64,000 nucleotides of DNA from an uncultured Alphaproteobacteria bacterium (GTDB lineage: Bacteria > Pseudomonadota > Alphaproteobacteria > Rs-D84). Location: positions 7,074-71,073 of the forward strand of contig CALXXD010000006.1 in NCBI GenBank assembly GCA_944392595.1, read 5' to 3'. This document shows, one piece after another, positions 1-64,000 of the stretch. The notes under the pieces are model-generated. The model worked only from the letters and a program-made list of their open reading frames with translations, made no database searches and was not told the DNA's origin. The first letter of the stretch is position 1. Each line of letters begins with the position of its first letter. The position numbers were made by a program, and so were the translations under genes.

Positions 1-680
1 TTTTATTTGGCCATGGGCGGACGACAGGTGACACGAGTAACCAGTAACAAAAACAGGGCATCCACCTGCACTTCCTTTGTCATTCCCGCGCAGGCGGGAA
101 TAGGGCTTGGGGTGTTATTAGTTATTTAATCTGTGGAATAATTCAGCGTTATATTTTTTATTCACCCGCAATCCGCAGCACAAATTTAATAGCCCCTATT
201 CCCGCCTTAACCACCCCACAAATACATTCGTATTTGCGGGGACCCCGGGCGCGGGAATGACAAAGGGGACTAAGTGGATAATTCCGTACTCTCTAACCAC
301 CCCGCCCCAACCACCCACGAAAATTGCATTTTCGTGGGGCCCGGTATCGCGGCACCCCTCCAATGGAGGGGAACTTGGTACGTTCCCACCACGGTCTAAT
401 TTCCCCTTTACGACGGATGGGGCTGTTACTCCCATCCCGTCGCGGAATAAAGTTCTCCTCTATGGCAGAATATGGCTGCTACCTCTCGTCTTGTTGCGGT
501 CTAAGTTCCCCTCTGCGTAGGGGTGGCACGAAGTGCCGGGGTGGTCTAATGCCACCGCCCAAGAGTGGAAAGAATTACAATAATTCGTCGCGTCGGTCGT
601 ATGAATGCCCACCGCCCCGGGTCCCGCGCGACGGGGGGGGAATTGTCACCCGAAGCCTTGGCAAAGGGTGGCACGAGTAA
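1..680. repeat. Repeat island 1: mosaic of nested palindromic MITE-like modules (cut by window start)
   Basis: The same modules recur at 10770-11804, 15343-15688, 18724-19026, 51700-52814 and 56017-56692. They include TTGTCATTCCCGCG...GCGGGAATGACAA, hairpin CCCCTCCAATGGAGGGG, hairpin GTCGCGCCCCGCGCGAC, CACCCGAAGCCTTGGCGAAGGGTG and CGAGTWA heptamers. ORFs here are open on both strands and Gly/Arg/Pro-rich, so I treat them as non-coding. Confidence 0.85.
77..263 (-). mobile_element. Composite palindromic element RE-B with nested RE-C insert (filled form), inverted orientation
   Basis: The reverse complement aligns almost base for base with 11099-11288 and 52382-52568. Termini are TTGTCATTCCCGCG / CGCGGGAATGACAA. 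An AT-rich core is bounded by GGCGGGAATAGGG / CCCTATTCCCGCC. Confidence 0.75.
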
Positions 681-702
681 CAAAAACGGGGCATTCGCCC
701 CG
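681..702 (-). terminator. Rho-independent terminator of clpX
   Basis: Hairpin CGGGGC-ATTC-GCCCCG (687-702) lies 4 nt after the clpX stop and is followed by TTTTT on the - strand. Confidence 0.8.
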
Positions 703-705
703 TTT

Positions 706-1986
706 TTATGCAACCTTTTTCGCGTCGCGCAGTATCTCCACAGGCGGCTTTTTACCGGCGACAACGTCTTTGTCAATTACGATTTCGGCCAAATCTTCTT
801 TCTCGGGCGCTTCGAACATAGGTTCCAGTAATATTTTTTCCAAAATACTGCGTAACCCGCGCGCACCTGTTTTACGTTCGACCGCACGTTTTGCAATCGC
901 CCGCAACCCATCATCGGTTATTGTCAATTTCACGCCGTCCATTTCCAACATAGCCGCATATTGCTTAACAATTGCATTTTTCGGTTCAGTCAAAATTTTC
1001 ACCAACGCATCTTCGTCCAAATCCTGCAAAGTCGTCACAATCGGCAAACGCCCAACCAATTCCGGTATAATGCCGAACTTCACCAAATCTTCGGGTTGAA
1101 CATCGTCCAAATAGTTTTTAGATTCACGTTCCTTTTTGGATTGAACATTTGCCCCGAATCCGATGCCGGCGCGTTCATTGGTACGTGCGCCAATGATTTT
1201 ATTTAATCCATCGAACGCCCCACCGCATATAAACAAAATCTTGGACGTATCCAGTTGCACAGTGGCCTCGCCCGGGTGCTTGCGCCCCGCCCCACCGGCC
1301 GGCACGTTGGCAACTGTGCCCTCGACCAATTTTAACAATGCCTGTTGGACACCTTCGCCGGAAACATCACGTGTCAGCGATGGATTTTCAGATTTGCGGG
1401 CGATTTTATCAATTTCGTCAATATAAATTATTCCACGCCCGGCACGTTCAACATCAAAATTTGCATTTTGCAACAACCGCGTCAAAACGCTTTCCACATC
1501 GTCGCCGACATATCCAGCCTCGGTCAAAGTGGTGGCGTCTGCGATTGCGAACGGCACATCCAAAATCCGTGCCAACGTTTGCGCAAACAGTGTTTTCCCG
1601 GTACCCGTTGGCCCAATCAATAACACGTTTGATTTTTGAATTTCGACCTTGGTATTTTGGGCCACGCTGTGACGTTTGTAATGATTATACACAGCAACCG
1701 ACAACGTGCGTTTGGCGTTATCCTGACCCACGATATATTCGTTCAAGAAATTATAAATCTGGCGCGGGGTTGGCAATTTTTCGGTATCACGCCCGATTTC
1801 ATCACGCATGTCATCGGCCATAATATCATTGCACAGGTTAATACATTCGTCACAAATACAAACATTTCGACCACTGACCAACTTTTTCACTTCATACACA
1901 GCCTTGCCACAGAAACTGCAAAACTGCGGTGGTGTATTCTCAGTCGTGTTCTTTGTTTCGCCCGATTTAATTTTATCGTCACTCAT
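706..1986 (-). CDS. clpX: ATP-dependent Clp protease ATP-binding subunit ClpX
   Basis: 426 aa. N-terminal C4 zinc finger (CSFCGK...CICDEC), Walker A GPTGTGKT, Walker [10 protein letters not shown]. Sits directly downstream of clpP. Confidence 0.97.
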
Positions 1987-2013
1987 ATTCCAAATCCCCC
2001 AGATACGAAAAAA

Positions 2014-2595
2014 TTATTTACGTTTTAACACACCGTCAATCAGGCCGAAATCTTTGGCCTCGTCCGGGCTCATCCAATTGTCGCGTTCCATCGCGTCGAA
2101 CAATTCTTTTTCTTTGCGCCCCGTAAATTCAGACATTTGTTTAATCAAAGTTTTTTTATTTTTCTGATATTGTGCCATACGGATTTCCATATCAGTAATT
2201 TGACCTTCTGCCCCAGCCAACGGTTGATGTATCATGATTTGAGTATTTGGCAAAACGAAACGCTTGCCCTTTTCACCCGCGGCCAACAGCACCGATCCCA
2301 TTGACGCCACCAATCCCATACCAATGGTTGAAACAGGCGATTTAATATACTGCATAGTATCCATAATGGCCCACCCCGCAGAAACATCACCACCCGGCGA
2401 ATTTATGTACAAAGAAATCTGGGCATTTGGATTTTCAGATTCCAAAAACAATAACTGGGCCACAACCGTATTTGCCATATTTGGTTCAATTTGCCCGTTA
2501 ATCATAACAATTCGATCGCGCAACAGACGCGAAAAAATATCAAAAGAACGTTCCCCACGGGGCGATTCTTCGATTACAACAGGTATCAAAGCCAT
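2014..2595 (-). CDS. clpP: ATP-dependent Clp protease proteolytic subunit ClpP
   Basis: 193 aa. Active-site Ser context VASMGSVLL, His context IMIHQP. Upstream of clpX in the canonical order. Confidence 0.97.
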   Translation of the reverse strand: MALIPVVIEESPRGERSFDIFSRLLRDRIVMINGQIEPNMANTVVAQLLFLESENPNAQISLYINSPGGDVSAGWAIMDTMQYIKSPVSTIGMGLVASMGSVLLAAGEKGKRFVLPNTQIMIHQPLAGAEGQITDMEIRMAQYQKNKKTLIKQMSEFTGRKEKELFDAMERDNWMSPDEAKDFGLIDGVLKRK

Positions 2596-2703
2596 CTTTA
2601 TAAATCCTTACTTTTTTTACACATAAAACTATATCACACAAAAACCCGATTCGCGAATTTATGATATATATAGCGCGCGCCACAAAAAATACAACCCACA
2701 CGG

Positions 2704-3870
2704 TTACCCGCGCAAAACGGCGATACCCGGCAAATCAAGTCCCTCGATAAATTCCAAAAACGCGCCACCACCGGTGGAAACGTATGTAATATCGTCTTTG
2801 ACACCACATGCCTGCAAAGCGGCAACTGTATCGCCACCGCCAACAACGCTTACCAATTTGCCGGCGCGCGTTTGTTCGGCGATTGCACGCGCAATTGCAA
2901 ATGAACCGTATGACCAAGTCGGTTGCCATTCAGCCATTCCAACCGTCCCATTCCATATAACGGTCGCAGCATCACGAATTTCGGACACATCCCGTTCAGT
3001 CGTCGCAACGCCTGCGTCAATAATCACATCGTCGTCCATAATCTCGGTAAAATCTTTGTTGGTGCGCGCGGCGGCGGCTGTAAATTCTTTGGCCACACCT
3101 TTGTCCAGCGGCAACAACACCCTGCAATTATTTTGCTTGGCATATTCCAAAATATCCAGCGCATTTTGCTTTTGGTCGGCCTCGTACAACGAATTTCCAA
3201 CGCGCCCACCAGTCGCATAATTAAACGTAGTCCCCAACGCGCCCCCAATAATCAACGTATCCGCCAATTTCGCCAACGCGCGCAGCACACCGATTTTTGT
3301 GGAAACTTTGCTGCCGCCGACAATCGCCAACAACGGCCGCGCTGGATTTTCCATAACGTTGGTTAAATTTTCAATTTCAGACGCCAACAACAACCCCGCA
3401 TAGGACGGCAAAATTTTGGCAACGCCAACGGTACTGGCATGCGCGCGATGCGAAACCGCAAACGCATCATTTACAAAAACATCAAATCCATCGGCCAAAC
3501 TGCGCGAAAAATCGGGGTCGTTTTTTTCTTCACCCGGATAAAAGCGCACATTTTCCAACAAAACCACATCACCGTCGTTCATGTTTTGCATGAAGTTTTT
3601 ATCTAAGCAATCTGCAATCAGCGGAATTTTCATATATTCAGCCACTGGTGCCAAAGTATATTCCATATTACGCACACCCTTTGGCCGCCCCAGATGCGCA
3701 CAAATCGCGATACGTGCCCCACCCGCCCGCAGCGCGTTAATTGTCGGCATACTTTGTTCAATTCTGAACACGTCGGTAATATGCCCATCCACAATTTGAA
3801 CATTAAAATCATCACGCAGTAAAACATATTTCCCGCGTACATCCAGATTTTCAATCGTGCGTAAATTCAT
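2704..3870 (-). CDS. pgk: Phosphoglycerate kinase
   Basis: 388 aa. N-terminal LLRDDFNV motif, C-terminal VVGGGDTVAA and STGGGAFLEF motifs typical of Pgk. Confidence 0.95.
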   Translation of the reverse strand: MNLRTIENLDVRGKYVLLRDDFNVQIVDGHITDVFRIEQSMPTINALRAGGARIAICAHLGRPKGVRNMEYTLAPVAEYMKIPLIADCLDKNFMQNMNDGDVVLLENVRFYPGEEKNDPDFSRSLADGFDVFVNDAFAVSHRAHASTVGVAKILPSYAGLLLASEIENLTNVMENPARPLLAIVGGSKVSTKIGVLRALAKLADTLIIGGALGTTFNYATGGRVGNSLYEADQKQNALDILEYAKQNNCRVLLPLDKGVAKEFTAAAARTNKDFTEIMDDDVIIDAGVATTERDVSEIRDAATVIWNGTVGMAEWQPTWSYGSFAIARAIAEQTRAGKLVSVVGGGDTVAALQACGVKDDITYVSTGGGAFLEFIEGLDLPGIAVLRG

Positions 3871-4495
3871 CTTTATTCATCCTTTCCTTGACCGGTTTGT
3901 AACTTTTACGATAATGTTCGTTTATACCATATTTTTCGATTGCACGCAAATGTTCAGCCGTCGGGTATCCCGCATTTTTATCCCACGCATACATCGGATA
4001 CATCGCCGCCAAATCATCCATAATTTTATCACGTGTTTGCTTTGCAATAATGGACGCAGCCGCAATAGACAATGATTTCGCATCCCCACGAACCACGGCC
4101 GTGCCAATCAAATTCGGTGGCAACTTGTTCCCGTCAATCAAGCAAAACTGGGGTGTGCAACTTAACTTTTCAACTGCACGCGACATTGCCAACAAAGACG
4201 CATATAAAATGTTTAATTCGTCTATCTCGGCCGGGCTGCATTGCGCCACCGCCCAAATTGTGTTTTGCGTTATCCAATCATACGCCACCGCGCGCGCATG
4301 CGCAGTCATTTGTTTGGAATCACGAATTACAACAGGAATGTCAATATCGCGCCGCGGGAAAACAACCGCCGCCGCAACCACAGGCCCGCACAGGGGGCCA
4401 CGGCCGGCCTCATCCACGCCGGCGACCATGTCAAATCCAGTCCCGTTTTCAATATCAAATGTGGGCATTGTTTTCATAGTGATAAAATCCACCAA
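3851..4495 (-). CDS. rnhB: Ribonuclease HII
   Basis: 214 aa. Catalytic motif GVDEAGRGPLCGPVV and DSKQMT. The exact start is uncertain (Met at residues 1, 7 and 10). The 3-prime end overlaps the pgk start by 20 nt. Confidence 0.9.
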   Translation of the reverse strand: MVDFITMKTMPTFDIENGTGFDMVAGVDEAGRGPLCGPVVAAAVVFPRRDIDIPVVIRDSKQMTAHARAVAYDWITQNTIWAVAQCSPAEIDELNILYASLLAMSRAVEKLSCTPQFCLIDGNKLPPNLIGTAVVRGDAKSLSIAAASIIAKQTRDKIMDDLAAMYPMYAWDKNAGYPTAEHLRAIEKYGINEHYRKSYKPVKERMNKDEFTHD

Positions 4496-4624
4496 CTTGT
4501 ATTTTTATTTATATACATCCCCAAGAAATTAAATAATATGATGTATCTCTGCCGTTATTCTAATAAAAACGGTATAAAAATAAATACAAAAGTTTCTGAC
4601 AAAAAATATTTTTTGTAAAATCAA

Positions 4625-4653
4625 TGGACTTTTTGTACAGATTATGGTATAAT
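4625..4653 (+). promoter_or_regulatory. Putative sigma-70 promoter with extended -10 for the PanA-like operon
   Basis: TGGACT (4625-4630), 17-nt spacer, TGGTATAAT extended -10 (4645-4653). The ATG at 4652 lies inside the -10 box, which argues for the 4700 start. Confidence 0.5.
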
Positions 4654-4699
4654 GGGGGCGAGTAAGGGATATAAAACTCTAAAAACTGCTGGTGATAAA

Positions 4700-5209
4700 A
4701 TGCCAATTGTATTTAATAAAAATCCACAAAAAGCGATAGAAGCCGTTATTTGGATTATCAAAAACGGCGAATCCAATATGTATAATATTTGGAAAATATT
4801 GTTTGATGCGGAAAAATATCATTTGAATACATACGGACGCCCTATTACAGGTGACAAGTATATGGCCATGGAATTCGGAACTGTGCCCAGTTGGCTATAT
4901 GATGCTGTTAAATTAAAAAAACAAGGGCTTGGCTTTTATAAAGATGGTAATTCATTAATAGCAGAGCGCGACCCTGTATTGGATTATTTATCTGCGTCAG
5001 ATATTTTAGCATTAAAGCATGGTTTGAATGAATATGCGGGGCTGTCTTTCAGCGAAGTTATGAAAAAGAATCATAAAGAACCCGCATGGGAAAAAAATTA
5101 TGCCAAACGTGGCGACAACGAATGCGCGCCAATCCCTTTTGAAGATATGATAGAAGAAGATTGGCTGCGTGAAGATTTGGCGATATTGGCAAAAGATATG
5201 GTATTGTAA
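4700..5209 (+). CDS. Panacea (DUF4065, SocA/GepA-like) domain protein, putative antitoxin
   Basis: By-eye match to the DUF4065 core: AIEAVIWIIK..NIWKILFDAEKYHLNTYGRPITGDKYMAMEFGTVPSWLYD. GGTGA Shine-Dalgarno 4 nt before the ATG at 4700. The stop overlaps the next ORF's start (TAATG). Confidence 0.7.
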   Translation: MPIVFNKNPQKAIEAVIWIIKNGESNMYNIWKILFDAEKYHLNTYGRPITGDKYMAMEFGTVPSWLYDAVKLKKQGLGFYKDGNSLIAERDPVLDYLSASDILALKHGLNEYAGLSFSEVMKKNHKEPAWEKNYAKRGDNECAPIPFEDMIEEDWLREDLAILAKDMVL

Positions 5210-5580
5210 TGTTAGAAATCGCCGATATTTTTATTATGGACGTAGGAGGCCATATAGAACATCGGGACACGAAACATTGTGTATGTATCGCAGCAAGCCA
5301 AAATAAATTTTTTGTTATCAACACACAACATCGCACAATGTATGATGATTTTATGATTTCTGCCGCAGATTATGATTTTTTAAAAGGTCAAGACAGATTC
5401 GTGTGCTGTTCTGCTGTATACAAAATTCCAACAAATAAAATTATTAGAAAAGTTGGCAAGTTAAAATATGCAGATATGCTGAAATTGATAGATAAAATTC
5501 AAAACTCTGTCATTTTGGATAACACAGAAAAATCTGCGATTATTCCAGAATTAACAGAATGGCAGCTGGATAATTCATAA
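5209..5580 (+). CDS. Unknown 123-aa protein, candidate toxin partner of the Panacea-domain protein
   Basis: Translationally coupled (1-nt overlap) to the upstream DUF4065-like gene. No family recognised. The toxin call rests on context only. Confidence 0.45.
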   Translation: MLEIADIFIMDVGGHIEHRDTKHCVCIAASQNKFFVINTQHRTMYDDFMISAADYDFLKGQDRFVCCSAVYKIPTNKIIRKVGKLKYADMLKLIDKIQNSVILDNTEKSAIIPELTEWQLDNS

Positions 5581-5593
5581 ATATTATTTGACA

Positions 5594-7324
5594 CTAAATC
5601 GCCATACGGTTGGCAATTTGTTGCTGGACATATTCGTCTTCGCTGTTATACAGCGGCCATTCGCCGTCCGCCAAATCCCGCATGGTCGTAAGCGGTTGAT
5701 CCAATCGCGCCCGATACAGCCACATATTCGACATCACTCGTTTGATATACGCGCGCGTTTCATACGCTGGGAAACTTTCGATATACAGCAACGGGTCATA
5801 CGTTTCGAACATATTTTCAAATTGCACCAGGCTGCCCATGCCGGCATTATACGCCGCCAACATCTTGATAATATTATTATTGATATTTGGATGCGCCAAC
5901 AAATCCACGATATATTGTTGTCCCAAAAACATATTATGTTCAGGATTTAACATATCAATATCAGACATATTAACCTTGTTTTCGCGCGCGACACGTTTGG
6001 CGGTGCTGGGCATAATCTGCATCAAACCATTTGCCCCCGCCCCGGATTTAGCATTTGCACGGAACCCAGATTCTTGCTTTGTAATCGCCAACAACAACGC
6101 GCGATCAATCGACCACCCCCCCATGGGTTCCCAGTCAGGCAAAGGATATTGTGCGGAATAAATGATATTATCATCAATTTCCAAAATTCCACGATCTTGG
6201 ATTAAACTGGATGCCTGGATGGACACGCGCGGCAACCCGTATGCAGTCGCGATAGAATTTATCGCATGCAAAGTGCGATCGGTTACCTTTGGCGTAATCA
6301 GATATTTCAAATACAACTCGGCCCGATCTTTTTCGCCAACCTGCAACAGCCCCAGCGCAATTTTCCCATACTTGGTTTCACGCAATGCATCAATATCTTC
6401 ATCGGTACAATCTTGTTCGAAAAACTCGTACCGCGGCGTCCGCCCCAGCATAACGGACGACAATGCACCATAAAACGCCATGGGATGCGCAGCCGCAATT
6501 TTCCAATATTTTTTTGCAGTACTGCGTTCGCCGTTCGATTCGGCGGCACGCCCCGCCCAAAAAGCGGCCTCGGTCTTGCGTGCATTATTTATCTGGGGCA
6601 AATCCAAAATTGCACTGAAATATTTTTCACTTTCATCAAATTTTTCTTCTTTGAAATAAAGCAACCCCATCGTCCATAAACCATATTCAGATTTCGCATC
6701 AGACGCCACAAAGCCCCACTTTTTCGCCAATTCAAATTCGCCATTCGTATAATATATAAATGATAAACGACCCGCCAAACGCCCATAATCCGATTCGGTT
6801 AATTTGCGTTTTAACGTGTTATCTTCCAATATCAATCGGGCCGTTTTGGTTGCCCCGCTGCGAATCGCGCGCTTGAATTTGTTAATTTTGGTATTGGTAT
6901 CACCGGTATATTTTTTTTCGGTCCATGTCTCGGACTGGGGCGTTTCAATGGATGCACCCCCACTGATTGTGCGGGGTATATACGCCTTGCGCACATTGGC
7001 CTGCTTTATTTTGGCCAGTTTCACCATACGATCCGCCCCGGGCATATCATAATATTTATTCATCCAATCAACGATTTCCCGACCGCGGGTACGATAAGTT
7101 TTTGAAAAGAAACGCTGATATAAAACCTCGTTTATCAACAAAGGATCGTTTAATTGTTTTTGTAATTTTTGGGCTGCGCTGATTTCTTCTTCTCGCTGTA
7201 ACATAAATATTTGTGTATATAAACTTGCATCTGCATCGGTCAAAACGTCTATATCCGGCAAATCAGACGCCATCGCCGCAAACGGCAAGAATATTGCTAT
7301 TAAAAAAGTGAATATTTTTTTCAT
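5594..7324 (-). CDS. Soluble lytic murein transglycosylase (Slt70-like)
   Basis: Signal peptide MKKIFTFLIAIFLPFAAMA (start moved to 7324). C-terminal SLT domain motifs TKQESGFRANAKSGAGANGLMQIMPSTA and AAYNAG. Long helical-repeat N-terminal region. Confidence 0.9.
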   Translation of the reverse strand: MKKIFTFLIAIFLPFAAMASDLPDIDVLTDADASLYTQIFMLQREEEISAAQKLQKQLNDPLLINEVLYQRFFSKTYRTRGREIVDWMNKYYDMPGADRMVKLAKIKQANVRKAYIPRTISGGASIETPQSETWTEKKYTGDTNTKINKFKRAIRSGATKTARLILEDNTLKRKLTESDYGRLAGRLSFIYYTNGEFELAKKWGFVASDAKSEYGLWTMGLLYFKEEKFDESEKYFSAILDLPQINNARKTEAAFWAGRAAESNGERSTAKKYWKIAAAHPMAFYGALSSVMLGRTPRYEFFEQDCTDEDIDALRETKYGKIALGLLQVGEKDRAELYLKYLITPKVTDRTLHAINSIATAYGLPRVSIQASSLIQDRGILEIDDNIIYSAQYPLPDWEPMGGWSIDRALLLAITKQESGFRANAKSGAGANGLMQIMPSTAKRVARENKVNMSDIDMLNPEHNMFLGQQYIVDLLAHPNINNNIIKMLAAYNAGMGSLVQFENMFETYDPLLYIESFPAYETRAYIKRVMSNMWLYRARLDQPLTTMRDLADGEWPLYNSEDEYVQQQIANRMAI

Positions 7325-7338
7325 GATTTTTATCTGCG

Positions 7339-7839
7339 TCAGAACAAAGTTGTTTTCGGCAACTGGCAAACCGCAGCGCCCTCGTCCGCCTCGGGTATTT
7401 GTTCTATGATTTTTTTAAAATCCGAAATGCGCGAAAACTTACGATACACAGATACAAAACGCACAAACGCAATCGGATCCAGATTCAACAAAGAATCTGA
7501 CACCATTTGACCGACGGCGGCACTTGTCACCGTATCGTCGGCGGTTTCTGTTTCCAAACGCCGATGTATCGACGTTACCAGTTTTTCAATTTGCTCGTCC
7601 CCGACATCGCGATTACGGCACGCCAATTTAATACTGCGACGCAATTTTTCGCGGTCAAAAGGTTCCAATTTACCGCTGTTTTTGCGCACCATTAAATCGC
7701 GCATCTGCACGCGTTCGACGGTTGTGAATTTCGCGCCACATTGATTGCACACACGACGACGCCGAATAATTGCGTCTTCGGTATCTGGGCGTGAATCAGT
7801 CACCCGGCTGTCGGTTGAATTACAATACGGACATCTCAT
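7339..7839 (-). CDS. nrdR: Transcriptional repressor NrdR
   Basis: Zinc ribbon MRCPYC..CNQCG followed by an ATP-cone region. Start placed at MRCPYC. Confidence 0.93.
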   Translation of the reverse strand: MRCPYCNSTDSRVTDSRPDTEDAIIRRRRVCNQCGAKFTTVERVQMRDLMVRKNSGKLEPFDREKLRRSIKLACRNRDVGDEQIEKLVTSIHRRLETETADDTVTSAAVGQMVSDSLLNLDPIAFVRFVSVYRKFSRISDFKKIIEQIPEADEGAAVCQLPKTTLF

Positions 7840-8003
7840 ACCCATATACGGTAGCAATCAAATCCCCACCTGTAAAGCAGAATTTAATATCAGCCACGAC
7901 CGGCAAAAAATACGTTTTTTATAAAAATCAAGAACTTTATTTTACCCCGTCCCACCCCGCCCGGCTTTTTTACAGCCCCGAAATATGATAAAATAGGTTT
8001 TGA

Positions 8004-9116
<1,113 letters not shown>

Positions 9117-9129
9117 TAAAAAACAATTT

Positions 9130-9161
9130 TAAAAAAATCGCCCAAACGGGCGATTTTTTTA
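9130..9161. terminator. Bidirectional rho-independent terminator (ccrM / dsbA-like)
   Basis: Hairpin ATCGCCC-AAAC-GGGCGAT (9137-9154) flanked by an A-run and a T-run, between convergent genes. Confidence 0.8.
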
Positions 9162-9992
9162 TTCTTCATCCAAAGCAGATTCAATCTGATCCGCTGGGAT
9201 AGCGCCTGGGAATGCGCGTTCGCCGATAATCAAGAACGGCGTACCGCTGATTTCAAAACGCTGTGCCAAATCACGAACGTTTCTTAATTCGCGGGCAACG
9301 ACATCACCCTTCATATCTTCTTTCAGTTTTTCTGTATCCAGGCCAACTTCTTTTGCCATTTTCATAACATTGGCTTCTACTTTTTCACCAATCTTGGACT
9401 GATCTTTCAAGTCATCCTGGGTATAGAATTCACGTGTCATCAACATGTCTGTCAATTCCGCAGCCTTTGCCGGATCTTGCAAATTCGCAGCAATCACAGC
9501 CTTGGCCGGTGCATCAGACAATGGTCCATGGATCGAGAAGTTTTTAACAACCACGCGAACATCGTCACGGTCAGCCAACACGCGATCCAATTCGCCATGA
9601 ACACGACGGCAATATGGGCAAGAGAAGTCTGTCCATACATAAATAGTCTTTTTGGCGTTTTCGCGATTACCCAAAACCGGTGCATCACGCATCATTTTTT
9701 TGCCTTCGGAACGAACATATTTACGAATCTGTTTGTTCTTTTCAGCCTGTTGCTGTTCCTGCATGCCATTGACCATTTCCTGAACAATTGCCGGATTAAC
9801 AGCAGTCAGATAGTACGGCATATACAGACGGCACATACTGCCTGAAATCAGGATAATTGCAATCAATGAAATACATTTTTTTGCAACGATTTTGCTGGCG
9901 GATGGTTTTCTTTCGTCACCCTTTGGCAGCAACATGCCACCGAACAGGAACAACAGAATACCAATGACCAGAATCAAGATTGTCCAAGTCAT
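9159..9992 (-). CDS. DsbA-family thiol:disulfide oxidoreductase, membrane-anchored
   Basis: N-terminal TM helix. Thioredoxin-fold CxxC motif WTDFSCPYCRR. C-terminal GTPFLIIG motif typical of the DsbA/Com1-like family. Confidence 0.85.
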   Translation of the reverse strand: MTWTILILVIGILLFLFGGMLLPKGDERKPSASKIVAKKCISLIAIILISGSMCRLYMPYYLTAVNPAIVQEMVNGMQEQQQAEKNKQIRKYVRSEGKKMMRDAPVLGNRENAKKTIYVWTDFSCPYCRRVHGELDRVLADRDDVRVVVKNFSIHGPLSDAPAKAVIAANLQDPAKAAELTDMLMTREFYTQDDLKDQSKIGEKVEANVMKMAKEVGLDTEKLKEDMKGDVVARELRNVRDLAQRFEISGTPFLIIGERAFPGAIPADQIESALDEE

Positions 9993-10062
9993 AATTTTTC
10001 TCCTTTTAGTCTGTTGAACGATTGTACAATACTGAAAAAAATACAGTTGTGCAAGGGAATAT

Positions 10063-10716
10063 TTACCACGAACTTAAAATTTTTCGCGCGTATGGCAACT
10101 CGATACCTTGGGCCGCGCAGGCACGTTCCAAAAATGCGCCTGTGACATTTAAACTCAATGGCAACTTGTATAATTTATTGATATACGGCGCAGCACAATT
10201 TTCACACACCGCCCGCCCGGTCCGTGGCGACAAATACATCAAATTATCACGCGTCCCGCACCCTGAACAAAATGTCAAATCCAACGCATACCCCAATTCG
10301 CGCAGGAACGCAACCTCCCACCCCAGATACGCATCATGCGCATCAGATGCCGCCAAATTTTCCAACAATGAAATTGTTTCATTATATAATACTTGATATT
10401 GCTCGCGCTCGGGCAGCAATGCGCAAATCAATCCAAATGCAGAATTCATATATCCCAACGTTTCGTGCCTTGCCATCAACAAAGCAGCCATATTTTTATC
10501 AGATTCCCAATGAAACGCGCCCAACTGAGAATCCAAACGCGCATTCCACGATACTGCGCCGAATTGCCCCACCAAAGGTTTGTTTTTTCGTGCGACCTGG
10601 GCACCGCGCATAACGCCACACATAACGCCAAAATCAGCCGTAAATACACGCGCCACCGAATCGCGTTCGCCAATAGGTCGTAAATTTATCAAAACACCAA
10701 CAGAATCCAATTTCAT
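10063..10716 (-). CDS. recO: DNA repair protein RecO
   Basis: The N-terminal OB region (MKLDSVGVLINLRPIGE) matches the usual RecO N-terminus. C-terminal Cys cluster CSGCG..CENC. The tracked ORF begins at a TTG at 10737; I prefer the ATG at 10716. Confidence 0.85.
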   Translation of the reverse strand: MKLDSVGVLINLRPIGERDSVARVFTADFGVMCGVMRGAQVARKNKPLVGQFGAVSWNARLDSQLGAFHWESDKNMAALLMARHETLGYMNSAFGLICALLPEREQYQVLYNETISLLENLAASDAHDAYLGWEVAFLRELGYALDLTFCSGCGTRDNLMYLSPRTGRAVCENCAAPYINKLYKLPLSLNVTGAFLERACAAQGIELPYARKILSSW

Positions 10717-10769
10717 TTCCCACCGATTATATATCAATGAAAAACAAAAGTTTAATAAAAATTCCCGTT

Positions 10770-11804
10770 ACGGAACAAAGTTCCGTATCTAGCGGTGGGG
10801 AACTTGGTACGTTCCAGTTGCGGTCTAAGTTCCCCTCCGCGGAGGGGTGCCGCGATACCGGGCCCCACGAAAATGCAATTTTCGTGGGTGGTTGCGGCGG
10901 GGTGGTGTCGCGCCCCGCGCGACGGGGGGTGGGGCTCGCCACCCGAAGCCTTGGCGAAGGGTGGTCTGTCACGAGTAACTAGTAACACTCTTGTCATCCC
11001 GTGGCGCGGGGTCCCCACAAGCACATTTGTGTTTGTGGGGTGCTGTTTGACCACGGGATCCAGGTCATTGATGTCTGCGGGCATTCGCCCGCATTTCCTT
11101 TGTCATTCCCGCGCCCGGGGTCCCCGCAAATACGAATGTATTTGTGGGGTGGATAAGGCGGGAATAGGGTCTATTAAATTTGTATCGCGGATTACAGATA
11201 AATAAAAAGAACACAACGCTGAATTATTCCCCAAATTAAATAACTAATAACAACCCAAGCCCTATTCCCGCCTTCGCGGGAATGACAATAGACTAAGTGG
11301 CTAATTTCGCACTCTCTTACCACCCCGTCCCAACCACCCACGCGACACGTCGCGCGGGGCCCGGGTATTGGGACACCCCTCCAACGGAGGGGAACTTAGC
11401 CCGCGACGGGAACACACTAATGCCCACCGCCCCCGGGCCCCGCGCAAACCCTGTTTGCGTGGGTGGAACCTGGGCGGGGGGTGTCGCGCCCCGCGCGACG
11501 GGGGGTGGGGACTTACCACCCGAAGCCTTGGCGAAAGGTGGTCTGTCACGAGTAACGAGTTACGAGTCACGAGTAACTAACAACCAATGCCCACCGCCCA
11601 AGAGTGGAGATAATAACAATAATTCATCGCATCGGTCGTATGAATGCCCACCGCCCCCGGGCCCCACGCAAACCCTGTTTGCGTGGGTGGAACCTGGGCG
11701 GGGGGTGTCGCGCCCCGCGCGACGGGGGGTGGGGCTCGCCACCCGAAGCCTTGGCGAAGGGTGGTCTGTCACGAGTAACGAGTTACGAGTAACCAGTAAC
11801 TAAA
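10770..11804. repeat. Repeat island 2: about 1 kb mosaic of palindromic modules
   Basis: Contains RE-B/RE-C (11099-11288), two copies of the GGGCGGGGGGTGTCGCGCCCCGCGCGACGGGGGGTGGGG...CACCCGAAGCCTTGGCGAAGGGTGG module, CCCCTCC-loop-GGAGGGG hairpins and CGAGTWA heptamers. All tracked ORFs here overlap on both strands. Confidence 0.9.
11099..11288 (+). mobile_element. Composite RE-B with nested RE-C insert (filled form)
   Basis: Near-identical to 52382-52568 and the reverse complement of 77-263. The extra AT-rich segment is bounded by an 8-nt direct repeat GCGGGAAT. Confidence 0.75.
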
Positions 11805-11820
11805 CGGGGCTTTCGCCCCG
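11805..11820 (-). terminator. Terminator-like hairpin after the MotB-like gene
   Basis: CGGGGC-TTTC-GCCCCG lies 4 nt after the stop, but only a short T-run (TTT) follows on the - strand. Confidence 0.5.
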
Positions 11821-11824
11821 TTTT

Positions 11825-12937
11825 CTATCGATTTGTCAATTGTAACTCTATACGACGATTTTTCTGCAAACTCTGCTGGTCATTGCCCAAGGACACAGGA
11901 TGCAAATCACCAAATCCACTGGGGACCAAACGCCGACGCGAAACACCCGCCGCCGCCAGTTCATTTGCAACCGCATTCGCACGCAGCAACGACAATTCCA
12001 TATTATTGGAATATCCCCGCGTGCCACGCATAACTTGCTGCCGATCTGTATGCCCATCAACACGAATAATCCAATCTATATCCGTCGGGATTTTATTTTC
12101 CAAATCACGTATAACATTCGCAATCAGGCGCAATTGATTTTTTCCCTCGGGCGACAGGGTATAAGAACCACTGCCGAACAAAATATCACTGGAAATTATA
12201 AACCGGTCACCCTGGGTTTCGATAAACTTATCATCCCCCAACGCATCCTTGATTGCCTTGTAAAACACAGATTGATACTGTGCGACATCATTCAATTCAG
12301 CAACCTTGTCGGCCAAAGCCTTGTTCAAACGATTTGACATCTCGACATACTGGATATCTTTTTGATGCGATTCTTCTTCGGCCGCGTCCAAAGCCGCCTG
12401 CAATTTACTTAACTGGCCGGCTAATTCGGCACGCTGGGCATTCATTTCATCCTGTAACACGCGACGTTCTTGCTCTAATTCAGCGGTACGTTGCTTATCC
12501 AAAGTCGCCTGATTCAACTGCGACGTCAGATTTGCAATTTGTTTCTGCAAATCAGTACCCTGGGCCTGTAAAGCAGCAACCTGGGCCTCATAATCTGCAA
12601 TCAATTCATCCATGCTGACATCAACCTGCTGTAACTCGGCCGCCAATTCATTATTATTCTCGGCCAGATTTTCCAACTCGGCGCGCGCCAGAACCAGCAA
12701 ACGTTTGGCCTCTTCCTCGTCAGCGGTCATTTGAACAATACGTTCGGACTGCTCGGCATTAATTTTTTTCAAATCAGCCACAGTCTTTGCGCCTGAATCC
12801 CGATTAAACACATTGGTCGTGGTCCATAAAAACACGAACACAATCAGCAAGAATATCAATATTATCACCAGGTTCGAAAACAAATCGACGAACGCCGGCC
12901 ATGTATTTGCTCTTTCACGAAATCTGATATTCATCAT
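11825..12937 (-). CDS. MotB/OmpA-family peptidoglycan-binding protein with a long coiled-coil spacer
   Basis: MotB-like N-terminal TM (WPAFVDLFSNLVIILIFLL). About 170 aa of Q/E/A/L-rich heptad-like sequence. C-terminal OmpA-like domain (VDGHTDRQQV..NMELSLLRANAVANEL..NRRIEL). Confidence 0.85.
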   Translation of the reverse strand: MMNIRFRERANTWPAFVDLFSNLVIILIFLLIVFVFLWTTTNVFNRDSGAKTVADLKKINAEQSERIVQMTADEEEAKRLLVLARAELENLAENNNELAAELQQVDVSMDELIADYEAQVAALQAQGTDLQKQIANLTSQLNQATLDKQRTAELEQERRVLQDEMNAQRAELAGQLSKLQAALDAAEEESHQKDIQYVEMSNRLNKALADKVAELNDVAQYQSVFYKAIKDALGDDKFIETQGDRFIISSDILFGSGSYTLSPEGKNQLRLIANVIRDLENKIPTDIDWIIRVDGHTDRQQVMRGTRGYSNNMELSLLRANAVANELAAAGVSRRRLVPSGFGDLHPVSLGNDQQSLQKNRRIELQLTNR

Positions 12938-12961
12938 TTTTCTCTCTCTTTTTTACGGGCA

Positions 12962-13711
12962 TTATTCTGTAAATGTGTCTTTTATTTCCCTGATATTATC
13001 GTTTATCTGTGGCAAAATTGTCGCAACGGTATCGGCCGTCACAACACTTGTGTGTGCAGACAGATAATCTTCAACCTCGCGGAAAATGGCATTTTGCGCC
13101 AACTGAACCTGTAACCCCAAAAATCCGATGGTCAAACTGCCCGCCAATCCCATCAGCGAACTGGTAAATGCCGTCGCCATACCCGACAAAGGCCGCGTCA
13201 GACCAGCCTGCATATTTTGCAAAACCGCCTCGTCTGAAAAATCCAGCGCGCCGATTAAATCTGAAAATCCGCCAACGGTCAAAATCAAACCCCAAAACGT
13301 CCCCAGCAGCCCCAAAAATATCAATGTATTGGTGATATATCGCACAGATTCCCGCGAATCTTCGAATCGATTCAAAATCATTTCCAACATACCGTTTAAC
13401 GTCGTCGCAGATATACGCACCGGCCGCGCACGCAATATCAACGCCACAGGCCGCAACAGACGCGGTGGCAAAGCCGCATTTTTGCGTCCTGAAAAATACG
13501 CACGCGCCCATTTATATTCAGGCAATAACTTGAACATTTCGACGAAACACAGCCCAATACCGAAAATAGTTGTACCAATTATAATACCGTTCAAAAATAC
13601 ATTGGCCGCCGCCACGCGCAAAAATGGCCCATAAAACAAAATCAACCCAGCCAGCAAAAACGCCGTGAATAAAGCCATACGATTAAGCGCGCTGTGGAAT
13701 TGCCGTGTCAT
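12962..13711 (-). CDS. MotA/TolQ/ExbB-family proton channel protein
   Basis: 249 aa with multiple TM helices. Family signature region LIFLGLLGTFWGLILTVG and GMATAFTSSLMGLAGSL. Lies 24 nt upstream of the MotB-like gene. Confidence 0.8.
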   Translation of the reverse strand: MTRQFHSALNRMALFTAFLLAGLILFYGPFLRVAAANVFLNGIIIGTTIFGIGLCFVEMFKLLPEYKWARAYFSGRKNAALPPRLLRPVALILRARPVRISATTLNGMLEMILNRFEDSRESVRYITNTLIFLGLLGTFWGLILTVGGFSDLIGALDFSDEAVLQNMQAGLTRPLSGMATAFTSSLMGLAGSLTIGFLGLQVQLAQNAIFREVEDYLSAHTSVVTADTVATILPQINDNIREIKDTFTE

Positions 13712-13804
13712 AAATCTCTCTTCTTTTAATACCTTTACAAGAATGTTAGTAAATTTTTACAATTCAAGTCAAGCAGTTACATAATACATCAAAAATTATA
13801 CGCA

Positions 13805-13829
13805 ATAAAAAATCGCCCAGATGGGCGAT
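13805..13829 (-). terminator. Rho-independent terminator of rplI
   Basis: Hairpin ATCGCCC-AGAT-GGGCGAT (13812-13829) right after the stop, followed by a T-run on the - strand. Confidence 0.8.
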
Positions 13830-13832
13830 TTT

Positions 13833-14444
13833 TTATTCTGCATCTGCCGCTTTTTCTTCGGCCGGCGCTTCTGCTGCACCCTGTTGTTCAGCCGGTTGTT
13901 CCGCCGCGGGTTCCGCTGTATTCTCGGCCCCCTCTTCTTCGGTCTTTTTATTACCGAATGTCAGAACTTTACCTGCAACCAAAGCCTCGATTTCATCTTG
14001 GGTTTGTGCAACATACACTTTAACTGGGACAATAACATCCGGATGCAAAGCGATTTGTGTATCGAACACACCAACTGATTTAATTGGCGCACCCAACATA
14101 ACCTGGGCTGATTCAACGGCAACATTTGCGACCTCGCGCAATGTGCGTGCGATATCACGCGTAGAAACAGAACCGTACAATTGGCCTGTATCGCCAGCCT
14201 GACGGATCATATACAATTTTGCATTTTTAACTGCATCAACATTGGACTCAGCGGATTTACGCGCAGCATCCTGACGCGCCTGTAATTCAGCCTTTTTCGC
14301 TTCAAACAAAGCCACATTTTCACGCGACCAACGCATAGCCTTGCCCAATGGCAACAAATAATTGCGTGCGAAACCAGTTTTAACCTCGACCGTATCGCCG
14401 ATATTGCCCAATTTAGTAATTTTTTCTGTCAAAATAACTTTCAT
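13833..14444 (-). CDS. rplI: 50S ribosomal protein L9 with Ala/Glu-rich C-terminal tail
   Basis: N-domain MKVILTEKITKLGNIGDTVEVKTGFARNYLLPLGKA (start moved to 14444). Extra acidic tail TEEEGAENTAEPAAEQPAEQQGAAEAPAEEKAADAE. Confidence 0.93.
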   Translation of the reverse strand: MKVILTEKITKLGNIGDTVEVKTGFARNYLLPLGKAMRWSRENVALFEAKKAELQARQDAARKSAESNVDAVKNAKLYMIRQAGDTGQLYGSVSTRDIARTLREVANVAVESAQVMLGAPIKSVGVFDTQIALHPDVIVPVKVYVAQTQDEIEALVAGKVLTFGNKKTEEEGAENTAEPAAEQPAEQQGAAEAPAEEKAADAE

Positions 14445-14562
14445 TTTATCTGTCCTTTGTTTCAAGTTAGGGTAAAACCCAAATATTTTTCTGTACCTGA
14501 TTCAGTTATGTGCGGGGATTGGCAGCGTTCACCCCACTCCCCACAAAATCAATCGTAACGTA

Positions 14563-14640
14563 CCAGATGTGTCCGGTTGGGATTGCGTAGTGTATTTGAC
14601 ATACATGAGCAAGCCCAACCGCGCGCAGATGGTGCGCTAT
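14563..14640 (-). ncRNA. Conserved two-stem hairpin element in the rpsR-rplI spacer (unknown family), copy 1
   Basis: Outer stem CGGTTGGGATTG / CAAGCCCAACCG (14574-14585 / 14610-14621), inner stem TGTAT/ATACA, conserved loop GCGTAGTG..CATGAG, flanking CCAGATG/CAGATG. A second copy at 63550-63628 has compensatory changes in both stems. Confidence 0.45.
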
Positions 14641-14649
14641 GATTGATTT

Positions 14650-14877
14650 TTATCCCAGATTGTTGCGAACGAATGGCAACAACCCCAAATGCCGTGCGCG
14701 CTTGATCGCTGTGGATAATTGACGCTGGTCTTTTTGGGATACGCCACTGATGCGCGCAGGAACGATTTTTCCGCGTTCTGTGATAAAGCGCGACAGTGTT
14801 TTGATGTCTTTGTAATCGATAACCTTGTCCTTTAACGGATTAGATTTTTTACGATAAATTGCTGCACGAACTGCCAT
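14650..14877 (-). CDS. rpsR: 30S ribosomal protein S18
   Basis: 75 aa. [49 protein letters not shown] is a typical S18 core. Confidence 0.95.
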
Positions 14878-15215
14878 TATTCAGCCTCCTCGGTATTCTT
14901 TTTCATCATGATTGACGGTGCATCGGATAACTTATCGACACGAACGTTCAAGAAACGAATAACGTCTTCATCGATACGCGCACGACGTTCAAATTCCGCC
15001 AACTTGTCGCCCGGCAATTCAATGTTCAACATAACATAGTGCGCCTTGCGATTTTTACGAATGATATAGGCCAGATTTTTCAATCCCCAAAACTCGGTGG
15101 ATTTAACATCCCCGCCCAATTCGCGAACAATGTCAGTATATTTTTCCGCTTTTTCTTTGACCTGCGGCTCGGTCAGATCCTGGCGGAAAACCAGGACGCT
15201 TTCATAGTAAGCCAT
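14877..15215 (-). CDS. rpsF: 30S ribosomal protein S6
   Basis: 112 aa. S6-like N-terminus [19 protein letters not shown] overlap with rpsR. Canonical rpsF-rpsR-rplI order. Confidence 0.93.
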
Positions 15216-15342
15216 TCAAAGTTTCCTTTGGTTTATACAGCCGACAACCCCATGTCATCGGCAGGAATCCCACCAATTATGCCGAAATTTTTAATAAAAT
15301 CAAGCGTTTTGTTAAAACACACAAAATAACATCACATCCCAC

Positions 15343-15688
15343 AACGGGAATACGAGTCACGAGTAACTAGTAACTCCCCCTTGTCATTGCGAAGGAGCGC
15401 GAAACGTTGAAAACGTTGGCGTACGACTGTGGCAATCCAGTTATAATATGTCTGCGGGCATTCGCCCGCAGTGCTTCTTTATTTACTGGATCGCCACGGT
15501 CGTTTCACTCCCTCGCGATGACAAAGGGGACTAAGTGGATAATCACGCACTCTCTTACCACCCTGTCGGCAAGCCGCCACCTCTCCAATGGAGGGGAACT
15601 TGGTACGTTCCCGTCGCGGAACAGTTCCCCTCTGGCGGGGGGTGGCGGTCGTAAGACCGTCGGGGGGTGGTACGAGTAACTCGTAACT
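15343..15688. repeat. Repeat island 3
   Basis: CGAGTWA heptamers at both ends, an RE-A copy, and the ACTAAGTGGATAAT...CCTCCAATGGAGGGGAACTTGG module shared with other islands. Confidence 0.85.
15381..15524 (+). mobile_element. RE-A MITE-like element (about 144 bp)
   Basis: Terminal inverted repeats TTGTCATTGCGA / TCGCGATGACAA. Internal palindromes AACGTTGAAAACGTT and CTGCGGGC-ATT-CGCCCGCAG. Copies at 18864-18999 (inverted), 51755-51897, 52205-52348 and 56273-56410. Confidence 0.75.
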
Positions 15689-17476
15689 CTATTTCTCGGA
15701 TTCTTTTACTGCTTCGCACGATTGGGCCAGGTATGTTATTACCACCTTGCGGCATTCCGCATCTTGGCCATTCGCAGATGTTGTATCGCACTCGGCAGAT
15801 CCAACACCATACGAATAAACATTCGATGCTGGTACTTTCCCGTCTTTTACCAATGCATCACTGACCGATTTCGCTCGTTTTTCTGATAACGGGTTATTTA
15901 TCGCATCATTACCTGATTTATCCGTATGACCAACTACCTTGATGCACCAATCGGTTATCTCGTTATTCTTCGTTATTAATTCTGCCGCGCCTACAAATTT
16001 CAGCAACTCTTCTTTGGCGTCTTCTCGTAATGTATAACTGTTCAATGCAAACAACTTGTCACTGCCCAAATTAACGCTGTTCGTTTCATCAACAACCATA
16101 GTCGCAGGAACCTTTATACACAATCCGTCGGCATTAACTTGCTTTGGCAATACACATTCGCATCCCGTCCCAGACGTGTTTGGTGTAAATCCATCAACAC
16201 ATACACAGTCTGTAATATTTACATGACCGCCGGTTAATTTGCACTCTCGCGCAATCGTTGTAGTCGGGGTATTGCATTTTGTGTTGTTTGTTTCATCTGG
16301 AACTTTGCCTCTTGGACACACGCACTGGGTCCCGTTTTCATCAGGAACCAAATCTCCTTCGCATGGGACACACGTATTCTCGCTGCTATAAACATTGTTT
16401 CCATTGCACTTGCACTTCGGATAGGTCCCAGTCGATCCAGTCGGACACTTGGCATCTTCGTCACTGGCCGGTAATTTATCCACGCTTTCTTTTAACGTCT
16501 TCATTGCGTCGTATTTAGCAATGATTTCTTTACTTTTGTTTTCAACTTTGTTTTTGCCAGTGTTAAATATCGCATTGCCCGCTATACCAACAACCGCACC
16601 AACCCCAGCCGTTATCGCACCGGTCTTTAATTGTTCGGACGTTTCGGATTTCTGGGCCGCCCAGGCCGCCGCATCCGCACCCTCGGGATTCATCAGCGCA
16701 CGCGCAATCGATGCAAACGAACCACCAGTAACACCAGTCGATACATCGTCATACAACCCAGATGTCGCTGCATCCAGTATCTCGTTCGATTCTATCCCAG
16801 GTGTCATCCCCAACGCTTCTTTCCTGGTCTTTAAATCCGCAGCCAATGTTACGTATTCTGTATATATCGGCAATAATATATTTGCGCCGGGCAGTTCCAC
16901 ATTCATCGTTCCACCAGTTATGTTCATCCCAGCCCCATAATCGCATTTGAATGTCGCAAGGTATGCAGCCATATCCATTTCTGCATCTGAATCAGCGCTT
17001 TGTTCCGCCAACGCAGAACCAATCATCTGACCCCCAATCCCCATCGCACCCATGGCGGCACCACTGGCTAAACGATTACCCAAAGATTGCTCTTGCTCTC
17101 GTAATGCCTCGGCATTCGCCTCTAACTCGTCTATCTTTGCCTGCGATTGTTCCTCGGTCAATGTCGGCTCGGGCTCTGAGTCTTGGTTCTTTTTTGCTTC
17201 TTTTTCTGCTTTTAACGCATCTTCTGCAAGCGCTTCGTCTAACGCTTCTATATTCTCCAAGACTTGACCCTGGGCTGCAATAATTTCCTCTCGATCAATC
17301 TGTTTATCATATTTTTTCATCACTTCATTTGACGTATCCTGGTAAGCGGTTTTCAAATCATCGAACGTTTGTGCGTTTTCCAAACTGGATGTATCAACAC
17401 CATCAGTCTTGGCGGCACCAAACGCAACCAACGGATACAGCAACATCAAAGTGGCAACCAATGGTCTTTTCATCAT
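15689..17476 (-). CDS. Secreted OmpA-domain protein with coiled coil, Gly-zipper segments and EGF-like Cys modules
   Basis: Signal peptide MMKRPLVATLMLLYPLVAFGA. Gly-rich segments (GAAMGAMGIGGQMIGSA; AITAGVGAVVGIAGNA). Repeated CxC..G..PD..G..C modules (CVPCEGDLVPDENGTQCVCPRGKVPDETNNTKC). C-terminal OmpA-like motif VVGHTDKSGNDAINNPLSEKRAKSV. Confidence 0.85.
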   Translation of the reverse strand: MMKRPLVATLMLLYPLVAFGAAKTDGVDTSSLENAQTFDDLKTAYQDTSNEVMKKYDKQIDREEIIAAQGQVLENIEALDEALAEDALKAEKEAKKNQDSEPEPTLTEEQSQAKIDELEANAEALREQEQSLGNRLASGAAMGAMGIGGQMIGSALAEQSADSDAEMDMAAYLATFKCDYGAGMNITGGTMNVELPGANILLPIYTEYVTLAADLKTRKEALGMTPGIESNEILDAATSGLYDDVSTGVTGGSFASIARALMNPEGADAAAWAAQKSETSEQLKTGAITAGVGAVVGIAGNAIFNTGKNKVENKSKEIIAKYDAMKTLKESVDKLPASDEDAKCPTGSTGTYPKCKCNGNNVYSSENTCVPCEGDLVPDENGTQCVCPRGKVPDETNNTKCNTPTTTIARECKLTGGHVNITDCVCVDGFTPNTSGTGCECVLPKQVNADGLCIKVPATMVVDETNSVNLGSDKLFALNSYTLREDAKEELLKFVGAAELITKNNEITDWCIKVVGHTDKSGNDAINNPLSEKRAKSVSDALVKDGKVPASNVYSYGVGSAECDTTSANGQDAECRKVVITYLAQSCEAVKESEK

Positions 17477-18426
17477 TTGTCATCCCCATCGCGTTTGGCA
17501 TCACGTCGCAACTGGCGCACGCGTTTATTAAATGCACGTTCCAAGTCTTCCATTTCGTTCCAGAATGCGTTTAAGATTTTATTTGTTGCCCGCGCAGCCT
17601 TGCGTGCATCAACAGTTTCCTGGGTATCAACACAGACCCAAATACCAAGGAAATTTTTCTTGGCCGCCTTTGGTGGATTTTTAGATTCACATTCTAGCTG
17701 TTTTTGCAGTTCCTTATCGGATTCTGAATTTATTTCATCGACGGAATTTAACGCATCATCGATTGCAGCCTGTTCCATATCGGACTCGAACTTTTGGCGA
17801 TTTAATTCGTCCGTCTGTTTTTCTGTACTTTCGTCAATATCGTTAAATTCCGTTTGAATATCCTTGTCCAACTGGCGCGAGTCAGCATTTACATCTTTTT
17901 TCAGTTCCTTATCGGATTCCTGTTCTAATTGTTTCACATCTTTGCTTATACTTTTATCCGCTTGACGTGCGACCTGGGCATTTAATCTCTCTAATTTTTC
18001 TGCATCATATTCTGGGATAGGTTCGGGCTTGACGATTCCTTTACAAACGCATCCGTCACCAGTTCCACTGCCGCTGCTGTATGTGCCCCCACCATCAGCA
18101 CATTTGCCACGACACAGGGCGTAATAATATTCTTCCAATAAACTGTTGGGGCGCATACTTTCTGGTTTTATCGTATTGCAGGTAATTACTATGCCTGCCT
18201 GGTCAACAGTAACGTTGTTACCCGCGGTGGTCATACAGAATTTTCCCGTCAAATGATTGTCAAAGGCCTTGCGACCACCCGTGTTTAAATCAGCATTTAC
18301 AAAATCCCAATCAGAAATCATACCAGTGTAACGAACAATACTGCCGACAACTGTATAATCCGCACCCCGCGCCAAACCAGGAACTATCACAATGACGGCA
18401 ATAAAAATACTGCGAAATAACTTCAT
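17473..18426 (-). CDS. Secreted protein with Cys-containing N-domain and K/D/E-rich coiled-coil tail (unknown function)
   Basis: Signal peptide MKLFRSIFIAVIVIVPGLARG (start moved to 18426). The stop overlaps the start of the OmpA-domain gene (ATGA). Confidence 0.7.
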   Translation of the reverse strand: MKLFRSIFIAVIVIVPGLARGADYTVVGSIVRYTGMISDWDFVNADLNTGGRKAFDNHLTGKFCMTTAGNNVTVDQAGIVITCNTIKPESMRPNSLLEEYYYALCRGKCADGGGTYSSGSGTGDGCVCKGIVKPEPIPEYDAEKLERLNAQVARQADKSISKDVKQLEQESDKELKKDVNADSRQLDKDIQTEFNDIDESTEKQTDELNRQKFESDMEQAAIDDALNSVDEINSESDKELQKQLECESKNPPKAAKKNFLGIWVCVDTQETVDARKAARATNKILNAFWNEMEDLERAFNKRVRQLRRDAKRDGDDK

Positions 18427-18618
18427 TCTCTCTGAAATCCTTGTACATTGCATTATGGCACATTTGCCGAAAATAATCCAACCTTTTTTTTCGGCATTTT
18501 TCAAAGATAAAAAAAGGCGGAATTCTGGTTCTTTTTCTTTTGGGCTTTATGCCGTTTGCAGTCCTTGGATTTTTTTGGCAAATATGCGATAATTCTGACA
18601 GACGGATTAACAGAGAGA

Positions 18619-18723
18619 ATGAAAAATTTTCAATACATTTTTGCGATCTTGATCGCGTTTATGCCGTTAAGCGCATTTGCAGACTATACGGTTACCGGTG
18701 TTGTTAATATTGCCATTGCCTGA
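18619..18723 (+). pseudogene. 5-prime remnant of a paralog of 17473-18426, truncated at the edge of repeat island 4
   Basis: A 34-codon ORF, MKNFQYIFAILIAFMPLSAFADYTVTGVVNIAIA, consists of a signal peptide plus ADYTV.G, matching the mature N-terminus GADYTVVGSIV of the divergent neighbour. It is preceded by AGAGAGA and ends where the repeats begin. Confidence 0.5.
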
Positions 18724-19026
18724 TGCTGGTGTAGAGGTTGTTATGGGTGGCGACACATTAATGACAAATAATCGTGACTTTACCCCACAAACACGAATGT
18801 GTTTGTGGGGACCCAGGGCGCAGGAATGATAAGAGTGGTGTGTGCTTATCCACTTACTCCCCTTTGTCACCCCGTGGCTTGACCACGGGGCCCAGGTAAA
18901 TAAAAAAGCACTGCGGGCGTTTGCCCGCAGACATATTGCACTGGATTGCCACAGTCGTACGCCAACGTTTTCAACGTTTCGCGCTCCTTCGCAATGACAG
19001 CGGTGGTGGCACAAGTACCGAATAAC
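18724..19026. repeat. Repeat island 4
   Basis: A degenerate RE-B core (CCCCACAAACACGAATGTGTTTGTGGGG) plus an inverted RE-A variant. Confidence 0.8.
18864..18999 (-). mobile_element. RE-A MITE-like element, inverted, variant left arm
   Basis: The right two thirds are near-identical to the reverse complement of 15381-15524. The left arm is replaced by hairpin CCCGTGG-CTTGA-CCACGGG, also seen at 10995-11070. Confidence 0.65.
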
Positions 19027-19053
19027 TAAAAAAAATCCCGCCATTGGCGGGAT
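19027..19053 (-). terminator. Rho-independent terminator of the ygiW-like gene
   Basis: Hairpin ATCCCGCC-ATT-GGCGGGAT followed by a long T-run on the - strand. Confidence 0.8.
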
Positions 19054-19056
19054 TTT

Positions 19057-19437
19057 TTACATCTTTTCAACGTAATCAACATCGATTTCTGTCTTGAACA
19101 GACCGGCATCAACCTCGCCATACAGTTTTACTGTATCAGACGGTGTTACAACCTGGCCGCGCCAATCGTCATCATCGATTTCAATGGTGATTGAATCTGT
19201 TGCATCTTCGAACAAATATTTTTCGCCACCCATACGCTGGACGATTTTACCCTGGACAATCACAGGCACATCATCGCGCATTTCTTTGACCTGCTTTACG
19301 GTGGAAATCATTTCTTCGCCACCGACAAAACCGCCACGCATATTGGCGTTCGGCTGAGGCGCATTTGGACGAAAATCAGCCATAGCAGCACCAGACACCA
19401 AAGCGACCGCAGCCGCCACAATTGATATTTTTTTCAT
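19057..19437 (-). CDS. YgiW/YdeI-family periplasmic OB-fold (BOF) protein
   Basis: 126 aa. Signal peptide ending AAMA, then a single OB-fold pattern VPVIVQGKIVQRMGGEKYLFEDATDSITIEIDDDDW. Confidence 0.75.
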   Translation of the reverse strand: MKKISIVAAAVALVSGAAMADFRPNAPQPNANMRGGFVGGEEMISTVKQVKEMRDDVPVIVQGKIVQRMGGEKYLFEDATDSITIEIDDDDWRGQVVTPSDTVKLYGEVDAGLFKTEIDVDYVEKM

Positions 19438-19511
19438 TCATTACCCCTTTTGTTCTTGTACGTACATATAATATCACATTTATTTATAAAAATGTCTAGG
19501 AATTTTATTAC

Positions 19512-19538
19512 GATAAAAAATCCCCCGTTTGGGGGATT
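19512..19538 (-). terminator. Rho-independent terminator of Cys-rich gene A
   Basis: Hairpin AATCCCCC-GTT-TGGGGGATT followed by a T-run on the - strand, directly after the stop. Confidence 0.8.
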
Positions 19539-19540
19539 TT

Positions 19541-22051
19541 TTACATCTGGATATCTTCGCATATTGGATCGGTTGTTTCCGTGCTGCAAGATGTATTCCG
19601 ACTATTGTGGAACCAACTGCTGCTGCCCGTTGTTTTACAATTCTCGGTCGTAATTGTTGTACAGATGTGGCAGATTCTGGTTTCACGACTGAATATGGCC
19701 GTAACTTCTTTGGACGAACCGCCACCTTCAAAACTGGCACCGCCCAAATATCCACCATTGCTGAACTTGACGCCACCGGAACGTACAACGCCTGAACCGC
19801 CCTGGGTCAATTCATCAGCAGTCAAACCGACGCCAACCTCGTAACTGATGGAGTACGGCGGTGCCAAAGTTGTGCGGGTTTCCACGCCCACCGTGCTCGT
19901 GCCGCCATTCTCGGCCATTTTTTGGCACATGTATTGTGCGACGTCCAGGTCAGCGTCACGTGTTGCTTCTGCTATTGCAGTATTTAATTTCGCATTATAA
20001 TTATCCTGGGCTTTGCGCAATGCGGATACAGCAATCTGCATCTTGACCTGGTTCAGCAAGTTCGGGAAACGAGCCTCGGTTCTGTCGTCGTCATTGCCGG
20101 TGATTTGTGATAAATCACGCCCACTTACACAGTACTGAATTTCAGGATCACTTTCGATTAAATCTATCGTTCGATTGATTGTACCTGCGATATTATTCAA
20201 TTCTTCTTCAATTGTTTCTATGATCGCGTCACGTTCGGCCGCATTCAGCCCAGAATTATAACTTTCTTCTCTGATTTTTTCGATATAGTCGCCGACACCG
20301 ATTTCACCCGGCCCCAATTTAACTGTGCCACCATTACCATCACTGACGGTTTCGCCATCCATATCGCCCATTTTGATACTGCCGAACGAAATCATACCAG
20401 TCACGCGATATACATCACCATCCTTTTGAGACCGGATAGACCCCGCGCCAATTGTATCATCGGCCGCGAAATAATTACAGTCGGTCGTGCTGCCGCAAAT
20501 TTCGGCCATTTTTTTATCAACCAGATTTTGGCACTGTTCAACCAAAGCATTATCGATATTCAGATACAATCCCATCAACATATCGTCCAAATCATCCATG
20601 CTGAAACCCTCGTTATTCTGTTTGCAGACAACCAGCGTGTCAATCGGACACATATCATGGATATAATCATAATCCATACCGATACAGTTCTGGAAATTCG
20701 GGCCACATCGTGTATCCGCGGTAAAGCAATCTTTTACTTCTTGGGTACATGCATCAACGCGCATAGCCGCCAATTTATCTTGGACATAATCCCAAATCTG
20801 GGGTTCCATACGTTCGCAAGGATCGATTTCAACCTTGCAGAAACTGCGCGCCATATCGGGACGCGCCAAACACGCATCCATAGTCGCGACACCTTTGCCC
20901 GCAATATCATCACGGCACGCGGTTTGGATACAGTCTGAAATCTCGGTCAGGCACGATTGGCGGAATTTGGATTCCGCCATACTTTCCGCCACGCGGATTG
21001 TGGGGGCGGCCTCTTTCAAGAAACGCGGCCAAACCTCGTCCCGGACGGCAACACATTGTGCCAAAACACTTTCGCAAATCGGACGTTTTGAATTCAAAAT
21101 TTCCATAGTTGCATCCGAGATATAAAAAGTATCAACGGATTCATAATCTGTACCAGCGGTACTGGTGCTTGCGGCCTGGGCATTTTCAGCGGCCACAACG
21201 CCAACGCAATTTTCCCAATCTTCGCCACATGCATCTTCGGTGCGCATACAATTTCTGAATTCAACCATACATTGCCCCAGGTCGTATTTATTTGCGCTAT
21301 CCAAACTTTCCTGCAACGCAGTGCGCACGGCAGATTCCGCATCGGCCAATTCCAGTTCTGCATCCGCACGTTGTTTTGCCAAAGAATTTTTGAATCCCAA
21401 ACAATCAGATGTAATTTGACGCGAATATAATTGCTGTAAAAACACAATGTCTTCGGCGCATTCGTCGGGAACCTGGTTCAGACACAATTCATTGGCGGCA
21501 TTTTTTAATTGCGCGCCCTGCATTGTGGAAATATCAGCCATGGAACCGCCCCAGATATCATCATCTTCGTCTTCATAACTGGTGTTCCACATGGCCATCA
21601 GTTCCGCGCGTTCGCGTTCTTTTTGTTCAGCCTCGCTGTATTCGCCTTCGTCCAGAATATTGCCATCTTCGTCATATCGACGTTCGCCTGTAAATACGAT
21701 GTCTGCATCGGCACCAGCCTTGACACGTTCAACTTCTTCTGTGCGGATACGATTGGCCTCATTTATCATCGCCTGGATTTCTTCCAACTCGGAATTATAT
21801 CCGATAATATCGTCGCTGCATCCACACGCGCCACCACTGGCATTATCAGTAATACAAAATTGATCCATACATCCGAAATAAGCATCATAACACGCCTGGT
21901 CATATAAACCTGTGGCGGTTACTTTGGTACGAACAGTTGTTCCCTGCTGGATGGCAGATTGTTTTTTAGTGGTGGTCAAAGCAAAAGAATCAATCGCCAC
22001 CGCCGCAACAGCCAAACCCAAAACAGATGTTAAAAATATTTTCGCTTTCAT
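19541..22051 (-). CDS. Cysteine-rich secreted protein family, member A (836 aa)
   Basis: Signal peptide MKAKIFLTSVLGLAVAAVA. Family motifs QACYDAYFGCMDQFC..GGACGC, LYSRQITSDC..FKNSLAKQR, NKYDLGQCMVEFRNCM..ACGEDWENC. C-terminus ..DPICEDIQM. Confidence 0.85.
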   Translation of the reverse strand: MKAKIFLTSVLGLAVAAVAIDSFALTTTKKQSAIQQGTTVRTKVTATGLYDQACYDAYFGCMDQFCITDNASGGACGCSDDIIGYNSELEEIQAMINEANRIRTEEVERVKAGADADIVFTGERRYDEDGNILDEGEYSEAEQKERERAELMAMWNTSYEDEDDDIWGGSMADISTMQGAQLKNAANELCLNQVPDECAEDIVFLQQLYSRQITSDCLGFKNSLAKQRADAELELADAESAVRTALQESLDSANKYDLGQCMVEFRNCMRTEDACGEDWENCVGVVAAENAQAASTSTAGTDYESVDTFYISDATMEILNSKRPICESVLAQCVAVRDEVWPRFLKEAAPTIRVAESMAESKFRQSCLTEISDCIQTACRDDIAGKGVATMDACLARPDMARSFCKVEIDPCERMEPQIWDYVQDKLAAMRVDACTQEVKDCFTADTRCGPNFQNCIGMDYDYIHDMCPIDTLVVCKQNNEGFSMDDLDDMLMGLYLNIDNALVEQCQNLVDKKMAEICGSTTDCNYFAADDTIGAGSIRSQKDGDVYRVTGMISFGSIKMGDMDGETVSDGNGGTVKLGPGEIGVGDYIEKIREESYNSGLNAAERDAIIETIEEELNNIAGTINRTIDLIESDPEIQYCVSGRDLSQITGNDDDRTEARFPNLLNQVKMQIAVSALRKAQDNYNAKLNTAIAEATRDADLDVAQYMCQKMAENGGTSTVGVETRTTLAPPYSISYEVGVGLTADELTQGGSGVVRSGGVKFSNGGYLGGASFEGGGSSKEVTAIFSRETRICHICTTITTENCKTTGSSSWFHNSRNTSCSTETTDPICEDIQM

Positions 22052-22099
22052 TGCATATTTCCTGTATGTACAAACAATGTAATTTGGGACATGCCCAAA

Positions 22100-24277
22100 T
22101 TACATATTAATATCCTCGCACGTTTCAATTTGCTGACAGAATGTTTCTTCGTTACTGGCCGCGGCACCCATCAAACCGCCACCAACAGCGCCAACAACAC
22201 CGCCGATTAACGTACCCCATCCGGCATTAACCATCGTACCCATTGACGCACCAGCCGACAAACCACCCGCAACACCCTGTAACGCGCCGGTCATCTTGTC
22301 TTGGCCGCCTTCTTCGCAAACCTGCTGCATACGACAAACGTGACAGTTACGCAAAGACGGTTCCCATGACACACTGCGGATATAACTGTAATTCTGGCCT
22401 TCCAGTTCTTTTGGATCTTCGACCTGATATGTGTTATAGCAGTTTTGTTCGGCTTCTTCCAAATCCTGCTGGCGCGACAATTCTGCAATCTTTGATTCCA
22501 ATTCACGCAAAGACCGATTTTGTGCATTAATCTGGGCAATCATTTTTGCACTGGTAAATACACTGTCGCCCAGACTGCGGCGATCAGACGGTTTTTGACT
22601 GTCTTGACACGCAGCGACGGTTTTATTCGCCTCGAACTGTTCAAAGAATTCATCAACCGCCACCTGGGCGGATGCCTTGACAGATTCACGCAATGCGGCC
22701 AAATCAGACTGATTATCTGGAACCTCGGTCAATGATGTGATTTGGGTATCCAGCGGCAAACAAGACATATCCGTTCCACAAACCGCACCCAATTGTTCGC
22801 TGAAATAATTCAAACAGCCCTGTAACATCTGGTAATCCATCTGCATCAAAGCAGCCTGGACAATAATATCAAATTGGGTTTCATTCTTGCAGGACGGGAA
22901 CATATTTTGGGGGCACAGTTCCGCGATTTCGCGCGCACTTTTCCCGACACATTCCGGCGCAGTAAAGTTTTCGCCGCATCTTTCGTGCAAACAAGAATCA
23001 ATATCATTTTGACAGAACTGGGTCCGCAAATATCCCAACTTGTCCGTGACGGTGGCTTTGATACCAGGAATCATTTCTTCGCATTCTTCGATAACCGGAC
23101 AAATACCGGCCGCAACATTAACATCTGTCAAACAAGCAGAATTTGTCCCGGTCGAACAACTGTCTTCCAAGCATAATTGGATTCGCGCCAAACACGTACC
23201 ACGCGCGTTACGATCAGCATATTTTGCGGCTTCTTCCAAAATCATTTCGGATTCATCTTGCCAATCTTCCAGAACGTATTCACGCACAGCCATACATTGA
23301 TCCAAAACATTTTCACACGCATTCGCACGACGATTTAACAAATCTGCATCCAAACAGTTTTCAAAATTAACGCCACAACCCCCCTTGTCCGCGATGCACG
23401 AACGATACGCCAACAAACACTCGCCACGATTATATTTGTTGGTTGTATCCAACATTTGCAAACGTGCCTGGCGCACAGCGGATTCGGCGGTACGCTTGTT
23501 CATTTCGGCCAAAGATTTTTGATCTTTCAAATAACTTTCAAACGATTTGCAATCTTGGACGATCATACGCGAATATAACATTTCTTCCATCGCAGCATCG
23601 TCACCACAGGCCTCTAAGCGGTCGGCACAGAATTCAGCCGCCATGGCATACAACGGATCGCCAATATCACTGTCCATACCCAAACTTGCATCTTCATCGG
23701 TGCCGCTGTTAATCCAGTCCGCAAAATTAATTCCCGACGCAGCGGAACTTTTTTTCGCGGCCTCGCTCTCGCCAAACACTAAACGCGCCTGGGCGCCCAA
23801 TTGTTCGCGTTCGACACCCTCGGTATATAACTTGTCGGCCTCGGCCTGGATATCCTGAATTTCTTGGATTAAAGATTTTGATTGATTAATATTGGACGAG
23901 CATGCGCAACGACTGCCCTCGGATTCATCCAACAAACAAAATTCATCCATACATGCCCGATACGCATCACGACAAGTTTTACTGGATGGTTTCTCGGCTG
24001 GGGTTGATGGCGTATCGTCTTTGTCATTTGACGAATCGTTTCCAGAATTATTGTTACCACTGCTGCTGTTACCGCCACTGGGGACATCTGGTTTTTCGGA
24101 CAAAGTGGGCTGGACCGTTGTTTCCGGCAAATCAATCGACGTATCCGGAATACGCACAGCCGCCTGGGCCATTCGACTTGTTCCCGCAGAACGAACGACC
24201 GCCGCATCGCCGCGCGACACAGCACCCGCAATTTCCGGCACCAAACACAACAAAGCGATTAATATCCCCTTTTTCAT
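22100..24277 (-). CDS. Cysteine-rich secreted protein family, member B (725 aa)
   Basis: Start moved to MKKGILIALLCLV (AGGTGG Shine-Dalgarno). Motifs KTCRDAYRACMDEFC..GSRCAC, LYSRMIVQDC, NKYNRGEC..GGCGVNFENC. Gly-zipper segment near the C-terminus. C-terminus ..ETCEDINM. Confidence 0.85.
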   Translation of the reverse strand: MKKGILIALLCLVPEIAGAVSRGDAAVVRSAGTSRMAQAAVRIPDTSIDLPETTVQPTLSEKPDVPSGGNSSSGNNNSGNDSSNDKDDTPSTPAEKPSSKTCRDAYRACMDEFCLLDESEGSRCACSSNINQSKSLIQEIQDIQAEADKLYTEGVEREQLGAQARLVFGESEAAKKSSAASGINFADWINSGTDEDASLGMDSDIGDPLYAMAAEFCADRLEACGDDAAMEEMLYSRMIVQDCKSFESYLKDQKSLAEMNKRTAESAVRQARLQMLDTTNKYNRGECLLAYRSCIADKGGCGVNFENCLDADLLNRRANACENVLDQCMAVREYVLEDWQDESEMILEEAAKYADRNARGTCLARIQLCLEDSCSTGTNSACLTDVNVAAGICPVIEECEEMIPGIKATVTDKLGYLRTQFCQNDIDSCLHERCGENFTAPECVGKSAREIAELCPQNMFPSCKNETQFDIIVQAALMQMDYQMLQGCLNYFSEQLGAVCGTDMSCLPLDTQITSLTEVPDNQSDLAALRESVKASAQVAVDEFFEQFEANKTVAACQDSQKPSDRRSLGDSVFTSAKMIAQINAQNRSLRELESKIAELSRQQDLEEAEQNCYNTYQVEDPKELEGQNYSYIRSVSWEPSLRNCHVCRMQQVCEEGGQDKMTGALQGVAGGLSAGASMGTMVNAGWGTLIGGVVGAVGGGLMGAAASNEETFCQQIETCEDINM

Positions 24278-24423
24278 GCCCCCCACCTTATTCATTTAAT
24301 CTTACGTTATTTTATCAAATCAGTCCCATTTGTGCAAGCACTTAAAAACAACTTGCAATTATTCCAGTGAAAGAATATCATAAAGCCTGGATTTTATTCA
24401 GTGAATACAGATGGGAAAAACAC

Positions 24424-24675
24424 ATGGCAAAAGATGATGTAATTGTTTTCAGCGGTACAGTAATCGATAAATTACCGAATACTATGTTCCGCGTGCGCTT
24501 GGAAAACGGGCACGAAATTTTGGCAACTGTATGCGGCAAAATGCGCAAATTGCGCATCTGGGTCAATGTTGGCGAAAATGTTCGTGTCGAAATGACGCCA
24601 TACGATTTGGACAAAGGCCGCATTACATTTGTTGAACGCACACGCCCAACGGCTGAAAACACAGAAAACAAATAA
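24424..24675 (+). CDS. infA: Translation initiation factor IF-1
   Basis: [58 protein letters not shown] is the S1-like IF-1 fold. It has a short extra C-terminal tail. Confidence 0.95.
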
Positions 24676-24677
24676 TC

Positions 24678-24700
24678 ACCGCCGAATGGCGGTTTTTTTA
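24678..24700 (+). terminator. Rho-independent terminator of infA
   Basis: Hairpin ACCGCC-GAAT-GGCGGT followed by TTTTTTT. Confidence 0.85.
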
Positions 24701-24767
24701 TCATAATTGCGCAAATATCGCTTTTCATAAAAATATATTTTTGTTATCATTATATAAATAACAGGAA

Positions 24768-27287
24768 ATGAGAAAGATTCTGTTCTTTATCGCGGCTTGT
24801 TGCATCAGCATCGCGGATGCTGGTGCTGTCGTTCGTGGAACAAACGCGATAAATCGAACAACGTCTTCATCCAGCGATAATGAAACTCAAACTGTTATCG
24901 CGCGCACAACGGGGCGCACCGCAACCATTGCCCAACCAAATGTCACCAGAAACACAACCGCGCGCACAAACGCCACGACTGTTTCACGCACGGCAACAAC
25001 AAACGCGCAAAAAACACGTACGGCGTCCAAATCACGCGCGGCCGCAACCACAACCGTTGCACGCGCCACCACACCAAAGGCTACATCTGCAACATCACGC
25101 GGCACATCAAACAATACAATCGCACGCACGGCAACCACACAATCACGCGCAGCATCCAACACCGTGGCACGTTCTGGTCGCGACACCGCGCGCAGCGTTA
25201 CCGTCGCACCGACCAGTGTGACAAACACATTTGGCACGGAATACAACCAATGTCGAAACGCGTACTTTACATGCATGGATCAATTTTGTGCCACAGCAAA
25301 TGATTCATACCGCCGGTGCGTATGCTCGTCCAGACTGACGGAAATCCAGGAACGCGAACGCGCGTTATCCCAGGCATCTGGTCAGTTACAGGATTTTCAC
25401 AATTTGAATATCGAAGTAATCCCCAAAACCGCGGCCGAGGTTACCGCCATGCTTACCGCAAGCGAGGGCGAAACAACATTGGAAACAACCAACGACAAAT
25501 CTGATTCAGCCGTAAAGTTGGCCGGAATACGCGATGTATTATCTTCGACAAAGAATCAATCATTAAGCACACTTGGTTCGATGGATATTGCCGGCGACAT
25601 AAACCAAATTTGGGCAACATCCAGCCTGGCATCGGGCGAAAACATATCCAACCTTACTGGCGAGGCTTTATACAACGCCGTGCATTCCCAGTGCGTTGAT
25701 TTGGTATCCGACAGATGTTCTGAATCCACGTTAGATATGGTTGTATCTGCGTATGGGATGTACATTGAAAACGATTGTTCGTTATTGTCAAATTCATTAA
25801 ATTCTCAATTGACCCAGGCCAACAGCACAATTCGCGAAACCGAACGCGAAATGAACAATGCGCGATTGGAAAATTATAACGCACACAACTCATCATCCAT
25901 TAACGAGTGTATTGCCTTGGTTCGTGCAGACATTACCAACGATGCGGCATGTGGTGAAAACTATGTTCATTGTTTGGATATAACGGGTCGGTATTTGAAT
26001 CGCGATACGGGCGAACCGATATACACACCAGACTTTTACCAATTGGAATACCAAATATCTTTGGATGGCGACGTTTTAACAAACGCGACCAATCGGTTAA
26101 TTGTTGCCGAATTGAATAAAAAACGCATATCCGCACAAAACAGTCTGGAAACATGTCGCGACATCGCAGACGAAGTCTGGGATGAATTCGTCCGCCAGGC
26201 CATTGTTGAAATTTACCAAGGCCAACAACAACGCGTACGTGACGTTAAAAACGAATGTATGCAGGTTGTAAATTCTTGCTATAACGAAAAAAATAAATCA
26301 TTACAAGATTACATAGAAGATTTACCACCTGAAATATTAACCGGGATGCGTTTGGAATTATCCGAAGAATTATGCCAAGAAAAATTATACGCATGCAGTA
26401 ATCTGTACGGCGACCCAGACGGCGATGGCCTGGAATTGTTATTAACGGCAATGCATGATTTGACCGATCAAAAAATTGCGGCCGAATGCAAAACATTATT
26501 ACAGGCATTTGCGAAAAACACCTGTAACGTCCGCTCGACTGACAGTTTGCACAGTTATCCATACGAATGCCGTGTTTATGCGCCCGGCGACGCGTTATAT
26601 GCGGACAAACCATTTTGTAACCGTCAAAATCCAGATGACTCGACAAGTTGGACTGACACAGGCCCCGACCAAATCACCACCGGCCCGGGATACGTATGCC
26701 CCACCCTGCGCAGGTATGCCAGTTGCAACGAAGGCTTTTACATGGCATATCGATCGTCAGATTTAGCCGCATGGAAATACGATGGCGTACCACGTGTCGG
26801 CAATCGTTGCAGAAAGTGCCCAGACCAATGCGTTTGCGCGGGTGGCACAAGTGCGCCAGTATGTAACAACAAAAATACCGATGGCACCGACACGGATTGC
26901 GGCGACGATTACGTCGGCAGTCTGTATCATCAAATGGTAAGATACGCAACCCAGGTTTGCGTACGCCCGTCTGAATATGATGCAATTGTCGATGGCATAT
27001 CCAGTTTGCCACAAAATATATTACAAGACGTCAATGTCGTTATGGATTCTATTAAAATCGAAATGGGCAAACAATTATCGGCCGAATGCGAACGCTTGGG
27101 CGGCACATGGGTTGATACCCAATGGATTGACGAAGACGGCGATAACAAACACGATAAAACAAATCATAAAGTATTCAAATATTTCTATGACGAAACCGGT
27201 GCAAATACCAAATGGGGATTCTGTGCCGAAATGGCCGAAGAAAGCCACACCTTCGTTGTAATTGACAGTATTAAACCGACTGATTAA
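24768..27287 (+). CDS. Cysteine-rich secreted protein family, member C (839 aa)
   Basis: AGGAA Shine-Dalgarno. Signal peptide MRKILFFIAACCISIADAGA. About 130 aa of Arg/Thr/Ala/Ser-rich tract, then NQCRNAYFTCMDQFC..YRRCVC and further Cys modules (AACGENYVHC). Confidence 0.85.
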   Translation: MRKILFFIAACCISIADAGAVVRGTNAINRTTSSSSDNETQTVIARTTGRTATIAQPNVTRNTTARTNATTVSRTATTNAQKTRTASKSRAAATTTVARATTPKATSATSRGTSNNTIARTATTQSRAASNTVARSGRDTARSVTVAPTSVTNTFGTEYNQCRNAYFTCMDQFCATANDSYRRCVCSSRLTEIQERERALSQASGQLQDFHNLNIEVIPKTAAEVTAMLTASEGETTLETTNDKSDSAVKLAGIRDVLSSTKNQSLSTLGSMDIAGDINQIWATSSLASGENISNLTGEALYNAVHSQCVDLVSDRCSESTLDMVVSAYGMYIENDCSLLSNSLNSQLTQANSTIRETEREMNNARLENYNAHNSSSINECIALVRADITNDAACGENYVHCLDITGRYLNRDTGEPIYTPDFYQLEYQISLDGDVLTNATNRLIVAELNKKRISAQNSLETCRDIADEVWDEFVRQAIVEIYQGQQQRVRDVKNECMQVVNSCYNEKNKSLQDYIEDLPPEILTGMRLELSEELCQEKLYACSNLYGDPDGDGLELLLTAMHDLTDQKIAAECKTLLQAFAKNTCNVRSTDSLHSYPYECRVYAPGDALYADKPFCNRQNPDDSTSWTDTGPDQITTGPGYVCPTLRRYASCNEGFYMAYRSSDLAAWKYDGVPRVGNRCRKCPDQCVCAGGTSAPVCNNKNTDGTDTDCGDDYVGSLYHQMVRYATQVCVRPSEYDAIVDGISSLPQNILQDVNVVMDSIKIEMGKQLSAECERLGGTWVDTQWIDEDGDNKHDKTNHKVFKYFYDETGANTKWGFCAEMAEESHTFVVIDSIKPTD

Positions 27288-27351
27288 CATAAATATAACA
27301 TGTTGCCTTGGGTGTAAAAATTTGATAGAGTTCAAAGGGAAAGAGAAAACA

Positions 27352-28056
27352 ATGAAGAAAACATTAACAATTTCAGTATTATGTTTGGCGTTTGCGCCGT
27401 CTGTGGCGATGGCTGTGACACATTGGTGGGAACAACCAACCGTTTGCAAACTGGATCCAACGGATTGCTATACATCCATGGGCATCGGTTACGAAAGCGA
27501 AATGTGGGACAGCGACGCAAATTGCTGGGGCATGAAACTGATTTGTCCCGGGGCTTTAAACCCCGCCGGCGATTATCCGGTCACCATCGGTCGCAATGAA
27601 ATCAAAAGCGGCACAGGAATCAATTCAGATTTTGACACCAACGTATTAAACGGCGATTGTTTTGGTGTGCGCAAAACCAAAGACAATGGCGCGATGGCAA
27701 TGGTAAATGGCGAATACACCCGCGTTTGGTGTAATGGTATTTTGGATACCCCAGACGAATATATGCAAAACGGCGAAATCACGTACGGCGCGCAACCAAC
27801 ATGCGCCCAGTTGGCAGAATACGGATACGTTGCCGCCGTCAATAATAATTGTTACGGCAAATATTATGACCAATCGCAATATTACATCGAATGCAATGGC
27901 AATGACGTTATGCCAAGTCGTTTGATTTTATTAAACGGTGCGGATTATACTATGAACGTTGCGGGTGCGCCGGCCGATGAAAGCGCGGCGGATAAATTAT
28001 TCGACAAAATGGAATCTACGTCAGAATCGCAACGTGGCATTTATTTCAAAGATTAA
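27352..28056 (+). CDS. Small secreted cysteine-rich protein D (234 aa), unknown function
   Basis: Start moved to MKKTLTISVLCLAFAPSVAMA (purine-rich Shine-Dalgarno). About 11 Cys in the mature part. Follows gene C on the same strand. Confidence 0.7.
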   Translation: MKKTLTISVLCLAFAPSVAMAVTHWWEQPTVCKLDPTDCYTSMGIGYESEMWDSDANCWGMKLICPGALNPAGDYPVTIGRNEIKSGTGINSDFDTNVLNGDCFGVRKTKDNGAMAMVNGEYTRVWCNGILDTPDEYMQNGEITYGAQPTCAQLAEYGYVAAVNNNCYGKYYDQSQYYIECNGNDVMPSRLILLNGADYTMNVAGAPADESAADKLFDKMESTSESQRGIYFKD

Positions 28057-28083
28057 AAATAAAAAATATAAAAAAATGATAAA

Positions 28084-28112
28084 TAAAAATCCCCCGATTG
28101 GGGGATTTTTAT
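28084..28112. terminator. Bidirectional terminator between gene D and the Pmp-like autotransporter
   Basis: Hairpin ATCCCCC-GAT-TGGGGGAT flanked by an A-run and a T-run. Confidence 0.8.
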
Positions 28113-28125
28113 TTGCATACCATCA

Positions 28126-31100
28126 TCAGAAATTATATCTGAATTTCAGCATACCTGTCTGGGATGTATAATCTTCGTGCAAATCCAAATCGTAATTCAC
28201 AGAAATTTCCCATCCTTCATACAGCGCGGACAATCCAATACCGAATTCCCCACCGAACCGAGACAACCGTTCGCCATTCAGCACGTATGCACTGGCACCC
28301 GGGATTGTAACGGTGGTTACCGCTTCATCCGACAAGAAATCGTATGTCGCAGCCGCACGGATTTCCGGACGGAATTTCAACCGTGCATCCGATTCGATTT
28401 CGAACGCATATTTCAATCCTGCAACACCGGTCAGATAATTTGTATCTTCGTTTTCAACATTGAAACCGTTGTTATAATCATCGGTCGCGATATGCAGGTA
28501 ACGTGCGCCAATCTCGGGCGTTAAACCAGATGCAAAATCGTATCCAGTCATGATTTGCCCACCAAACGAATCGACATCGTATTCATAATCACTTGCGACA
28601 CCGAACGCAACACCGCTTTCCGTGTAATTCGCCATTGTATAGTTCAACGCAGCGTTAATATACCATTGCGTTGGCTTATACTGGCCATACACGAACAAAC
28701 TGCTGCTGTCGATTGATGTATCATTCGTTGCATCGATATCAGTTTCGTTATACGCATAACCGATACCAACGGTATATTTACCATTAATCAACGCATCCGC
28801 ACCAACGGCAACGCCGTATGTATCGCCACTGAACTTATCGGCATATTTCGAATGGTTCATCAAGCCTTGGGCCCATACGCCATAATCCATATTGGCCGCA
28901 TCACCACCGCTGCGTCCAACCAGCGCATTGCCAGACATACGTCCCGCCGCCAAAGACAACACTTGGCTTTGTGCAGACGATGCAACAGATTGTGCAACCG
29001 GCGTATCCTGGGGCAGTAATTTTTTGGTTTCTGCCTGGACATACTGGGCACCGCCCTGCTCTTTTAACGCATCTTGCGCGCGGATTGCCATAGCGTTCAT
29101 AGCGTTGTTACCACTGTTTGCCAATCCAACCAGAACGGCCGCCGATTCGTTTGCCAAACCATTATCCTTGGCAATGGTCGCCACATCTTTGGTTGCGACA
29201 ACAATGTTTCCATCACTGACGGACACGTTATACAACGCATTGTTGTCGGCATTCTTCAACATCTCCGATGTCAAATCAACACCAATATCGTACGTACCGG
29301 CCGCACCGAATGTGAAATCCAGGCTTCCATTGCCCGCACTGAATTCACCATCTTCGCCAACACTGATTTTTGCAAACGAATTTGCATTTAATAAATCAGC
29401 CGCCAAAGTACCCTGAACATTGATATTGTTCTGCTGGATTGATGCAGTGCCGATATCCAAAGTCGCGCCACTCGAAATAGTCAGCGCACCTGTGTCGCCC
29501 GTGATACCGCCGGTCATGGTTGTTACACCACCCGTGATATTCAGCGTCCCCAGGTTATGAATATCATTGGCAACACCGCCCGCAAAATTATTCACGAACG
29601 TATTGTTACCAGATAATGTGACAATGCCATCATGATTATAAATCGCACCACCGACATCACCCGCAACATTGGAATCCATCAAAACATCTTTCAGCACAAC
29701 AGTGCCTTTACCACCACTCAGCGCGTTGGCGATCGCGCCTCCCTGTTTTCCAGCCTGATTACCAACAAAAGTGCTGTTATTTATATAACTGATTGTTCCA
29801 GAATTGGAAATTGCGCCACCCTGCAAATTATTCTTTTCTTCTACTGCATTGGTTATGACCGCACCATTACTGATAAAATCCACATTTTCGAACTGGACTT
29901 CACCACCACTGCCATTCCAAAACGCACCGCCATTATTCGATCTGTTACCTTGGAACAACACATTTTCAACAGTTTCGATTGTACCTTTGTTATGTACTGC
30001 GCCCCCGGTCGTTTGTGCGGTATTATATGCAAACGTAGAATTTTTAATGCTTCCTATCGTACCATCAGTCGAATTCAATACTGCGGCACCAATACCACCA
30101 CTGTTACCCTGGAACAGCACACGCGACAGCGTATTTATATCACCCTTGTTATAAATCGCGCCACCACCGGCACTCCCGGCTGTTGCGCTGTTACCACCGA
30201 ATGTAACCTGTTGGCCATTATTGTCGAAAACCAATTTACCTTCATTCCAAATCGCACCGCCCCAACCGGCCGAGTTACCAATAATATCAACATCACCTTT
30301 TATGGTCACAGAACCCGCGACGGTATCGCCTTTGGCATTCGTTGCGGCGTTATAAATCGCACCACCGCGACTGTTACCACTGGTTGATGCAGCCTTGTTA
30401 TACGTAAAATCACTGTCTTCCAGTGTTAATGTGCCTTCATTATAAATCGCACCACCAAACGCATTTGTTGCATTTGTTGTTACCGTGTTATATTCAAAAT
30501 CGCCGTCAATTGTGACAGTCGCAGCACCACCATTTTCTTCTTTGATGGAAACAGCGCCACCGGTCGAGTTTTTCTTATAAGCTTCGGCAACAAACGCACC
30601 CTCGTCCGCAGTTGCAGTAACCGAATTTCTGGAAAAATCACCGTCAATCATACCGACAGTAACGGCAAACCCGTCATTACCTTCACGATCAGCACCGCCC
30701 TTGATGTAAATTGCACCACCATTGGCATACGCATCACCATTGGCAGAATTGGAAGTAAAATCGCCATCGATTTCGCCGATACTTACTGCTTTGTTACCAT
30801 ACTGACCCTCGATATGTATTGCGCCACCACCTGCGGATACTTGGTTGTCACCTGCATATTTACCGTCTTTGCCGGTATACTTTGACGTTGCGCTGTTACC
30901 AATAAAATCCCCAGAAATAGATTTTATATTCGTCCCCGCATACAAAGCAAAAGCACCACCATTGGCGGACGCTTTGCTGCGTTCAGCCGCAGATGTATTC
31001 ACGCTGTTGTTTTTGAAAGTACCGCTGATACCACCCAACGAACCATGGCTGTATAACACAGAACCTTGGGCATAAACATCTTTTGCTCCACCAACTGTCT

Positions 31101-31356
31101 TGGTCACAGATATGGAATTTCCACTTACCAAACCGGCCTGGATATAATCATTCTGATATGTTGTATCGCCAGTGGCCAAGTTCAACACACCGCCACCACG
31201 TTCTACATTCTCTTCTTCTATATATTCATTACCCGACCATTGCCCAACTGCATTCGGATCATTTGAAGTTTCAGCCGCAACCGCAGGCATAATTGCCAAC
31301 GCCGGCAACACAGAACAGATTTTCAGCAAATCTGTCAAATGCTTGTATGCTGACAT
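28126..31356 (-). CDS. Autotransporter with polymorphic-membrane-protein (Pmp)-type GGAI / FxxN repeats
   Basis: Signal peptide ..ALAIMPAVAA. About a dozen GGA(I/V/F) motifs (GGAIYN, GGAIWN, GGAVHN) alternating with FxxN motifs (FIGNSA, FTSNSA, FQGNSG). The C-terminal roughly 280 aa show an alternating beta-strand pattern ending ..LKFRYNF. Confidence 0.88.
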   Translation of the reverse strand: MSAYKHLTDLLKICSVLPALAIMPAVAAETSNDPNAVGQWSGNEYIEEENVERGGGVLNLATGDTTYQNDYIQAGLVSGNSISVTKTVGGAKDVYAQGSVLYSHGSLGGISGTFKNNSVNTSAAERSKASANGGAFALYAGTNIKSISGDFIGNSATSKYTGKDGKYAGDNQVSAGGGAIHIEGQYGNKAVSIGEIDGDFTSNSANGDAYANGGAIYIKGGADREGNDGFAVTVGMIDGDFSRNSVTATADEGAFVAEAYKKNSTGGAVSIKEENGGAATVTIDGDFEYNTVTTNATNAFGGAIYNEGTLTLEDSDFTYNKAASTSGNSRGGAIYNAATNAKGDTVAGSVTIKGDVDIIGNSAGWGGAIWNEGKLVFDNNGQQVTFGGNSATAGSAGGGAIYNKGDINTLSRVLFQGNSGGIGAAVLNSTDGTIGSIKNSTFAYNTAQTTGGAVHNKGTIETVENVLFQGNRSNNGGAFWNGSGGEVQFENVDFISNGAVITNAVEEKNNLQGGAISNSGTISYINNSTFVGNQAGKQGGAIANALSGGKGTVVLKDVLMDSNVAGDVGGAIYNHDGIVTLSGNNTFVNNFAGGVANDIHNLGTLNITGGVTTMTGGITGDTGALTISSGATLDIGTASIQQNNINVQGTLAADLLNANSFAKISVGEDGEFSAGNGSLDFTFGAAGTYDIGVDLTSEMLKNADNNALYNVSVSDGNIVVATKDVATIAKDNGLANESAAVLVGLANSGNNAMNAMAIRAQDALKEQGGAQYVQAETKKLLPQDTPVAQSVASSAQSQVLSLAAGRMSGNALVGRSGGDAANMDYGVWAQGLMNHSKYADKFSGDTYGVAVGADALINGKYTVGIGYAYNETDIDATNDTSIDSSSLFVYGQYKPTQWYINAALNYTMANYTESGVAFGVASDYEYDVDSFGGQIMTGYDFASGLTPEIGARYLHIATDDYNNGFNVENEDTNYLTGVAGLKYAFEIESDARLKFRPEIRAAATYDFLSDEAVTTVTIPGASAYVLNGERLSRFGGEFGIGLSALYEGWEISVNYDLDLHEDYTSQTGMLKFRYNF

Positions 31357-31592
31357 ACTTTCTCCTTTTTTCTAGTTTTTTATTGTACAAAACCCTTCTG
31401 TATACCCACGGTACCACATGGGGAAAAAGTTGCAACAAAAATTATTTTGAAAAAATTCCCAAAAAAATATACCACCAATCCAAACGGAAATGACGGTCGT
31501 TTTCACAAAAAATTGCATGTAATATAACAACCAAATCAAATAAAAAAATAGATTGCAAATGTCGCATAATAATGTATAATACCCCGCACGAC

Positions 31593-31666
31593 TGGGGCAT
31601 AGTTTAATGGTAGAACAGCAGACTCTGACTCTGTATATCGCGGTTCGAGTCCGTGTGCCCCAACCA
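31593..31666 (+). tRNA. tRNA-Gln (anticodon CUG), CCA encoded
   Basis: Manual cloverleaf: acceptor TGGGGCA/TGCCCCA, D stem GTTT/GAAC, anticodon stem GCAGA/TCTGT with loop CT-CTG-AC, T arm CGCGG-TTCGAGT-CCGTG, discriminator A plus CCA. Confidence 0.85.
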
Positions 31667-31677
31667 AATAAAAAAAC

Positions 31678-31699
31678 ACCCCGTTGGGGTATTTTTTTA
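31678..31699 (+). terminator. Terminator after tRNA-Gln
   Basis: Hairpin ACCCC-GTT-GGGGT followed by ATTTTTTT. Confidence 0.75.
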
Positions 31700-31831
31700 T
31701 TTGGTATTCGCACGGACTGCACAAATAAACTTACGTATTTGTGCCGCAAAACATTATCAATGTTTTGTAACCATTTCGGAAAATCAACAGATTTCCCAAA
31801 ATGGAAATGGGGGGCACCCCCATTCCCCCGT

Positions 31832-31845
31832 GTGTGCCCCAACCA
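31832..31845 (+). repeat. Direct repeat of the tRNA-Gln 3-prime end (att-like)
   Basis: GTGTGCCCCAACCA is identical to 31653-31666, the last 14 nt of the tRNA including CCA. Confidence 0.7.
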
Positions 31846-32161
31846 CCCTTCGCATCTGTGACGATGCGCTGGCAAGCCGGAGCGGAACAGCTTACGCGAA
31901 GGAGTGCCACACGAAGTTTTAACGAAGTGTGGCTGACACTTTTATATTTATCAACCTGCCAATTCGGCGGGATTTTTATTTATAATCCGCTCCCCTTCGC
32001 GTCTGTGACGATGCGCTGGCAAGCCGGAGCGGAACAGCTTACGCGAAGGAGTGCCACACGAAGTTTTAACGAAGTGTGGCTGACACTTTTATATTTATCA
32101 ACCTGCCAATTCGGCGGGATTTTTATTTATAATCCGCTCCCCTTCGCGTCTGTGACGATGC
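31846..32161 (+). repeat. 147-bp tandem direct repeat, about 2.15 copies
   Basis: Units start near 31846, 31993 and 32140. The two full units differ at one position that I can see (CGCATCTG vs CGCGTCTG). Each unit contains hairpin GCCACAC..GTGTGGC and a terminator-like CTGCC-AATTC-GGCGG followed by GATTTTTATTT. Confidence 0.9.
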
Positions 32162-32186
32162 AACGCGACGTATCCAGGACATCAAT

Positions 32187-32219
32187 AAAAAAACAAAATC
32201 CCGCGCATGCGCGCGGGAT
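32187..32219 (-). terminator. Rho-independent terminator of the lipoprotein gene
   Basis: Hairpin ATCCCGCGC-ATGC-GCGCGGGAT followed by a T-rich run on the - strand. Confidence 0.75.
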
Positions 32220-32241
32220 AATATGGGGATAAACGTAAATT

Positions 32242-33662
32242 TTACTGCTGGGGTTGCTGTTGCGTTTTACCACCAAATCCCATAAACAGATTTACGTTGC
32301 CGTTATCACGCTCAGACGGATTAACATTTTGCTGATATTGGAACAAAGCAACGGCCTCGGACGGTTTGCCGTCGTCACCAAAATATCCGCTTTCAAAGTA
32401 TGCCCCCTGGGTGCCAACATTTTCCGTCTGCGCCAATTTGAATTTGTCATCCGAAATATTGTCGCCACCATCAAATGTTACAGACCCAATTCTGTTACCA
32501 TAATTAAAGTTATTTACAACGGTCACATTATACCAATTATCAAATTTTGCAGACAAAGTTTCGCTTCCACTTGCCAACACCAATGTTGCATTATCATCCC
32601 TGATATTCATACGACCGCCAACACTGTTTGGTGCCTCGACCATACCGGCAGCGGTACCCTTAAACGTGATGCTGTCCGTCACAGTGGTTTTATCGATATT
32701 TTTCACCATATATCCACCTGCATACGGAATCGCCACATTATCCAAAGGTTGGCCATTATATGTTGAACCATCACTTGGGGTAATCATACCAAAATCGGCA
32801 TAACTTAACCCCAAATTTTGGCATAAGAATTAACAATAAAACCGCCGGTAATCTGATTGTTTGCTGCAAACTTGAATTCATTACTGTCGCCGTCGCGTTC
32901 AATCCTTTTATACATGGCTTCGGGATTATATGTATGATCGCCACGTACAAACTGGATGGCTTCGATTTCGCCACTGTCATCAACCCACATTCTTAATATA
33001 TCACTGACCCCAGTTGTGGTCAGCGCACTGAACGCGGCATTTTCCAAATTATAATACCCTTGGTTGGTTGCTATATCTTTGATTTCGTTCTGGTTATTTT
33101 TTATCCATTGTTTAATATCATCGGTCATGCCAGATAAATCGCCTTTATACCCCGCGGCAATCAAAGCATTACGAATATCTTTCCAATCATAAGATTCCAA
33201 ATTGTCAATATTCTGCAAAACCGTCAGCATATTATCAAAAATAACCTGATTACAATCCTGCGTATTTTTGCAAACGTTTTTCAATTCGTTGGATTGATTG
33301 TCATTTGCGCGTTTGGCGGCAAAATTTGCCACAGTCGCACTGCGTGACGCCGACCAAGAACCTTGATCTGGGGCTGATTCATTGCCCATCATTTCATTAA
33401 TCATTTTATTATATTCATCTTCGCCAAACACAGATTTTAAATATGCGGTGCGCCCATTCTCGTCATATACGCTGGACTCCATTCTTACAACATTTTGATT
33501 AGAAATTTTGGCATTTTCATCAACTTGACCAACACCAGTTGCATATTTATCTATATTTGCAGCATCGCCACCCGCACCCGGCACAAAAGATCCCGATCCA
33601 CCGGAACCGCCACCACATGCAGCCAAACAAACACACATAAAGAACATGAAAAGTTTTTTCAT
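32242..33662 (-). pseudogene. Surface lipoprotein with C-terminal TbpB/fHbp-like beta-barrel domain, split by a frameshift
   Basis: Lipobox MKKLFMFFMCVCLAAC-GGGSGG with a strong Shine-Dalgarno. The C-terminal part (LSYADFG...ITFKGTAAG...GYFGDDGKPSEAVALFQY) resembles the lipoprotein beta-barrel domain of transferrin-binding-protein-like proteins. The two ORFs (32805-33662 and 32242-32814) fuse if one base is added in the TTTGGGG tract near 32808. Confidence 0.6.
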
Positions 33663-33785
33663 TATTTCCCCCTTGTATAACATTTTACAATGTACTTATA
33701 TCCATACCACAACCCATTGAAAAATCAACAGATTTATTCCGACATATTTCCTGGGGAAAAGGTGTTTAATTTATATACCTGTGAA

Positions 33786-34924
33786 TTAATACGTAATTTT
33801 TCCCTGGGCGACATTTATAATTTCCTCGACATCAGGATAATCATGCAAATACGGGTGCATTTCCGCCAATTTACACACCAGCGCATTATTTTTATCTATC
33901 ATTTCCTGGATTTGCGCATTGTTTGGCACATGAATATAATCCGCCCAAATTTCAGTATCATATTCCACAGGATCATATACAGCGGCGGTTGCCTCGGGCA
34001 CCAAAGTCAATTCACCGACATAAATTTTATCATCGGCCGTTTCATATAAATCAACACGCATACAGGGAACCCCCGCCGACAATTTCGCAGCAATTTCACA
34101 CATAGCCTTCAAATTTTTAGGCTTTGGCATATCTGGGTTATCCAGGAACACCCCCGAATTCTCACAAGACCACTTTACATCAATTTTCTTAAAATCCGGC
34201 AAAGAATAGTGCGTAAAGTTTTTATCAGATGATTTTATTTTATTCGAATTTATCGATTTTGATGTAATACGTATAATCTTTGGCACACCATCAAAACAAT
34301 ATATTTTATAATCAATAATTTCCAAATCATGATACGTTTTGAAATCTAACATCTCTTCGGCAATCACCGTGCATGTTTCATGCCCTGAATATGCCTTGCG
34401 TAAAAACAAACTATTAATATTTTTTCTTGTACATTCGTCAATCGCATTTTTGTCTTTTATCAAAACAACATCCATTGCACCCCAACCAAACGAACTTTTT
34501 AACACGAAACTTTTTGGCAAGACATTAAAATCAATATCTCCATACGCCTTGTATAACCCCAGTGTTTTTACTGTATATTCCCACCCAGAACATAATTAAA
34601 ATATTCTTTGGCTGCAATTTTATTTTCAAAGAAATAATAAATTGCCGATTTTGTATTCGTATAATAATCACGTGCAATCACGCGCCATTTCTCCCAATAA
34701 GTTTTTGGTAAATTATAATTTGGTAAATATCGACCGCCCGACCCCAACACATATTCATAAGTTCGAAAATCCACCCGGAACGCACGTTTGAATAATTCTA
34801 TATCGCGCTCTAGCTCGACCAACTTTTTCCGAACATTTACGCGTTTGTTGTACGAAACGATTTTCATACCACAAAAATATATTCTGCGACGATTACCATC
34901 CCGAACCTTTTCAAATATTTTCAT
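33786..34924 (-). pseudogene. TupA-like ATP-grasp protein, split by a frameshift
   Basis: The downstream part has the ATP-grasp TupA-like pattern (LPKSFVLKSSFGWG..., YKIYCFDG.PKII, CMRVDLYETADDKIYVGELTLVPE). The frame -1 to the upstream ORF reads EYTVKTLGLYKAYGDIDFNVLPKSFVLK, continuing ..KIAAKEYFNYVLGG. One base is missing in the GGTGGG run near 34570. Confidence 0.6.
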
Positions 34925-34939
34925 ATTGTTACCTTCTAC

Positions 34940-35752
34940 TTAAAACTTTAAATGTCTAAGATGCCACCAAAACGAATGATGTAATGCGCTATGATTAATC
35001 GCAAACTTACCACAATACTTACGATCATATTCCATTTGTTTCAACACGCGTCTATATCGCGGAAAAGCAGTTTCACCGATTACCAATCGCATTGGCCAAC
35101 GTTTATCTGATTCCAACGTATCAAACAACGCATCAGCCACGATGCGCGGTGCAGGCCGCATCCCGCCTGTATATTTTTCATGCGTGGAATTTTCCAAACT
35201 GTTTTCACGACATCTTGTTTCAAAGGGTCCCGGATTCACCGACATTGCGCGAACACCACCATCAATCAACGCATGCGTCATCGCATCCTGGGCTGCCTTG
35301 GCCATACCATAAAACAGTCCCCGATATTTAGAATCCACCCCACCGATACTGGCCACAGTTACGATTACGCCATCATTGGCACGAATATGCGGTAACAACG
35401 TCTTTGTAACATTTATTGTACCAAACAAGTCGGTTTCAAACATTCTGCGCATCAATACATCATAAGAATCTTCCAAAGCAGTCAAATAATTAACGCCGGC
35501 ATTATTTATTAAAACATCAATATGACCAAAACATTCCACACCACGATTAACCGCTGCAACAATTGTATCTGGTTTTGTAATATCACATACAACGGCCAAC
35601 GCATTTTTATTATCACGCAAATAATCCAAATCAGCGATATTACGCGCAGTTGCAATGACACGATATCCGCGTTCCAACGCAACAGTAGCAAACTCGCGCC
35701 CAAAACCGGACGAGCATCCAGTTATAAAAAACACAGCATCTTTTTTTATCAT
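34940..35752 (-). CDS. Short-chain dehydrogenase/reductase (SDR) family oxidoreductase
   Basis: Cofactor motif FFITGCSSGFGRE, NNAG motif, catalytic YGMAKAA (YxxxK). Confidence 0.85.
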   Translation of the reverse strand: MIKKDAVFFITGCSSGFGREFATVALERGYRVIATARNIADLDYLRDNKNALAVVCDITKPDTIVAAVNRGVECFGHIDVLINNAGVNYLTALEDSYDVLMRRMFETDLFGTINVTKTLLPHIRANDGVIVTVASIGGVDSKYRGLFYGMAKAAQDAMTHALIDGGVRAMSVNPGPFETRCRENSLENSTHEKYTGGMRPAPRIVADALFDTLESDKRWPMRLVIGETAFPRYRRVLKQMEYDRKYCGKFAINHSALHHSFWWHLRHLKF

Positions 35753-37434
35753 TTTTTATTTCCCTTCAAATGTCGCATTAAACGATGTAATGATTTTTCT
35801 TTGTTTTTGTCACGCAATGACAACATGGTGTTCTTGCCATTTTGTTCATCGGCGATGGTGGTAAATACCTCGAACAACACAGGATTATCAAATTCACCAT
35901 TGCAAAATTCATTTATCTGTGACAAAAATTCATCCTTGGTCTTCGCCGACATATAATGAAACCCGCATGATTTGGCCCAACCACGCGCGCCACCAGCATT
36001 ATGACCGGCCGCATCAATCAAAACATCAACCTTTTCCCCCAACGGATTATCAACAACCGGATTAATACGGAACTCTACACCGCAATTATTATTTACCAAT
36101 AAAATTCTGATGTTTTTACCGACATGCCGATTACCCAATATATTCATATCATAGAAAAACGCCAAATCACCCAAATAACAAAAACATAACTTATCGCACA
36201 CCAACGACATCCCCAAAACAGTAGAAACACTGCCATCTATGCCACAGGTACCAACATTTGCACACGAATCTACGCCTGATGGCAAATCAAAAAAATTCAA
36301 TCCACGGCGACAATTGCTCGTTACATGAATAACGCTGTCACTGGGCAAATACTTTGCCAAATATTGTGCTATCAATGGACTTGATAACGGCAATTCAGGG
36401 ATAACAACTTCATCAACACACTTTTTAACCTGGCTGTAAAATTCCGACTTTTTTTCAACTGTTACACTATTCATACGTTCAAAGAACAGTTCTTCTGGAC
36501 AATCGAAAAATTTTCTTGTATGACCATGCCGATTGACAAATTTGCCATTTCCAGACACGCGCCACATCTTTGCTTTTGAATACAATTCTGGGGCGGAATA
36601 ATCACCCATAACATCACCAATATCTATTAATATTTCTGGACGTGACGCACGTGCCAACCATTGGGCGCGGGCACACAAAATTTTATTTTTCCCATGATAA
36701 TTTGCACTGTGATCGCAATATACCGGCACCCCAAACTTTTCAGCAAAATCGCCAATTAATTGCTCTAAACGTGGCGAAAATCTTTTATGACTGCCAATAA
36801 AAACACCGCTTTTTGCACCAGACAACTCGCCGGCCAATTCATCCGCATCAAAATAAGAATCAAAGCAATCTATTTTATAAACATCTTTCGGCAAATTTTT
36901 GGTATCAAATGAAAAATCATAATTTTGGATACAATTTATATGTACAGGCCCCAATCCACGAACCGCCGTCATCAATGCAGAATGCATCATCTGAATAAAG
37001 ACACGTTTATCATCATCAGTATCTATCAATGGCAAATTAACATCCAAAACCTTGACATCATTTTGCGAAATACTGCGATCAATACTCTGGCATTCCATGG
37101 CATCAAATCCCTGATGATGCGTAAATGTCAAAGCAATCACAGGCAAATGCCGGTAAAAAGCCTCGGTCAATGCGGGTAAATAATTACGACTGGCTGTCGC
37201 ACCAGTACAAGTTATAACAACCGGTGTTTTCCCACCCAACTGGGCCGCCATCCCAACCGCAGTATATGCCGCACTGCGTTCATCTATTACAGAATAACAA
37301 TCAAAAAATTCATCTTCCTGAACAGATGCATTAAACAAACCATTCTGGGTTCCTGGACTGGCAACAATATGCCGGATACCGTATGCCTTTAACATGGCAA
37401 TAAGATATAAAATCGTTTTATCATTGCAATACAT
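35749..37434 (-). CDS. Thiamine-diphosphate-dependent enzyme, MenD-like
   Basis: 561 aa. N-terminal PYR-domain pattern (GIRHIVASPGTQN..IDERSAAYTAVGMA..VITCTGATASRNYLPALTEA). C-terminal ThDP-binding GDLAFFYDMN...NNNCG. 4-nt overlap with the SDR gene. Confidence 0.7.
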   Translation of the reverse strand: MYCNDKTILYLIAMLKAYGIRHIVASPGTQNGLFNASVQEDEFFDCYSVIDERSAAYTAVGMAAQLGGKTPVVITCTGATASRNYLPALTEAFYRHLPVIALTFTHHQGFDAMECQSIDRSISQNDVKVLDVNLPLIDTDDDKRVFIQMMHSALMTAVRGLGPVHINCIQNYDFSFDTKNLPKDVYKIDCFDSYFDADELAGELSGAKSGVFIGSHKRFSPRLEQLIGDFAEKFGVPVYCDHSANYHGKNKILCARAQWLARASRPEILIDIGDVMGDYSAPELYSKAKMWRVSGNGKFVNRHGHTRKFFDCPEELFFERMNSVTVEKKSEFYSQVKKCVDEVVIPELPLSSPLIAQYLAKYLPSDSVIHVTSNCRRGLNFFDLPSGVDSCANVGTCGIDGSVSTVLGMSLVCDKLCFCYLGDLAFFYDMNILGNRHVGKNIRILLVNNNCGVEFRINPVVDNPLGEKVDVLIDAAGHNAGGARGWAKSCGFHYMSAKTKDEFLSQINEFCNGEFDNPVLFEVFTTIADEQNGKNTMLSLRDKNKEKSLHRLMRHLKGNKK

Positions 37435-37440
37435 AACACA

Positions 37441-38418
37441 TCATCCTTTTATCGCATTTAATATCCAATTTTGGGCGAAACGGCGCAATTCAGAAAAACG
37501 CTTGTTTATATGTGGTACAATCGCATATTTTTCCAAATGCTGCCAATCAATATCTGCATCGGGCGATATAATTTTATCACGTGGTATTCCAACCGCATCG
37601 AATATATTATACAGCCGTTCAATACGTAAATCATTTAATACAGCCAAAGGCACAAATGGTGTTCCAAATATTATAGCAAAACAAATTCCATGGAAAGAAT
37701 CTGTAACAAACAATTCTGCATTTTTTATACCAGCCAACCAATCTTGCAATTTCATGCCACTTGCAAAAGTGTTTCCATCACCCGCCAATTTTTGTACTTG
37801 TGGCCATATCGAATAATAAAACACGCCATTTGGTTTATAATCGCTGACGACATCATCCCAATCAATCAAAAACACAGGATCCAATATACACGTTCCATCC
37901 AGCCCCATATCGCGCAAAATATCCACACCTGTGGCCTCGCGTACGGATATGGCATCGAAACGATACAACAACTTTCTAACCCGTCTTTTTTCGCGTTTAT
38001 TACCCATAAAGCGATTTGTTCCAAAAGATGCAGCAGCGGCAATTTTACGTGCATGACGATCAACAAACTTCAAATAATAAATACCATTTTCCCTGCGGAC
38101 AAAATCTTGATTAAAAACCTGGTCACTGCCGACTATAAACGTTTCAAAATCGTCATTTAACTTGCGCAAATCGCGCATAGTACTCACCCGATGTGTCATC
38201 GGCAAATATTCGGCGCGAAAATCCGTCAATACACCAACGCGCTCTTTATAGAAGGTGGGGATATAATCTATATTTTTTACATTGAAACCATGTAACCTCA
38301 GAAACTTGCTTAACGCATACGCAGTCAATACTGCACCGTAATTTTCGCACTCAAAATTACCATAATTCAAAATGGCAATTGTATTCTTTTGTGGTACCCG
38401 ACGCTTGAATCTGAACAT
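37441..38418 (-). CDS. Polysaccharide pyruvyl transferase family protein
   Basis: N-terminal IAILNYGNFECENYGAVLTAYAL and C-terminal VTDSFHGICFAIIFGTPFV, typical of the CsaB/WcaK-like family. Start placed at the ATG at 38418, behind an AGGAG Shine-Dalgarno. Confidence 0.75.
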   Translation of the reverse strand: MFRFKRRVPQKNTIAILNYGNFECENYGAVLTAYALSKFLRLHGFNVKNIDYIPTFYKERVGVLTDFRAEYLPMTHRVSTMRDLRKLNDDFETFIVGSDQVFNQDFVRRENGIYYLKFVDRHARKIAAAASFGTNRFMGNKREKRRVRKLLYRFDAISVREATGVDILRDMGLDGTCILDPVFLIDWDDVVSDYKPNGVFYYSIWPQVQKLAGDGNTFASGMKLQDWLAGIKNAELFVTDSFHGICFAIIFGTPFVPLAVLNDLRIERLYNIFDAVGIPRDKIISPDADIDWQHLEKYAIVPHINKRFSELRRFAQNWILNAIKG

Positions 38419-38527
38419 AATAACTCCTGAAACAACAACCACTATATGATATATTTACTAAATTTTCAATCAATTTTCCGACAAGTTTCCTGTGGAAAAA
38501 GGTTTCAAACTGTGCCACAATCCAATC

Positions 38528-39616
38528 ATGAAACCGAGAGAGATTTTACCTGCGCTGGCCGTAATTATCGGCATTATTGGCGCACACGGGGCGGATGCCT
38601 GTACGGGTATCACCCTGACTGCAAATGATGGCGGTGTTGTTGCCGCGCGCACGATTGAATGGGGCGAATCCGAGATGGAAAATCTTTACACAATCGTCCC
38701 ACGCGGTTATGTCCAGCAATCTATGTTACCGGGTGGCAAAACCGGCGGCATGACTTTTTCCAGCATGTATGGATACGTCGGATTGGCGGTGGTTCGCCCC
38801 GATTGGGTTGTTGATGGCATGAACGAAGCCGGTCTGTCGGCGGGTCTGTTTTATTTCCCGGGATACGGCGAATACCCACCATACGACGCGAACGACAATG
38901 CGAACACTATATCAGATTTTCAATTGGTATCATGGATTCTGTCGCGCTTTTCCACCGTGGATCAGGTTAAATCTGCAATCAAAAACATTCGCGTGGCAAG
39001 CATAGATCCACGTGCATCCACCGCTCATTGGCGCGTAACCGAACCATCAGGCAAACAAATCATCATTGAATTTGTTGATGGCGTCGCCAACGTGTATGAC
39101 AGCCAACTGGGCGTATTGGCAAATTCGCCCGAATATCCATGGCAATTAAAAAATCTGAACAACTATGTAAATTTGGCGCCGGGCGCGGCGGGACCGGTAA
39201 AATTCGGCCCGATAACACTGCGGGCATTCGGTACAGGTTCGGGTTTATTGGGACTGCCGGGTGATTTTACCCCGCCATCACGATTCGTTCGCGCCGCATT
39301 TTTACAGACTTACTCGATAAAACAAGAAACCACATTTGATGCAGCAATGCAGGCGTTTCATATTCTGAATAATTTTGACGTACCATTGGGAACTGAATTT
39401 GCGCCGGGCGACGCGCCGGTTAATATGCCGTCTGCGACACAATGGACAATTGCGAACGATATGCGCAACCGCGTGATATATTATCACACTATGTACAATC
39501 GCACGATTCGCGAATTGGATTTATCAAACATAGATTTCGCAACGATTAAATTCCAATCGCACCCATTGGACGCCACGAAATCAGAAACGATTATCCCGGC
39601 ACAAATCGATCGATGA
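38528..39616 (+). CDS. Choloylglycine hydrolase / penicillin V acylase family Ntn-hydrolase, secreted
   Basis: The signal peptide ends ..GAHGADA. It is followed by the nucleophile Cys in CTGITLTANDGGVVAARTIEW, the family hallmark. Confidence 0.8.
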   Translation: MKPREILPALAVIIGIIGAHGADACTGITLTANDGGVVAARTIEWGESEMENLYTIVPRGYVQQSMLPGGKTGGMTFSSMYGYVGLAVVRPDWVVDGMNEAGLSAGLFYFPGYGEYPPYDANDNANTISDFQLVSWILSRFSTVDQVKSAIKNIRVASIDPRASTAHWRVTEPSGKQIIIEFVDGVANVYDSQLGVLANSPEYPWQLKNLNNYVNLAPGAAGPVKFGPITLRAFGTGSGLLGLPGDFTPPSRFVRAAFLQTYSIKQETTFDAAMQAFHILNNFDVPLGTEFAPGDAPVNMPSATQWTIANDMRNRVIYYHTMYNRTIRELDLSNIDFATIKFQSHPLDATKSETIIPAQIDR

Positions 39617-39688
39617 ACTTTATTTGCCTTTTGTTTTTATAGGTATATAATTAACAGGCCTTATAAATAACACAAGGAGAATCACATC

Positions 39689-40927
39689 ATGAAAATCAAA
39701 CCATTTGCAGGTGTTCGCCCACCACGTGAATTGGCGGCGGATGTTGCGTCACGCCCGTATGACGTTCTGAACTCGGCCGAGGCTAAATCCGAAGCCGGCG
39801 AAAAATCATTACTGCATATTATCAAACCAGAAATCGATTTTGATCCGATTGCGGACGAACATTCACAACCCGTCTATGACAAAGCGGTTGAAAATTTCAA
39901 ACTGTGGCAAGAACGCGGTTGGTTGGTCCAAGATGACAAAGAAATGTATTACATCTATGCACAAACGATGGACGGCCGCACCCAGTACGGTTTGGTTGCC
40001 GCCGCAAACGTGGATGATTATATGACCGGCAAAATCAAAAAACACGAATTAACCCGCAAAGACAAAGAAGACGACCGCATGATTCACGTTCGTATTCAAA
40101 ACGCGAATTTGGAACCTGTATTCTTTGCATACCCGGACGTTGCAGAAATGAACAAAATCATATCTGATTACGTTGCATCGCACGAACCAGAATATGACTT
40201 TGTTGCACCCGACGGATTTGGTCACACTTTTTGGAAAATCGACGATGATGTAATTATAAATCGCATAACGGAAATTTTCCGTGACATACCTGCCCTGTAC
40301 GTTGCAGACGGCCATCACAGAACCGCGGCCGCCGCACGCGTTGGCGCGGAAAAGCGCGAACAAAATCCGAATCACACCGGTAACGAAGAATATAACTATT
40401 TCTTGGCTGTGATTTTCCCAGAAAGCCAATTGCACGTTATCGATTACAACCGCGTTGTTCGTGATTTGAACGGATTGACGCCTGCTGAATTTTTGGACAA
40501 ATTGCGCGAATCGTTTGAAGTCACCGAAATGGGCACTGAAATTTACAAGCCGAATAAATTACATAACTTTGGCATGTACTTGGACGGCAAATGGTATTCT
40601 TTGACCGCCAAACCCGGCACATACAACGACAACGATCCGATTGGTGTTTTGGACGTGACGGTATTGTCCAATTTGGTATTTGATAAAATATTGAACTTGG
40701 GCGACCTGCGCACAAGCAAACGTATCGATTTCGTTGGTGGCATACGTGGATTGGGCGAATTGCAAAAACGCGTAGATTCAGGCGAAATGGCCGTGGCATT
40801 TGCGCTGTACCCTGTCACAATGCGCCAAATCATTGACATCGCAGACACAGGCAACATCATGCCACCAAAAACGACATGGTTTGAACCGAAACTGCGCAGT
40901 GGATTGGTAATTCACAAATTGTCATAA
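39689..40927 (+). CDS. DUF1015 family protein
   Basis: 412 aa. N-terminus MKIKPFAGVRP..ASRPYDVL and the central ALYVADGHHR motif are characteristic of DUF1015. Strong AAGGAG Shine-Dalgarno. Confidence 0.8.
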   Translation: MKIKPFAGVRPPRELAADVASRPYDVLNSAEAKSEAGEKSLLHIIKPEIDFDPIADEHSQPVYDKAVENFKLWQERGWLVQDDKEMYYIYAQTMDGRTQYGLVAAANVDDYMTGKIKKHELTRKDKEDDRMIHVRIQNANLEPVFFAYPDVAEMNKIISDYVASHEPEYDFVAPDGFGHTFWKIDDDVIINRITEIFRDIPALYVADGHHRTAAAARVGAEKREQNPNHTGNEEYNYFLAVIFPESQLHVIDYNRVVRDLNGLTPAEFLDKLRESFEVTEMGTEIYKPNKLHNFGMYLDGKWYSLTAKPGTYNDNDPIGVLDVTVLSNLVFDKILNLGDLRTSKRIDFVGGIRGLGELQKRVDSGEMAVAFALYPVTMRQIIDIADTGNIMPPKTTWFEPKLRSGLVIHKLS

Positions 40928-40952
40928 AAAACGGGGCATGCGCCCCGTTTTC
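40926..40952. terminator. Bidirectional terminator (DUF1015 / ppiD)
   Basis: Hairpin ACGGGGC-ATG-CGCCCCGT flanked by an A-run and a T-run, between convergent genes. Confidence 0.8.
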
Positions 40953-42364
40953 TATTTTGCAAAGAAACGATTATATACTTTCTCGTTTATCTCGACCGGG
41001 TATTCACGCGATAAAAATTCGTTATAATCATCGGTAATATTACGATTGCCGATTGATTCCAACTCGCTGCGAATATCGGCCATTTTTTTATCATCGGCAT
41101 CGGGCATAACTTCGGCATCTATGTGCAAAACATAAAACGCATCAGTACCATTCACAATTGAATTCGCACCGATTTCACCCGCGAACGTCGCCGCCAATAC
41201 TTCCAGTGGTGCCCCATCAGCGCGCGTAACAGTCACATCTTTTGCCCCCGCCAATTTATTGGTTTTATTCAAATCGACCAACAATTCATTCGCGCGAACG
41301 TATGCTTGCTTGCGCTGCTCGGCACGCCGCCAATCAGCCACCAAATCTTTACTTTTTGCATCAAACTGGGCCTTGTGTGATTCTGTTACATTATCAACAC
41401 GCACAATCACAAATCCTTTTTTGGTTTCGATTAATTCGCTTTCCAATCCCTGGTCCATATCAAAAATGCGTGCCATCATATTATCGGTCAGCAATTCATC
41501 CACAGGCCGATGTTCCGCATCGAATGTTCCCAAAGAAACATATTTTGCGCCATTCGCAGCCGCCGCATCCGCCATAGTTTCACCACCGATAATTGCATCT
41601 TCGACCGCGATTGCACGTTCGTACGCCGCGTCATATTCATCTGGCGCATCCATATCGGCATTAACAATAACGTACGACACAGTCCGCTGTTCAGGCACAA
41701 CTTGCGGATTTTGTTCATAAAACGCGCGCAATTGTTCTTCGGTTGGCGTTCCCACATCAAAATCATCGAAATCAACGGTTGCATATTCAATTTCACGTTC
41801 CGCATACCGCGCATCAAACACAGCACGAACCGCGAACTCGGGCACCGCCACCGGCACAGACATCGCCCCCAGTGTATATCCGCGCAAAACCTGTTTCCGC
41901 AGAACATCTGCGAATGCAGCCTCGGTATAACCGCTGTTCATTAAAACGGTATCGAACGCGTACGTTGAAAATTGCCCACCGATTTGAAATTCAGGAAACG
42001 CCCGAATTTCACGTGCAATTTGCGCATCAGACACAACAAATCCCAAATCCGCTGCACGTTCGTCGGCCATTGCCTGGGTTGTCAAATTCGACATAGCGCG
42101 CGTATCCAGCGCACTTATCAACATCGGGTCGGCATACGTTTCACGTTGTTCTTCGCGCGACATTTCCGCCAACAAACGCGATTTTTCCATACTGAATTGT
42201 TGGATAGTAATCTCGGCATTGCCGACACGCACCAAAGTAGTATCGCTGGCCGCGCCACCAAAAATCCATTCAGCAACGCCCCACCCCACAAACGAAAAAG
42301 CCAATATACCAATTAAAACCTTTGCCAGCGGTTTATCCGCCGCATTACGTAAATATTCTAGCAT
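40952..42364 (-). CDS. ppiD: Periplasmic chaperone PpiD-like (SurA N-terminal domain protein, short form)
   Basis: N-terminal membrane anchor MLEYLRNAADKPLAKVLIGILAFSFVGWGV, typical of PpiD. Divergent from tpiA, as in many Alphaproteobacteria. Confidence 0.7.
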   Translation of the reverse strand: MLEYLRNAADKPLAKVLIGILAFSFVGWGVAEWIFGGAASDTTLVRVGNAEITIQQFSMEKSRLLAEMSREEQRETYADPMLISALDTRAMSNLTTQAMADERAADLGFVVSDAQIAREIRAFPEFQIGGQFSTYAFDTVLMNSGYTEAAFADVLRKQVLRGYTLGAMSVPVAVPEFAVRAVFDARYAEREIEYATVDFDDFDVGTPTEEQLRAFYEQNPQVVPEQRTVSYVIVNADMDAPDEYDAAYERAIAVEDAIIGGETMADAAAANGAKYVSLGTFDAEHRPVDELLTDNMMARIFDMDQGLESELIETKKGFVIVRVDNVTESHKAQFDAKSKDLVADWRRAEQRKQAYVRANELLVDLNKTNKLAGAKDVTVTRADGAPLEVLAATFAGEIGANSIVNGTDAFYVLHIDAEVMPDADDKKMADIRSELESIGNRNITDDYNEFLSREYPVEINEKVYNRFFAK

Positions 42365-42433
42365 TTAATCCCCTTTTGCGATACCATAGCAAAACAATAT
42401 CACGAAAATCAACGAAAAAAAGGGGAAAATTCC

Positions 42434-43135
42434 ATGAAAATTATCGCAGGTAACTGGAAAATGAACGGCACGCGCGAACTGTTAAATAAAATGATTACCG
42501 CGCTGAAAAATATTGACACAGAAAATACAGTTGTCCTGTGCGTTCCATATACAATGTTGGTCGCCACATCCACGCGCGTCGCCATCGGCGCCCAAGACGT
42601 CAGCGCACACGACCACGGCGCATACACAGGCCAGGTTTCTGCCAATATGGTTGCTGCAACCGGCGCAACATACACCATCGTCGGCCACAGCGAACGCCGC
42701 CAATATAACGGCGACACAAATGATACAGTCCGGCAAAAGGCCGCAGCCGCCATCGCCGCGGGACTGACACCGATTGTATGCGTCGGCGAAACCATGGATG
42801 AAAAAAATGCCGGTAAAACAATGGAAATTATCCAATCGGGCGTACGCGAATCTGTACCCCAGAACGCCAAAAATATAATCATCGCATACGAACCACGCTG
42901 GGCAATCGGTGCAGGCATAACACCAACAGATAACGAAATTGCATCTGCACATCAATTAATTGCAGACACTTTATCCGACATGGGATTGGGGGGCACCCCG
43001 ATACTGTACGGCGCCAGCGTACGCGCATCGAACGCCGCCCAAATTATGTCCATTCCGCACGTTGATGGTGTCTTGGTTGGTGGCGCATCCTTGAAAGTTG
43101 ATGATTTCATACCTATAATAACCAGCGTAAAATAA
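42434..43135 (+). CDS. tpiA: Triosephosphate isomerase
   Basis: IAGNWKMNG, VGHSERR, IAYEPRWAIGAG, VLVGGASL motifs. Confidence 0.95.
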   Translation: MKIIAGNWKMNGTRELLNKMITALKNIDTENTVVLCVPYTMLVATSTRVAIGAQDVSAHDHGAYTGQVSANMVAATGATYTIVGHSERRQYNGDTNDTVRQKAAAAIAAGLTPIVCVGETMDEKNAGKTMEIIQSGVRESVPQNAKNIIIAYEPRWAIGAGITPTDNEIASAHQLIADTLSDMGLGGTPILYGASVRASNAAQIMSIPHVDGVLVGGASLKVDDFIPIITSVK

Positions 43136-43165
43136 TATTATATTAAAATCCAAGGACAGATAAAA

Positions 43166-43705
43166 ATGGACGACCAAGAAAAAAAAGAAGTAAAAATAGA
43201 TACTGTATCCGTCACAGATGACACCAATACCCAAGACAACGCAGCAACGGGCGACACGTCTGATTCAGAAATTGAAAAGTTAAACGCACAAATTGCGGAA
43301 TTAACCGATAAATTTTTGCGTTTGGCGGCGGAATTGGAAAACACACGCCGGCGCGCGGCAATTGATGTTGAATCAACCGCACGCAATCGGGCGATGTCTG
43401 TTGCAAAAAAGTTTTTACCAGTTATGGATGCAATTGACGCCGCACTGCAACACAGCCCCGATGACGCAGGCATAAAATCCATGGCGGCCGCAATGAATGA
43501 CGCTTTTTCACAAATCGGGATAACAAAAATCGAATCGGTTGGGCAAATTATGAATCCTCAATTTCATAACGCAATCCAGGTTGTTGATGCCCCCGCAGAC
43601 AAAGATCCCAAACCAGAACCAAACACGATTGTATCTGAATTACAACCGGGATATATGTTTGGCGATACAGTTCTGCGAACCGCGATGGTAACGGTATGCA
43701 AATAA
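43166..43705 (+). CDS. grpE: Nucleotide exchange factor GrpE
   Basis: Coiled-coil LRLAAELENTRRR followed by the C-terminal beta domain FHNAI...G..RTAMV, a typical GrpE layout. Confidence 0.9.
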   Translation: MDDQEKKEVKIDTVSVTDDTNTQDNAATGDTSDSEIEKLNAQIAELTDKFLRLAAELENTRRRAAIDVESTARNRAMSVAKKFLPVMDAIDAALQHSPDDAGIKSMAAAMNDAFSQIGITKIESVGQIMNPQFHNAIQVVDAPADKDPKPEPNTIVSELQPGYMFGDTVLRTAMVTVCK

Positions 43706-43732
43706 AAATCCCCGCGTATGCGGGGTTATTTA
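43706..43732. terminator. Terminator hairpin between grpE and 43734-44147
   Basis: Hairpin CCCCGC-GTAT-GCGGGG flanked by A/T-rich runs on both sides. Confidence 0.65.
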
Positions 43733-43733
43733 T

Positions 43734-44147
43734 TTAACGTTCATATCCCATTCTTTGACGTTTAATTATCTTAATACGTTCTTCGTAATCAGGAACAGAT
43801 ACACTGCGACGCTGTGCCTCGATACTGTTAATAAAGTTATTTATATTTTCATCTTTATCCAAAACATCATTGGATATACGCAACACCCATTCATACCCCG
43901 ACCAATTATAGTGCGATTTGTGACAAACAACAGGCACGCCATTACGCCGGAATAAATATTGGGCTGTGCGCAAATTTTTGTCATCCGACAAGAAACAATA
44001 CACATACCGTTTCCCTGTGTTACCATTAATCAGTCGTTCCGTCTGGCGCACCATTTTTGCCAACATTTTAATATCGTTTTCTGGGTCTGCATATTTCACA
44101 CTGTACGCAGGCAAAAAATAATCGCGAATTTCACGTAAAATTTTCAT
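43734..44147 (-). CDS. Hypothetical protein (137 aa)
   Basis: A clean ORF with a terminator downstream. No motif recognised. Confidence 0.55.
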   Translation of the reverse strand: MKILREIRDYFLPAYSVKYADPENDIKMLAKMVRQTERLINGNTGKRYVYCFLSDDKNLRTAQYLFRRNGVPVVCHKSHYNWSGYEWVLRISNDVLDKDENINNFINSIEAQRRSVSVPDYEERIKIIKRQRMGYER

Positions 44148-44224
44148 TTTTTATCACCTTTTTGTTTTTTGTCAATATATATTAAACTACAAAAATGATT
44201 TTATCAAGATAAATATTTATTCAT

Positions 44225-44249
44225 AAAAAAGCCCCTTTTTCGGGGGCGT
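44225..44249 (-). terminator. Rho-independent terminator of the 1263-aa gene
   Basis: Hairpin GCCCC-TTTTTC-GGGGGC followed by TTTTTT on the - strand, right after the stop. Confidence 0.8.
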
Positions 44250-44251
44250 TT

Positions 44252-47200
44252 TTATATACCCAAACGATGCGTCATTTTCATCATAAATATGGATTCATTA
44301 CCAAATTCATCGGTGTTATTCGGATGCACACGATAAATAAATCCAATCGCACCGTCTGTAAATTCACCAAAGTTATGGCGATATGCACCAGTGAATCGAA
44401 CCTCGCGATTATCGGGACGCAACGACAGATTTTCAATATGCGTATCAACTATATTCAATTCATATTCGTTATCACCATTATTTACAATTTCGTATTCAGC
44501 ATACGGATATTGCAAATATCCATCCGTCACAGCCAACGGGCTGGACACACTGAAACTGAAATTACCGGCATCAACACCAAACGCAAACGCCGTCGAATCC
44601 ACATCAGACATTCCCAATATGAATTGTCCCGTTGCATTTGTCGTTGTGCGGGCAAAAGTGGAACGCAATTTGAACGTCACATCATCAGCGGGGCTGAAAC
44701 TGAATTCAGAATCAACGTATATTGTATTACCATTACCCATGTCCAATAAACCGCCCGACAAAGCCCCCAACAAAGTATCCGATTCGAACGCCGCACCGAC
44801 AGAGGTGTTAAACCCAAACTTATCGCCATGCCACGCAACACTGGATTGCGCGCCCTGCATCAACCCCAACTGCGCAGGCATATATTGCGACGAAATCGTT
44901 GGGTCATTATCCAACATAGTTTCATCTGTAACAGAACCCGAAAACGCACGCGCACCAAACGACCAACGCCCCATATTATACCACGCGTCCGTGGTAATCG
45001 CATTTGACGCCAATCCCAAAATCGGATTAGACATTCCGTCAAACCGCGACGCACCGTCCGTAAAGTGCCGCTGATAACCGGCCGCAAAATTCCAATCGCC
45101 GGACGTATAATCCAAACGCAGATTGTCCAACCCATTAAGATTATCTGCATACTGTTTTTCAGACACAGCCATTGAAAATCCAAAATTACCAACCTGGACA
45201 CGTTGTTGGGTATCGCGGCGCGTTTTGAATTCGCCCAAAATATCGCCCATGTACAAACCGCGTGCATCCGTCACCCCCAGCGCAAATTCATTTTTCCAAA
45301 CGCGCGGCAAAGACATATCGCCATTAACGCTTTCCAACATGTCAAAGAACGGCGCGCTGATTGTTGCACTGCCCGGCCCAAACGCAGACGACGCACGGAA
45401 CACAGTATTCGATGCCGCCCGCCAATAAGCGTTGCCATTATCAGAAACAATCGTGTCACCATCATAATAATAAATCTTGTGTCCCGGCGTCATTGCGCGT
45501 TCCAGATTTATCATTCCATAACCATAAACCTCGGCAAAGGCATCCAGGTAATCTTGGCCGGTCAATTGATCTTCCATATAATCAGGCGGCAAAGAATACA
45601 TATCTTTCAAATATTCCGCCAATGTGTCGGCCGTAAATTTATTACCATTATCATCATATCCCAAATAAGCACCATCGGCCGTCAGTGCCAGTAACGTAAA
45701 TATTTCATCACTGTCCATATATGCAAACGCCCCCTTGACCGCGGCCACAGCCCCCGCCGCAGACGCCGTCGCCATTTCGGCCGTTGGACCGGCGGCCGCA
45801 AAACACCACGGATCGACACCATTTATTCCCAAACCTGCAACGCCGCATTTACGCGACATATACGTGACATCATCATCTGTTTCTGATGTTCCCTTGGTAT
45901 CGGTCCATGCCGACAAATACAACGGTCCATATTCACTGCCCGTGCCATCACCATAATCACCGATGCTGTCGGCATTTGACGTGCCAACCGAATGCTGGAC
46001 CGCAACAATTGTCATAAAATTATGCTCTAAATTAGACCCATATAACGCAGGCGCGTAATTTTCAAACGTAGCATCCAAAACATTCAAACTTTTGCCATCA
46101 CCGGTTCCATATTCAAACTCGCCCGCAGACATTACCAAAATTGGCGAATTCGAATTATACCCATTAAACAAAGAATTCGCATATCCACCCTGGGTATTAC
46201 CAGTTGAAACATCTGTGCCATCTTTTTCATAATAACTGTTTATCAGCGTGGCAAACGCGGTTTTCTTGGCCGATTCAGTTGTCGCACCACTCAATGCAAA
46301 ATAAGATTCAATTCCGCCTGTGTTAATATAAGATACATCACGCGATTTTGGATTGACGGTCAAATTCGCCAAAACAGCACCACTCCCGCGTGTAGCATAC
46401 AAAGCCTCGAAAGTTTTTATACTGGATTCCTGCCATTCTTTTTGAACAAATATCCCATAACCATCATCAGTTGCTTTGACGGCATAAACCGCATCAGGCC
46501 GATTTCCACCAGTTGTATTTACATAATAATATCCATCAGTTCCCCGATATATGGCGATATTTCCAACACCATCACAACCATTTTCCGTGCTGCTTTTGCA
46601 TACGCCAACCATTAATGTACTGCCCGGTCCAACTTCGAATTTGGTACCATTAATTGTGATTGTTGGACGTGTAACACTGTCACTGGCATCACCCGCGCTG
46701 TCATCGGCAACATCCAAAGCGGTATCCGACGACGCCAAATCAATTGTATATTCCACACCATTTATGGTTATTGTATCACCCGGATTTATATCACCATCCT
46801 TGCCACCTGGGGCCAAATCGGTCAGCCCCCCAACAGATGCACCATCGGACACATTAACAAATTCGCCACCACCACCAGTTTTATATACAGCCAACTGCCC
46901 ATTTGGCACAAAACCGTACAAATCGGCGTATGCACGGCCGCCGGCCTCCCACCCGCCGATAATTTTGGCCAACGCAGATTCATTCGCCGTGGCAAAAGGA
47001 TTCATTGCGGTGCCACTGCCTGAAAAATCAAATCCGCTTTGTTCGCCGCCATAATTATTTCCGGACGGCGCTGCATAATTGGCATATTTGTCCGACACAT
47101 GCGTTTTCACATCTTCTGCCGAAGAATCAGCCCAAACAATGCCATCCACACTGCGACCCGCCGAACCGGCAGGATTAATACCATTTTCTGTTATCAACGA

Positions 47201-48043
47201 CACCAACACAGGCGCCCCACCACCGGTTGTATTCAACAACTGGGATGGCGAATGATCTTTGCCGCGGATGGTTGTTTGCCCCATATACCCGTTTGCGAAC
47301 GCCGAATACCCGTGCATAATCAGCAAATAATTTTGCAACGGCACAGTTATACCCGCCGTCAAATAATTATCAGTTGGTTGTGCCGACGGCCGCAGGAAAT
47401 TAAAATCATTTTCCAATACATTGCCCACGTTGGTCAAATTGTTTTGATAAGCCGTTTCACTGTACGCAATATCGCCATTCGAATCAAAATACGCCGGCCC
47501 AACGGGTATTTCAGCCGTTTCTTCGACAATATCACCGGTATCGCCACCGCCCCCGCCAGGAACACGATCGCCATTACCCGATGATCCACCACTATTTTCA
47601 TTTCCCGGATCCAGCCAATCAGTTAATAAAAACAGCCCACCTACAACAACGGCGGCCCCCGCCGCCGCCAAAGAAATCGTCTGGGCGGATGACAGTCCGC
47701 TGAACAGTCCCCCACTGGACTGGGGCTGCGTTCGCGATTCGTATTGTTTAATCTGTCGGTCGCATTGTGACGCATCTGCGCCATACATTTGCAGAATCTG
47801 GGCCGCGCGAATATCATTATTCATCAACGCCGTACAAACCAGCGACAAACCCGTGCTGTCGATATAATTTATATTTGCGCCCGCGTTTATCAGATTTTGA
47901 ACCTGCTGAATATCGGCATTTTTTGCCGCCGCCAACAACTGCGCCGCAATCATAAATTCATTATTGGGAACAGAAACCGCCGCAACCGCGGAACCCGCTG
48001 GGATTAAAAACAACGCCAACAATAATAATCTGATGTATTTCAT
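44252..48043 (-). CDS. Large outer-membrane protein: N-terminal ankyrin repeats, long passenger-like region, C-terminal beta-barrel-like domain (autotransporter-like)
   Basis: Signal peptide MKYIRLLLLALFLIPAGSAVAA. Ankyrin-like LINAGANINYIDSTGLSLVCTALMNNDIRAAQILQMYGADAS. A hydrophobic segment and a Gly-rich linker. The last roughly 300 aa alternate hydrophobic and polar residues like a barrel, but end ..HRLGI rather than with an aromatic residue. Confidence 0.6.
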   Translation of the reverse strand: MKYIRLLLLALFLIPAGSAVAAVSVPNNEFMIAAQLLAAAKNADIQQVQNLINAGANINYIDSTGLSLVCTALMNNDIRAAQILQMYGADASQCDRQIKQYESRTQPQSSGGLFSGLSSAQTISLAAAGAAVVVGGLFLLTDWLDPGNENSGGSSGNGDRVPGGGGGDTGDIVEETAEIPVGPAYFDSNGDIAYSETAYQNNLTNVGNVLENDFNFLRPSAQPTDNYLTAGITVPLQNYLLIMHGYSAFANGYMGQTTIRGKDHSPSQLLNTTGGGAPVLVSLITENGINPAGSAGRSVDGIVWADSSAEDVKTHVSDKYANYAAPSGNNYGGEQSGFDFSGSGTAMNPFATANESALAKIIGGWEAGGRAYADLYGFVPNGQLAVYKTGGGGEFVNVSDGASVGGLTDLAPGGKDGDINPGDTITINGVEYTIDLASSDTALDVADDSAGDASDSVTRPTITINGTKFEVGPGSTLMVGVCKSSTENGCDGVGNIAIYRGTDGYYYVNTTGGNRPDAVYAVKATDDGYGIFVQKEWQESSIKTFEALYATRGSGAVLANLTVNPKSRDVSYINTGGIESYFALSGATTESAKKTAFATLINSYYEKDGTDVSTGNTQGGYANSLFNGYNSNSPILVMSAGEFEYGTGDGKSLNVLDATFENYAPALYGSNLEHNFMTIVAVQHSVGTSNADSIGDYGDGTGSEYGPLYLSAWTDTKGTSETDDDVTYMSRKCGVAGLGINGVDPWCFAAAGPTAEMATASAAGAVAAVKGAFAYMDSDEIFTLLALTADGAYLGYDDNGNKFTADTLAEYLKDMYSLPPDYMEDQLTGQDYLDAFAEVYGYGMINLERAMTPGHKIYYYDGDTIVSDNGNAYWRAASNTVFRASSAFGPGSATISAPFFDMLESVNGDMSLPRVWKNEFALGVTDARGLYMGDILGEFKTRRDTQQRVQVGNFGFSMAVSEKQYADNLNGLDNLRLDYTSGDWNFAAGYQRHFTDGASRFDGMSNPILGLASNAITTDAWYNMGRWSFGARAFSGSVTDETMLDNDPTISSQYMPAQLGLMQGAQSSVAWHGDKFGFNTSVGAAFESDTLLGALSGGLLDMGNGNTIYVDSEFSFSPADDVTFKLRSTFARTTTNATGQFILGMSDVDSTAFAFGVDAGNFSFSVSSPLAVTDGYLQYPYAEYEIVNNGDNEYELNIVDTHIENLSLRPDNREVRFTGAYRHNFGEFTDGAIGFIYRVHPNNTDEFGNESIFMMKMTHRLGI

Positions 48044-48098
48044 TGATATTCTCTCTGTACAGAAAATATCTTAACACACTTTGAAAATATAAGTCTAT

Positions 48099-48130
48099 AA
48101 AAAAATCGGTGCCATATTTAATGACACCGA
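48099..48130 (-). terminator. Rho-independent terminator of 48158-48847
   Basis: Hairpin TCGGTG..(13-nt loop)..CACCGA followed by TTTTTTT on the - strand. Confidence 0.65.
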
Positions 48131-48157
48131 AATATAGTCAAATTGTACGCAACCAAA

Positions 48158-48847
48158 TTAACGTGTTTTCCATCTGATAACGCGTTTTTCTGTGATTTTG
48201 CGTATTTTTCCATCAACCATGGCATTCAACACAGTATCAATCTGGTTACCTTTTTCATCGCGCACTTCAACAACTTCGCGACCCAAAGAATCCAATTTGA
48301 ATTCCAAGTAAGCAACTTTGATTTCCATCTGCGGATCTTTTTCGATATTAACGTTGCCGTCACCGTTATTCACAACGATATTACCCTGGTTATTTTCAGC
48401 ATTTATTTCAGTCATGCTGCCTTTACCACCTTCTTCGTTCTGAACGACAATATTTTTTTGGTTATCATTCGCGGTAATTTTTGTATTATTACCTTCTGGG
48501 ATAATTGGCATTCCAGGCTTTTCAACAAACACTGTGTCACGCACGACTTTTGTCACAACTTTCGGACCAGTTTTTGTTTTCTTGGCGGGCTTTTTACCAT
48601 TTTCACATTCCACCAATTTATCATTGACCTTTGCAGTGGAATCACGCCACATAGCAATAGAATCACGATAAGCCTGATTTTGCTTTATCAAACTGTCCAT
48701 TTGCGCACGCGCACTGCGCACAGCATCCTGTGTCGCGAACACTTCTTGACGCAAACCCTTATCATCACATGCACGCACAGCCAAGAATACGACCACAGCC
48801 GCACCAATAACGCCCGCGCTTGCACCAACAATTCTTTTCCAGTTCAT
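48158..48847 (-). CDS. Membrane-anchored hypothetical protein (229 aa)
   Basis: N-terminal anchor IVGASAGVIGAAVVVFLAV. Terminator downstream on the - strand. The overlapping + strand ORF (48143-48910) is Phe/Ile/His-rich and implausible. Confidence 0.6.
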   Translation of the reverse strand: MNWKRIVGASAGVIGAAVVVFLAVRACDDKGLRQEVFATQDAVRSARAQMDSLIKQNQAYRDSIAMWRDSTAKVNDKLVECENGKKPAKKTKTGPKVVTKVVRDTVFVEKPGMPIIPEGNNTKITANDNQKNIVVQNEEGGKGSMTEINAENNQGNIVVNNGDGNVNIEKDPQMEIKVAYLEFKLDSLGREVVEVRDEKGNQIDTVLNAMVDGKIRKITEKRVIRWKTR

Positions 48848-48986
48848 TTCAAATCCTTTGTTTTATACACAACCAAAAATAGGACAAAAATATTCTTTTG
48901 TCAAGTATAAAAATAAAAAGTTTTTATCTGTTATTTTAACTTTGCACGAATTGCTTTTTTTTGATATACTGATGCACAAGAGAGAA

Positions 48987-49865
48987 ATGAAAACACGCAC
49001 ATTATTATTAACGGTAATATTGTCGGCCTGCCCTGGGATTGCGGCGGCTGCGTCGTGTTCTGTTATGAATTTAACCCGCTGTTTGGATTCAGTATGCGCA
49101 ATAAACGTGTCGTCAAATCCGTCTGCACGTTGTCAGTATTGCGGCACGTCCAGTGCGGGCGAACCGCCATCCCAGCGTGGCGGAATGGTAAGTTTATCCG
49201 TTGGTGCATCTGCGCGTTATACGATAAGCGAAGATGAATTGGAAGATGCCCCGACCGACCCAGGCCAACGTTATGCATGGGCAACCGCGAAATGTATTGA
49301 AAAAATCGATGGATGCACGCCTGATGACGTTACCGATAATTATGACAAGTTGATCGAACAATCCTGTCGTGCGGCCGGTGTTTCTGCACAATTGGCGGCG
49401 ACATTGGCGGACCGTGCAAAGCCCAGTGCCACTTTATCCAGTTGTACAACATCGATTCGTGCATGCATGATTGCTGCGAATCGGTGCGGATCTGATTGGT
49501 CAAATTGCGCGGACGACGCATCGTTTAACGAATTTTTATCAACATGCGGCGTCCAAGAAAATAATTGCAGTGAATTTATGCCTGACGTACGCACCGCCAT
49601 GACTGAAGATCGCGATTCCGCAATCGCCAACGCGGGCGCATTAATTGAAAATATTATCAAAGGGTATCAAAACGCGCGCGAACAGAAATTGGCATCTGCG
49701 CGCCAGGCCTGCACCGACGGCACAAGTCGCACCAGTTGCGTTGAAACCGTATGCGAACGCAATATGCCAAACAAGTGCGGCCAGGGCTACGAATCGGAAC
49801 GCGTAAATGCAGAATTGCTGTGCGAATTTTATGATTTGGCATGCGAACTGCTGGATTTGCAATGA
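48987..49865 (+). CDS. Cysteine-rich secreted protein or lipoprotein E (292 aa), distant family member
   Basis: Start moved to MKTRTLLLTVILSAC (possible lipobox LSAC). Cys modules RCLDSVC, RACMIAANRCGSDWSNC, TCGVQENNC. The stop overlaps the start of gene F (ATGA). Confidence 0.7.
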   Translation: MKTRTLLLTVILSACPGIAAAASCSVMNLTRCLDSVCAINVSSNPSARCQYCGTSSAGEPPSQRGGMVSLSVGASARYTISEDELEDAPTDPGQRYAWATAKCIEKIDGCTPDDVTDNYDKLIEQSCRAAGVSAQLAATLADRAKPSATLSSCTTSIRACMIAANRCGSDWSNCADDASFNEFLSTCGVQENNCSEFMPDVRTAMTEDRDSAIANAGALIENIIKGYQNAREQKLASARQACTDGTSRTSCVETVCERNMPNKCGQGYESERVNAELLCEFYDLACELLDLQ

Positions 49866-51607
49866 TGGGGACAAAACAACATCTTTATCAGACAATTTTT
49901 GCACATTGTGGTGTTGTGTGCGTGGCTGTAATTACGCTGTTTGCATTTGGTACTGATGCAATTGCGGCAACACGTGGAACATCGGCGCGTGTATCAACAC
50001 GCGGCACAGTCGCGTCGCGTTTGCCCACAACAACATCGACATTAACGTCTTCAACAACGGTATCCAGTGCCACGACCGAGGCCGCAACCGAAGCCCCAGA
50101 ACCAGAGCCCGAGCCAGAGCCTGAACCCGAGATTGTAATAGAAGATAAAACATCCCAGTTTGATGAATTTATGGAATATGAAAACGATGCCGCGGATGCA
50201 TCAGCCGACAGATTGGCCGATATGATTGCGGCCCAACGTGCTGAATTGGATGCCCAGGATGAAATCGCGGCGGCCCGCGTAAATCCAACCGGCAATCAAA
50301 GTTTGTGTGATGTGGAATTACGCAAATGTATGCAGGAAAAGTGCGGTAACGATTTCACCGAATGCGCCGGCGATTCGGACACAACCTGGGGCGACAAAAT
50401 GGACAGTTGCCGAAATAATATGGAAGCCAACTGTACAGGCGACGCATACACAAAATTCGCCGCTGAAATCAAGGCCGATCGCGATTTTAATGCAGAAATG
50501 GCGGCATACAATGCGATTTTGAATTGTGGCAACACTTACAATGATTGCATCATAACAGAATGCGGCACAACATTTTCAAAATGTTTGGGTAAATCTGCGG
50601 GCGATGCGGCGATTGCAAAATGCAAAACCATTGCAGAAAATTGCCGCGAACAAGACAGCGGCCTGGCATCCCGCGCGATGCAGGTATTTGCCAACCTGCG
50701 TGTTGATGCCGAAGAACAGGTTAAACGCGACGAAGAACGTCTGTACGAATTGCGCGACGATATGTCCGCCCAGTGCCAACGTTTGGGCGCAACGTTCGAC
50801 GAACGCACATTCAGTTGCGTATTTACAGTCGAATTCTATGCGGGCGACGATGCCACATTATATGCATCGAAAAAGGCCTATGCCGGCGGCGTATTTGATT
50901 GCACACCGAATTGGTTTGGCATCGACGTTACAACATTTATGGAAAATGCGTACCGTGCAACGCGCGAGCAATCATCCGCCACATCTGGCTTTATGGGTGC
51001 GGGTATTGGTGTTGCGGCCGGCGCGATAACATCCGGCGCAATTGACCGTGCAATTGACCGAACCAAGGCTGAAAATGCCGTGAAAAAGGCTGAAAAAGAA
51101 CACGAAAAGAATTTTGGCGACGACAAGGATAAAAAATCCGACGACGGCGATAAAAAGCAAGACGACGGCGATACAAAACAGTCCGACGACGGGGATAAAA
51201 AGCAAGACGATGGGGACAAAAAATCCCAGGCTCAACTGAATTGTGAAAAATCTGGTGGCACATGGACTGGTAAAATTTGCAGCAATCCAGATTGTGGCGA
51301 AGGTCAAATTTGGGACGATTTATCCGGCCAATGCAAAGAAGATACTTCATCAAAAGATTTTAAACCCAAGGCAATCACTGAACAGGCACAAAGCAAGTGC
51401 GAAATGACTGGTGGCACTGTTGGCAGTGATGGATCATGTATGTGTTCTGGCGGTAAAAAATACGATACCAGTCGCGGTTGCGTATGTCCCCCGAATACAA
51501 CGCTGGGCGACGACGGTAATTGTAAATTAAATTTGAACACCAGTATGGGTTCAAGCACAGGCACAAATCCGCTTGGCGTATCTACACGCGGCCTGTCGTT
51601 CCGTTAA
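49862..51607 (+). CDS. Cysteine-rich secreted protein F (581 aa), distant family member
   Basis: Signal/anchor ..VCVAVITLFAFGTDAIAATRG. Arg/Thr/Ser tract, (EP)n, modules LCDVELRKCMQEKCGNDFTEC and NCGNTYNDCIITECGTTFSKC, Gly-zipper GAGIGVAAGAITSGA, DDGDKKQ repeats, C-terminal CxC EGF-like modules. Confidence 0.8.
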   Translation: MMGTKQHLYQTIFAHCGVVCVAVITLFAFGTDAIAATRGTSARVSTRGTVASRLPTTTSTLTSSTTVSSATTEAATEAPEPEPEPEPEPEIVIEDKTSQFDEFMEYENDAADASADRLADMIAAQRAELDAQDEIAAARVNPTGNQSLCDVELRKCMQEKCGNDFTECAGDSDTTWGDKMDSCRNNMEANCTGDAYTKFAAEIKADRDFNAEMAAYNAILNCGNTYNDCIITECGTTFSKCLGKSAGDAAIAKCKTIAENCREQDSGLASRAMQVFANLRVDAEEQVKRDEERLYELRDDMSAQCQRLGATFDERTFSCVFTVEFYAGDDATLYASKKAYAGGVFDCTPNWFGIDVTTFMENAYRATREQSSATSGFMGAGIGVAAGAITSGAIDRAIDRTKAENAVKKAEKEHEKNFGDDKDKKSDDGDKKQDDGDTKQSDDGDKKQDDGDKKSQAQLNCEKSGGTWTGKICSNPDCGEGQIWDDLSGQCKEDTSSKDFKPKAITEQAQSKCEMTGGTVGSDGSCMCSGGKKYDTSRGCVCPPNTTLGDDGNCKLNLNTSMGSSTGTNPLGVSTRGLSFR

Positions 51608-51649
51608 AAAGATGTTTTGTGCGAAGTGAATTTAACACCAATAAACGAT

Positions 51650-51677
51650 AAAAACGGGGCACGCCCCGTTTTTTTAC
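51650..51677 (+). terminator. Rho-independent terminator of gene F
   Basis: Hairpin ACGGGGC-A-CGCCCCGT followed by TTTTTTT. Confidence 0.8.
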
Positions 51678-51754
51678 AGATTCAAATTTTTACCCGCCCA
51701 ATGGGCCTATCACCCAAAGCCTTGGCGAAGGGTGAAACGAGTAACTAGCCCCGC

Positions 51755-51897
51755 TGTCATTGCGAAGGAGCGCGAAACGTTGAAAACGTTGGCGTACGAC
51801 TGTGGCAATCCAGTCTTAATATGTCTGCGGGCGAACGCCCGCAGTGCTTTTTTATTTACTGGATCGCCACGGTCGTTTCACTCCCTCGCGATGACAA
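51755..51897 (+). mobile_element. RE-A MITE-like element
   Basis: Collinear with 15381-15524 and 52205-52348, with the same terminal inverted repeats. Confidence 0.75.
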
Positions 51898-51928
51898 GGG
51901 GGGGGTAATAGCCTAAGCACACACCACT

Positions 51929-51999
51929 CTTGTCATTCCCGCGCCCGGGGTCCCCGCAAATACGAATGTATTTGTGGGGTGGATAAGGCGGGAATGACA
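51929..51999 (+). mobile_element. RE-B palindromic element, empty form (no RE-C insert)
   Basis: TTGTCATTCCCGCGCCCGGGGTCCCCGCAAATACGAATGTATTTGTGGGGTGGATAAGGCGGGAATGACAA. Identical flanks to 52382-52568, but it lacks the 116-bp segment. Confidence 0.75.
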
Positions 52000-52204
52000 A
52001 GTTAAGAGACTAAGTGGATAATTAGACACTCTCTTACCACCCCGTCGCTTCGCGACACCCCTCCAACAGAGGGGAACTTTGCCTGCAACGGGAACGCACC
52101 AATGCCCACCGCCCCCGGGCCCCGCGCGACGTGTCGCGTGGGTGGATACCGGGCGGGGGGTGTCGTGCTTTGCACGACGGGGGGTGGGGCTAATACGCGC
52201 CACC

Positions 52205-52348
52205 TTGTCATTGCGAAGGAGCGCAAAACGTTGAAAACGTTGGCGTACGCCTGTGGCAATCCAGGTATAATATGTCTGCGGGCATCCGCCCGCAGTGCTT
52301 TTTTATTTACTGGATCGCCACGGTCGTTTCACTCCCTCGCGATGACAA
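52205..52348 (+). mobile_element. RE-A MITE-like element
   Basis: Collinear with 15381-15524, with a few substitutions (GCGCAAAACG, GTACGCCTG). Confidence 0.75.
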
Positions 52349-52381
52349 AGGGGGGGGTAATAGCCCAAGCACACACAACTC

Positions 52382-52568
52382 TTGTCATTCCCGCGCCCGG
52401 GGTCCCCGCAAATACGAATGTATTTGTGGGGTGGATAAGGCGGGAATAGGGTCTATTAAATTTGTGCCGCGGATTACGAGTGAATAAAAAAATACAACGC
52501 TGAAATATTCCCCAAATAAAATAATTAAAACAACCCAAGCCCTATTCCCGCCTTCGCGGGAATGACAA
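52382..52568 (+). mobile_element. RE-B with nested RE-C insert (filled form)
   Basis: Same as 51929-51999 plus an extra 52448-52563 bounded by direct GCGGGAAT (52440-52447 and 52556-52563). Confidence 0.75.
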
Positions 52569-52814
52569 GTCAAGAGACTAAGTGGCTAATTAGGTACTCT
52601 CTAACCACCCTGTCACGCTAACGCGCGCCACCCCTCCAACGGAGGGGAACTTGGCTCATACCGTCGCGGAACAAGTTCCCCTCTGCGGAGGGGTGCCGAC
52701 GCAGTCGGCGGGGTGGTCTGTCACGAGTAACTAGTAACGAGTAACCAATGCCCACCGCCTCCGGCGGGGGGTGTCGCGCCCCGCGCGACGGGGGGTGGCA
52801 CGAGTCACGAGTAA

Positions 52815-53771
52815 CTATCCAGCCAACAAATCATTCAAATCTGTGATAACGGTAACGCCCATGGATTCCCACGCCGCACGACGCGCATCCAAATCCATAA
52901 TATTGGTCGCACCCAAATACAGCACAGACCGCACCCCGTGCGCCGCCGCAACATCCAACACATTCGCAATGGGTGACGGTTTCTGATTACCATTTGCGAA
53001 CCAGGTATCATCATCTGCAACCCAAAAATCAGGGTCATCATGCACGGCAATTGCATCCCGCGCAGTCAATATCACATCGCCGTCCATATTAAAATCAACC
53101 CCATTACCGGTCAGAAAATCGCCAACCGCACCACCAACGCCAGACGTGCGCACACCGCCGCCATCGGTATCTTCAACCTCGAAATCCATATCGGAAAACA
53201 CAGGCGTAAAAGACGGCACTTCATCAACCGACACATCAAAATCATTCGGCAATGGCAATGCGTCTGAGGGCTGTAATTCTGGGACAGATTGTGTTTCATT
53301 TGCCTGGGGACGATTTGTAATCACATTACCAATATCAAAAACCGATTTTGGCGCAGCCCCAACATGCACGCGCGCCCGTTCAAACGCAGCCTTTAATTCA
53401 GTTGGTACAATTTTTTTATCCGTCTCTTCAACTTGGGGCGTGGTCTGGGGCACATCTTCTTTCTTGTTGTCTTCTTGAATTGGCACAGGCGTCATAAACT
53501 TTGGAATTTTAACGGGTATCAGCGGTTTCCCCGTTCTTATAATAATCGCGGTTGTGGCAACATATAACGGCACTGCGGCCAAAATCAAAAGCCCAAAAAC
53601 AAAGCCTGCAAATCCACGCAATTGCGCATGCATCAAGACATGCCATTGCGCGGCCGAAAACATATTAAAATTAAACATAAATTGCAATATGGCCCACATC
53701 GCCACGACATAGCACACAGTCCATATAATGACATAACGCTTTTTTTGCAAAAATTCTAAGAATTTATTCAT
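52815..53771 (-). CDS. Hypothetical membrane protein (318 aa)
   Basis: Two or three N-terminal TM helices (YVIIWTVCYVVAMWAILQFMF; FAGFVFGLLILAAVPLYVATTAIII). Acidic/Pro-rich middle. C-terminal globular part not recognised. Confidence 0.6.
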   Translation of the reverse strand: MNKFLEFLQKKRYVIIWTVCYVVAMWAILQFMFNFNMFSAAQWHVLMHAQLRGFAGFVFGLLILAAVPLYVATTAIIIRTGKPLIPVKIPKFMTPVPIQEDNKKEDVPQTTPQVEETDKKIVPTELKAAFERARVHVGAAPKSVFDIGNVITNRPQANETQSVPELQPSDALPLPNDFDVSVDEVPSFTPVFSDMDFEVEDTDGGGVRTSGVGGAVGDFLTGNGVDFNMDGDVILTARDAIAVHDDPDFWVADDDTWFANGNQKPSPIANVLDVAAAHGVRSVLYLGATNIMDLDARRAAWESMGVTVITDLNDLLAG

Positions 53772-53896
53772 ACTAAAATTATAGACAATTTTTATTATTT
53801 GTCAATATTATTTGTGTTTTTTACATCTAAAAAGTACTTTGTTTATGGTCAAAATAATGGTATAATTACAAAAATGATAGAAGGGGGATATTCCTT

Positions 53897-55969
53897 ATGA
53901 AATCTTGGCAGAAAATATTTTTGGCACCCATGACGGGTTTTGCTGTATGTATGTTAATTGGCGACGCGTACGCGGTTACGGCACGTAATGGCAACACCAT
54001 CGCCCCCCAGGTTGGACGCGCGGGCGCGACAACTGCGGGCGCAACCCAGCGTATGCCAACCATGCCATCTATGCCGAATTTCTCGGTTGGTAATATATCA
54101 ATGGATATGCCGTCCATTGTACCAGACACCCCCGACAATCCAGATAATCCGGATGAGCCCGACAACCCGGATAATCCCGATGAACCTGATAATCCAGACG
54201 AACCGACCGAACCTGAATGCCCCGATGGCGGTGTTGAAAATTCCACATACACAATTGATAACTGTATGGATGATTTGTTGCTGTGTATAAACAGTGGCGC
54301 CCTGCCCGGCGGTTTGAATGATATGTTTAATGACGAATTGCGCGCATCCATTGTTAATGGAATGAATCTGTGCGCGCCAACGGTTGAACGCTGTATAACC
54401 GATGTACGCAAAGATTGCACAAATGTATATCGCACCGCGGCCGACGTATGGACTGACTTTAATTCGCGCAAAGTCCAACCTGCATATTATAATTTTGTAT
54501 TGTTAAAAACGGGTCTGACACCGCATCAGGCTGAAAACACATGTAAATTATTGGACGTTAATACATACGGTTCTTCATTTAACGCTGTATCAAATGCTGG
54601 TGGCGTTACTGCTGAATACAACATCGGCACAGGCGCATATAATAATCAAAACGGCGGTTTATTGATAAAACGCAACCCCCAGGGTGCCACATTAAACTAT
54701 GGCAATTCCGGTGTTGATGGCGCACGCGGACATTATGCACGTTGGGATGCCGGCACGGCAGAATGCTGGGTTCGCGTCGCGGCATATAACAAAGATCAAC
54801 AGATTAAAAACAGTTGGCTGTTTGGTGCGGTTGGCAACGATCAACCGGCCGAGGTATGGCGTCGCGCGGGCGATACATTCACATGCAATCGCGATTTGTT
54901 CGGGTTTTCATTGATGAATCAGACAAACACTGCGGCTGTTGTCGGTATTGGCGGTGGCGCGGTTGTTGGCGCGGGCGTTGGCGCAATTGCGGGCCACGGC
55001 GATCGTGCGTTTGATTGCTCGATTGAAAAGCATCGTGAAATGCTGACTGATTTGTTAAAGAACGACAATCTTATTGGTGACATAAACGCATTAATCGATA
55101 ATCCAAATACCAGATTATCAAACGTTGATGGAATTATGAGCCAAAGCCAATGTAATCAGGTTGTGGAACTGTACGAAAAGTTTTCACAGGGCCGTATGAC
55201 ATTCATATCGGGCGAAGAACAATCATACCGCATGATTATAACTTTGACATGCGGCTCGGACATCCAGGCATGCTTTGACGAACATGCAACATCATGCGCG
55301 GCCCGGGGATTTACAACGATCCAAGAATGTCAAGATTATCTGAGCGCACAACGACCAAATTGCACAGGCGACCTGAACTCATGCGAAGAAAAATTCAGGG
55401 CCCAACATGGATTGTCCGAAGCGGTCGAGATTAATATAATAGATAGGGGTACGACTGAATATTCAGACGGAATGTCGCAAGAAGAAATCGAAGATCTGCA
55501 ACGCGTGTTCAGCAACACAGATTTGGTTGATTTATTGAAAAACGGCGAAGAATCCAATATGGGTAAAGCCATCGGCATTGGCGCGGGCGTTGGCGCAGGC
55601 GCAGGCGGATTGGCAACTGCGATAACCGCATTTGTCGAACGCAGCAACATCAGTTGCCATGTTGGCGATAACCTGGCCCAGGTCGGATACAACAAATCTT
55701 ATGCGATTGAATCGTTAAAAGATTTTTATGTAAAATGGAATCTGAACTTGCCGGATATAGTAACACCGACTGGCACCGCAACCGATTGCGCATCGTGGCG
55801 TCGCGCATGTAATACTGTGACGGATTTGGAACAATGCGCCTCAACCCAGATTACATACAAACCAACTGACGGCAGCACAGTAATGCAAATACCGGGCGCA
55901 TGTGCAGTATCTGGTGGCGTATGCATGGAAAATTATCCTGTTGCCAAATCACACGGCGCATGCGAATAA
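53897..55969 (+). CDS. Cysteine-rich secreted protein G (690 aa), distant family member
   Basis: AAGGGGGA Shine-Dalgarno. Signal peptide ..LIGDAYA. PDNPDNPDEPDNPDNPDEPDNPDEP linker. Many Cys (IDNCMDDLLLC, ERCITDVRKDC). Two Gly-zipper segments (IGGGAVVGAGVGAIAG; IGIGAGVGAGAGGLATAI). Confidence 0.8.
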   Translation: MKSWQKIFLAPMTGFAVCMLIGDAYAVTARNGNTIAPQVGRAGATTAGATQRMPTMPSMPNFSVGNISMDMPSIVPDTPDNPDNPDEPDNPDNPDEPDNPDEPTEPECPDGGVENSTYTIDNCMDDLLLCINSGALPGGLNDMFNDELRASIVNGMNLCAPTVERCITDVRKDCTNVYRTAADVWTDFNSRKVQPAYYNFVLLKTGLTPHQAENTCKLLDVNTYGSSFNAVSNAGGVTAEYNIGTGAYNNQNGGLLIKRNPQGATLNYGNSGVDGARGHYARWDAGTAECWVRVAAYNKDQQIKNSWLFGAVGNDQPAEVWRRAGDTFTCNRDLFGFSLMNQTNTAAVVGIGGGAVVGAGVGAIAGHGDRAFDCSIEKHREMLTDLLKNDNLIGDINALIDNPNTRLSNVDGIMSQSQCNQVVELYEKFSQGRMTFISGEEQSYRMIITLTCGSDIQACFDEHATSCAARGFTTIQECQDYLSAQRPNCTGDLNSCEEKFRAQHGLSEAVEINIIDRGTTEYSDGMSQEEIEDLQRVFSNTDLVDLLKNGEESNMGKAIGIGAGVGAGAGGLATAITAFVERSNISCHVGDNLAQVGYNKSYAIESLKDFYVKWNLNLPDIVTPTGTATDCASWRRACNTVTDLEQCASTQITYKPTDGSTVMQIPGACAVSGGVCMENYPVAKSHGACE

Positions 55970-55988
55970 AGAAATTTAACAGGTGTCC

Positions 55989-56015
55989 AATCCCCCACTT
56001 GGGGGATTTTTTTAT
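55989..56015 (+). terminator. Rho-independent terminator of gene G
   Basis: Hairpin AATCCCCCA-CT-TGGGGGATT followed by TTTTTTT. Confidence 0.8.
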
Positions 56016-56016
56016 A

Positions 56017-56692
56017 CCACCGCACCAATGCCCCGCCCCACCGCGCAAACATAGTTTGCATAGGTGGTCAGCACGGGATAATCTAATGCCCACCGCCCCC
56101 GGGCCCCGCGCAAACCCTGTTTGCGTGGGTGGAATCCGGGCGGGGGGTGTCGCGCCCTGCGCGACGGGGGGTGTGGTTTATCACCCGAAGCCTTGGCGAA
56201 GGATGATTTATCACCCGAAGCCTTGGCGAAGGGTGGTCTATCACGAGTAACGAGTTACGAGTAACTCTACCCTTGTCATTGCGAAGGAGTACGATCAACG
56301 TTGAAAACGTTGTCGTACGACTGTGGCAATCCAGTCTTAATATGTCTGCGGGCATTCGCCCGCAGTGCTTTTTTATTTACTGGATCGCCACGCTTCGCTC
56401 GCGATGACAAAGGGGACTAAGTACCCAATCCCGCACTCTCTTACCACCCCGCCCCAACCACCCACGCGACACGTCGCGCGGGGCCCGGGTATTGGGGCAC
56501 CCCTCCAATGGAGGGGAACTTAGACCGCGTCGGTCGTACGAATGCCCACCGCCCCAGGCGGGGGGTGTCGCGCCCTGCGCGACGGGGGGTGGGGTTTATC
56601 ACCCGAAGCCTCGGCGAAGGATGATTTATCACCCGAAGCCTCGGCGAAGGGTGGTTTATCACGAGTAACGAGTCACGAGTTACGAGTAACTA
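56017..56692. repeat. Repeat island 6
   Basis: An RE-A copy flanked on each side by GGGCGGGGGGTGTCGCGCCCTGCGCGACGGGGGGTG.. plus duplicated CACCCGAAGCCT(T/C)GGCGAAGG modules and heptamers. It abuts the stop of gene H. Confidence 0.9.
56273..56410 (+). mobile_element. RE-A MITE-like element (short internal deletion near the right end)
   Basis: Collinear with 15381-15524. The right arm reads CCACGCTTCGCTCGCGATGACAA. Confidence 0.7.
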
Positions 56693-59473
56693 TTAAAACT
56701 GGGTATCGCTGCATGTTTCGACTGGATCAGCCCACTTTTTACAATACTTGTTGCCAAAGAACGGGCTGTAAGTTTGTTCACAATTTTGCTCGCTGACACA
56801 CTTGGTACAAGTCAAATTCTCCCAATCAAATGTTGTTGTAATTTTTTCGCGATAATTCCAATTACTAACCTCGAATTCACCAGACAAATCCAGATTTGCC
56901 ATATCAACAGAAGAATGATCAGTCCAATCTGACACAGCCGACCCAACCAAAACCATAGTAGCGGCCGGTATGGCAACAAAATATCCGCCATATACAAAGA
57001 CAGCTATAGCAAGCAATCCTGCACCTGCACCGGACGTTATGACAGTCAAAAGAGCAGTAGCTATAATCAAACTGATGCCAGTAATAATCCCAGACAATGA
57101 TGCCGGCGTTTTTGATTTTGCAATTCCCGACATATTTGCCATATCAACACATGCCTGCCGCGCAACCTCTCGTCTGGCATCTTTGCCGTTTTCATCACGA
57201 ATTTCTGCCATACGCTCGGCAATAGTCGCAGAATCCAAAGCTTGTTGCTCTAATAATTCATCGTATTTATCGTAATAATTCGATTTGGCTTTATTAAGTG
57301 CCTGTGTTGCAATTTTCAGACGCGTTGCTTTGGTCAATTCTGGGAATCGTGCCACGGACGTACCCGAATAAGGTTTTATGCCATCCACTTCGCGCCCAGT
57401 CATACAAAACTGCACCGTGGGGTCAGATTCAATAATACGAACAACCGTATCAATATTCTGACGCAATTCATTTAATTCTTTTGATATAAACTGTCGATCA
57501 TACTCGGTTATATCATCCATTTCAAGATTCTGAAAATACTCATCAACACTACATATATTCCCATCCTCATCAATAGTTACGCCCTCCCAATAAATAGTTC
57601 CCTCTATCACACCACTTAACGGTGTAACAGGCCCCAACGCATTAGCAGTTGAACCAGGAACACGTCCCAATTCTTCGTCTGTAATCTGATTCACACTGGT
57701 ACGACAATTTCCATAATGAACAGATTCCTCATCTAACACATAATCACAAATCTTATATTCCAAAGAACGCGTACCAATTGCGTCATTATTCACAAATTTC
57801 TGACACGTATCCAAATCACCGCATGCATCAATTGTTGCCTCTTCCAATGCGGCGTTGCAATAATCCAGCATTTCATTATCTATGTTCAAAAATATACCCT
57901 GGGCAACATTGTACAATTCATCATATACTGCATTACCGCGAATATTTTGAGCGCCATAAACTTGCTGGCATCCGACCAAAGTATCATACGGGCAAATCCG
58001 CATTATGGTGTCTGTATCCAATCCGACGCACTGGGTATAATCAGGACCACATCTGTCCGGCGATTGCAAACATTCTTTGAATTCAGTGGTGCAAGAATTC
58101 ACACGCATAGACGCCAAACGCGCCAAAACAAATTGCCATATATCCGATTTTTCTGCGGCCTGGACTGATTCAGTGGAAATCCCGCACGCATTCAACGGCA
58201 CAGTACAAAGCGACAACATTGTCCCGGGCCGCGTCAGACACGCGTCATACGACCCCGACGGATCTTTCGGATCGATATTATCACGACACGCACGTTGGAA
58301 ACAAGACGACACATTGCCGATACAATCCTGGCGCGCGTTATCTTCGGCAATTAATTCGGCATATTTAATCTGGGGCGCATTTGCACGCAGGAATGTATCC
58401 CAAACCTGGTCTGCAACAGATTGGCAATTTTGCGTGACATTATCACACAACGGCTTTTTAGATAACAAAGTATCATACGTAGATGCAGAAATTGTAACGG
58501 TGGATTGTTCGCCCGCAATATTATATTGCCGCCCTGCCCCAGATGAACGGGCGTTTGTTGCATCAAACGCGGCAATTGGCGCGCATCCCGAAAAATCGGC
58601 ACCACATCCACCCGTGGAAATCATACAATTTTTGAATTCCACCGCGCATTGCCCCAAATCCCATTTGTTGGCATTATTCAACGCGGTATAAGACGCATCC
58701 AACAACCCCAAACGTGCAGATTCTAATTTCTGTGCGGATTCATTACGCCGCTGTTTTAATGAATTTTCATACGCGGCACAATCATTATTTATTTGTTGGC
58801 TGTACAGCAATTGTATAAATTGCATATTGGCACTGCATTCAGGAATCGCCGACGCGCAAATTTGATGTGCAGATTTGAACAACGCATCCCCAGTTTTATC
58901 ATCCAACGGCAACGCCGACGCGGCGCGCGGCGCCTCTTCTTCGGTTGTATTGTTATCCCACGCGGTTAAATCAACACCTGATTCTGGCTTGGCAAAAACC
59001 GCGTTTATATCGTACCCCTTTTCCAGGCTATCGACACCAGCGGTCGCCATTTGATAAGTTTTCAAATCCAATTCTTCTATTTCGGCCAAAATGGAATCAA
59101 ATGTCGCGTTTTTATTACTGCACACGCACCGGCCACCGTTTGCAGCATCCAGCATGCACAACGAATCCATACACCCGAAATATTTTTGTTGGCATTCTTC
59201 GTTTGAAACGACGGGCTTGTTTGCGGCGACCACTTTGGTGCCCATACCAATAACTTTTTGAGTGGTTGCAGCACGCGCCGCCACAGTGGGCGATTTGGTG
59301 GTTGCCGCCGGCGTGGTTGCACTGCGTGCGGCAACCGATTGAGTTGTTGTTGTTATGGTGGCCGGCGTCGATGTGCGCGAAACAGTGCGTGTCGATGTAC
59401 CGCGCGTCGCGGCGTCTGCGGGAATATTAATCCCACATATAACCAATAAAACAACAAGCACACATTTTAACAT
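56693..59473 (-). CDS. Cysteine-rich secreted protein family, member H (926 aa)
   Basis: Signal peptide MLKCVLVVLLVICGINIPADA. Arg/Thr/Ala tract. EECQQKYFGCMDSLC..GGRCVC, LYSQQINNDC..YENSLKQRR, NKWDLGQCAVEFKNCM..GGCGADFSGC. Two TM-like helices near the C-terminus. C-terminus CKKWADPVETCSDTQF. Confidence 0.85.
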   Translation of the reverse strand: MLKCVLVVLLVICGINIPADAATRGTSTRTVSRTSTPATITTTTQSVAARSATTPAATTKSPTVAARAATTQKVIGMGTKVVAANKPVVSNEECQQKYFGCMDSLCMLDAANGGRCVCSNKNATFDSILAEIEELDLKTYQMATAGVDSLEKGYDINAVFAKPESGVDLTAWDNNTTEEEAPRAASALPLDDKTGDALFKSAHQICASAIPECSANMQFIQLLYSQQINNDCAAYENSLKQRRNESAQKLESARLGLLDASYTALNNANKWDLGQCAVEFKNCMISTGGCGADFSGCAPIAAFDATNARSSGAGRQYNIAGEQSTVTISASTYDTLLSKKPLCDNVTQNCQSVADQVWDTFLRANAPQIKYAELIAEDNARQDCIGNVSSCFQRACRDNIDPKDPSGSYDACLTRPGTMLSLCTVPLNACGISTESVQAAEKSDIWQFVLARLASMRVNSCTTEFKECLQSPDRCGPDYTQCVGLDTDTIMRICPYDTLVGCQQVYGAQNIRGNAVYDELYNVAQGIFLNIDNEMLDYCNAALEEATIDACGDLDTCQKFVNNDAIGTRSLEYKICDYVLDEESVHYGNCRTSVNQITDEELGRVPGSTANALGPVTPLSGVIEGTIYWEGVTIDEDGNICSVDEYFQNLEMDDITEYDRQFISKELNELRQNIDTVVRIIESDPTVQFCMTGREVDGIKPYSGTSVARFPELTKATRLKIATQALNKAKSNYYDKYDELLEQQALDSATIAERMAEIRDENGKDARREVARQACVDMANMSGIAKSKTPASLSGIITGISLIIATALLTVITSGAGAGLLAIAVFVYGGYFVAIPAATMVLVGSAVSDWTDHSSVDMANLDLSGEFEVSNWNYREKITTTFDWENLTCTKCVSEQNCEQTYSPFFGNKYCKKWADPVETCSDTQF

Positions 59474-59483
59474 TTAACATGCA

Positions 59484-62420
59484 TTAAAACTGTATATCTT
59501 CACACGTTTCAACTGGGTCAGCCCACTTTTTACAGAATCTTCTGCCGCCTTTCGGATCAGTACAATTCTGTCTGCGCGTACATCTGTGACAAACCATAGT
59601 CTGCCAATTAAAGGTCGAAGTAATGGTTTCCTTATAATTCCAATTATTTACAACCTTGGATCCAACCAAGTCACGTTCTTGGGATGAAGTAGAATTTTGT
59701 TTTCCCCACGATCTGCCCATACTTGACGACTCTGCAACTCCTGTACAAGCCAACCTTGCACTTTCACGGCGCGCATCATCCAAATTTTGATTTTGGATTT
59801 CTGCTATACGCTCACTCAGCGAAACATAATCATCCATACGTTTCTTTTCTAATTCGGCATACTTTGTGTTATAGTTCTCAGTCGCGATTTTAATCGCAGA
59901 CGTGGCTATTTTTGCACGCATTTGCGTTGTTAAACCTGGGAAACGACCCTGACCAGACCTATCCACAGTGACGGCACCCAATCCCGCACTCTCTCGGGTA
60001 CTTGAACTCTCATCATTAATTTGGGTTCTGCCCCGGTCATTTACCCCCTGAACGACGCGTCCTTCTGTACAGAACTGAACTTGCTGATTGGATTCAATCG
60101 CGTTAATAGCATTATTGATATTATTCTGCAACATCCCCAATTCGTTTTTTATACTCCTGATTTGTTCCTCTGATCCAGCAATGGTACTTTCATCCAAAGC
60201 AATTAAACCGGTTTCGTCATCGAACGATATAGCATTCCACGGAATTTCCCCCTCAATTATAATAGCCAGTTTCGCACCCCCCGAAGCATTAACCTCCATC
60301 GCGGACGCCAGACTCTCATCTATGTTACGATACGTATATTCCGCTTGCTCGTCTTCATCATTTGATACACTTCCCTGTGCTAAACTTGTATCACGTCCTA
60401 ACATTTCATCAGATATTTGCGAAATCTCGGTATAACAATTGCCATAACTGACATCCGTCCCAGTCCCAGACGTTATTTCACAAATTTTATATTCCAGCGT
60501 ATTTGTACCTATATTCTCATTTACCGTCATATTGTCGCAATTTTCGGTACTGCCACAGACTGAAATCATGGCCTCGTCCGCGGCGTCTTGGCATTCAGTC
60601 AATAAGTTATTTTCAATATTCAGGAAAATTCCCTGGACAATCGGTTCCAAATTGGCATAAAACTGGTCACGCTCGCCCCAACCAGAATTCAACAAATTAT
60701 CCGTTTCTGCATTCCGATAATTACGGCATCCGACCAGCAATTCTTCGGGGCACATCTGGATAATAGTGTCCGTATCCAACCCGATGCATTGCGTATAGTC
60801 AGAACCACATCTGTCCGCGGATTGCAAACATTGTTTTACCTGATCTGTACAAGAATTAACACGCATAGATTCCAAACGTGCAACAACAAGATCCCAAATA
60901 CCATTTGGATCGATAATATCGTCATCATTCTTTGGATCCGTGGTTATACCACACGCGTTCAGCGGCACAGTACATAACGAAAACATAGTTTTCGGGTTGG
61001 TCAAACACATATCGTACGAACCATCGGGATCATTGGGATCCATTGTATCTTTACAGGCCGTCTGGAAACAAGACGATATATTGCCGATACAGTTTTGACG
61101 TGCGTTATCCGTGGCAATCAGTTCGGCGGATTTAACCTGGGGCGCAACCTCGCGCAGGAAAGCCAGCCACACTTGATCGCCACCGTTTGCCTCGTTCGCA
61201 GTTACGCATTGTTTTGTCACACTTTCGCACAACGGTTTTTTGGAATATAAAATATCGTACGTAGATTTTTGAATTTCGATACTTGTCATTTCGCCCGCTA
61301 TTTTATACGTATTGCTTAAATCTTTATTGGAGCTGCGAACATTCACCGCATCAAACGCAGCAACCGTGGCACAGCCTGAAAAATCGTCGCCACATTCGCC
61401 TGTATCAATCATACATTGCTTGAATTCAAGCACACATTGCCCCAAATCATACTTGTTGGCATTCTGATATTGTTCCAACGCCGCACTGTACAGTGCCTGT
61501 TCAGCGGTATATAATTTTTGCGCACTGGCGTTACGTTGCTGCTTTAATGAATTTTCATACGCGGTACAATCAGAACGAATTTGTTGAGAATACATTAATT
61601 GCAACATCCCGATTTCATTGGAACATTCAGGCATTTGCTGGATACAAATATCATGCGACGCGGCATATAACGCGTCACCCTCTTTGCCTTCGATTGGGCT
61701 TTGATAAACATCAATAACATCGTCAAAAATACTGTCTTCTTCGGCATCTATGGGCGTCATCCAAGAATTCAAATCTGGCAATTGTAACGGTCCTTTGTCT
61801 TGCTCGTCCAAAATGGCCTGGGCGACCGCATTTGCATTCGCGATTGCAGTCTCGGCCGCGTCACCCATTTCTATACGTTCAACACCGTATGTCGCCATCT
61901 GATACGATTGCTGATCCAATTCTTCAATCTGGGCCAAAATATCATTCAGTTCAGCATTTCTGTCACTGCAAATACAACGCCCACCACTGGCGTTATCCAA
62001 CATACAGAACGAATCCATACACCCATAGTATTTTTCACGGCATTCTTGGCTGACCACAACGTTTTCATTTGCGGCCGCGACCTTGGTTCCTGTGGAAATA
62101 ACCTTTTGTGTTGTGCCCGCACGCGCAACCGCACTGCGTGCAACCCCAGACCCAGACCCACTGGTACTTGCGGCCGGTGCGCGACTGACCGTGGTGCGTC
62201 CAACCGTTGCGGCACGTGCCGCCGTCGCGGGTGCAGCACTGCGTGCAGAAACCGCACTGCGCGCCGTTGTCGCACTGCGCGCAGTCGTCGAACGTGTGGC
62301 GGTTGTGGCCGCCGCCCCAGACGATGCCGCCGTGCCGCCGCGCGGATTTCGCGCCGTCGCAGCATCTGCGTTATAAACAACACCAACCAACAATGCACAT
62401 AAAATTGCAATTTTTTTCAT
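59484..62420 (-). CDS. Cysteine-rich secreted protein family, member I (978 aa)
   Basis: Signal peptide MKKIAILCALLVGVVYNADA. Long Ala/Arg/Thr/Ser tract. QECREKYYGCMDSFC..GGRCIC, MYSQQIRSDC..YENSLKQQR, NKYDLGQCVLEFKQCM..GECGDDFSGC. C-terminus CKKWADPVETCEDIQF. Confidence 0.85.
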   Translation of the reverse strand: MKKIAILCALLVGVVYNADAATARNPRGGTAASSGAAATTATRSTTARSATTARSAVSARSAAPATAARAATVGRTTVSRAPAASTSGSGSGVARSAVARAGTTQKVISTGTKVAAANENVVVSQECREKYYGCMDSFCMLDNASGGRCICSDRNAELNDILAQIEELDQQSYQMATYGVERIEMGDAAETAIANANAVAQAILDEQDKGPLQLPDLNSWMTPIDAEEDSIFDDVIDVYQSPIEGKEGDALYAASHDICIQQMPECSNEIGMLQLMYSQQIRSDCTAYENSLKQQRNASAQKLYTAEQALYSAALEQYQNANKYDLGQCVLEFKQCMIDTGECGDDFSGCATVAAFDAVNVRSSNKDLSNTYKIAGEMTSIEIQKSTYDILYSKKPLCESVTKQCVTANEANGGDQVWLAFLREVAPQVKSAELIATDNARQNCIGNISSCFQTACKDTMDPNDPDGSYDMCLTNPKTMFSLCTVPLNACGITTDPKNDDDIIDPNGIWDLVVARLESMRVNSCTDQVKQCLQSADRCGSDYTQCIGLDTDTIIQMCPEELLVGCRNYRNAETDNLLNSGWGERDQFYANLEPIVQGIFLNIENNLLTECQDAADEAMISVCGSTENCDNMTVNENIGTNTLEYKICEITSGTGTDVSYGNCYTEISQISDEMLGRDTSLAQGSVSNDEDEQAEYTYRNIDESLASAMEVNASGGAKLAIIIEGEIPWNAISFDDETGLIALDESTIAGSEEQIRSIKNELGMLQNNINNAINAIESNQQVQFCTEGRVVQGVNDRGRTQINDESSSTRESAGLGAVTVDRSGQGRFPGLTTQMRAKIATSAIKIATENYNTKYAELEKKRMDDYVSLSERIAEIQNQNLDDARRESARLACTGVAESSSMGRSWGKQNSTSSQERDLVGSKVVNNWNYKETITSTFNWQTMVCHRCTRRQNCTDPKGGRRFCKKWADPVETCEDIQF

Positions 62421-62570
62421 AAAAAGGCCCTTCCTATTTACACAATTCTATCATATATCGGGATATTTTTGAAAGGATTTTTTATCATTTTACGACAATT
62501 TTTTATCACCTGAAAAATGTGGCAAATCTAACGGTCCTTTGATTTGCCACAAAAAACACCCCCCAAGGGG

Positions 62571-62612
62571 CGTTACTGGTTACTCGTAACTCGTTACTAG
62601 TTACTCGTAACT
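62571..62612. repeat. Heptanucleotide array (6 x 7 nt, consensus CGAGTWA on the - strand)
   Basis: CGTTACT GGTTACT CGTAACT CGTTACT AGTTACT CGTAACT. Sits between the rplQ terminator and a second small hairpin (CCCC-CCAA-GGGG at 62558-62570). Confidence 0.85.
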
Positions 62613-62635
62613 AAAAAACGGGGCGATGCCCCGTT
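62613..62635 (-). terminator. Rho-independent terminator of rplQ
   Basis: Hairpin ACGGGGC-GAT-GCCCCGT followed by TTTTTT on the - strand, 2 nt after the stop. Confidence 0.85.
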
Positions 62636-62637
62636 TT

Positions 62638-63207
62638 TTATTTACCAGTTGTACGGCGTTTTACCGCTACGGTCTTTTTTGCACCCGCAGCTTTGGCAGC
62701 CTTTGGTGCAGATTCTTCTTTTTCAACCTTGGTTGTGGCGGCTTTTTTTGTCGCCTTTTCTGCTTTGTCCGCTTTATCAGCAACTTTTTCAGTCGCTTTT
62801 TCTTCCGCAGCCGCAGCAGGTTTGTTTGCCTTTTTCGCATTTACATCGCGATCAACCAATTCGATAATCGCCATCGGCGCAGCATCACCATAACGGAAAC
62901 CGGCCTTTAACACGCGTGTATAACCGCCTGGACGTTTTGCATAACGCGGGCCCAAAACATCGAACAATTTTTTAACCGTTGTATCGGACGCATTGCCCAA
63001 CTGGGACGCGACCAAGCGACGATTTGCAACTGTATCAACCTTGGCACGGGTAATTAACTTTTCGACCACACCGCGCAGGTCTTTGGCCTTTGGCAAAGTT
63101 GTTTTAATTTGTTCTTTTTCAATCAAGTTTTTCGCCAGCCCAATGAACAAGGCTTTACGAGCATTAGTATCGCGATTAAACGTGCGATGCGCTTTCATGT
63201 GTCTCAT
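62638..63207 (-). CDS. rplQ: 50S ribosomal protein L17 with Lys/Ala-rich C-terminal extension
   Basis: [45 protein letters not shown] is an L17 N-terminus. About 70 extra C-terminal residues are rich in K/A/E. Confidence 0.93.
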
Positions 63208-63297
63208 TTAACTACTCCTTTTGTTGTTTCCGCCCGGGCAAACCCGGGATTGGTGTTGAGACGCGCGCCCTGACCCACCGGGGCCAGTAACGCGAAT

Positions 63298-63420
63298 TTA
63301 TTTTTGTTTATCGGCGTCAAAAAATATCATACGAAACATCTGGGCAAAAACGCTGTCGCCCTGCAAGAACGGCACGCGCTTTTTCGCATTTTTATAAGAA
63401 TCTTTCTTTTTCGTTGTCAT
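63298..63420 (-). CDS. Possible small ORF (40 aa) in the rpoA-rplQ spacer
   Basis: MTTKKKDSYKNAKKRVPFLQGDSVFAQMFRMIFFDADKQK, preceded by GGTGGA 5 nt upstream. No family recognised; it could be spurious. Confidence 0.25.
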   Translation of the reverse strand: MTTKKKDSYKNAKKRVPFLQGDSVFAQMFRMIFFDADKQK

Positions 63421-63549
63421 TTTTTCCACCAGTATATGTAAGAAATTAAAATTTATGAGATGATTGGAGACGATTGGCGGTTCGCTGCATAAGAACCGAC
63501 AATCGCGACAAGCATCCATAAAGTTTAATTGTAAAATTATTAGAGTGCG

Positions 63550-63628
63550 CCAGATGGCGATGTTTCCCGATTGCGTAGTGTAGTTGCCCTACATGAGCAA
63601 TCGGGAAACGCGCCAGATGACACGCTAT
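63550..63628 (-). ncRNA. Conserved two-stem hairpin element in the rpoA-rplQ spacer (unknown family), copy 2
   Basis: Outer stem GTTTCCCGATTG / CAATCGGGAAAC (63562-63573 / 63598-63609, 12/12 bp), inner stem TGTAG/CTACA, same loop GCGTAGTG..CATGAG and flanking GCGCCAGATG direct repeat as copy 1. Confidence 0.45.

Positions 63629-64000: not shown

Follow-up and report, generated by a model that had tools for sequence, protein, structure and literature searches.

Two hairpins located in ribosomal-protein operon spacers of the window (the whole 64,000-nt stretch that was analyzed) belong to a family of palindromic repeats found in Candidatus Enterousia (a gut-bacterial genus of the order Rs-D84; PMC12306168) and its close kin. 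The element is probably a non-autonomous, transposase-less repeat of about 112 nt of the REP/MITE-like kind, which is replication-polar and docked on stop codons. It encodes nothing. The family marks gene ends and not ribosomal-protein operons, because the same element also docks on efp and trxB, and on dnaN, ftsK, secB and other genes in relatives.

Two long hairpins in ribosomal-protein operons

The first-pass annotation had described two hairpins, at 14563-14640 (copy A) and 63550-63628 (copy B), and both are present there with the stems and loops as described. The two copies have in common the core GATTGC-GTAG-TGTAN-5 nt-NTACA-TGA-GCAAKC and are flanked by the boxes CCAGATG and CAGATG. They differ in their outer stems (CGGTTGGGATTG/CAAGCCCAACCG in copy A vs GTTTCCCGATTG/CAATCGGGAAAC in copy B) and in their inner stems (TGTAT/ATACA vs TGTAG/CTACA). 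Folded as RNA, the 91-nt pieces of the + strand reached -46.3 kcal/mol for copy A and -48.2 kcal/mol for copy B, with z-scores of -6.5 and -9.1, respectively, against 200 dinucleotide shuffles, none of which was as stable (0/200). The - strand of the same pieces folds well too (-35.6 and -45.4 kcal/mol). The inner part of the hairpins was correctly delimited but their true length is larger: AT-rich arms (AAAATCAATC/GATTGATTTT in copy A and AAAATTATTA/TAATAATTTT in copy B) extend them to 112-113 nt (14542-14653 and 63529-63641). The full copy A folds at -60.3 kcal/mol on the + strand and -47.6 on the - strand, and the full copy B at -57.7 and -54.2, respectively.

All the flanking genes are encoded on the - strand, as identified with Pfam (S6, S18 and L9 at site A; RpoA and L17 at site B). 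The copies had been assigned to the transcribed strand, but the + strand that was quoted is the template and the mRNA carries its reverse complement. The spacers, estimated earlier at about 205 and 430 nt, measure 187 nt from the rpsR stop to the rplI start and 413 nt from the rpoA stop to the rplQ start. We built a covariance model (R1) from 29 copies of the element and distinguished two types of element, which are described below; the strand that reads GTAG in the core is referred to as the GTAG strand. The features of the two spacers are as follows:

14542..14653, + (GTAG strand): copy A, full type-1 element of 112 nt that holds the hairpin 14563-14640 (R1, 99 bits)
14586..14609, +: tip of copy A, CGTAG-TGTAT-TTGAC-ATACA-TGAG, where a GTA/GA internal loop and a G.T pair accompany a 5-bp stem (sequence, fold)
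14650..14652, -: TAA stop codon of rpsR (S18), under the AT-rich end of copy A (ORF, Pfam)
14506..14544, -: type-2 remnant, internally deleted, directly downstream of copy A in gene direction (similarity to intact type-2 elements)
63529..63641, + (GTAG strand): copy B, full type-1 element of 113 nt that holds the hairpin 63550-63628 (R1, 97.5 bits)
63574..63597, +: tip of copy B, CGTAG-TGTAG-TTGCC-CTACA-TGAG (sequence, fold)
63636..63638, -: TAA stop codon of rpoA, under the end of copy B (ORF, Pfam)
63428..63521, -: type-2 element without its tip (~15 nt deleted), immediately downstream of copy B in gene direction (comparison with L217 and L218, in which the tandem partner found there is intact)

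A repeat family of Candidatus Enterousia

Model R1 recovered five copies in the genome of origin (977 kb; 84-109 bits), which lie after rpsK, efp, rpsR, rpoA and a thioredoxin-reductase-like gene (trxB). The exact core alone picks up a third copy of this genome, at the start of contig C14, abutting the end of contig C6 (the contig of the window) and directly after rpsK. The contig break at this place (L002 2490-2552 at the end of C6, L001 1-170 at the start of C14) falls inside a tandem partial duplication of the element. The rpsK-rpoA spacer also contains, on the opposite strand, a cysteine-rich ORF of 142 aa (L002 1934-2362) without a Pfam match.

Matches to R1 were found in 54 of the 63 sampled genomes of the genus, with 1 to ~25 matches per genome. 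Beyond the genus, R1 matched 3/8 genomes from other genera of the family and 2/29 genomes from other families of the order. Of 151 genus genomes, 103 contain the strict core pattern, at most 32 times in one genome and frequently as tandem copies that recur every ~95-105 nt. Within G096, and likewise within G119, near-identical copies occupy many loci.

Read on the GTAG strand, the type-1 consensus starts with AAAATWAAW (H1), a 3-nt loop, AATGRTWT (H2) and an AGAT box, continues inward with H3/H4 and the tip C-GTAG-TGTA-loop-TACA-TGAG (H5), and ends with the mirror arms, which bear a second AGAT box. The unit is a single hairpin of ~45 bp with the GTAG mini-hairpin at its apex. The H3/H4 segment (~15 bp) has a different sequence in each subfamily and keeps its complementarity, and H2 is bounded by purine-purine GA/GA loops formed by the facing AGAT boxes. 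In all copies, the H1 and H2 arms are inverted repeats, i.e., terminal inverted repeats of the sort that defines MITEs. The CAGATG sequences had been taken as a possible target duplication; they correspond instead to the conserved internal AGAT box of every type-1 copy, inside the arms H1/H2. Flanks resembling TA or TAA are frequent at the copies, yet they are indistinguishable from the palindromic AT-rich ends.

The type-2 elements present the arms TTCTGTGG.../...ATTGGAAG and a tip that is usually GCAG...TAAG. Both types have H1 and the tip stem in common and occupy the same kinds of site. Across 113 distinct copies, the columns of the tip are invariant or nearly so, and the length of its loop varies from 4 to 7 nt with the stem kept. 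The two sides of the tip internal loop were observed to covary between subfamilies (GTAG/TGAG, GCAG/TAAG, and GAAG or GACG/CGAG), including a T.G to C.A switch that would keep the wobble geometry. The compensatory stem changes reported initially from two copies hold across the family: 96.8% of the pair cells are paired among 56 distinct copies and 30 of the 36 pairs have changed on both sides. Pairing amounted to 72.8% in shuffled controls, with 0/500 reaching the observed value, and to 34-43% with slid partners.

Units are found singly or arranged head-to-tail in arrays. In the rpoA-rplQ spacers of L216, L220, L229, L233, L237 and L243, a small linker hairpin CTTGC-N3-4-GCAAGG(G/A)G separates the units, and the later units are devoid of the first arm.

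Overlap with stop codons and orientation relative to replication

Each of the five copies of the genome of origin overlaps a TAA with which an opposite-strand gene stops. Among the fetched loci, a long opposite-strand ORF stops no more than 12 nt from the end of the element for 55 of 57 copies; 53 of the stops are TAA and, in several cases (efp), the stop codon lies inside H1. The extragenic position just downstream of ORFs that characterizes REPs is therefore found for 55/57 copies. In relatives, the docked genes include dnaN, ftsK, secB, fabF, yebC, a secretin gene and pilC-type or other pilus genes. The gene that comes next runs in the same direction in 25 cases and is convergent in 24.

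Docking is confined to genes of the G-rich strand. On the 240-kb contig G132:C2, all of the 14 strong R1 matches are on the + strand. The GC skew of this contig is uniformly between -0.15 and -0.26, and 80 of its 217 long ORFs (37%) are on the + strand, such that the chance of 14/14 dockings on one strand is 0.63^14, or ~0.002. Overall, the GTAG strand was the C-rich strand in 107 of 110 copies, including the five copies of the genome of origin (5/5). From GC skew and gene-strand bias only, the G-rich strand is taken to be the leading strand and the GTAG strand to be the leading-strand template. The first-pass annotation had named, as an outcome that would refute its reading, an ordinary REP-like repeat with dozens of copies at random intergenic sites and no strand bias: there are indeed dozens of copies in relatives, but their placement is not random and they do show a strand bias.

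Strand asymmetry of the hairpin

We compared the two strands of the element. For type 1, it is almost always the GTAG strand that folds more stably (-47 to -60 vs -40 to -54 kcal/mol for the five copies of the genome of origin). On this strand, wobbles are predominantly G.T rather than A.C pairs (157 vs 11 in H2; 109 vs 0 in H5), and the same strand bears the GA/GA loops and the GTA/GA loop. This G.T excess is opposite to what a C-rich mutational skew would produce. These features of type 1 could mean that the strand antisense to the gene has a function as RNA or as DNA.

H4 and the type-2 copies behave differently. H4 is 92-95% Watson-Crick across 113 copies, with 14 G.T vs 25 A.C pairs when one semi-conserved pair is excluded. 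In type-2 copies, folding energies are similar on the two strands (-43.6 vs -42.1 kcal/mol) and the GTAG-type strand is favored in 16/28 copies. We had considered that the GTAG strand is always the structured one; this holds for type 1 and was dropped as a general rule because type 2 is symmetric. A hairpin form is favored over a protein site in duplex DNA because the loop varies in length (4-7 nt) while its stem is kept. Combined, the strand data fit a DNA palindrome kept on both strands better than a one-strand RNA, since H4 is mostly Watson-Crick, type 2 is symmetric and the inner loop of the tip varies between subfamilies; this leaves room for an RNA role.

Turnover at the two ribosomal-protein sites

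The same site may contain the element, be devoid of it or present another subtype in different species. At the rpsR-rplI site, 7 of 30 species have an empty spacer of 14-45 nt, and others contain type-1, type-2 or other inserts directly after the TAA. At the rpoA stop, 26 of 29 species have an element, which is of type 1 or type 2 or forms an array with a maximum of three units. Orthologues of copy B were found in seven relatives, in which H4 differs by compensated changes. Turnover at the rpsR-rplI site and near-fixation at the rpoA site are both real; the two ribosomal-operon sites are orthologous and old, and their copies are probably vertically inherited.

The long spacers are composites of an element and decayed elements. 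In the genome of origin, the rpsR-rplI spacer consists of copy A and the internally deleted type-2 remnant (14506-14544); read against intact type-2 elements of relatives (e.g., L073), this remnant would explain part of the spacer's length. The rpoA-rplQ spacer contains copy B, the tipless type-2 unit (63428-63521), a conserved 40-codon ORF and conserved hairpins before rplQ.

Several other conserved sequences were observed in these spacers. The 40-codon ORF (63298-63420, - strand; MTTKKKDSYKNAKKRVPF...FFDADKQK) lies between rpoA and rplQ and has no Pfam match; homologous small ORFs of ~40-60 codons are found at the same place in at least eight relatives and are missing in others. Paired hairpins directly upstream of rplQ (~63208-63297, - strand) are kept in all the relatives examined, in the order CCACG...CGTGG, CCCGG...CCGGG, GGAAAC and ribosome-binding site, and constitute a candidate L17 leader or regulatory structure. 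Just upstream of rplI (~14447-14490, - strand), we observed the conserved motif ATATTTGGG-N-TTT-N-CCCTAACTTGAAA, of which CCCTAACTT is kept even in the shortest empty rpsR-rplI spacers of relatives.

A synteny breakpoint between two related genomes (G132:C2 138938-139050 vs G006:C4 163220 / 172242) coincides with an element, which suggests that the repeats mediate rearrangements. The alignment of G132 (240 kb) with G006 (219 kb) gave no clean pair of empty and filled alleles: sites were either shared or surrounded by rearranged or unalignable flanks.

Search for known families, mobilizing enzymes and transcription signals

The first-pass annotation had proposed a comparison with Rfam, which gave no match to the hairpins. 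At gathering and permissive thresholds, the window yielded one tRNA only, the two spacers gave chance-level matches (E 0.5-10), and nine tip-bearing loci of other phyla gave no match. A literature search on motif words returned only primer sequences, and the Enterousia paper (PMC12306168) makes no mention of repeats.

We then searched for enzymes that could move the element. Of 151 genus genomes, 2 contain the Y1 transposase domain (Y1_Tnp; PF01797); the genome of origin (G000) lacks it, as do the copy-rich genomes G021, G006, G132 and G096. The Y1 gene of G028 encodes an IS200-type TnpA, and R1 detected no element beside this gene or beside the match of G163. Mobilization of a REP or REPIN by a RAYT was rejected on these grounds, Y1_Tnp being rare and without flanking elements. 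A REP has an unpaired GTAG at its end, ahead of the stem-loop; here, a GTAG does precede a stem of 4-5 bp, although deep within the element, where the 112-nt hairpin has its apex. Type-2 and other copies have GCAG, GAAG or GACG as the tag. The genome of origin encodes three tyrosine recombinases, including a XerD-type gene located 0.5 kb from the trxB copy; against the integron-integrase model, this recombinase scored 113.7 bits for a cut-off of 265. An integron attC site was also rejected, because the ends are AAAATWAAW... and not RYYYAAC/GTTRRRY boxes and because the recombinase examined is no IntI. Only four tip matches were found in IMG/VR, and a phage origin was discarded.

Scanning both strands for a terminator consensus called none at either element, and a canonical terminator was called after rplQ. 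An intrinsic terminator has a GC-rich stem that leads directly into a T run; the T run of the element pairs within H1. No promoter was called at the elements with a consensus scan, and copy A lacks the -10-like hexamers seen in H2. The genome of origin has a gene for RNase III.

The tip motif in other bacteria

We then extended the search of the tip beyond the genus. The exact 17-nt tip was found in 3 of the 400 other alphaproteobacterial genomes sampled, and a reversed-pattern control gave 1 match. In a collection of species representatives, the exact tip gave at least 120 matches. Among the matches listed are several Thiodiazotropha genomes, Sedimenticolaceae, Salinisphaera sp. RV14, Oceanospirillales, beta-proteobacterial and Neisseria-labelled MAGs, Burkholderiales, Desulfohalobiaceae, Longimicrobiales, Sulfurimonas, and some Clostridia and Bacteroidota MAGs, with mis-binning being possible for gut MAGs. 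Nearly every listed match is preceded by a C, which the pattern did not require, and forms the apex of a hairpin in which 25-50 pairs enclose it and the stems are unrelated. Stop-codon docking is seen again in gut and termite Alphaproteobacteria that have small genomes, and not in the larger tip-bearing genomes. No Y1_Tnp was found in two termite-gut relatives with the tip, and the Y1 genes of three other tip-bearing genomes showed no tip within the fetched flanks (up to ~1.5 kb).

In Candidatus Thiodiazotropha endolucinida (G572; L099 7321-7600), a MITE-like element that measures ~270-300 nt and has inverted ends of 40 bp was observed in at least 40 copies. This element bears the same tip motif on its first internal hairpin, and several contigs end inside it.

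We tentatively propose, as a conjecture that we consider unlikely, that the tip (C-GTAG-TGTA-loop-TACA-TGAG) serves as the handle of a trans-acting machinery specific for hairpins, encoded by the host or elsewhere in the genome. If true, there would be a cross-phylum class of transposase-less hairpin elements. Alternatively, these sequences might represent one class of structured RNA or single-stranded DNA signals located where genes end, which would have one protein partner in common and propagate in a replication-coupled manner. As it is common to several phyla, the tip offers a bait for such a partner.

Proposed mode of spread and competing explanations

The element lodges on, or supplies, the TAA with which genes of the G-rich strand end, and does so in one orientation. 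According to the explanation that we favor, it would spread and persist as a single-stranded hairpin or as cruciform DNA, with its tip read by a factor encoded elsewhere. This form is suggested by the loop that varies in length with its stem kept, by the variable stem being ~95% Watson-Crick without strand preference for wobbles, and by an orientation locked to replication. Part of the polarity may reflect the survivorship of palindromes: Trinh and Sinden (1991) reportedly observed that an asymmetric palindrome is lost by deletion more frequently if its more stable hairpin is on the template of the lagging strand. Within the rpsR-rplI and rpoA-rplQ spacers, it would simply be co-transcribed, as a hairpin between two cistrons of the operon. 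The near-constant occupancy of the rpoA site and the compensated orthologues fit a retained function as well as a hot spot.

The element might alternatively serve the host as part of the mRNA, on the sense strand, by shielding the upstream message from 3' exonucleases, by offering an RNase III site or by slowing the terminating ribosome (as REPs do in E. coli when no more than 15 nt from a stop), which would set the dosage of genes within operons. We regard this as possible, if rather unlikely. The overlap with the stop codon in 55/57 copies is consistent with such a role, as are the RNase III gene of the genome, the location inside co-transcribed ribosomal-protein operons whose empty form leaves 14-45 nt, and the rpoA site filled in 26/29 species with compensated stems. 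There are also precedents in REPs (PMC12306157; PMC3733652) and in Correia elements (PMC2649163). REPs lie <20 bp from the ends of upstream ORFs (PMC3733652) and those <16 nt from the stop lower translation (PMC12306157, citing its ref. 17); Correia elements in mRNA are RNase III substrates (PMC2649163). However, the sense strand of type 1 is the one with the weaker fold, with TC/TC pyrimidine loops and with A.C where the other strand has G.T. Moreover, 0/14 elements of G132:C2 are docked on genes of the other strand (37% of the long ORFs), which need 3' ends too, the rpsR-rplI site is empty without replacement in 7/30 species, and simple terminator scans do not call the element. Another explanation is a function of the GTAG strand as RNA, either as a one-way insulator or terminator that keeps antisense transcription (head-on to replication) out of genes of the G-rich, inferred leading strand or as a small hairpin RNA. 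In its favor, type 1 bears G.U pairs, tandem GA/GA loops and a GUA/GA loop resembling loop E, the orientation is fixed against the direction of replication, and 24/49 elements face a convergent gene. Nevertheless, we consider it improbable: type-2 copies lack the strand asymmetry, H4 has no G.U preference, no conserved promoter leads into the element (the -10-like hexamers being absent from copy A) and half of the elements have a co-directional downstream gene.

The main idea of the first-pass annotation, a ribosomal-protein operon signal (attenuator, processing site or protein-binding mimic), is largely refuted by the distribution of the element and is the least credible explanation of all. 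In its favor, three of the five copies of the genome follow rpsR, rpoA and rpsK. The tip loop also presumably resembles half of bacterial 5S loop E, judging from a reading of the sequence beside the E. coli 5S. Yet the two other copies follow efp and trxB, those of relatives follow dnaN, ftsK, secB, fabF, yebC, secretin and pilC-type genes, 7/30 species have an empty rpsR-rplI site, and no Rfam ribosomal-protein leader was matched. The loop-E region and helix IV of the genome's own 5S rRNA differ from the tip, which argues against a ribosomal-protein binding mimic; a mimic of 5S loop E for L25 is at most a lead, as the own 5S differs in the relevant helix. Of the three candidates put forward initially, the small structured mobile element comes closest to our results, and the ribosomal-protein mimic and the link to operons are unsupported. 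Mobilization of a REP or REPIN by a RAYT, or recombination of an attC-like site by a tyrosine recombinase, is very improbable as well. The GTAG tag directly 5' of a small hairpin recalls GTAG-REPs (PMC3733652); a conserved structure of variable sequence just after an ORF recalls attC, and so does the location of the better-folding strand on the inferred template of the leading strand, which is also that of sedentary chromosomal integrons (PMC5371416). In addition, the trxB copy has a XerD-type gene 0.5 kb away. But Y1_Tnp occurs in 2/151 genomes and without a flanking element, the tip-bearing termite-gut relatives have none, and other Y1 genes have no tip in their fetched flanks. In addition, the ends (AAAATWAAW...) are not RYYYAAC/GTTRRRY, the sole recombinase examined is a XerD by score (113.7 vs 265 bits for an integron integrase), and the docked genes are core genes in conserved synteny and not cassettes.

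Genomes of Enterousia are smaller than 1 Mb and tightly packed, yet they keep up to ~30 hairpins on the stop codons of essential genes. This retention in compact genomes, together with the rpoA site being filled in almost all the species sampled, is difficult to reconcile with mere junk DNA. A transposase-less REP/MITE-like repeat of this kind would constitute a natural system to study the spread of a repeat without a transposase, the effect of replication direction on the survival of palindromes, and the effect of a stop-codon hairpin on the expression of ribosomal-protein operons. The elements also have practical consequences: they break assemblies (the C6/C14 junction lies inside one) and they inflate spacers that annotators may take for regulatory leaders.

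Comparison with known systems

The family resembles the REP/BIME/REPIN sequences associated with RAYTs (PMC3733652; PMC2817692; PMC3116915), which are extragenic palindromes near the 3' end of an upstream ORF, with GTAG immediately before a stem-loop; their subfamilies present G.T pairs and stems that have changed in a complementary manner, their units form clusters, and their termini are able to supply stop codons. In contrast, a REP unit is 20-40 nt long and GC-rich, or forms an inverted doublet, whereas the Enterousia unit is a single 112-nt hairpin with GTAG at its apex. The Enterousia element further differs from REPs by its head-to-tail arrays, its low copy number (0 to ~30), the lack of a linked RAYT, its strict overlap with stop codons and its near-absolute orientation relative to replication.

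Correia elements of Neisseria (CREE/NEMIS; PMC2649163) are likewise palindromes of ~100-155 bp with inverted-repeat ends and a conserved core, which encode no protein, have no known mobilizing enzyme, form co-transcribed hairpins, show insertion polymorphism between strains and present AT-rich ends (AAATTTAAA-type). This likeness is one of architecture and of the lack of a transposase, not of established sequence relationship. Correia elements are further recognized by their specific inverted repeats and core, a TA duplication and RNase III cleavage of the transcript. Unlike the Enterousia element, CREE are mainly found 5' of genes, give rise to promoters and contain an IHF site, and docking on stop codons and replication polarity are not described for them.

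Integron attC sites (PMC5371416) are imperfect palindromes of 57-141 bp whose structure is kept while their sequence varies; they lie directly after an ORF in one orientation and have one folded active strand, which is located on the template of the leading strand within chromosomal arrays. The Enterousia element recalls attC of chromosomal integrons by its polarity; it differs from these sites by having no R/L box consensus and no integron integrase, and its neighbors are housekeeping genes in conserved synteny and not cassettes. Finally, palindrome-associated elements derived from IS200/IS605 are also hairpin-based, have an orientation tied to replication and insert beside a short specific sequence. 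The active strand of IS200/IS605 is the one on the lagging-strand template. In the Enterousia family, the Y1 transposase is absent and the better-folding strand of type 1 is on the inferred leading-strand template. No autonomous IS partner with the same ends was seen in a limited search. On this comparison, which includes possible roles as RNA, the family appears most like REP/BIME/REPIN sequences and Correia elements, and we would file it as a variant of the REP/MITE kind, with provisional status as a MITE.

What the first reader, a model, noticed from the sequence alone, without database searches (positions are those of the whole stretch)
19541..62420. Expanded orphan family of large cysteine-rich secreted proteins (nine genes, about 18 kb of the window)
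The nine genes are A 19541-22051, B 22100-24277, C 24768-27287, D 27352-28056, E 48987-49865, F 49862-51607, G 53897-55969, H 56693-59473 and I 59484-62420. All begin with a signal peptide and are Cys-rich. A, B, C, H and I are collinear by eye. Near the N-terminus they share CxxxYxxCMDxFC...GGxCxC (QACYDAYFGCMDQFC / KTCRDAYRACMDEFC / NQCRNAYFTCMDQFC / EECQQKYFGCMDSLC / QECREKYYGCMDSFC). Next comes LYS(R/Q)QIxxDCxx(F/Y)xNSLKxxR, then NKYDLGQCxxEFxxCM...CGxDFxxC and further CxxxxxC...CGxx(F/Y)xxC modules. D, E, F and G share only the module style (RCGSDWSNC, KCGNDFTEC). I recognise no enzymatic or known adhesin domain. Several members carry Gly-zipper or TM-like segments (B, F, G, H). The genes occur as tandem pairs (B-A, I-H) and an ATGA-coupled pair (E-F), each bounded by repeat islands or strong terminators. 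This share of the window given to one unrecognised family suggests a lineage-specific surface coat, a disulfide-bonded envelope lattice or an effector arsenal.
Basis: partly seen in the sequence, partly recalled or inferred. Interest (0 to 1): 0.85.

Follow-up and report, generated by a model that had tools for sequence, protein, structure and literature searches.

The report
Disulfide-rich envelope protein family of Enterousia
A tiny-genome gut bacterium (Candidatus Enterousia) spends about 2% of its DNA on large, exported, cysteine-rich helical proteins. They match no known family, are conserved like housekeeping genes, and most likely form a disulfide-bonded part of the cell envelope.

Summary
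A, B, C, H and I are one family (profile-profile probability 98.8-100%, about 20 invariant Cys). E and F share only a 36-residue 'twin Cx6C' module with it. D and G are separate families that sit in the same conserved gene clusters.

All nine are Cys-rich (4.4% against 0.76% in 21 other genes). All nine show strong enrichment of adjacent cysteines seven residues apart.

The window comes from Candidatus Enterousia (order Rs-D84, Alphaproteobacteria), a gut lineage with genomes under 1 Mb. The family is not an orphan: it has 1056 cluster representatives, all unnamed. Nor is it a recent expansion: each paralog has 1:1 orthologs in fixed synteny.

dN/dS is 0.08-0.16, like ribosomal protein L9. The neighbouring autotransporter and OmpA protein score 0.38.

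Cys counts keep their parity across species: A 36, B 36, H/I 38, E 20, G even; C, D and F always odd. This argues for disulfides and for one intermolecular bond in C, D and F.

No Pfam, NCBIfam, PDB sequence or Foldseek match exists.

Best reading: a disulfide-stabilised periplasmic or outer-membrane scaffold. A variable coat or an effector arsenal is disfavoured.

The parts
19541..22051 (-). A: core family member, 836 aa, 36 Cys in the mature protein, two twin-Cx6C modules (253-288, 426-462), C-terminal Cys-rich beta domain; second gene of the B->A operon
   Evidence: Terminator-like hairpin at 19522-19536.
22100..24277 (-). B: core family member, 725 aa, 36 Cys, two modules, C-terminal double Gly-zipper (664-708); N-terminal post-signal Arg motif
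24768..27287 (+). C: most divergent core member, 839 aa, odd Cys count (31 here; odd in 69 of 75 orthologs). Its single module lacks the second Cys in all the ortholog variants printed. Long T/A/R-rich N-terminal region with repeated [VI][AST]R[ST] motifs
27352..28056 (+). D: unrelated 234-aa exported protein with 9 conserved Cys (odd in 71 of 72 orthologs); found directly downstream of C in every locus that covers that position. Candidate disulfide partner of C
   Evidence: Terminator-like hairpin at 28090-28104.
48987..49865 (+). E: 292-aa exported protein, 20 conserved Cys, one twin-Cx6C module (144-180); N-terminal CLDSVC...RC motif resembles the core's CMDxFC...RC but the match is not significant
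49862..51607 (+). F: 581-aa exported protein, two twin-Cx6C modules (141-174, 213-247), Gly-rich hydrophobic segment 371-395, odd Cys count in 26 of 26 orthologs; ATGA-coupled to E
53897..55969 (+). G: separate, highly conserved 690-aa family. It has an invariant N-terminal RMPxMP motif, a conserved N domain (RGHYARWD, RVAAYNKD, NSWLFGA), two Gly-zippers (345-366, 557-581), six Cx6C pairs and an even Cys count in 36 of 37 orthologs
56693..59473 (-). H: core member, 926 aa, modelled. Long helices, an internal duplication (255-400 ~ 443-555), a hydrophobic hairpin-length segment 787-851, and a C-terminal five-strand Cys-rich domain 864-925
59484..62420 (-). I: core member, 978 aa, 45% identical to H, no hydrophobic segment; first gene of the I->H pair. 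Most relatives carry a single H/I gene here, next to rplQ
15689..17476 (-). OmpA-domain protein (595 aa) with Gly-rich hydrophobic segments and CxC-type Cys repeats. It lies between G and F in most relatives; Cys count odd in 17 of 24. Probable peptidoglycan-binding partner of the cluster
52815..53771 (-). p318: conserved membrane protein (N-terminal TM segments), divergently transcribed from G in all 27 loci longer than 12 kb that were listed; no family match
9159..9992 (-). Membrane-anchored DsbA-like thiol:disulfide oxidoreductase with a CPYC active site; plausible oxidant for the family

Best explanation
These genes encode a lineage-specific set of Sec-exported, mostly alpha-helical proteins that are locked by many intramolecular disulfides. 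Together they form a structural scaffold of the cell envelope (periplasm or inner face of the outer membrane) of Candidatus Enterousia.

The building block is a helix carrying two Cys seven residues apart, followed by a CGxDFxxC loop that folds back on it (the twin-Cx6C module). Further Cx6C helices pair with each other.

Some subunits (B, F, G, H) carry Gly-zipper or hydrophobic hairpin segments that dip into a membrane. An OmpA-domain protein in the same ancestral cluster ties the assembly to peptidoglycan. C, D and F each keep one unpaired Cys, so C-D (and possibly F with the OmpA protein) are predicted to be covalently linked heterodimers.

Shown here: the homology, the Cx6C periodicity, parity conservation, purifying selection, synteny, and the absence of known domains.

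Inferred: localisation, disulfide connectivity, the heteromeric pairs and the structural role.
For: - Export signals are present on all nine proteins.
- Cys spacing of 7 is enriched about tenfold, and in the H model the first two Cys of each module lie in helices with the CG...C part in the following loop.
- Cys numbers are fixed (A 36 in 77 of 79 orthologs, B 36 in 78 of 80, E 20 in 25 of 27, D 9 in 71 of 72). Where the number varies, it changes in steps of two with parity kept: C mostly 29-39 and odd in 69 of 75; F 15 to 69, all odd in 26 of 26; G even in 36 of 37.
- The module of C lacks one Cys in all the ortholog variants printed.
- A DsbA-like CPYC protein is encoded in the window.
- dN/dS is 0.08-0.16, equal to that of L9. 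It is 0.38 for the adjacent Pmp autotransporter and the OmpA protein.
- 1:1 orthologs occur in fixed synteny across the 40 genome loci and 27 long metagenome loci listed. In some genomes G lies next to D-C|B-A (L037, L094), and the OmpA-domain protein usually lies between G and F.
- Gly-zipper and hydrophobic hairpin segments are present.
- The host lineage has genomes under 1 Mb and is predicted to depend on a partner (PMC12306168), so 18 kb kept under selection implies a core function.
Against: - There is no experimental or proteomic evidence of localisation.
- No SignalP or TM predictor was run.
- The AF2 model of H is only moderate (pLDDT 73, pTM 0.43), and its coordinates could not be inspected for disulfide geometry.
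- The lineage is reported to keep MreB, RodA and MrdA, hence peptidoglycan. A replacement sacculus is therefore not obviously needed.
- The gut is anoxic, and the lineage lacks a respiratory chain to reoxidise a DsbB-type enzyme.
- Conserved N-terminal Arg-containing motifs in B, C, F, G and H/I are not explained by a purely structural role.
Confidence: 0.45

Rival explanations
1. They are surface-exposed adhesins, or attachment and uptake structures, that bind a partner cell (bacterium, protist or host epithelium) on which this metabolically crippled bacterium depends. Disulfides merely toughen them for the gut lumen.
For: - The lineage lacks standard transporters and many biosynthetic pathways. 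The published analysis suggests unknown membrane-bound proteins may mediate interaction with other cells (PMC12306168).
- Both clusters sit beside large exported proteins: a Pmp-repeat autotransporter and a 1263-aa protein.
- The N-terminal low-complexity regions with conserved RMPxMP and A-x-T-x-R motifs could be sorting or docking signals.
- G has a very conserved globular N domain of unknown fold.
Against: - No outer-membrane translocation domain, lipobox or known secretion signal was found.
- dN/dS is as low as for a ribosomal protein, and clearly lower than for the neighbouring autotransporter.
- There is no adhesin-like fold or repeat.
Confidence: 0.25
2. The cysteines are metal or redox ligands rather than disulfides. 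The proteins would be periplasmic metal-storage or thiol-buffer proteins, comparable in principle to Cys-lined helical copper storage proteins.
For: Cys lie on one face of helices at i, i+7. The habitat is anoxic, and no respiratory chain is reported to drive DsbB.
Against: - Cys density (4%) is much lower than in such storage proteins (my own recollection, not tested here).
- Counts change in steps of two with parity kept, as expected for disulfide pairs.
- The CGxDFxxC part is a loop, not a helix face.
- A DsbA-like oxidase is present.
- There are no His/Met-rich or CxxC metal motifs apart from one CxxC in the C-terminal domain.
Confidence: 0.05
3. They are secreted effectors or toxins (an 'arsenal') delivered to competitors or host cells.
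For: They are large, exported, lineage-specific proteins without known domains. Some have hydrophobic hairpins that could insert into target membranes.
Against: - One-to-one orthology and fixed synteny, with essentially no copy-number variation beyond the H/I split.
- Strong purifying selection.
- No immunity-like small genes, no toxin domains, and no T1, T3, T4 or T6 secretion context in the window or loci.
Confidence: 0.05

Closest known systems
Chlamydial cysteine-rich envelope proteins (OmcA/OmcB of the outer membrane complex)
   Same: They are Sec-exported, Cys-rich proteins of a reduced-genome, host-dependent Gram-negative, thought to stiffen the envelope through disulfides. In both cases the genome also encodes Pmp-repeat autotransporters; here PF02415 matches the gene at 28126-31356. 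The chlamydial part of this comparison is from my own knowledge.
   Different: There is no sequence or fold relationship: no Pfam hit of any kind. The proteins here are mainly long helices rather than beta-rich. Most of their Cys appear paired within the chain (even, fixed counts) rather than available for an intermolecular lattice.
Twin CxnC helix-loop-helix proteins (CHCH twin Cx9C and small-Tim twin Cx3C proteins of the mitochondrial intermembrane space)
   Same: Two Cys lie at a fixed helical spacing and are paired with a second Cys pair, in an oxidising compartment that is topologically equivalent to the periplasm.
   Different: The spacing here is 6. The second pair sits in a CGxDFxxC loop rather than a second long helix. 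The proteins are 300-1000 aa with many such units. CHCH did not come up in the Pfam scan.
Helicobacter cysteine-rich proteins (Hcp, Sel1-like repeats)
   Same: Secreted helical repeat proteins in which short-range Cys pairs bridge neighbouring helices (my own knowledge).
   Different: No Sel1 match in Pfam. There is no regular tandem repeat array, only one internal duplication of about 110-145 aa.
Gly-zipper outer-membrane proteins (SlyB/Pcp type; YiaD Gly-zipper/OmpA lipoprotein)
   Same: B, G and F carry GxxxG-rich hydrophobic segments like those that anchor these proteins in the outer membrane. An OmpA-domain partner is encoded in the cluster.
   Different: The matches are below the curated cut-offs (16 bits against 25; 17.7 against 175). 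There is no lipobox. The Gly-zipper is a small part of much larger proteins.

Membership tests
Any Pfam-A or NCBIfam family | Score at or above the curated cut-off for at least one model | tested here: not met
   no hit reaches its cut-off for any of the nine proteins. The precomputed Pfam column is '-' for all 240 listed A-type and H/I-type relatives and for 119 of 120 G relatives. Scans of 30 G and 30 D orthologs gave nothing consistent.
Proteins with a solved structure (by sequence or by fold) | Significant profile match to a PDB sequence, or a Foldseek match with E<=0.001 | tested here: not met
   hmmsearch of the core, module, G and D profiles against PDB sequences gave no hit better than E about 1. 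Foldseek with the H model: best E 0.53 in PDB and 3e-3 (TM 0.09) in BFVD. Foldseek with the G model: best E 6.6. The G model has low confidence (pLDDT 59).
Chlamydial OmcB/OmcA cysteine-rich envelope proteins | Sequence homology to the chlamydial proteins | tested here: not met
   No such Pfam or NCBIfam match.
Chlamydial OmcB/OmcA cysteine-rich envelope proteins | Intermolecular disulfide cross-linking in the envelope | not testable with these tools
   Only indirect evidence: odd, parity-conserved Cys counts in C, D and F.
Gly-zipper_Omp / YiaD Gly-zipper-OmpA lipoproteins | Gly-zipper domain above the cut-off, plus a lipoprotein signal | tested here: not met
   B scores 16.1 bits against a cut-off of 25 (PF13488) and 17.7 against 175 (NF053611). 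There is no conserved lipobox; the LSAC of E is absent in its orthologs.
Disulfide-bonded exported proteins (even-Cys criterion as used for Dsb substrates) | Exported, with a conserved even number of Cys that are gained and lost in pairs | tested here: met
   A, B, H/I, E and G are even in 95-99% of orthologs. C and F vary in steps of two while staying odd. DsbA-like gene.
Autotransporter / two-partner secreted adhesins | C-terminal beta-barrel translocator or TPS domain | tested here: not met
   No PF03797 or TPS match in the nine proteins. The C-terminal domain of H is a 60-residue five-strand sheet.

The most novel reading that the evidence does not exclude
The clusters encode a previously unseen kind of bacterial envelope skeleton. 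It would be a multi-subunit, disulfide-stapled helical lattice with covalent C-D and F-OmpA links, anchored by Gly-zipper hairpins. It would let an obligately partner-dependent, non-sporulating anaerobe survive passage between hosts, a functional analogue of the chlamydial elementary-body envelope that arose independently in Alphaproteobacteria. The conserved N-terminal Arg / RMPxMP motifs would be a new envelope-sorting or docking signal.
Probability: 0.15. Interest if true: 0.8.

Novelty: new variant of a known kind. Interest (0 to 1): 0.55.

Why it matters
Rs-D84/Enterousia bacteria are widespread in human, livestock and bird guts and have genomes under 1 Mb, yet they have never been cultured and their way of life is unknown. 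A genome this small does not keep 18 kb of non-essential genes under strong purifying selection. These proteins are therefore likely central to how the cell is built or how it holds on to a partner.

They also define at least one new protein domain (the twin-Cx6C module). They offer a clean, testable prediction of covalent heterodimers from Cys parity alone. If they are envelope proteins, they would also be specific markers or handles (antibodies, FISH-coupled sorting) for finding the organism and its partner.

Tried and rejected
- Pfam and NCBIfam scans of all nine proteins, and of 30 G and 30 D orthologs: nothing above the cut-offs.
- PDB sequence searches with four profiles: nothing.
- AF2 plus Foldseek for H against PDB and BFVD, and for G against PDB: only generic long-helix or tiny-sheet matches, TM<=0.12 for full-length alignments.
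- Lipoprotein idea for E (LSAC) and C (IAAC): rejected. The Cys of E is absent in its orthologs, and for both proteins the AxA site is the conserved feature.
- C-terminal Phe as an outer-membrane beta-signal: rejected on the sequence. There is no alternating hydrophobic pattern, and A and B end in Met.
- Homology of the E or G N-terminal 'C[ML]D...C' motif to the core CMDxFC motif: it aligns as expected but is not significant (probability 1.6% or less).
- D and G as divergent family members: rejected by profile-profile comparison with 72 and 37 orthologs.
- Recent expansion or antigenic variation: rejected by synteny and dN/dS.
- Literature: the two searches on the lineage names returned 16 and 12 papers. 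The four I opened or searched within do not describe these proteins. A search for 'CX6C' with 'periplasm' gave nothing relevant.
Full report
**What is there.** All nine ORFs exist as described, with ATG starts and no internal stops. Each begins with a basic residue or two, a hydrophobic stretch (Kyte-Doolittle >=1.5 in the first 40 residues) and an AxA-type site. This is what Sec signal peptides look like, but no dedicated predictor was available. Together the genes cover 18,330 bp, 28.6% of the window. They contain 4.4% Cys, against 0.76% in 21 other genes of the window.

**Whose genome.** The other genes are those of a Gram-negative alphaproteobacterium:
- ClpX, PGK, TIM and GrpE;
- ribosomal proteins L9 and L17;
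- a CcrM-type methylase;
- SLT and a PpiD/SurA-like chaperone;
- OmpA-domain proteins;
- a Pmp-repeat autotransporter.

The nearest named relatives of gene A are hypothetical proteins of Candidatus Enterousia, and the related loci come almost entirely from gut MAGs labelled Alphaproteobacteria or Enterousia. One related locus lies on a circular 958,618-bp chromosome (L015). Enterousia belongs to order Rs-D84. Its members have genomes below about 1 Mb and lack respiration, most biosyntheses and standard transporters. They are thought to depend on a partner organism (PMC12306168). [quoted passage not shown] None of the papers I opened describes this family.

**How many families.**
- A, B, C, H and I are one family. 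BLASTP E-values run from 0 to 9e-13. There are 20 invariant Cys columns in a five-sequence alignment. Profile-profile probabilities between orthogroup alignments are 98.8-100%. H/I-type proteins contain an internal duplication (residues 255-400 ~ 443-555, 87.5%).
- A 36-residue module, CxxExxxC-x(4-6)-CGxDFxxC, occurs twice in A, B, H, I and F and once in C and E. It occurs nowhere else among the ORFs of 138 loci except four unassigned ones. This module is what links E and F to the core (E-HI 80%, F-B 72%, F-HI 64%, E-F 61%).
- D and G are not detectably related to the core, even with 72 and 37 orthologs. G matches F and B only over a Gly-zipper.

The 'family of nine' is therefore five core members, two that share a module, and two others.

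**A shared signature.** In all nine proteins, adjacent cysteines lie seven residues apart far more often than chance. That spacing accounts for 63 adjacent pairs, and the next most frequent spacing has 15. Per protein the count is 10 (A), 8 (B), 4 (C), 11 (H), 11 (I), 6 (E), 5 (F), 6 (G) and 2 (D), against 0.3-1.3 expected from shuffles. P<=0.0012 for seven of them, 0.013 for C and 0.027 for D. The Cys-rich OmpA protein and its upstream neighbour have none.

In the AF2 model of H (79 sequences, mean pLDDT 73, pTM 0.43) the first two Cys of each module lie in a helix and the CG...C pair in the loop that follows. The protein is dominated by long helices (211-268, 351-398, 514-551, 715-782). It ends in a five-strand, five-Cys domain (864-925), preceded by a low-confidence hydrophobic segment of about 60 residues.

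**Disulfides.** After trimming signal peptides by alignment, the Cys number is nearly fixed:

| Orthogroup | Cys count in the mature protein |
|---|---|
| A | 36 in 77 of 79 |
| B | 36 in 78 of 80 |
| H/I | 38 in 31 of 39 (even in 36 of 39) |
| E | 20 in 25 of 27 |
| D | 9 in 71 of 72 |
| G | varies (20-34), even in 36 of 37 |
| C | mostly 29-39 in steps of two, odd in 69 of 75 |
| F | varies from 15 to 69, odd in all 26 |

Gain and loss in pairs with parity kept is the expected mark of disulfide-bonded exported proteins. It argues against four-Cys metal sites.

The module of C lacks its second Cys in all the ortholog variants printed, which leaves one partnerless Cys. C and D are both odd and lie next to each other in every locus that covers both. 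This suggests a covalent C-D pair. F is odd, and in most relatives it lies next to the OmpA-domain protein, which is odd in 17 of 24. That second pairing is weaker. A membrane-anchored DsbA-like protein with a CPYC site is encoded at 9159-9992.

**Not a recent expansion and not fast-evolving.** Every one of the 40 genome loci printed that covers those positions has the same arrangement: Pmp autotransporter, then D<-C, then B->A. In metagenome loci found through G, the order is L17, one H/I-type gene, p318, G, the OmpA protein, F, E, and often a 1263-aa exported protein. In L037 and L094, G abuts D-C|B-A, so in some genomes everything forms one block. Only the H/I split, and a few extra copies in L121 and L125, are recent.

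In this window the OmpA gene has moved to 15689-17476, and mosaic repeat islands lie at the junctions.

Against the closest genome (L001), dN/dS is 0.09 (A), 0.08 (B), 0.16 (C) and 0.09 (D). Ribosomal protein L9 gives 0.09 and the MotB-like gene 0.04. The Pmp autotransporter and the OmpA protein both give 0.38.

The family has 1056 representatives at 50% clustering with E<=0.001, of which 520 reach E<=1e-30, among 1.84 billion. None of the few relatives that carry a source name is called anything other than hypothetical protein.

**Other features.**
- B, C, F, G and H/I carry a low-complexity region after the signal peptide with conserved Arg-containing motifs. A[AV][TV]xR right at the predicted cleavage site occurs in C 70/75, H/I 32/39, G 29/37 and B 43/80. 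RMP[ST] occurs in G 36/37 (RMPxMP is invariant in the 68-sequence alignment A5), F 18/26 and B 15/80. Neither RMP[ST] nor the repeated [VI][AST]R motif is seen in A, D or E beyond a few chance matches. Their role is unexplained; a sorting or docking signal is possible.
- Hydrophobic or Gly-zipper segments occur in B (664-708), F (371-395), G (345-366, 557-581) and H (787-851). They occur in about half of the H/I orthologs (21 of 39).
- In both operon pairs of the core family, one partner has such a segment and the other does not (B with, A without; H with, I without).

**Comparison with what is known.** Nothing reaches a curated cut-off in Pfam or NCBIfam. No PDB sequence matches any of four profiles. 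Foldseek finds nothing for H (best E 0.53 in PDB; BFVD best 3e-3 with TM 0.09) or for the low-confidence G model.

By analogy only, the closest ideas are:
- the chlamydial cysteine-rich envelope proteins;
- the twin-CxnC helix-loop-helix proteins of the mitochondrial intermembrane space;
- the Helicobacter Hcp/Sel1 proteins;
- the Gly-zipper outer-membrane proteins.

Membership in each was tested and not met.

**Interpretation.** The evidence best fits a conserved, disulfide-stapled, multi-subunit structural assembly of the envelope (confidence about 0.45). A partner-attachment or adhesin role is the main rival (0.25). It fits the biology of the organism but fits the low dN/dS and the absence of an outer-membrane export device less well. 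Metal or redox proteins and an effector arsenal are unlikely (0.05 each). The remainder is unknown.

**Limits.** No localisation data exist. No signal-peptide or TM predictor was run. Model coordinates could not be inspected. The taxonomic range is inferred from record titles only.

Noticed in passing
window 1-700, 10780-11820, 15376-15650, 51697-52800, 56083-56690, 62570-62613: Mosaic islands of short dispersed repeats: G-rich hairpin units such as CACCCGAAGCCTTGGCGAAGGGTGG, GAGTAAC heptamer runs, and a 154-nt unit in four copies. They are surprising in a genome under 1 Mb. They sit where gene order differs from relatives; the OmpA gene, for example, has moved away from G and F.
   Followed up: partly
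window 31846-32161 (next to tRNA-Gln 31593-31666): A 147-bp unit repeated 2.1 times at 99% identity, just downstream of the only tRNA gene in the window.
   Followed up: no
window 28126-31356 (-): Autotransporter with Chlamydia-type Pmp repeats (PF02415 and PF03797). It is conserved next to D but evolves fast (dN/dS 0.38 against the closest genome; 36-81% identity among orthologs).
   Followed up: partly
window 15689-17476 (-) and 17473-18504 (-): An OmpA-domain protein with Gly-rich hydrophobic segments and CxC-type Cys repeats whose number varies widely between species (9 to 37 Cys). It overlaps by 4 nt an upstream 343-aa exported Cys-containing coiled-coil protein with no family match.
   Followed up: partly
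window 11825-12937 (-) and 12962-13711 (-): A MotB-like protein (long coiled coil plus OmpA domain) and a weak MotA/ExbB-like membrane protein (E 0.0019, below the Pfam cut-off), in a lineage reported to lack flagella. They are conserved (55-88% identity) near the B-A pair in many relatives.
   Followed up: no
window 32800-38442: A low-GC stretch (0.385-0.416, against about 0.46 elsewhere). It carries a TupA-like ATP-grasp, a short-chain dehydrogenase, a TPP enzyme and a polysaccharide pyruvyl transferase. It looks like a surface-polysaccharide island, possibly acquired.
   Followed up: no
window 38492-39616 (+): A choloylglycine hydrolase family gene (bile-salt hydrolase type) kept in a genome with very little metabolism.
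   Followed up: no
window 44252-48043 (-): A 1263-aa exported protein with a weak ankyrin-like N-terminus, a hydrophobic segment at 119-144 and no other family match. It is conserved beside E-F in many relatives.
   Followed up: no
window 52815-53771 (-): p318: a membrane protein with N-terminal TM segments and no family match. It is divergently paired with G in all 27 long metagenome loci listed, so it may belong to the same system.
   Followed up: partly
window 4652-5209 (+): A gene with a SocA/Panacea antitoxin domain (PF13274, E 2e-14). No toxin partner was looked for.
   Followed up: no
N-termini of B, C, F, G, H, I (e.g. G residues 27-60; H 22-88): Conserved short Arg-containing motifs directly after the predicted signal-peptide cleavage site (A-A/V-T/V-x-R; RMPxMP; repeated V/I-A-R-S/T). 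They are found on six of the nine proteins and on no other ORF of 100 aa or more in the window. Their function is unexplained.
   Followed up: partly
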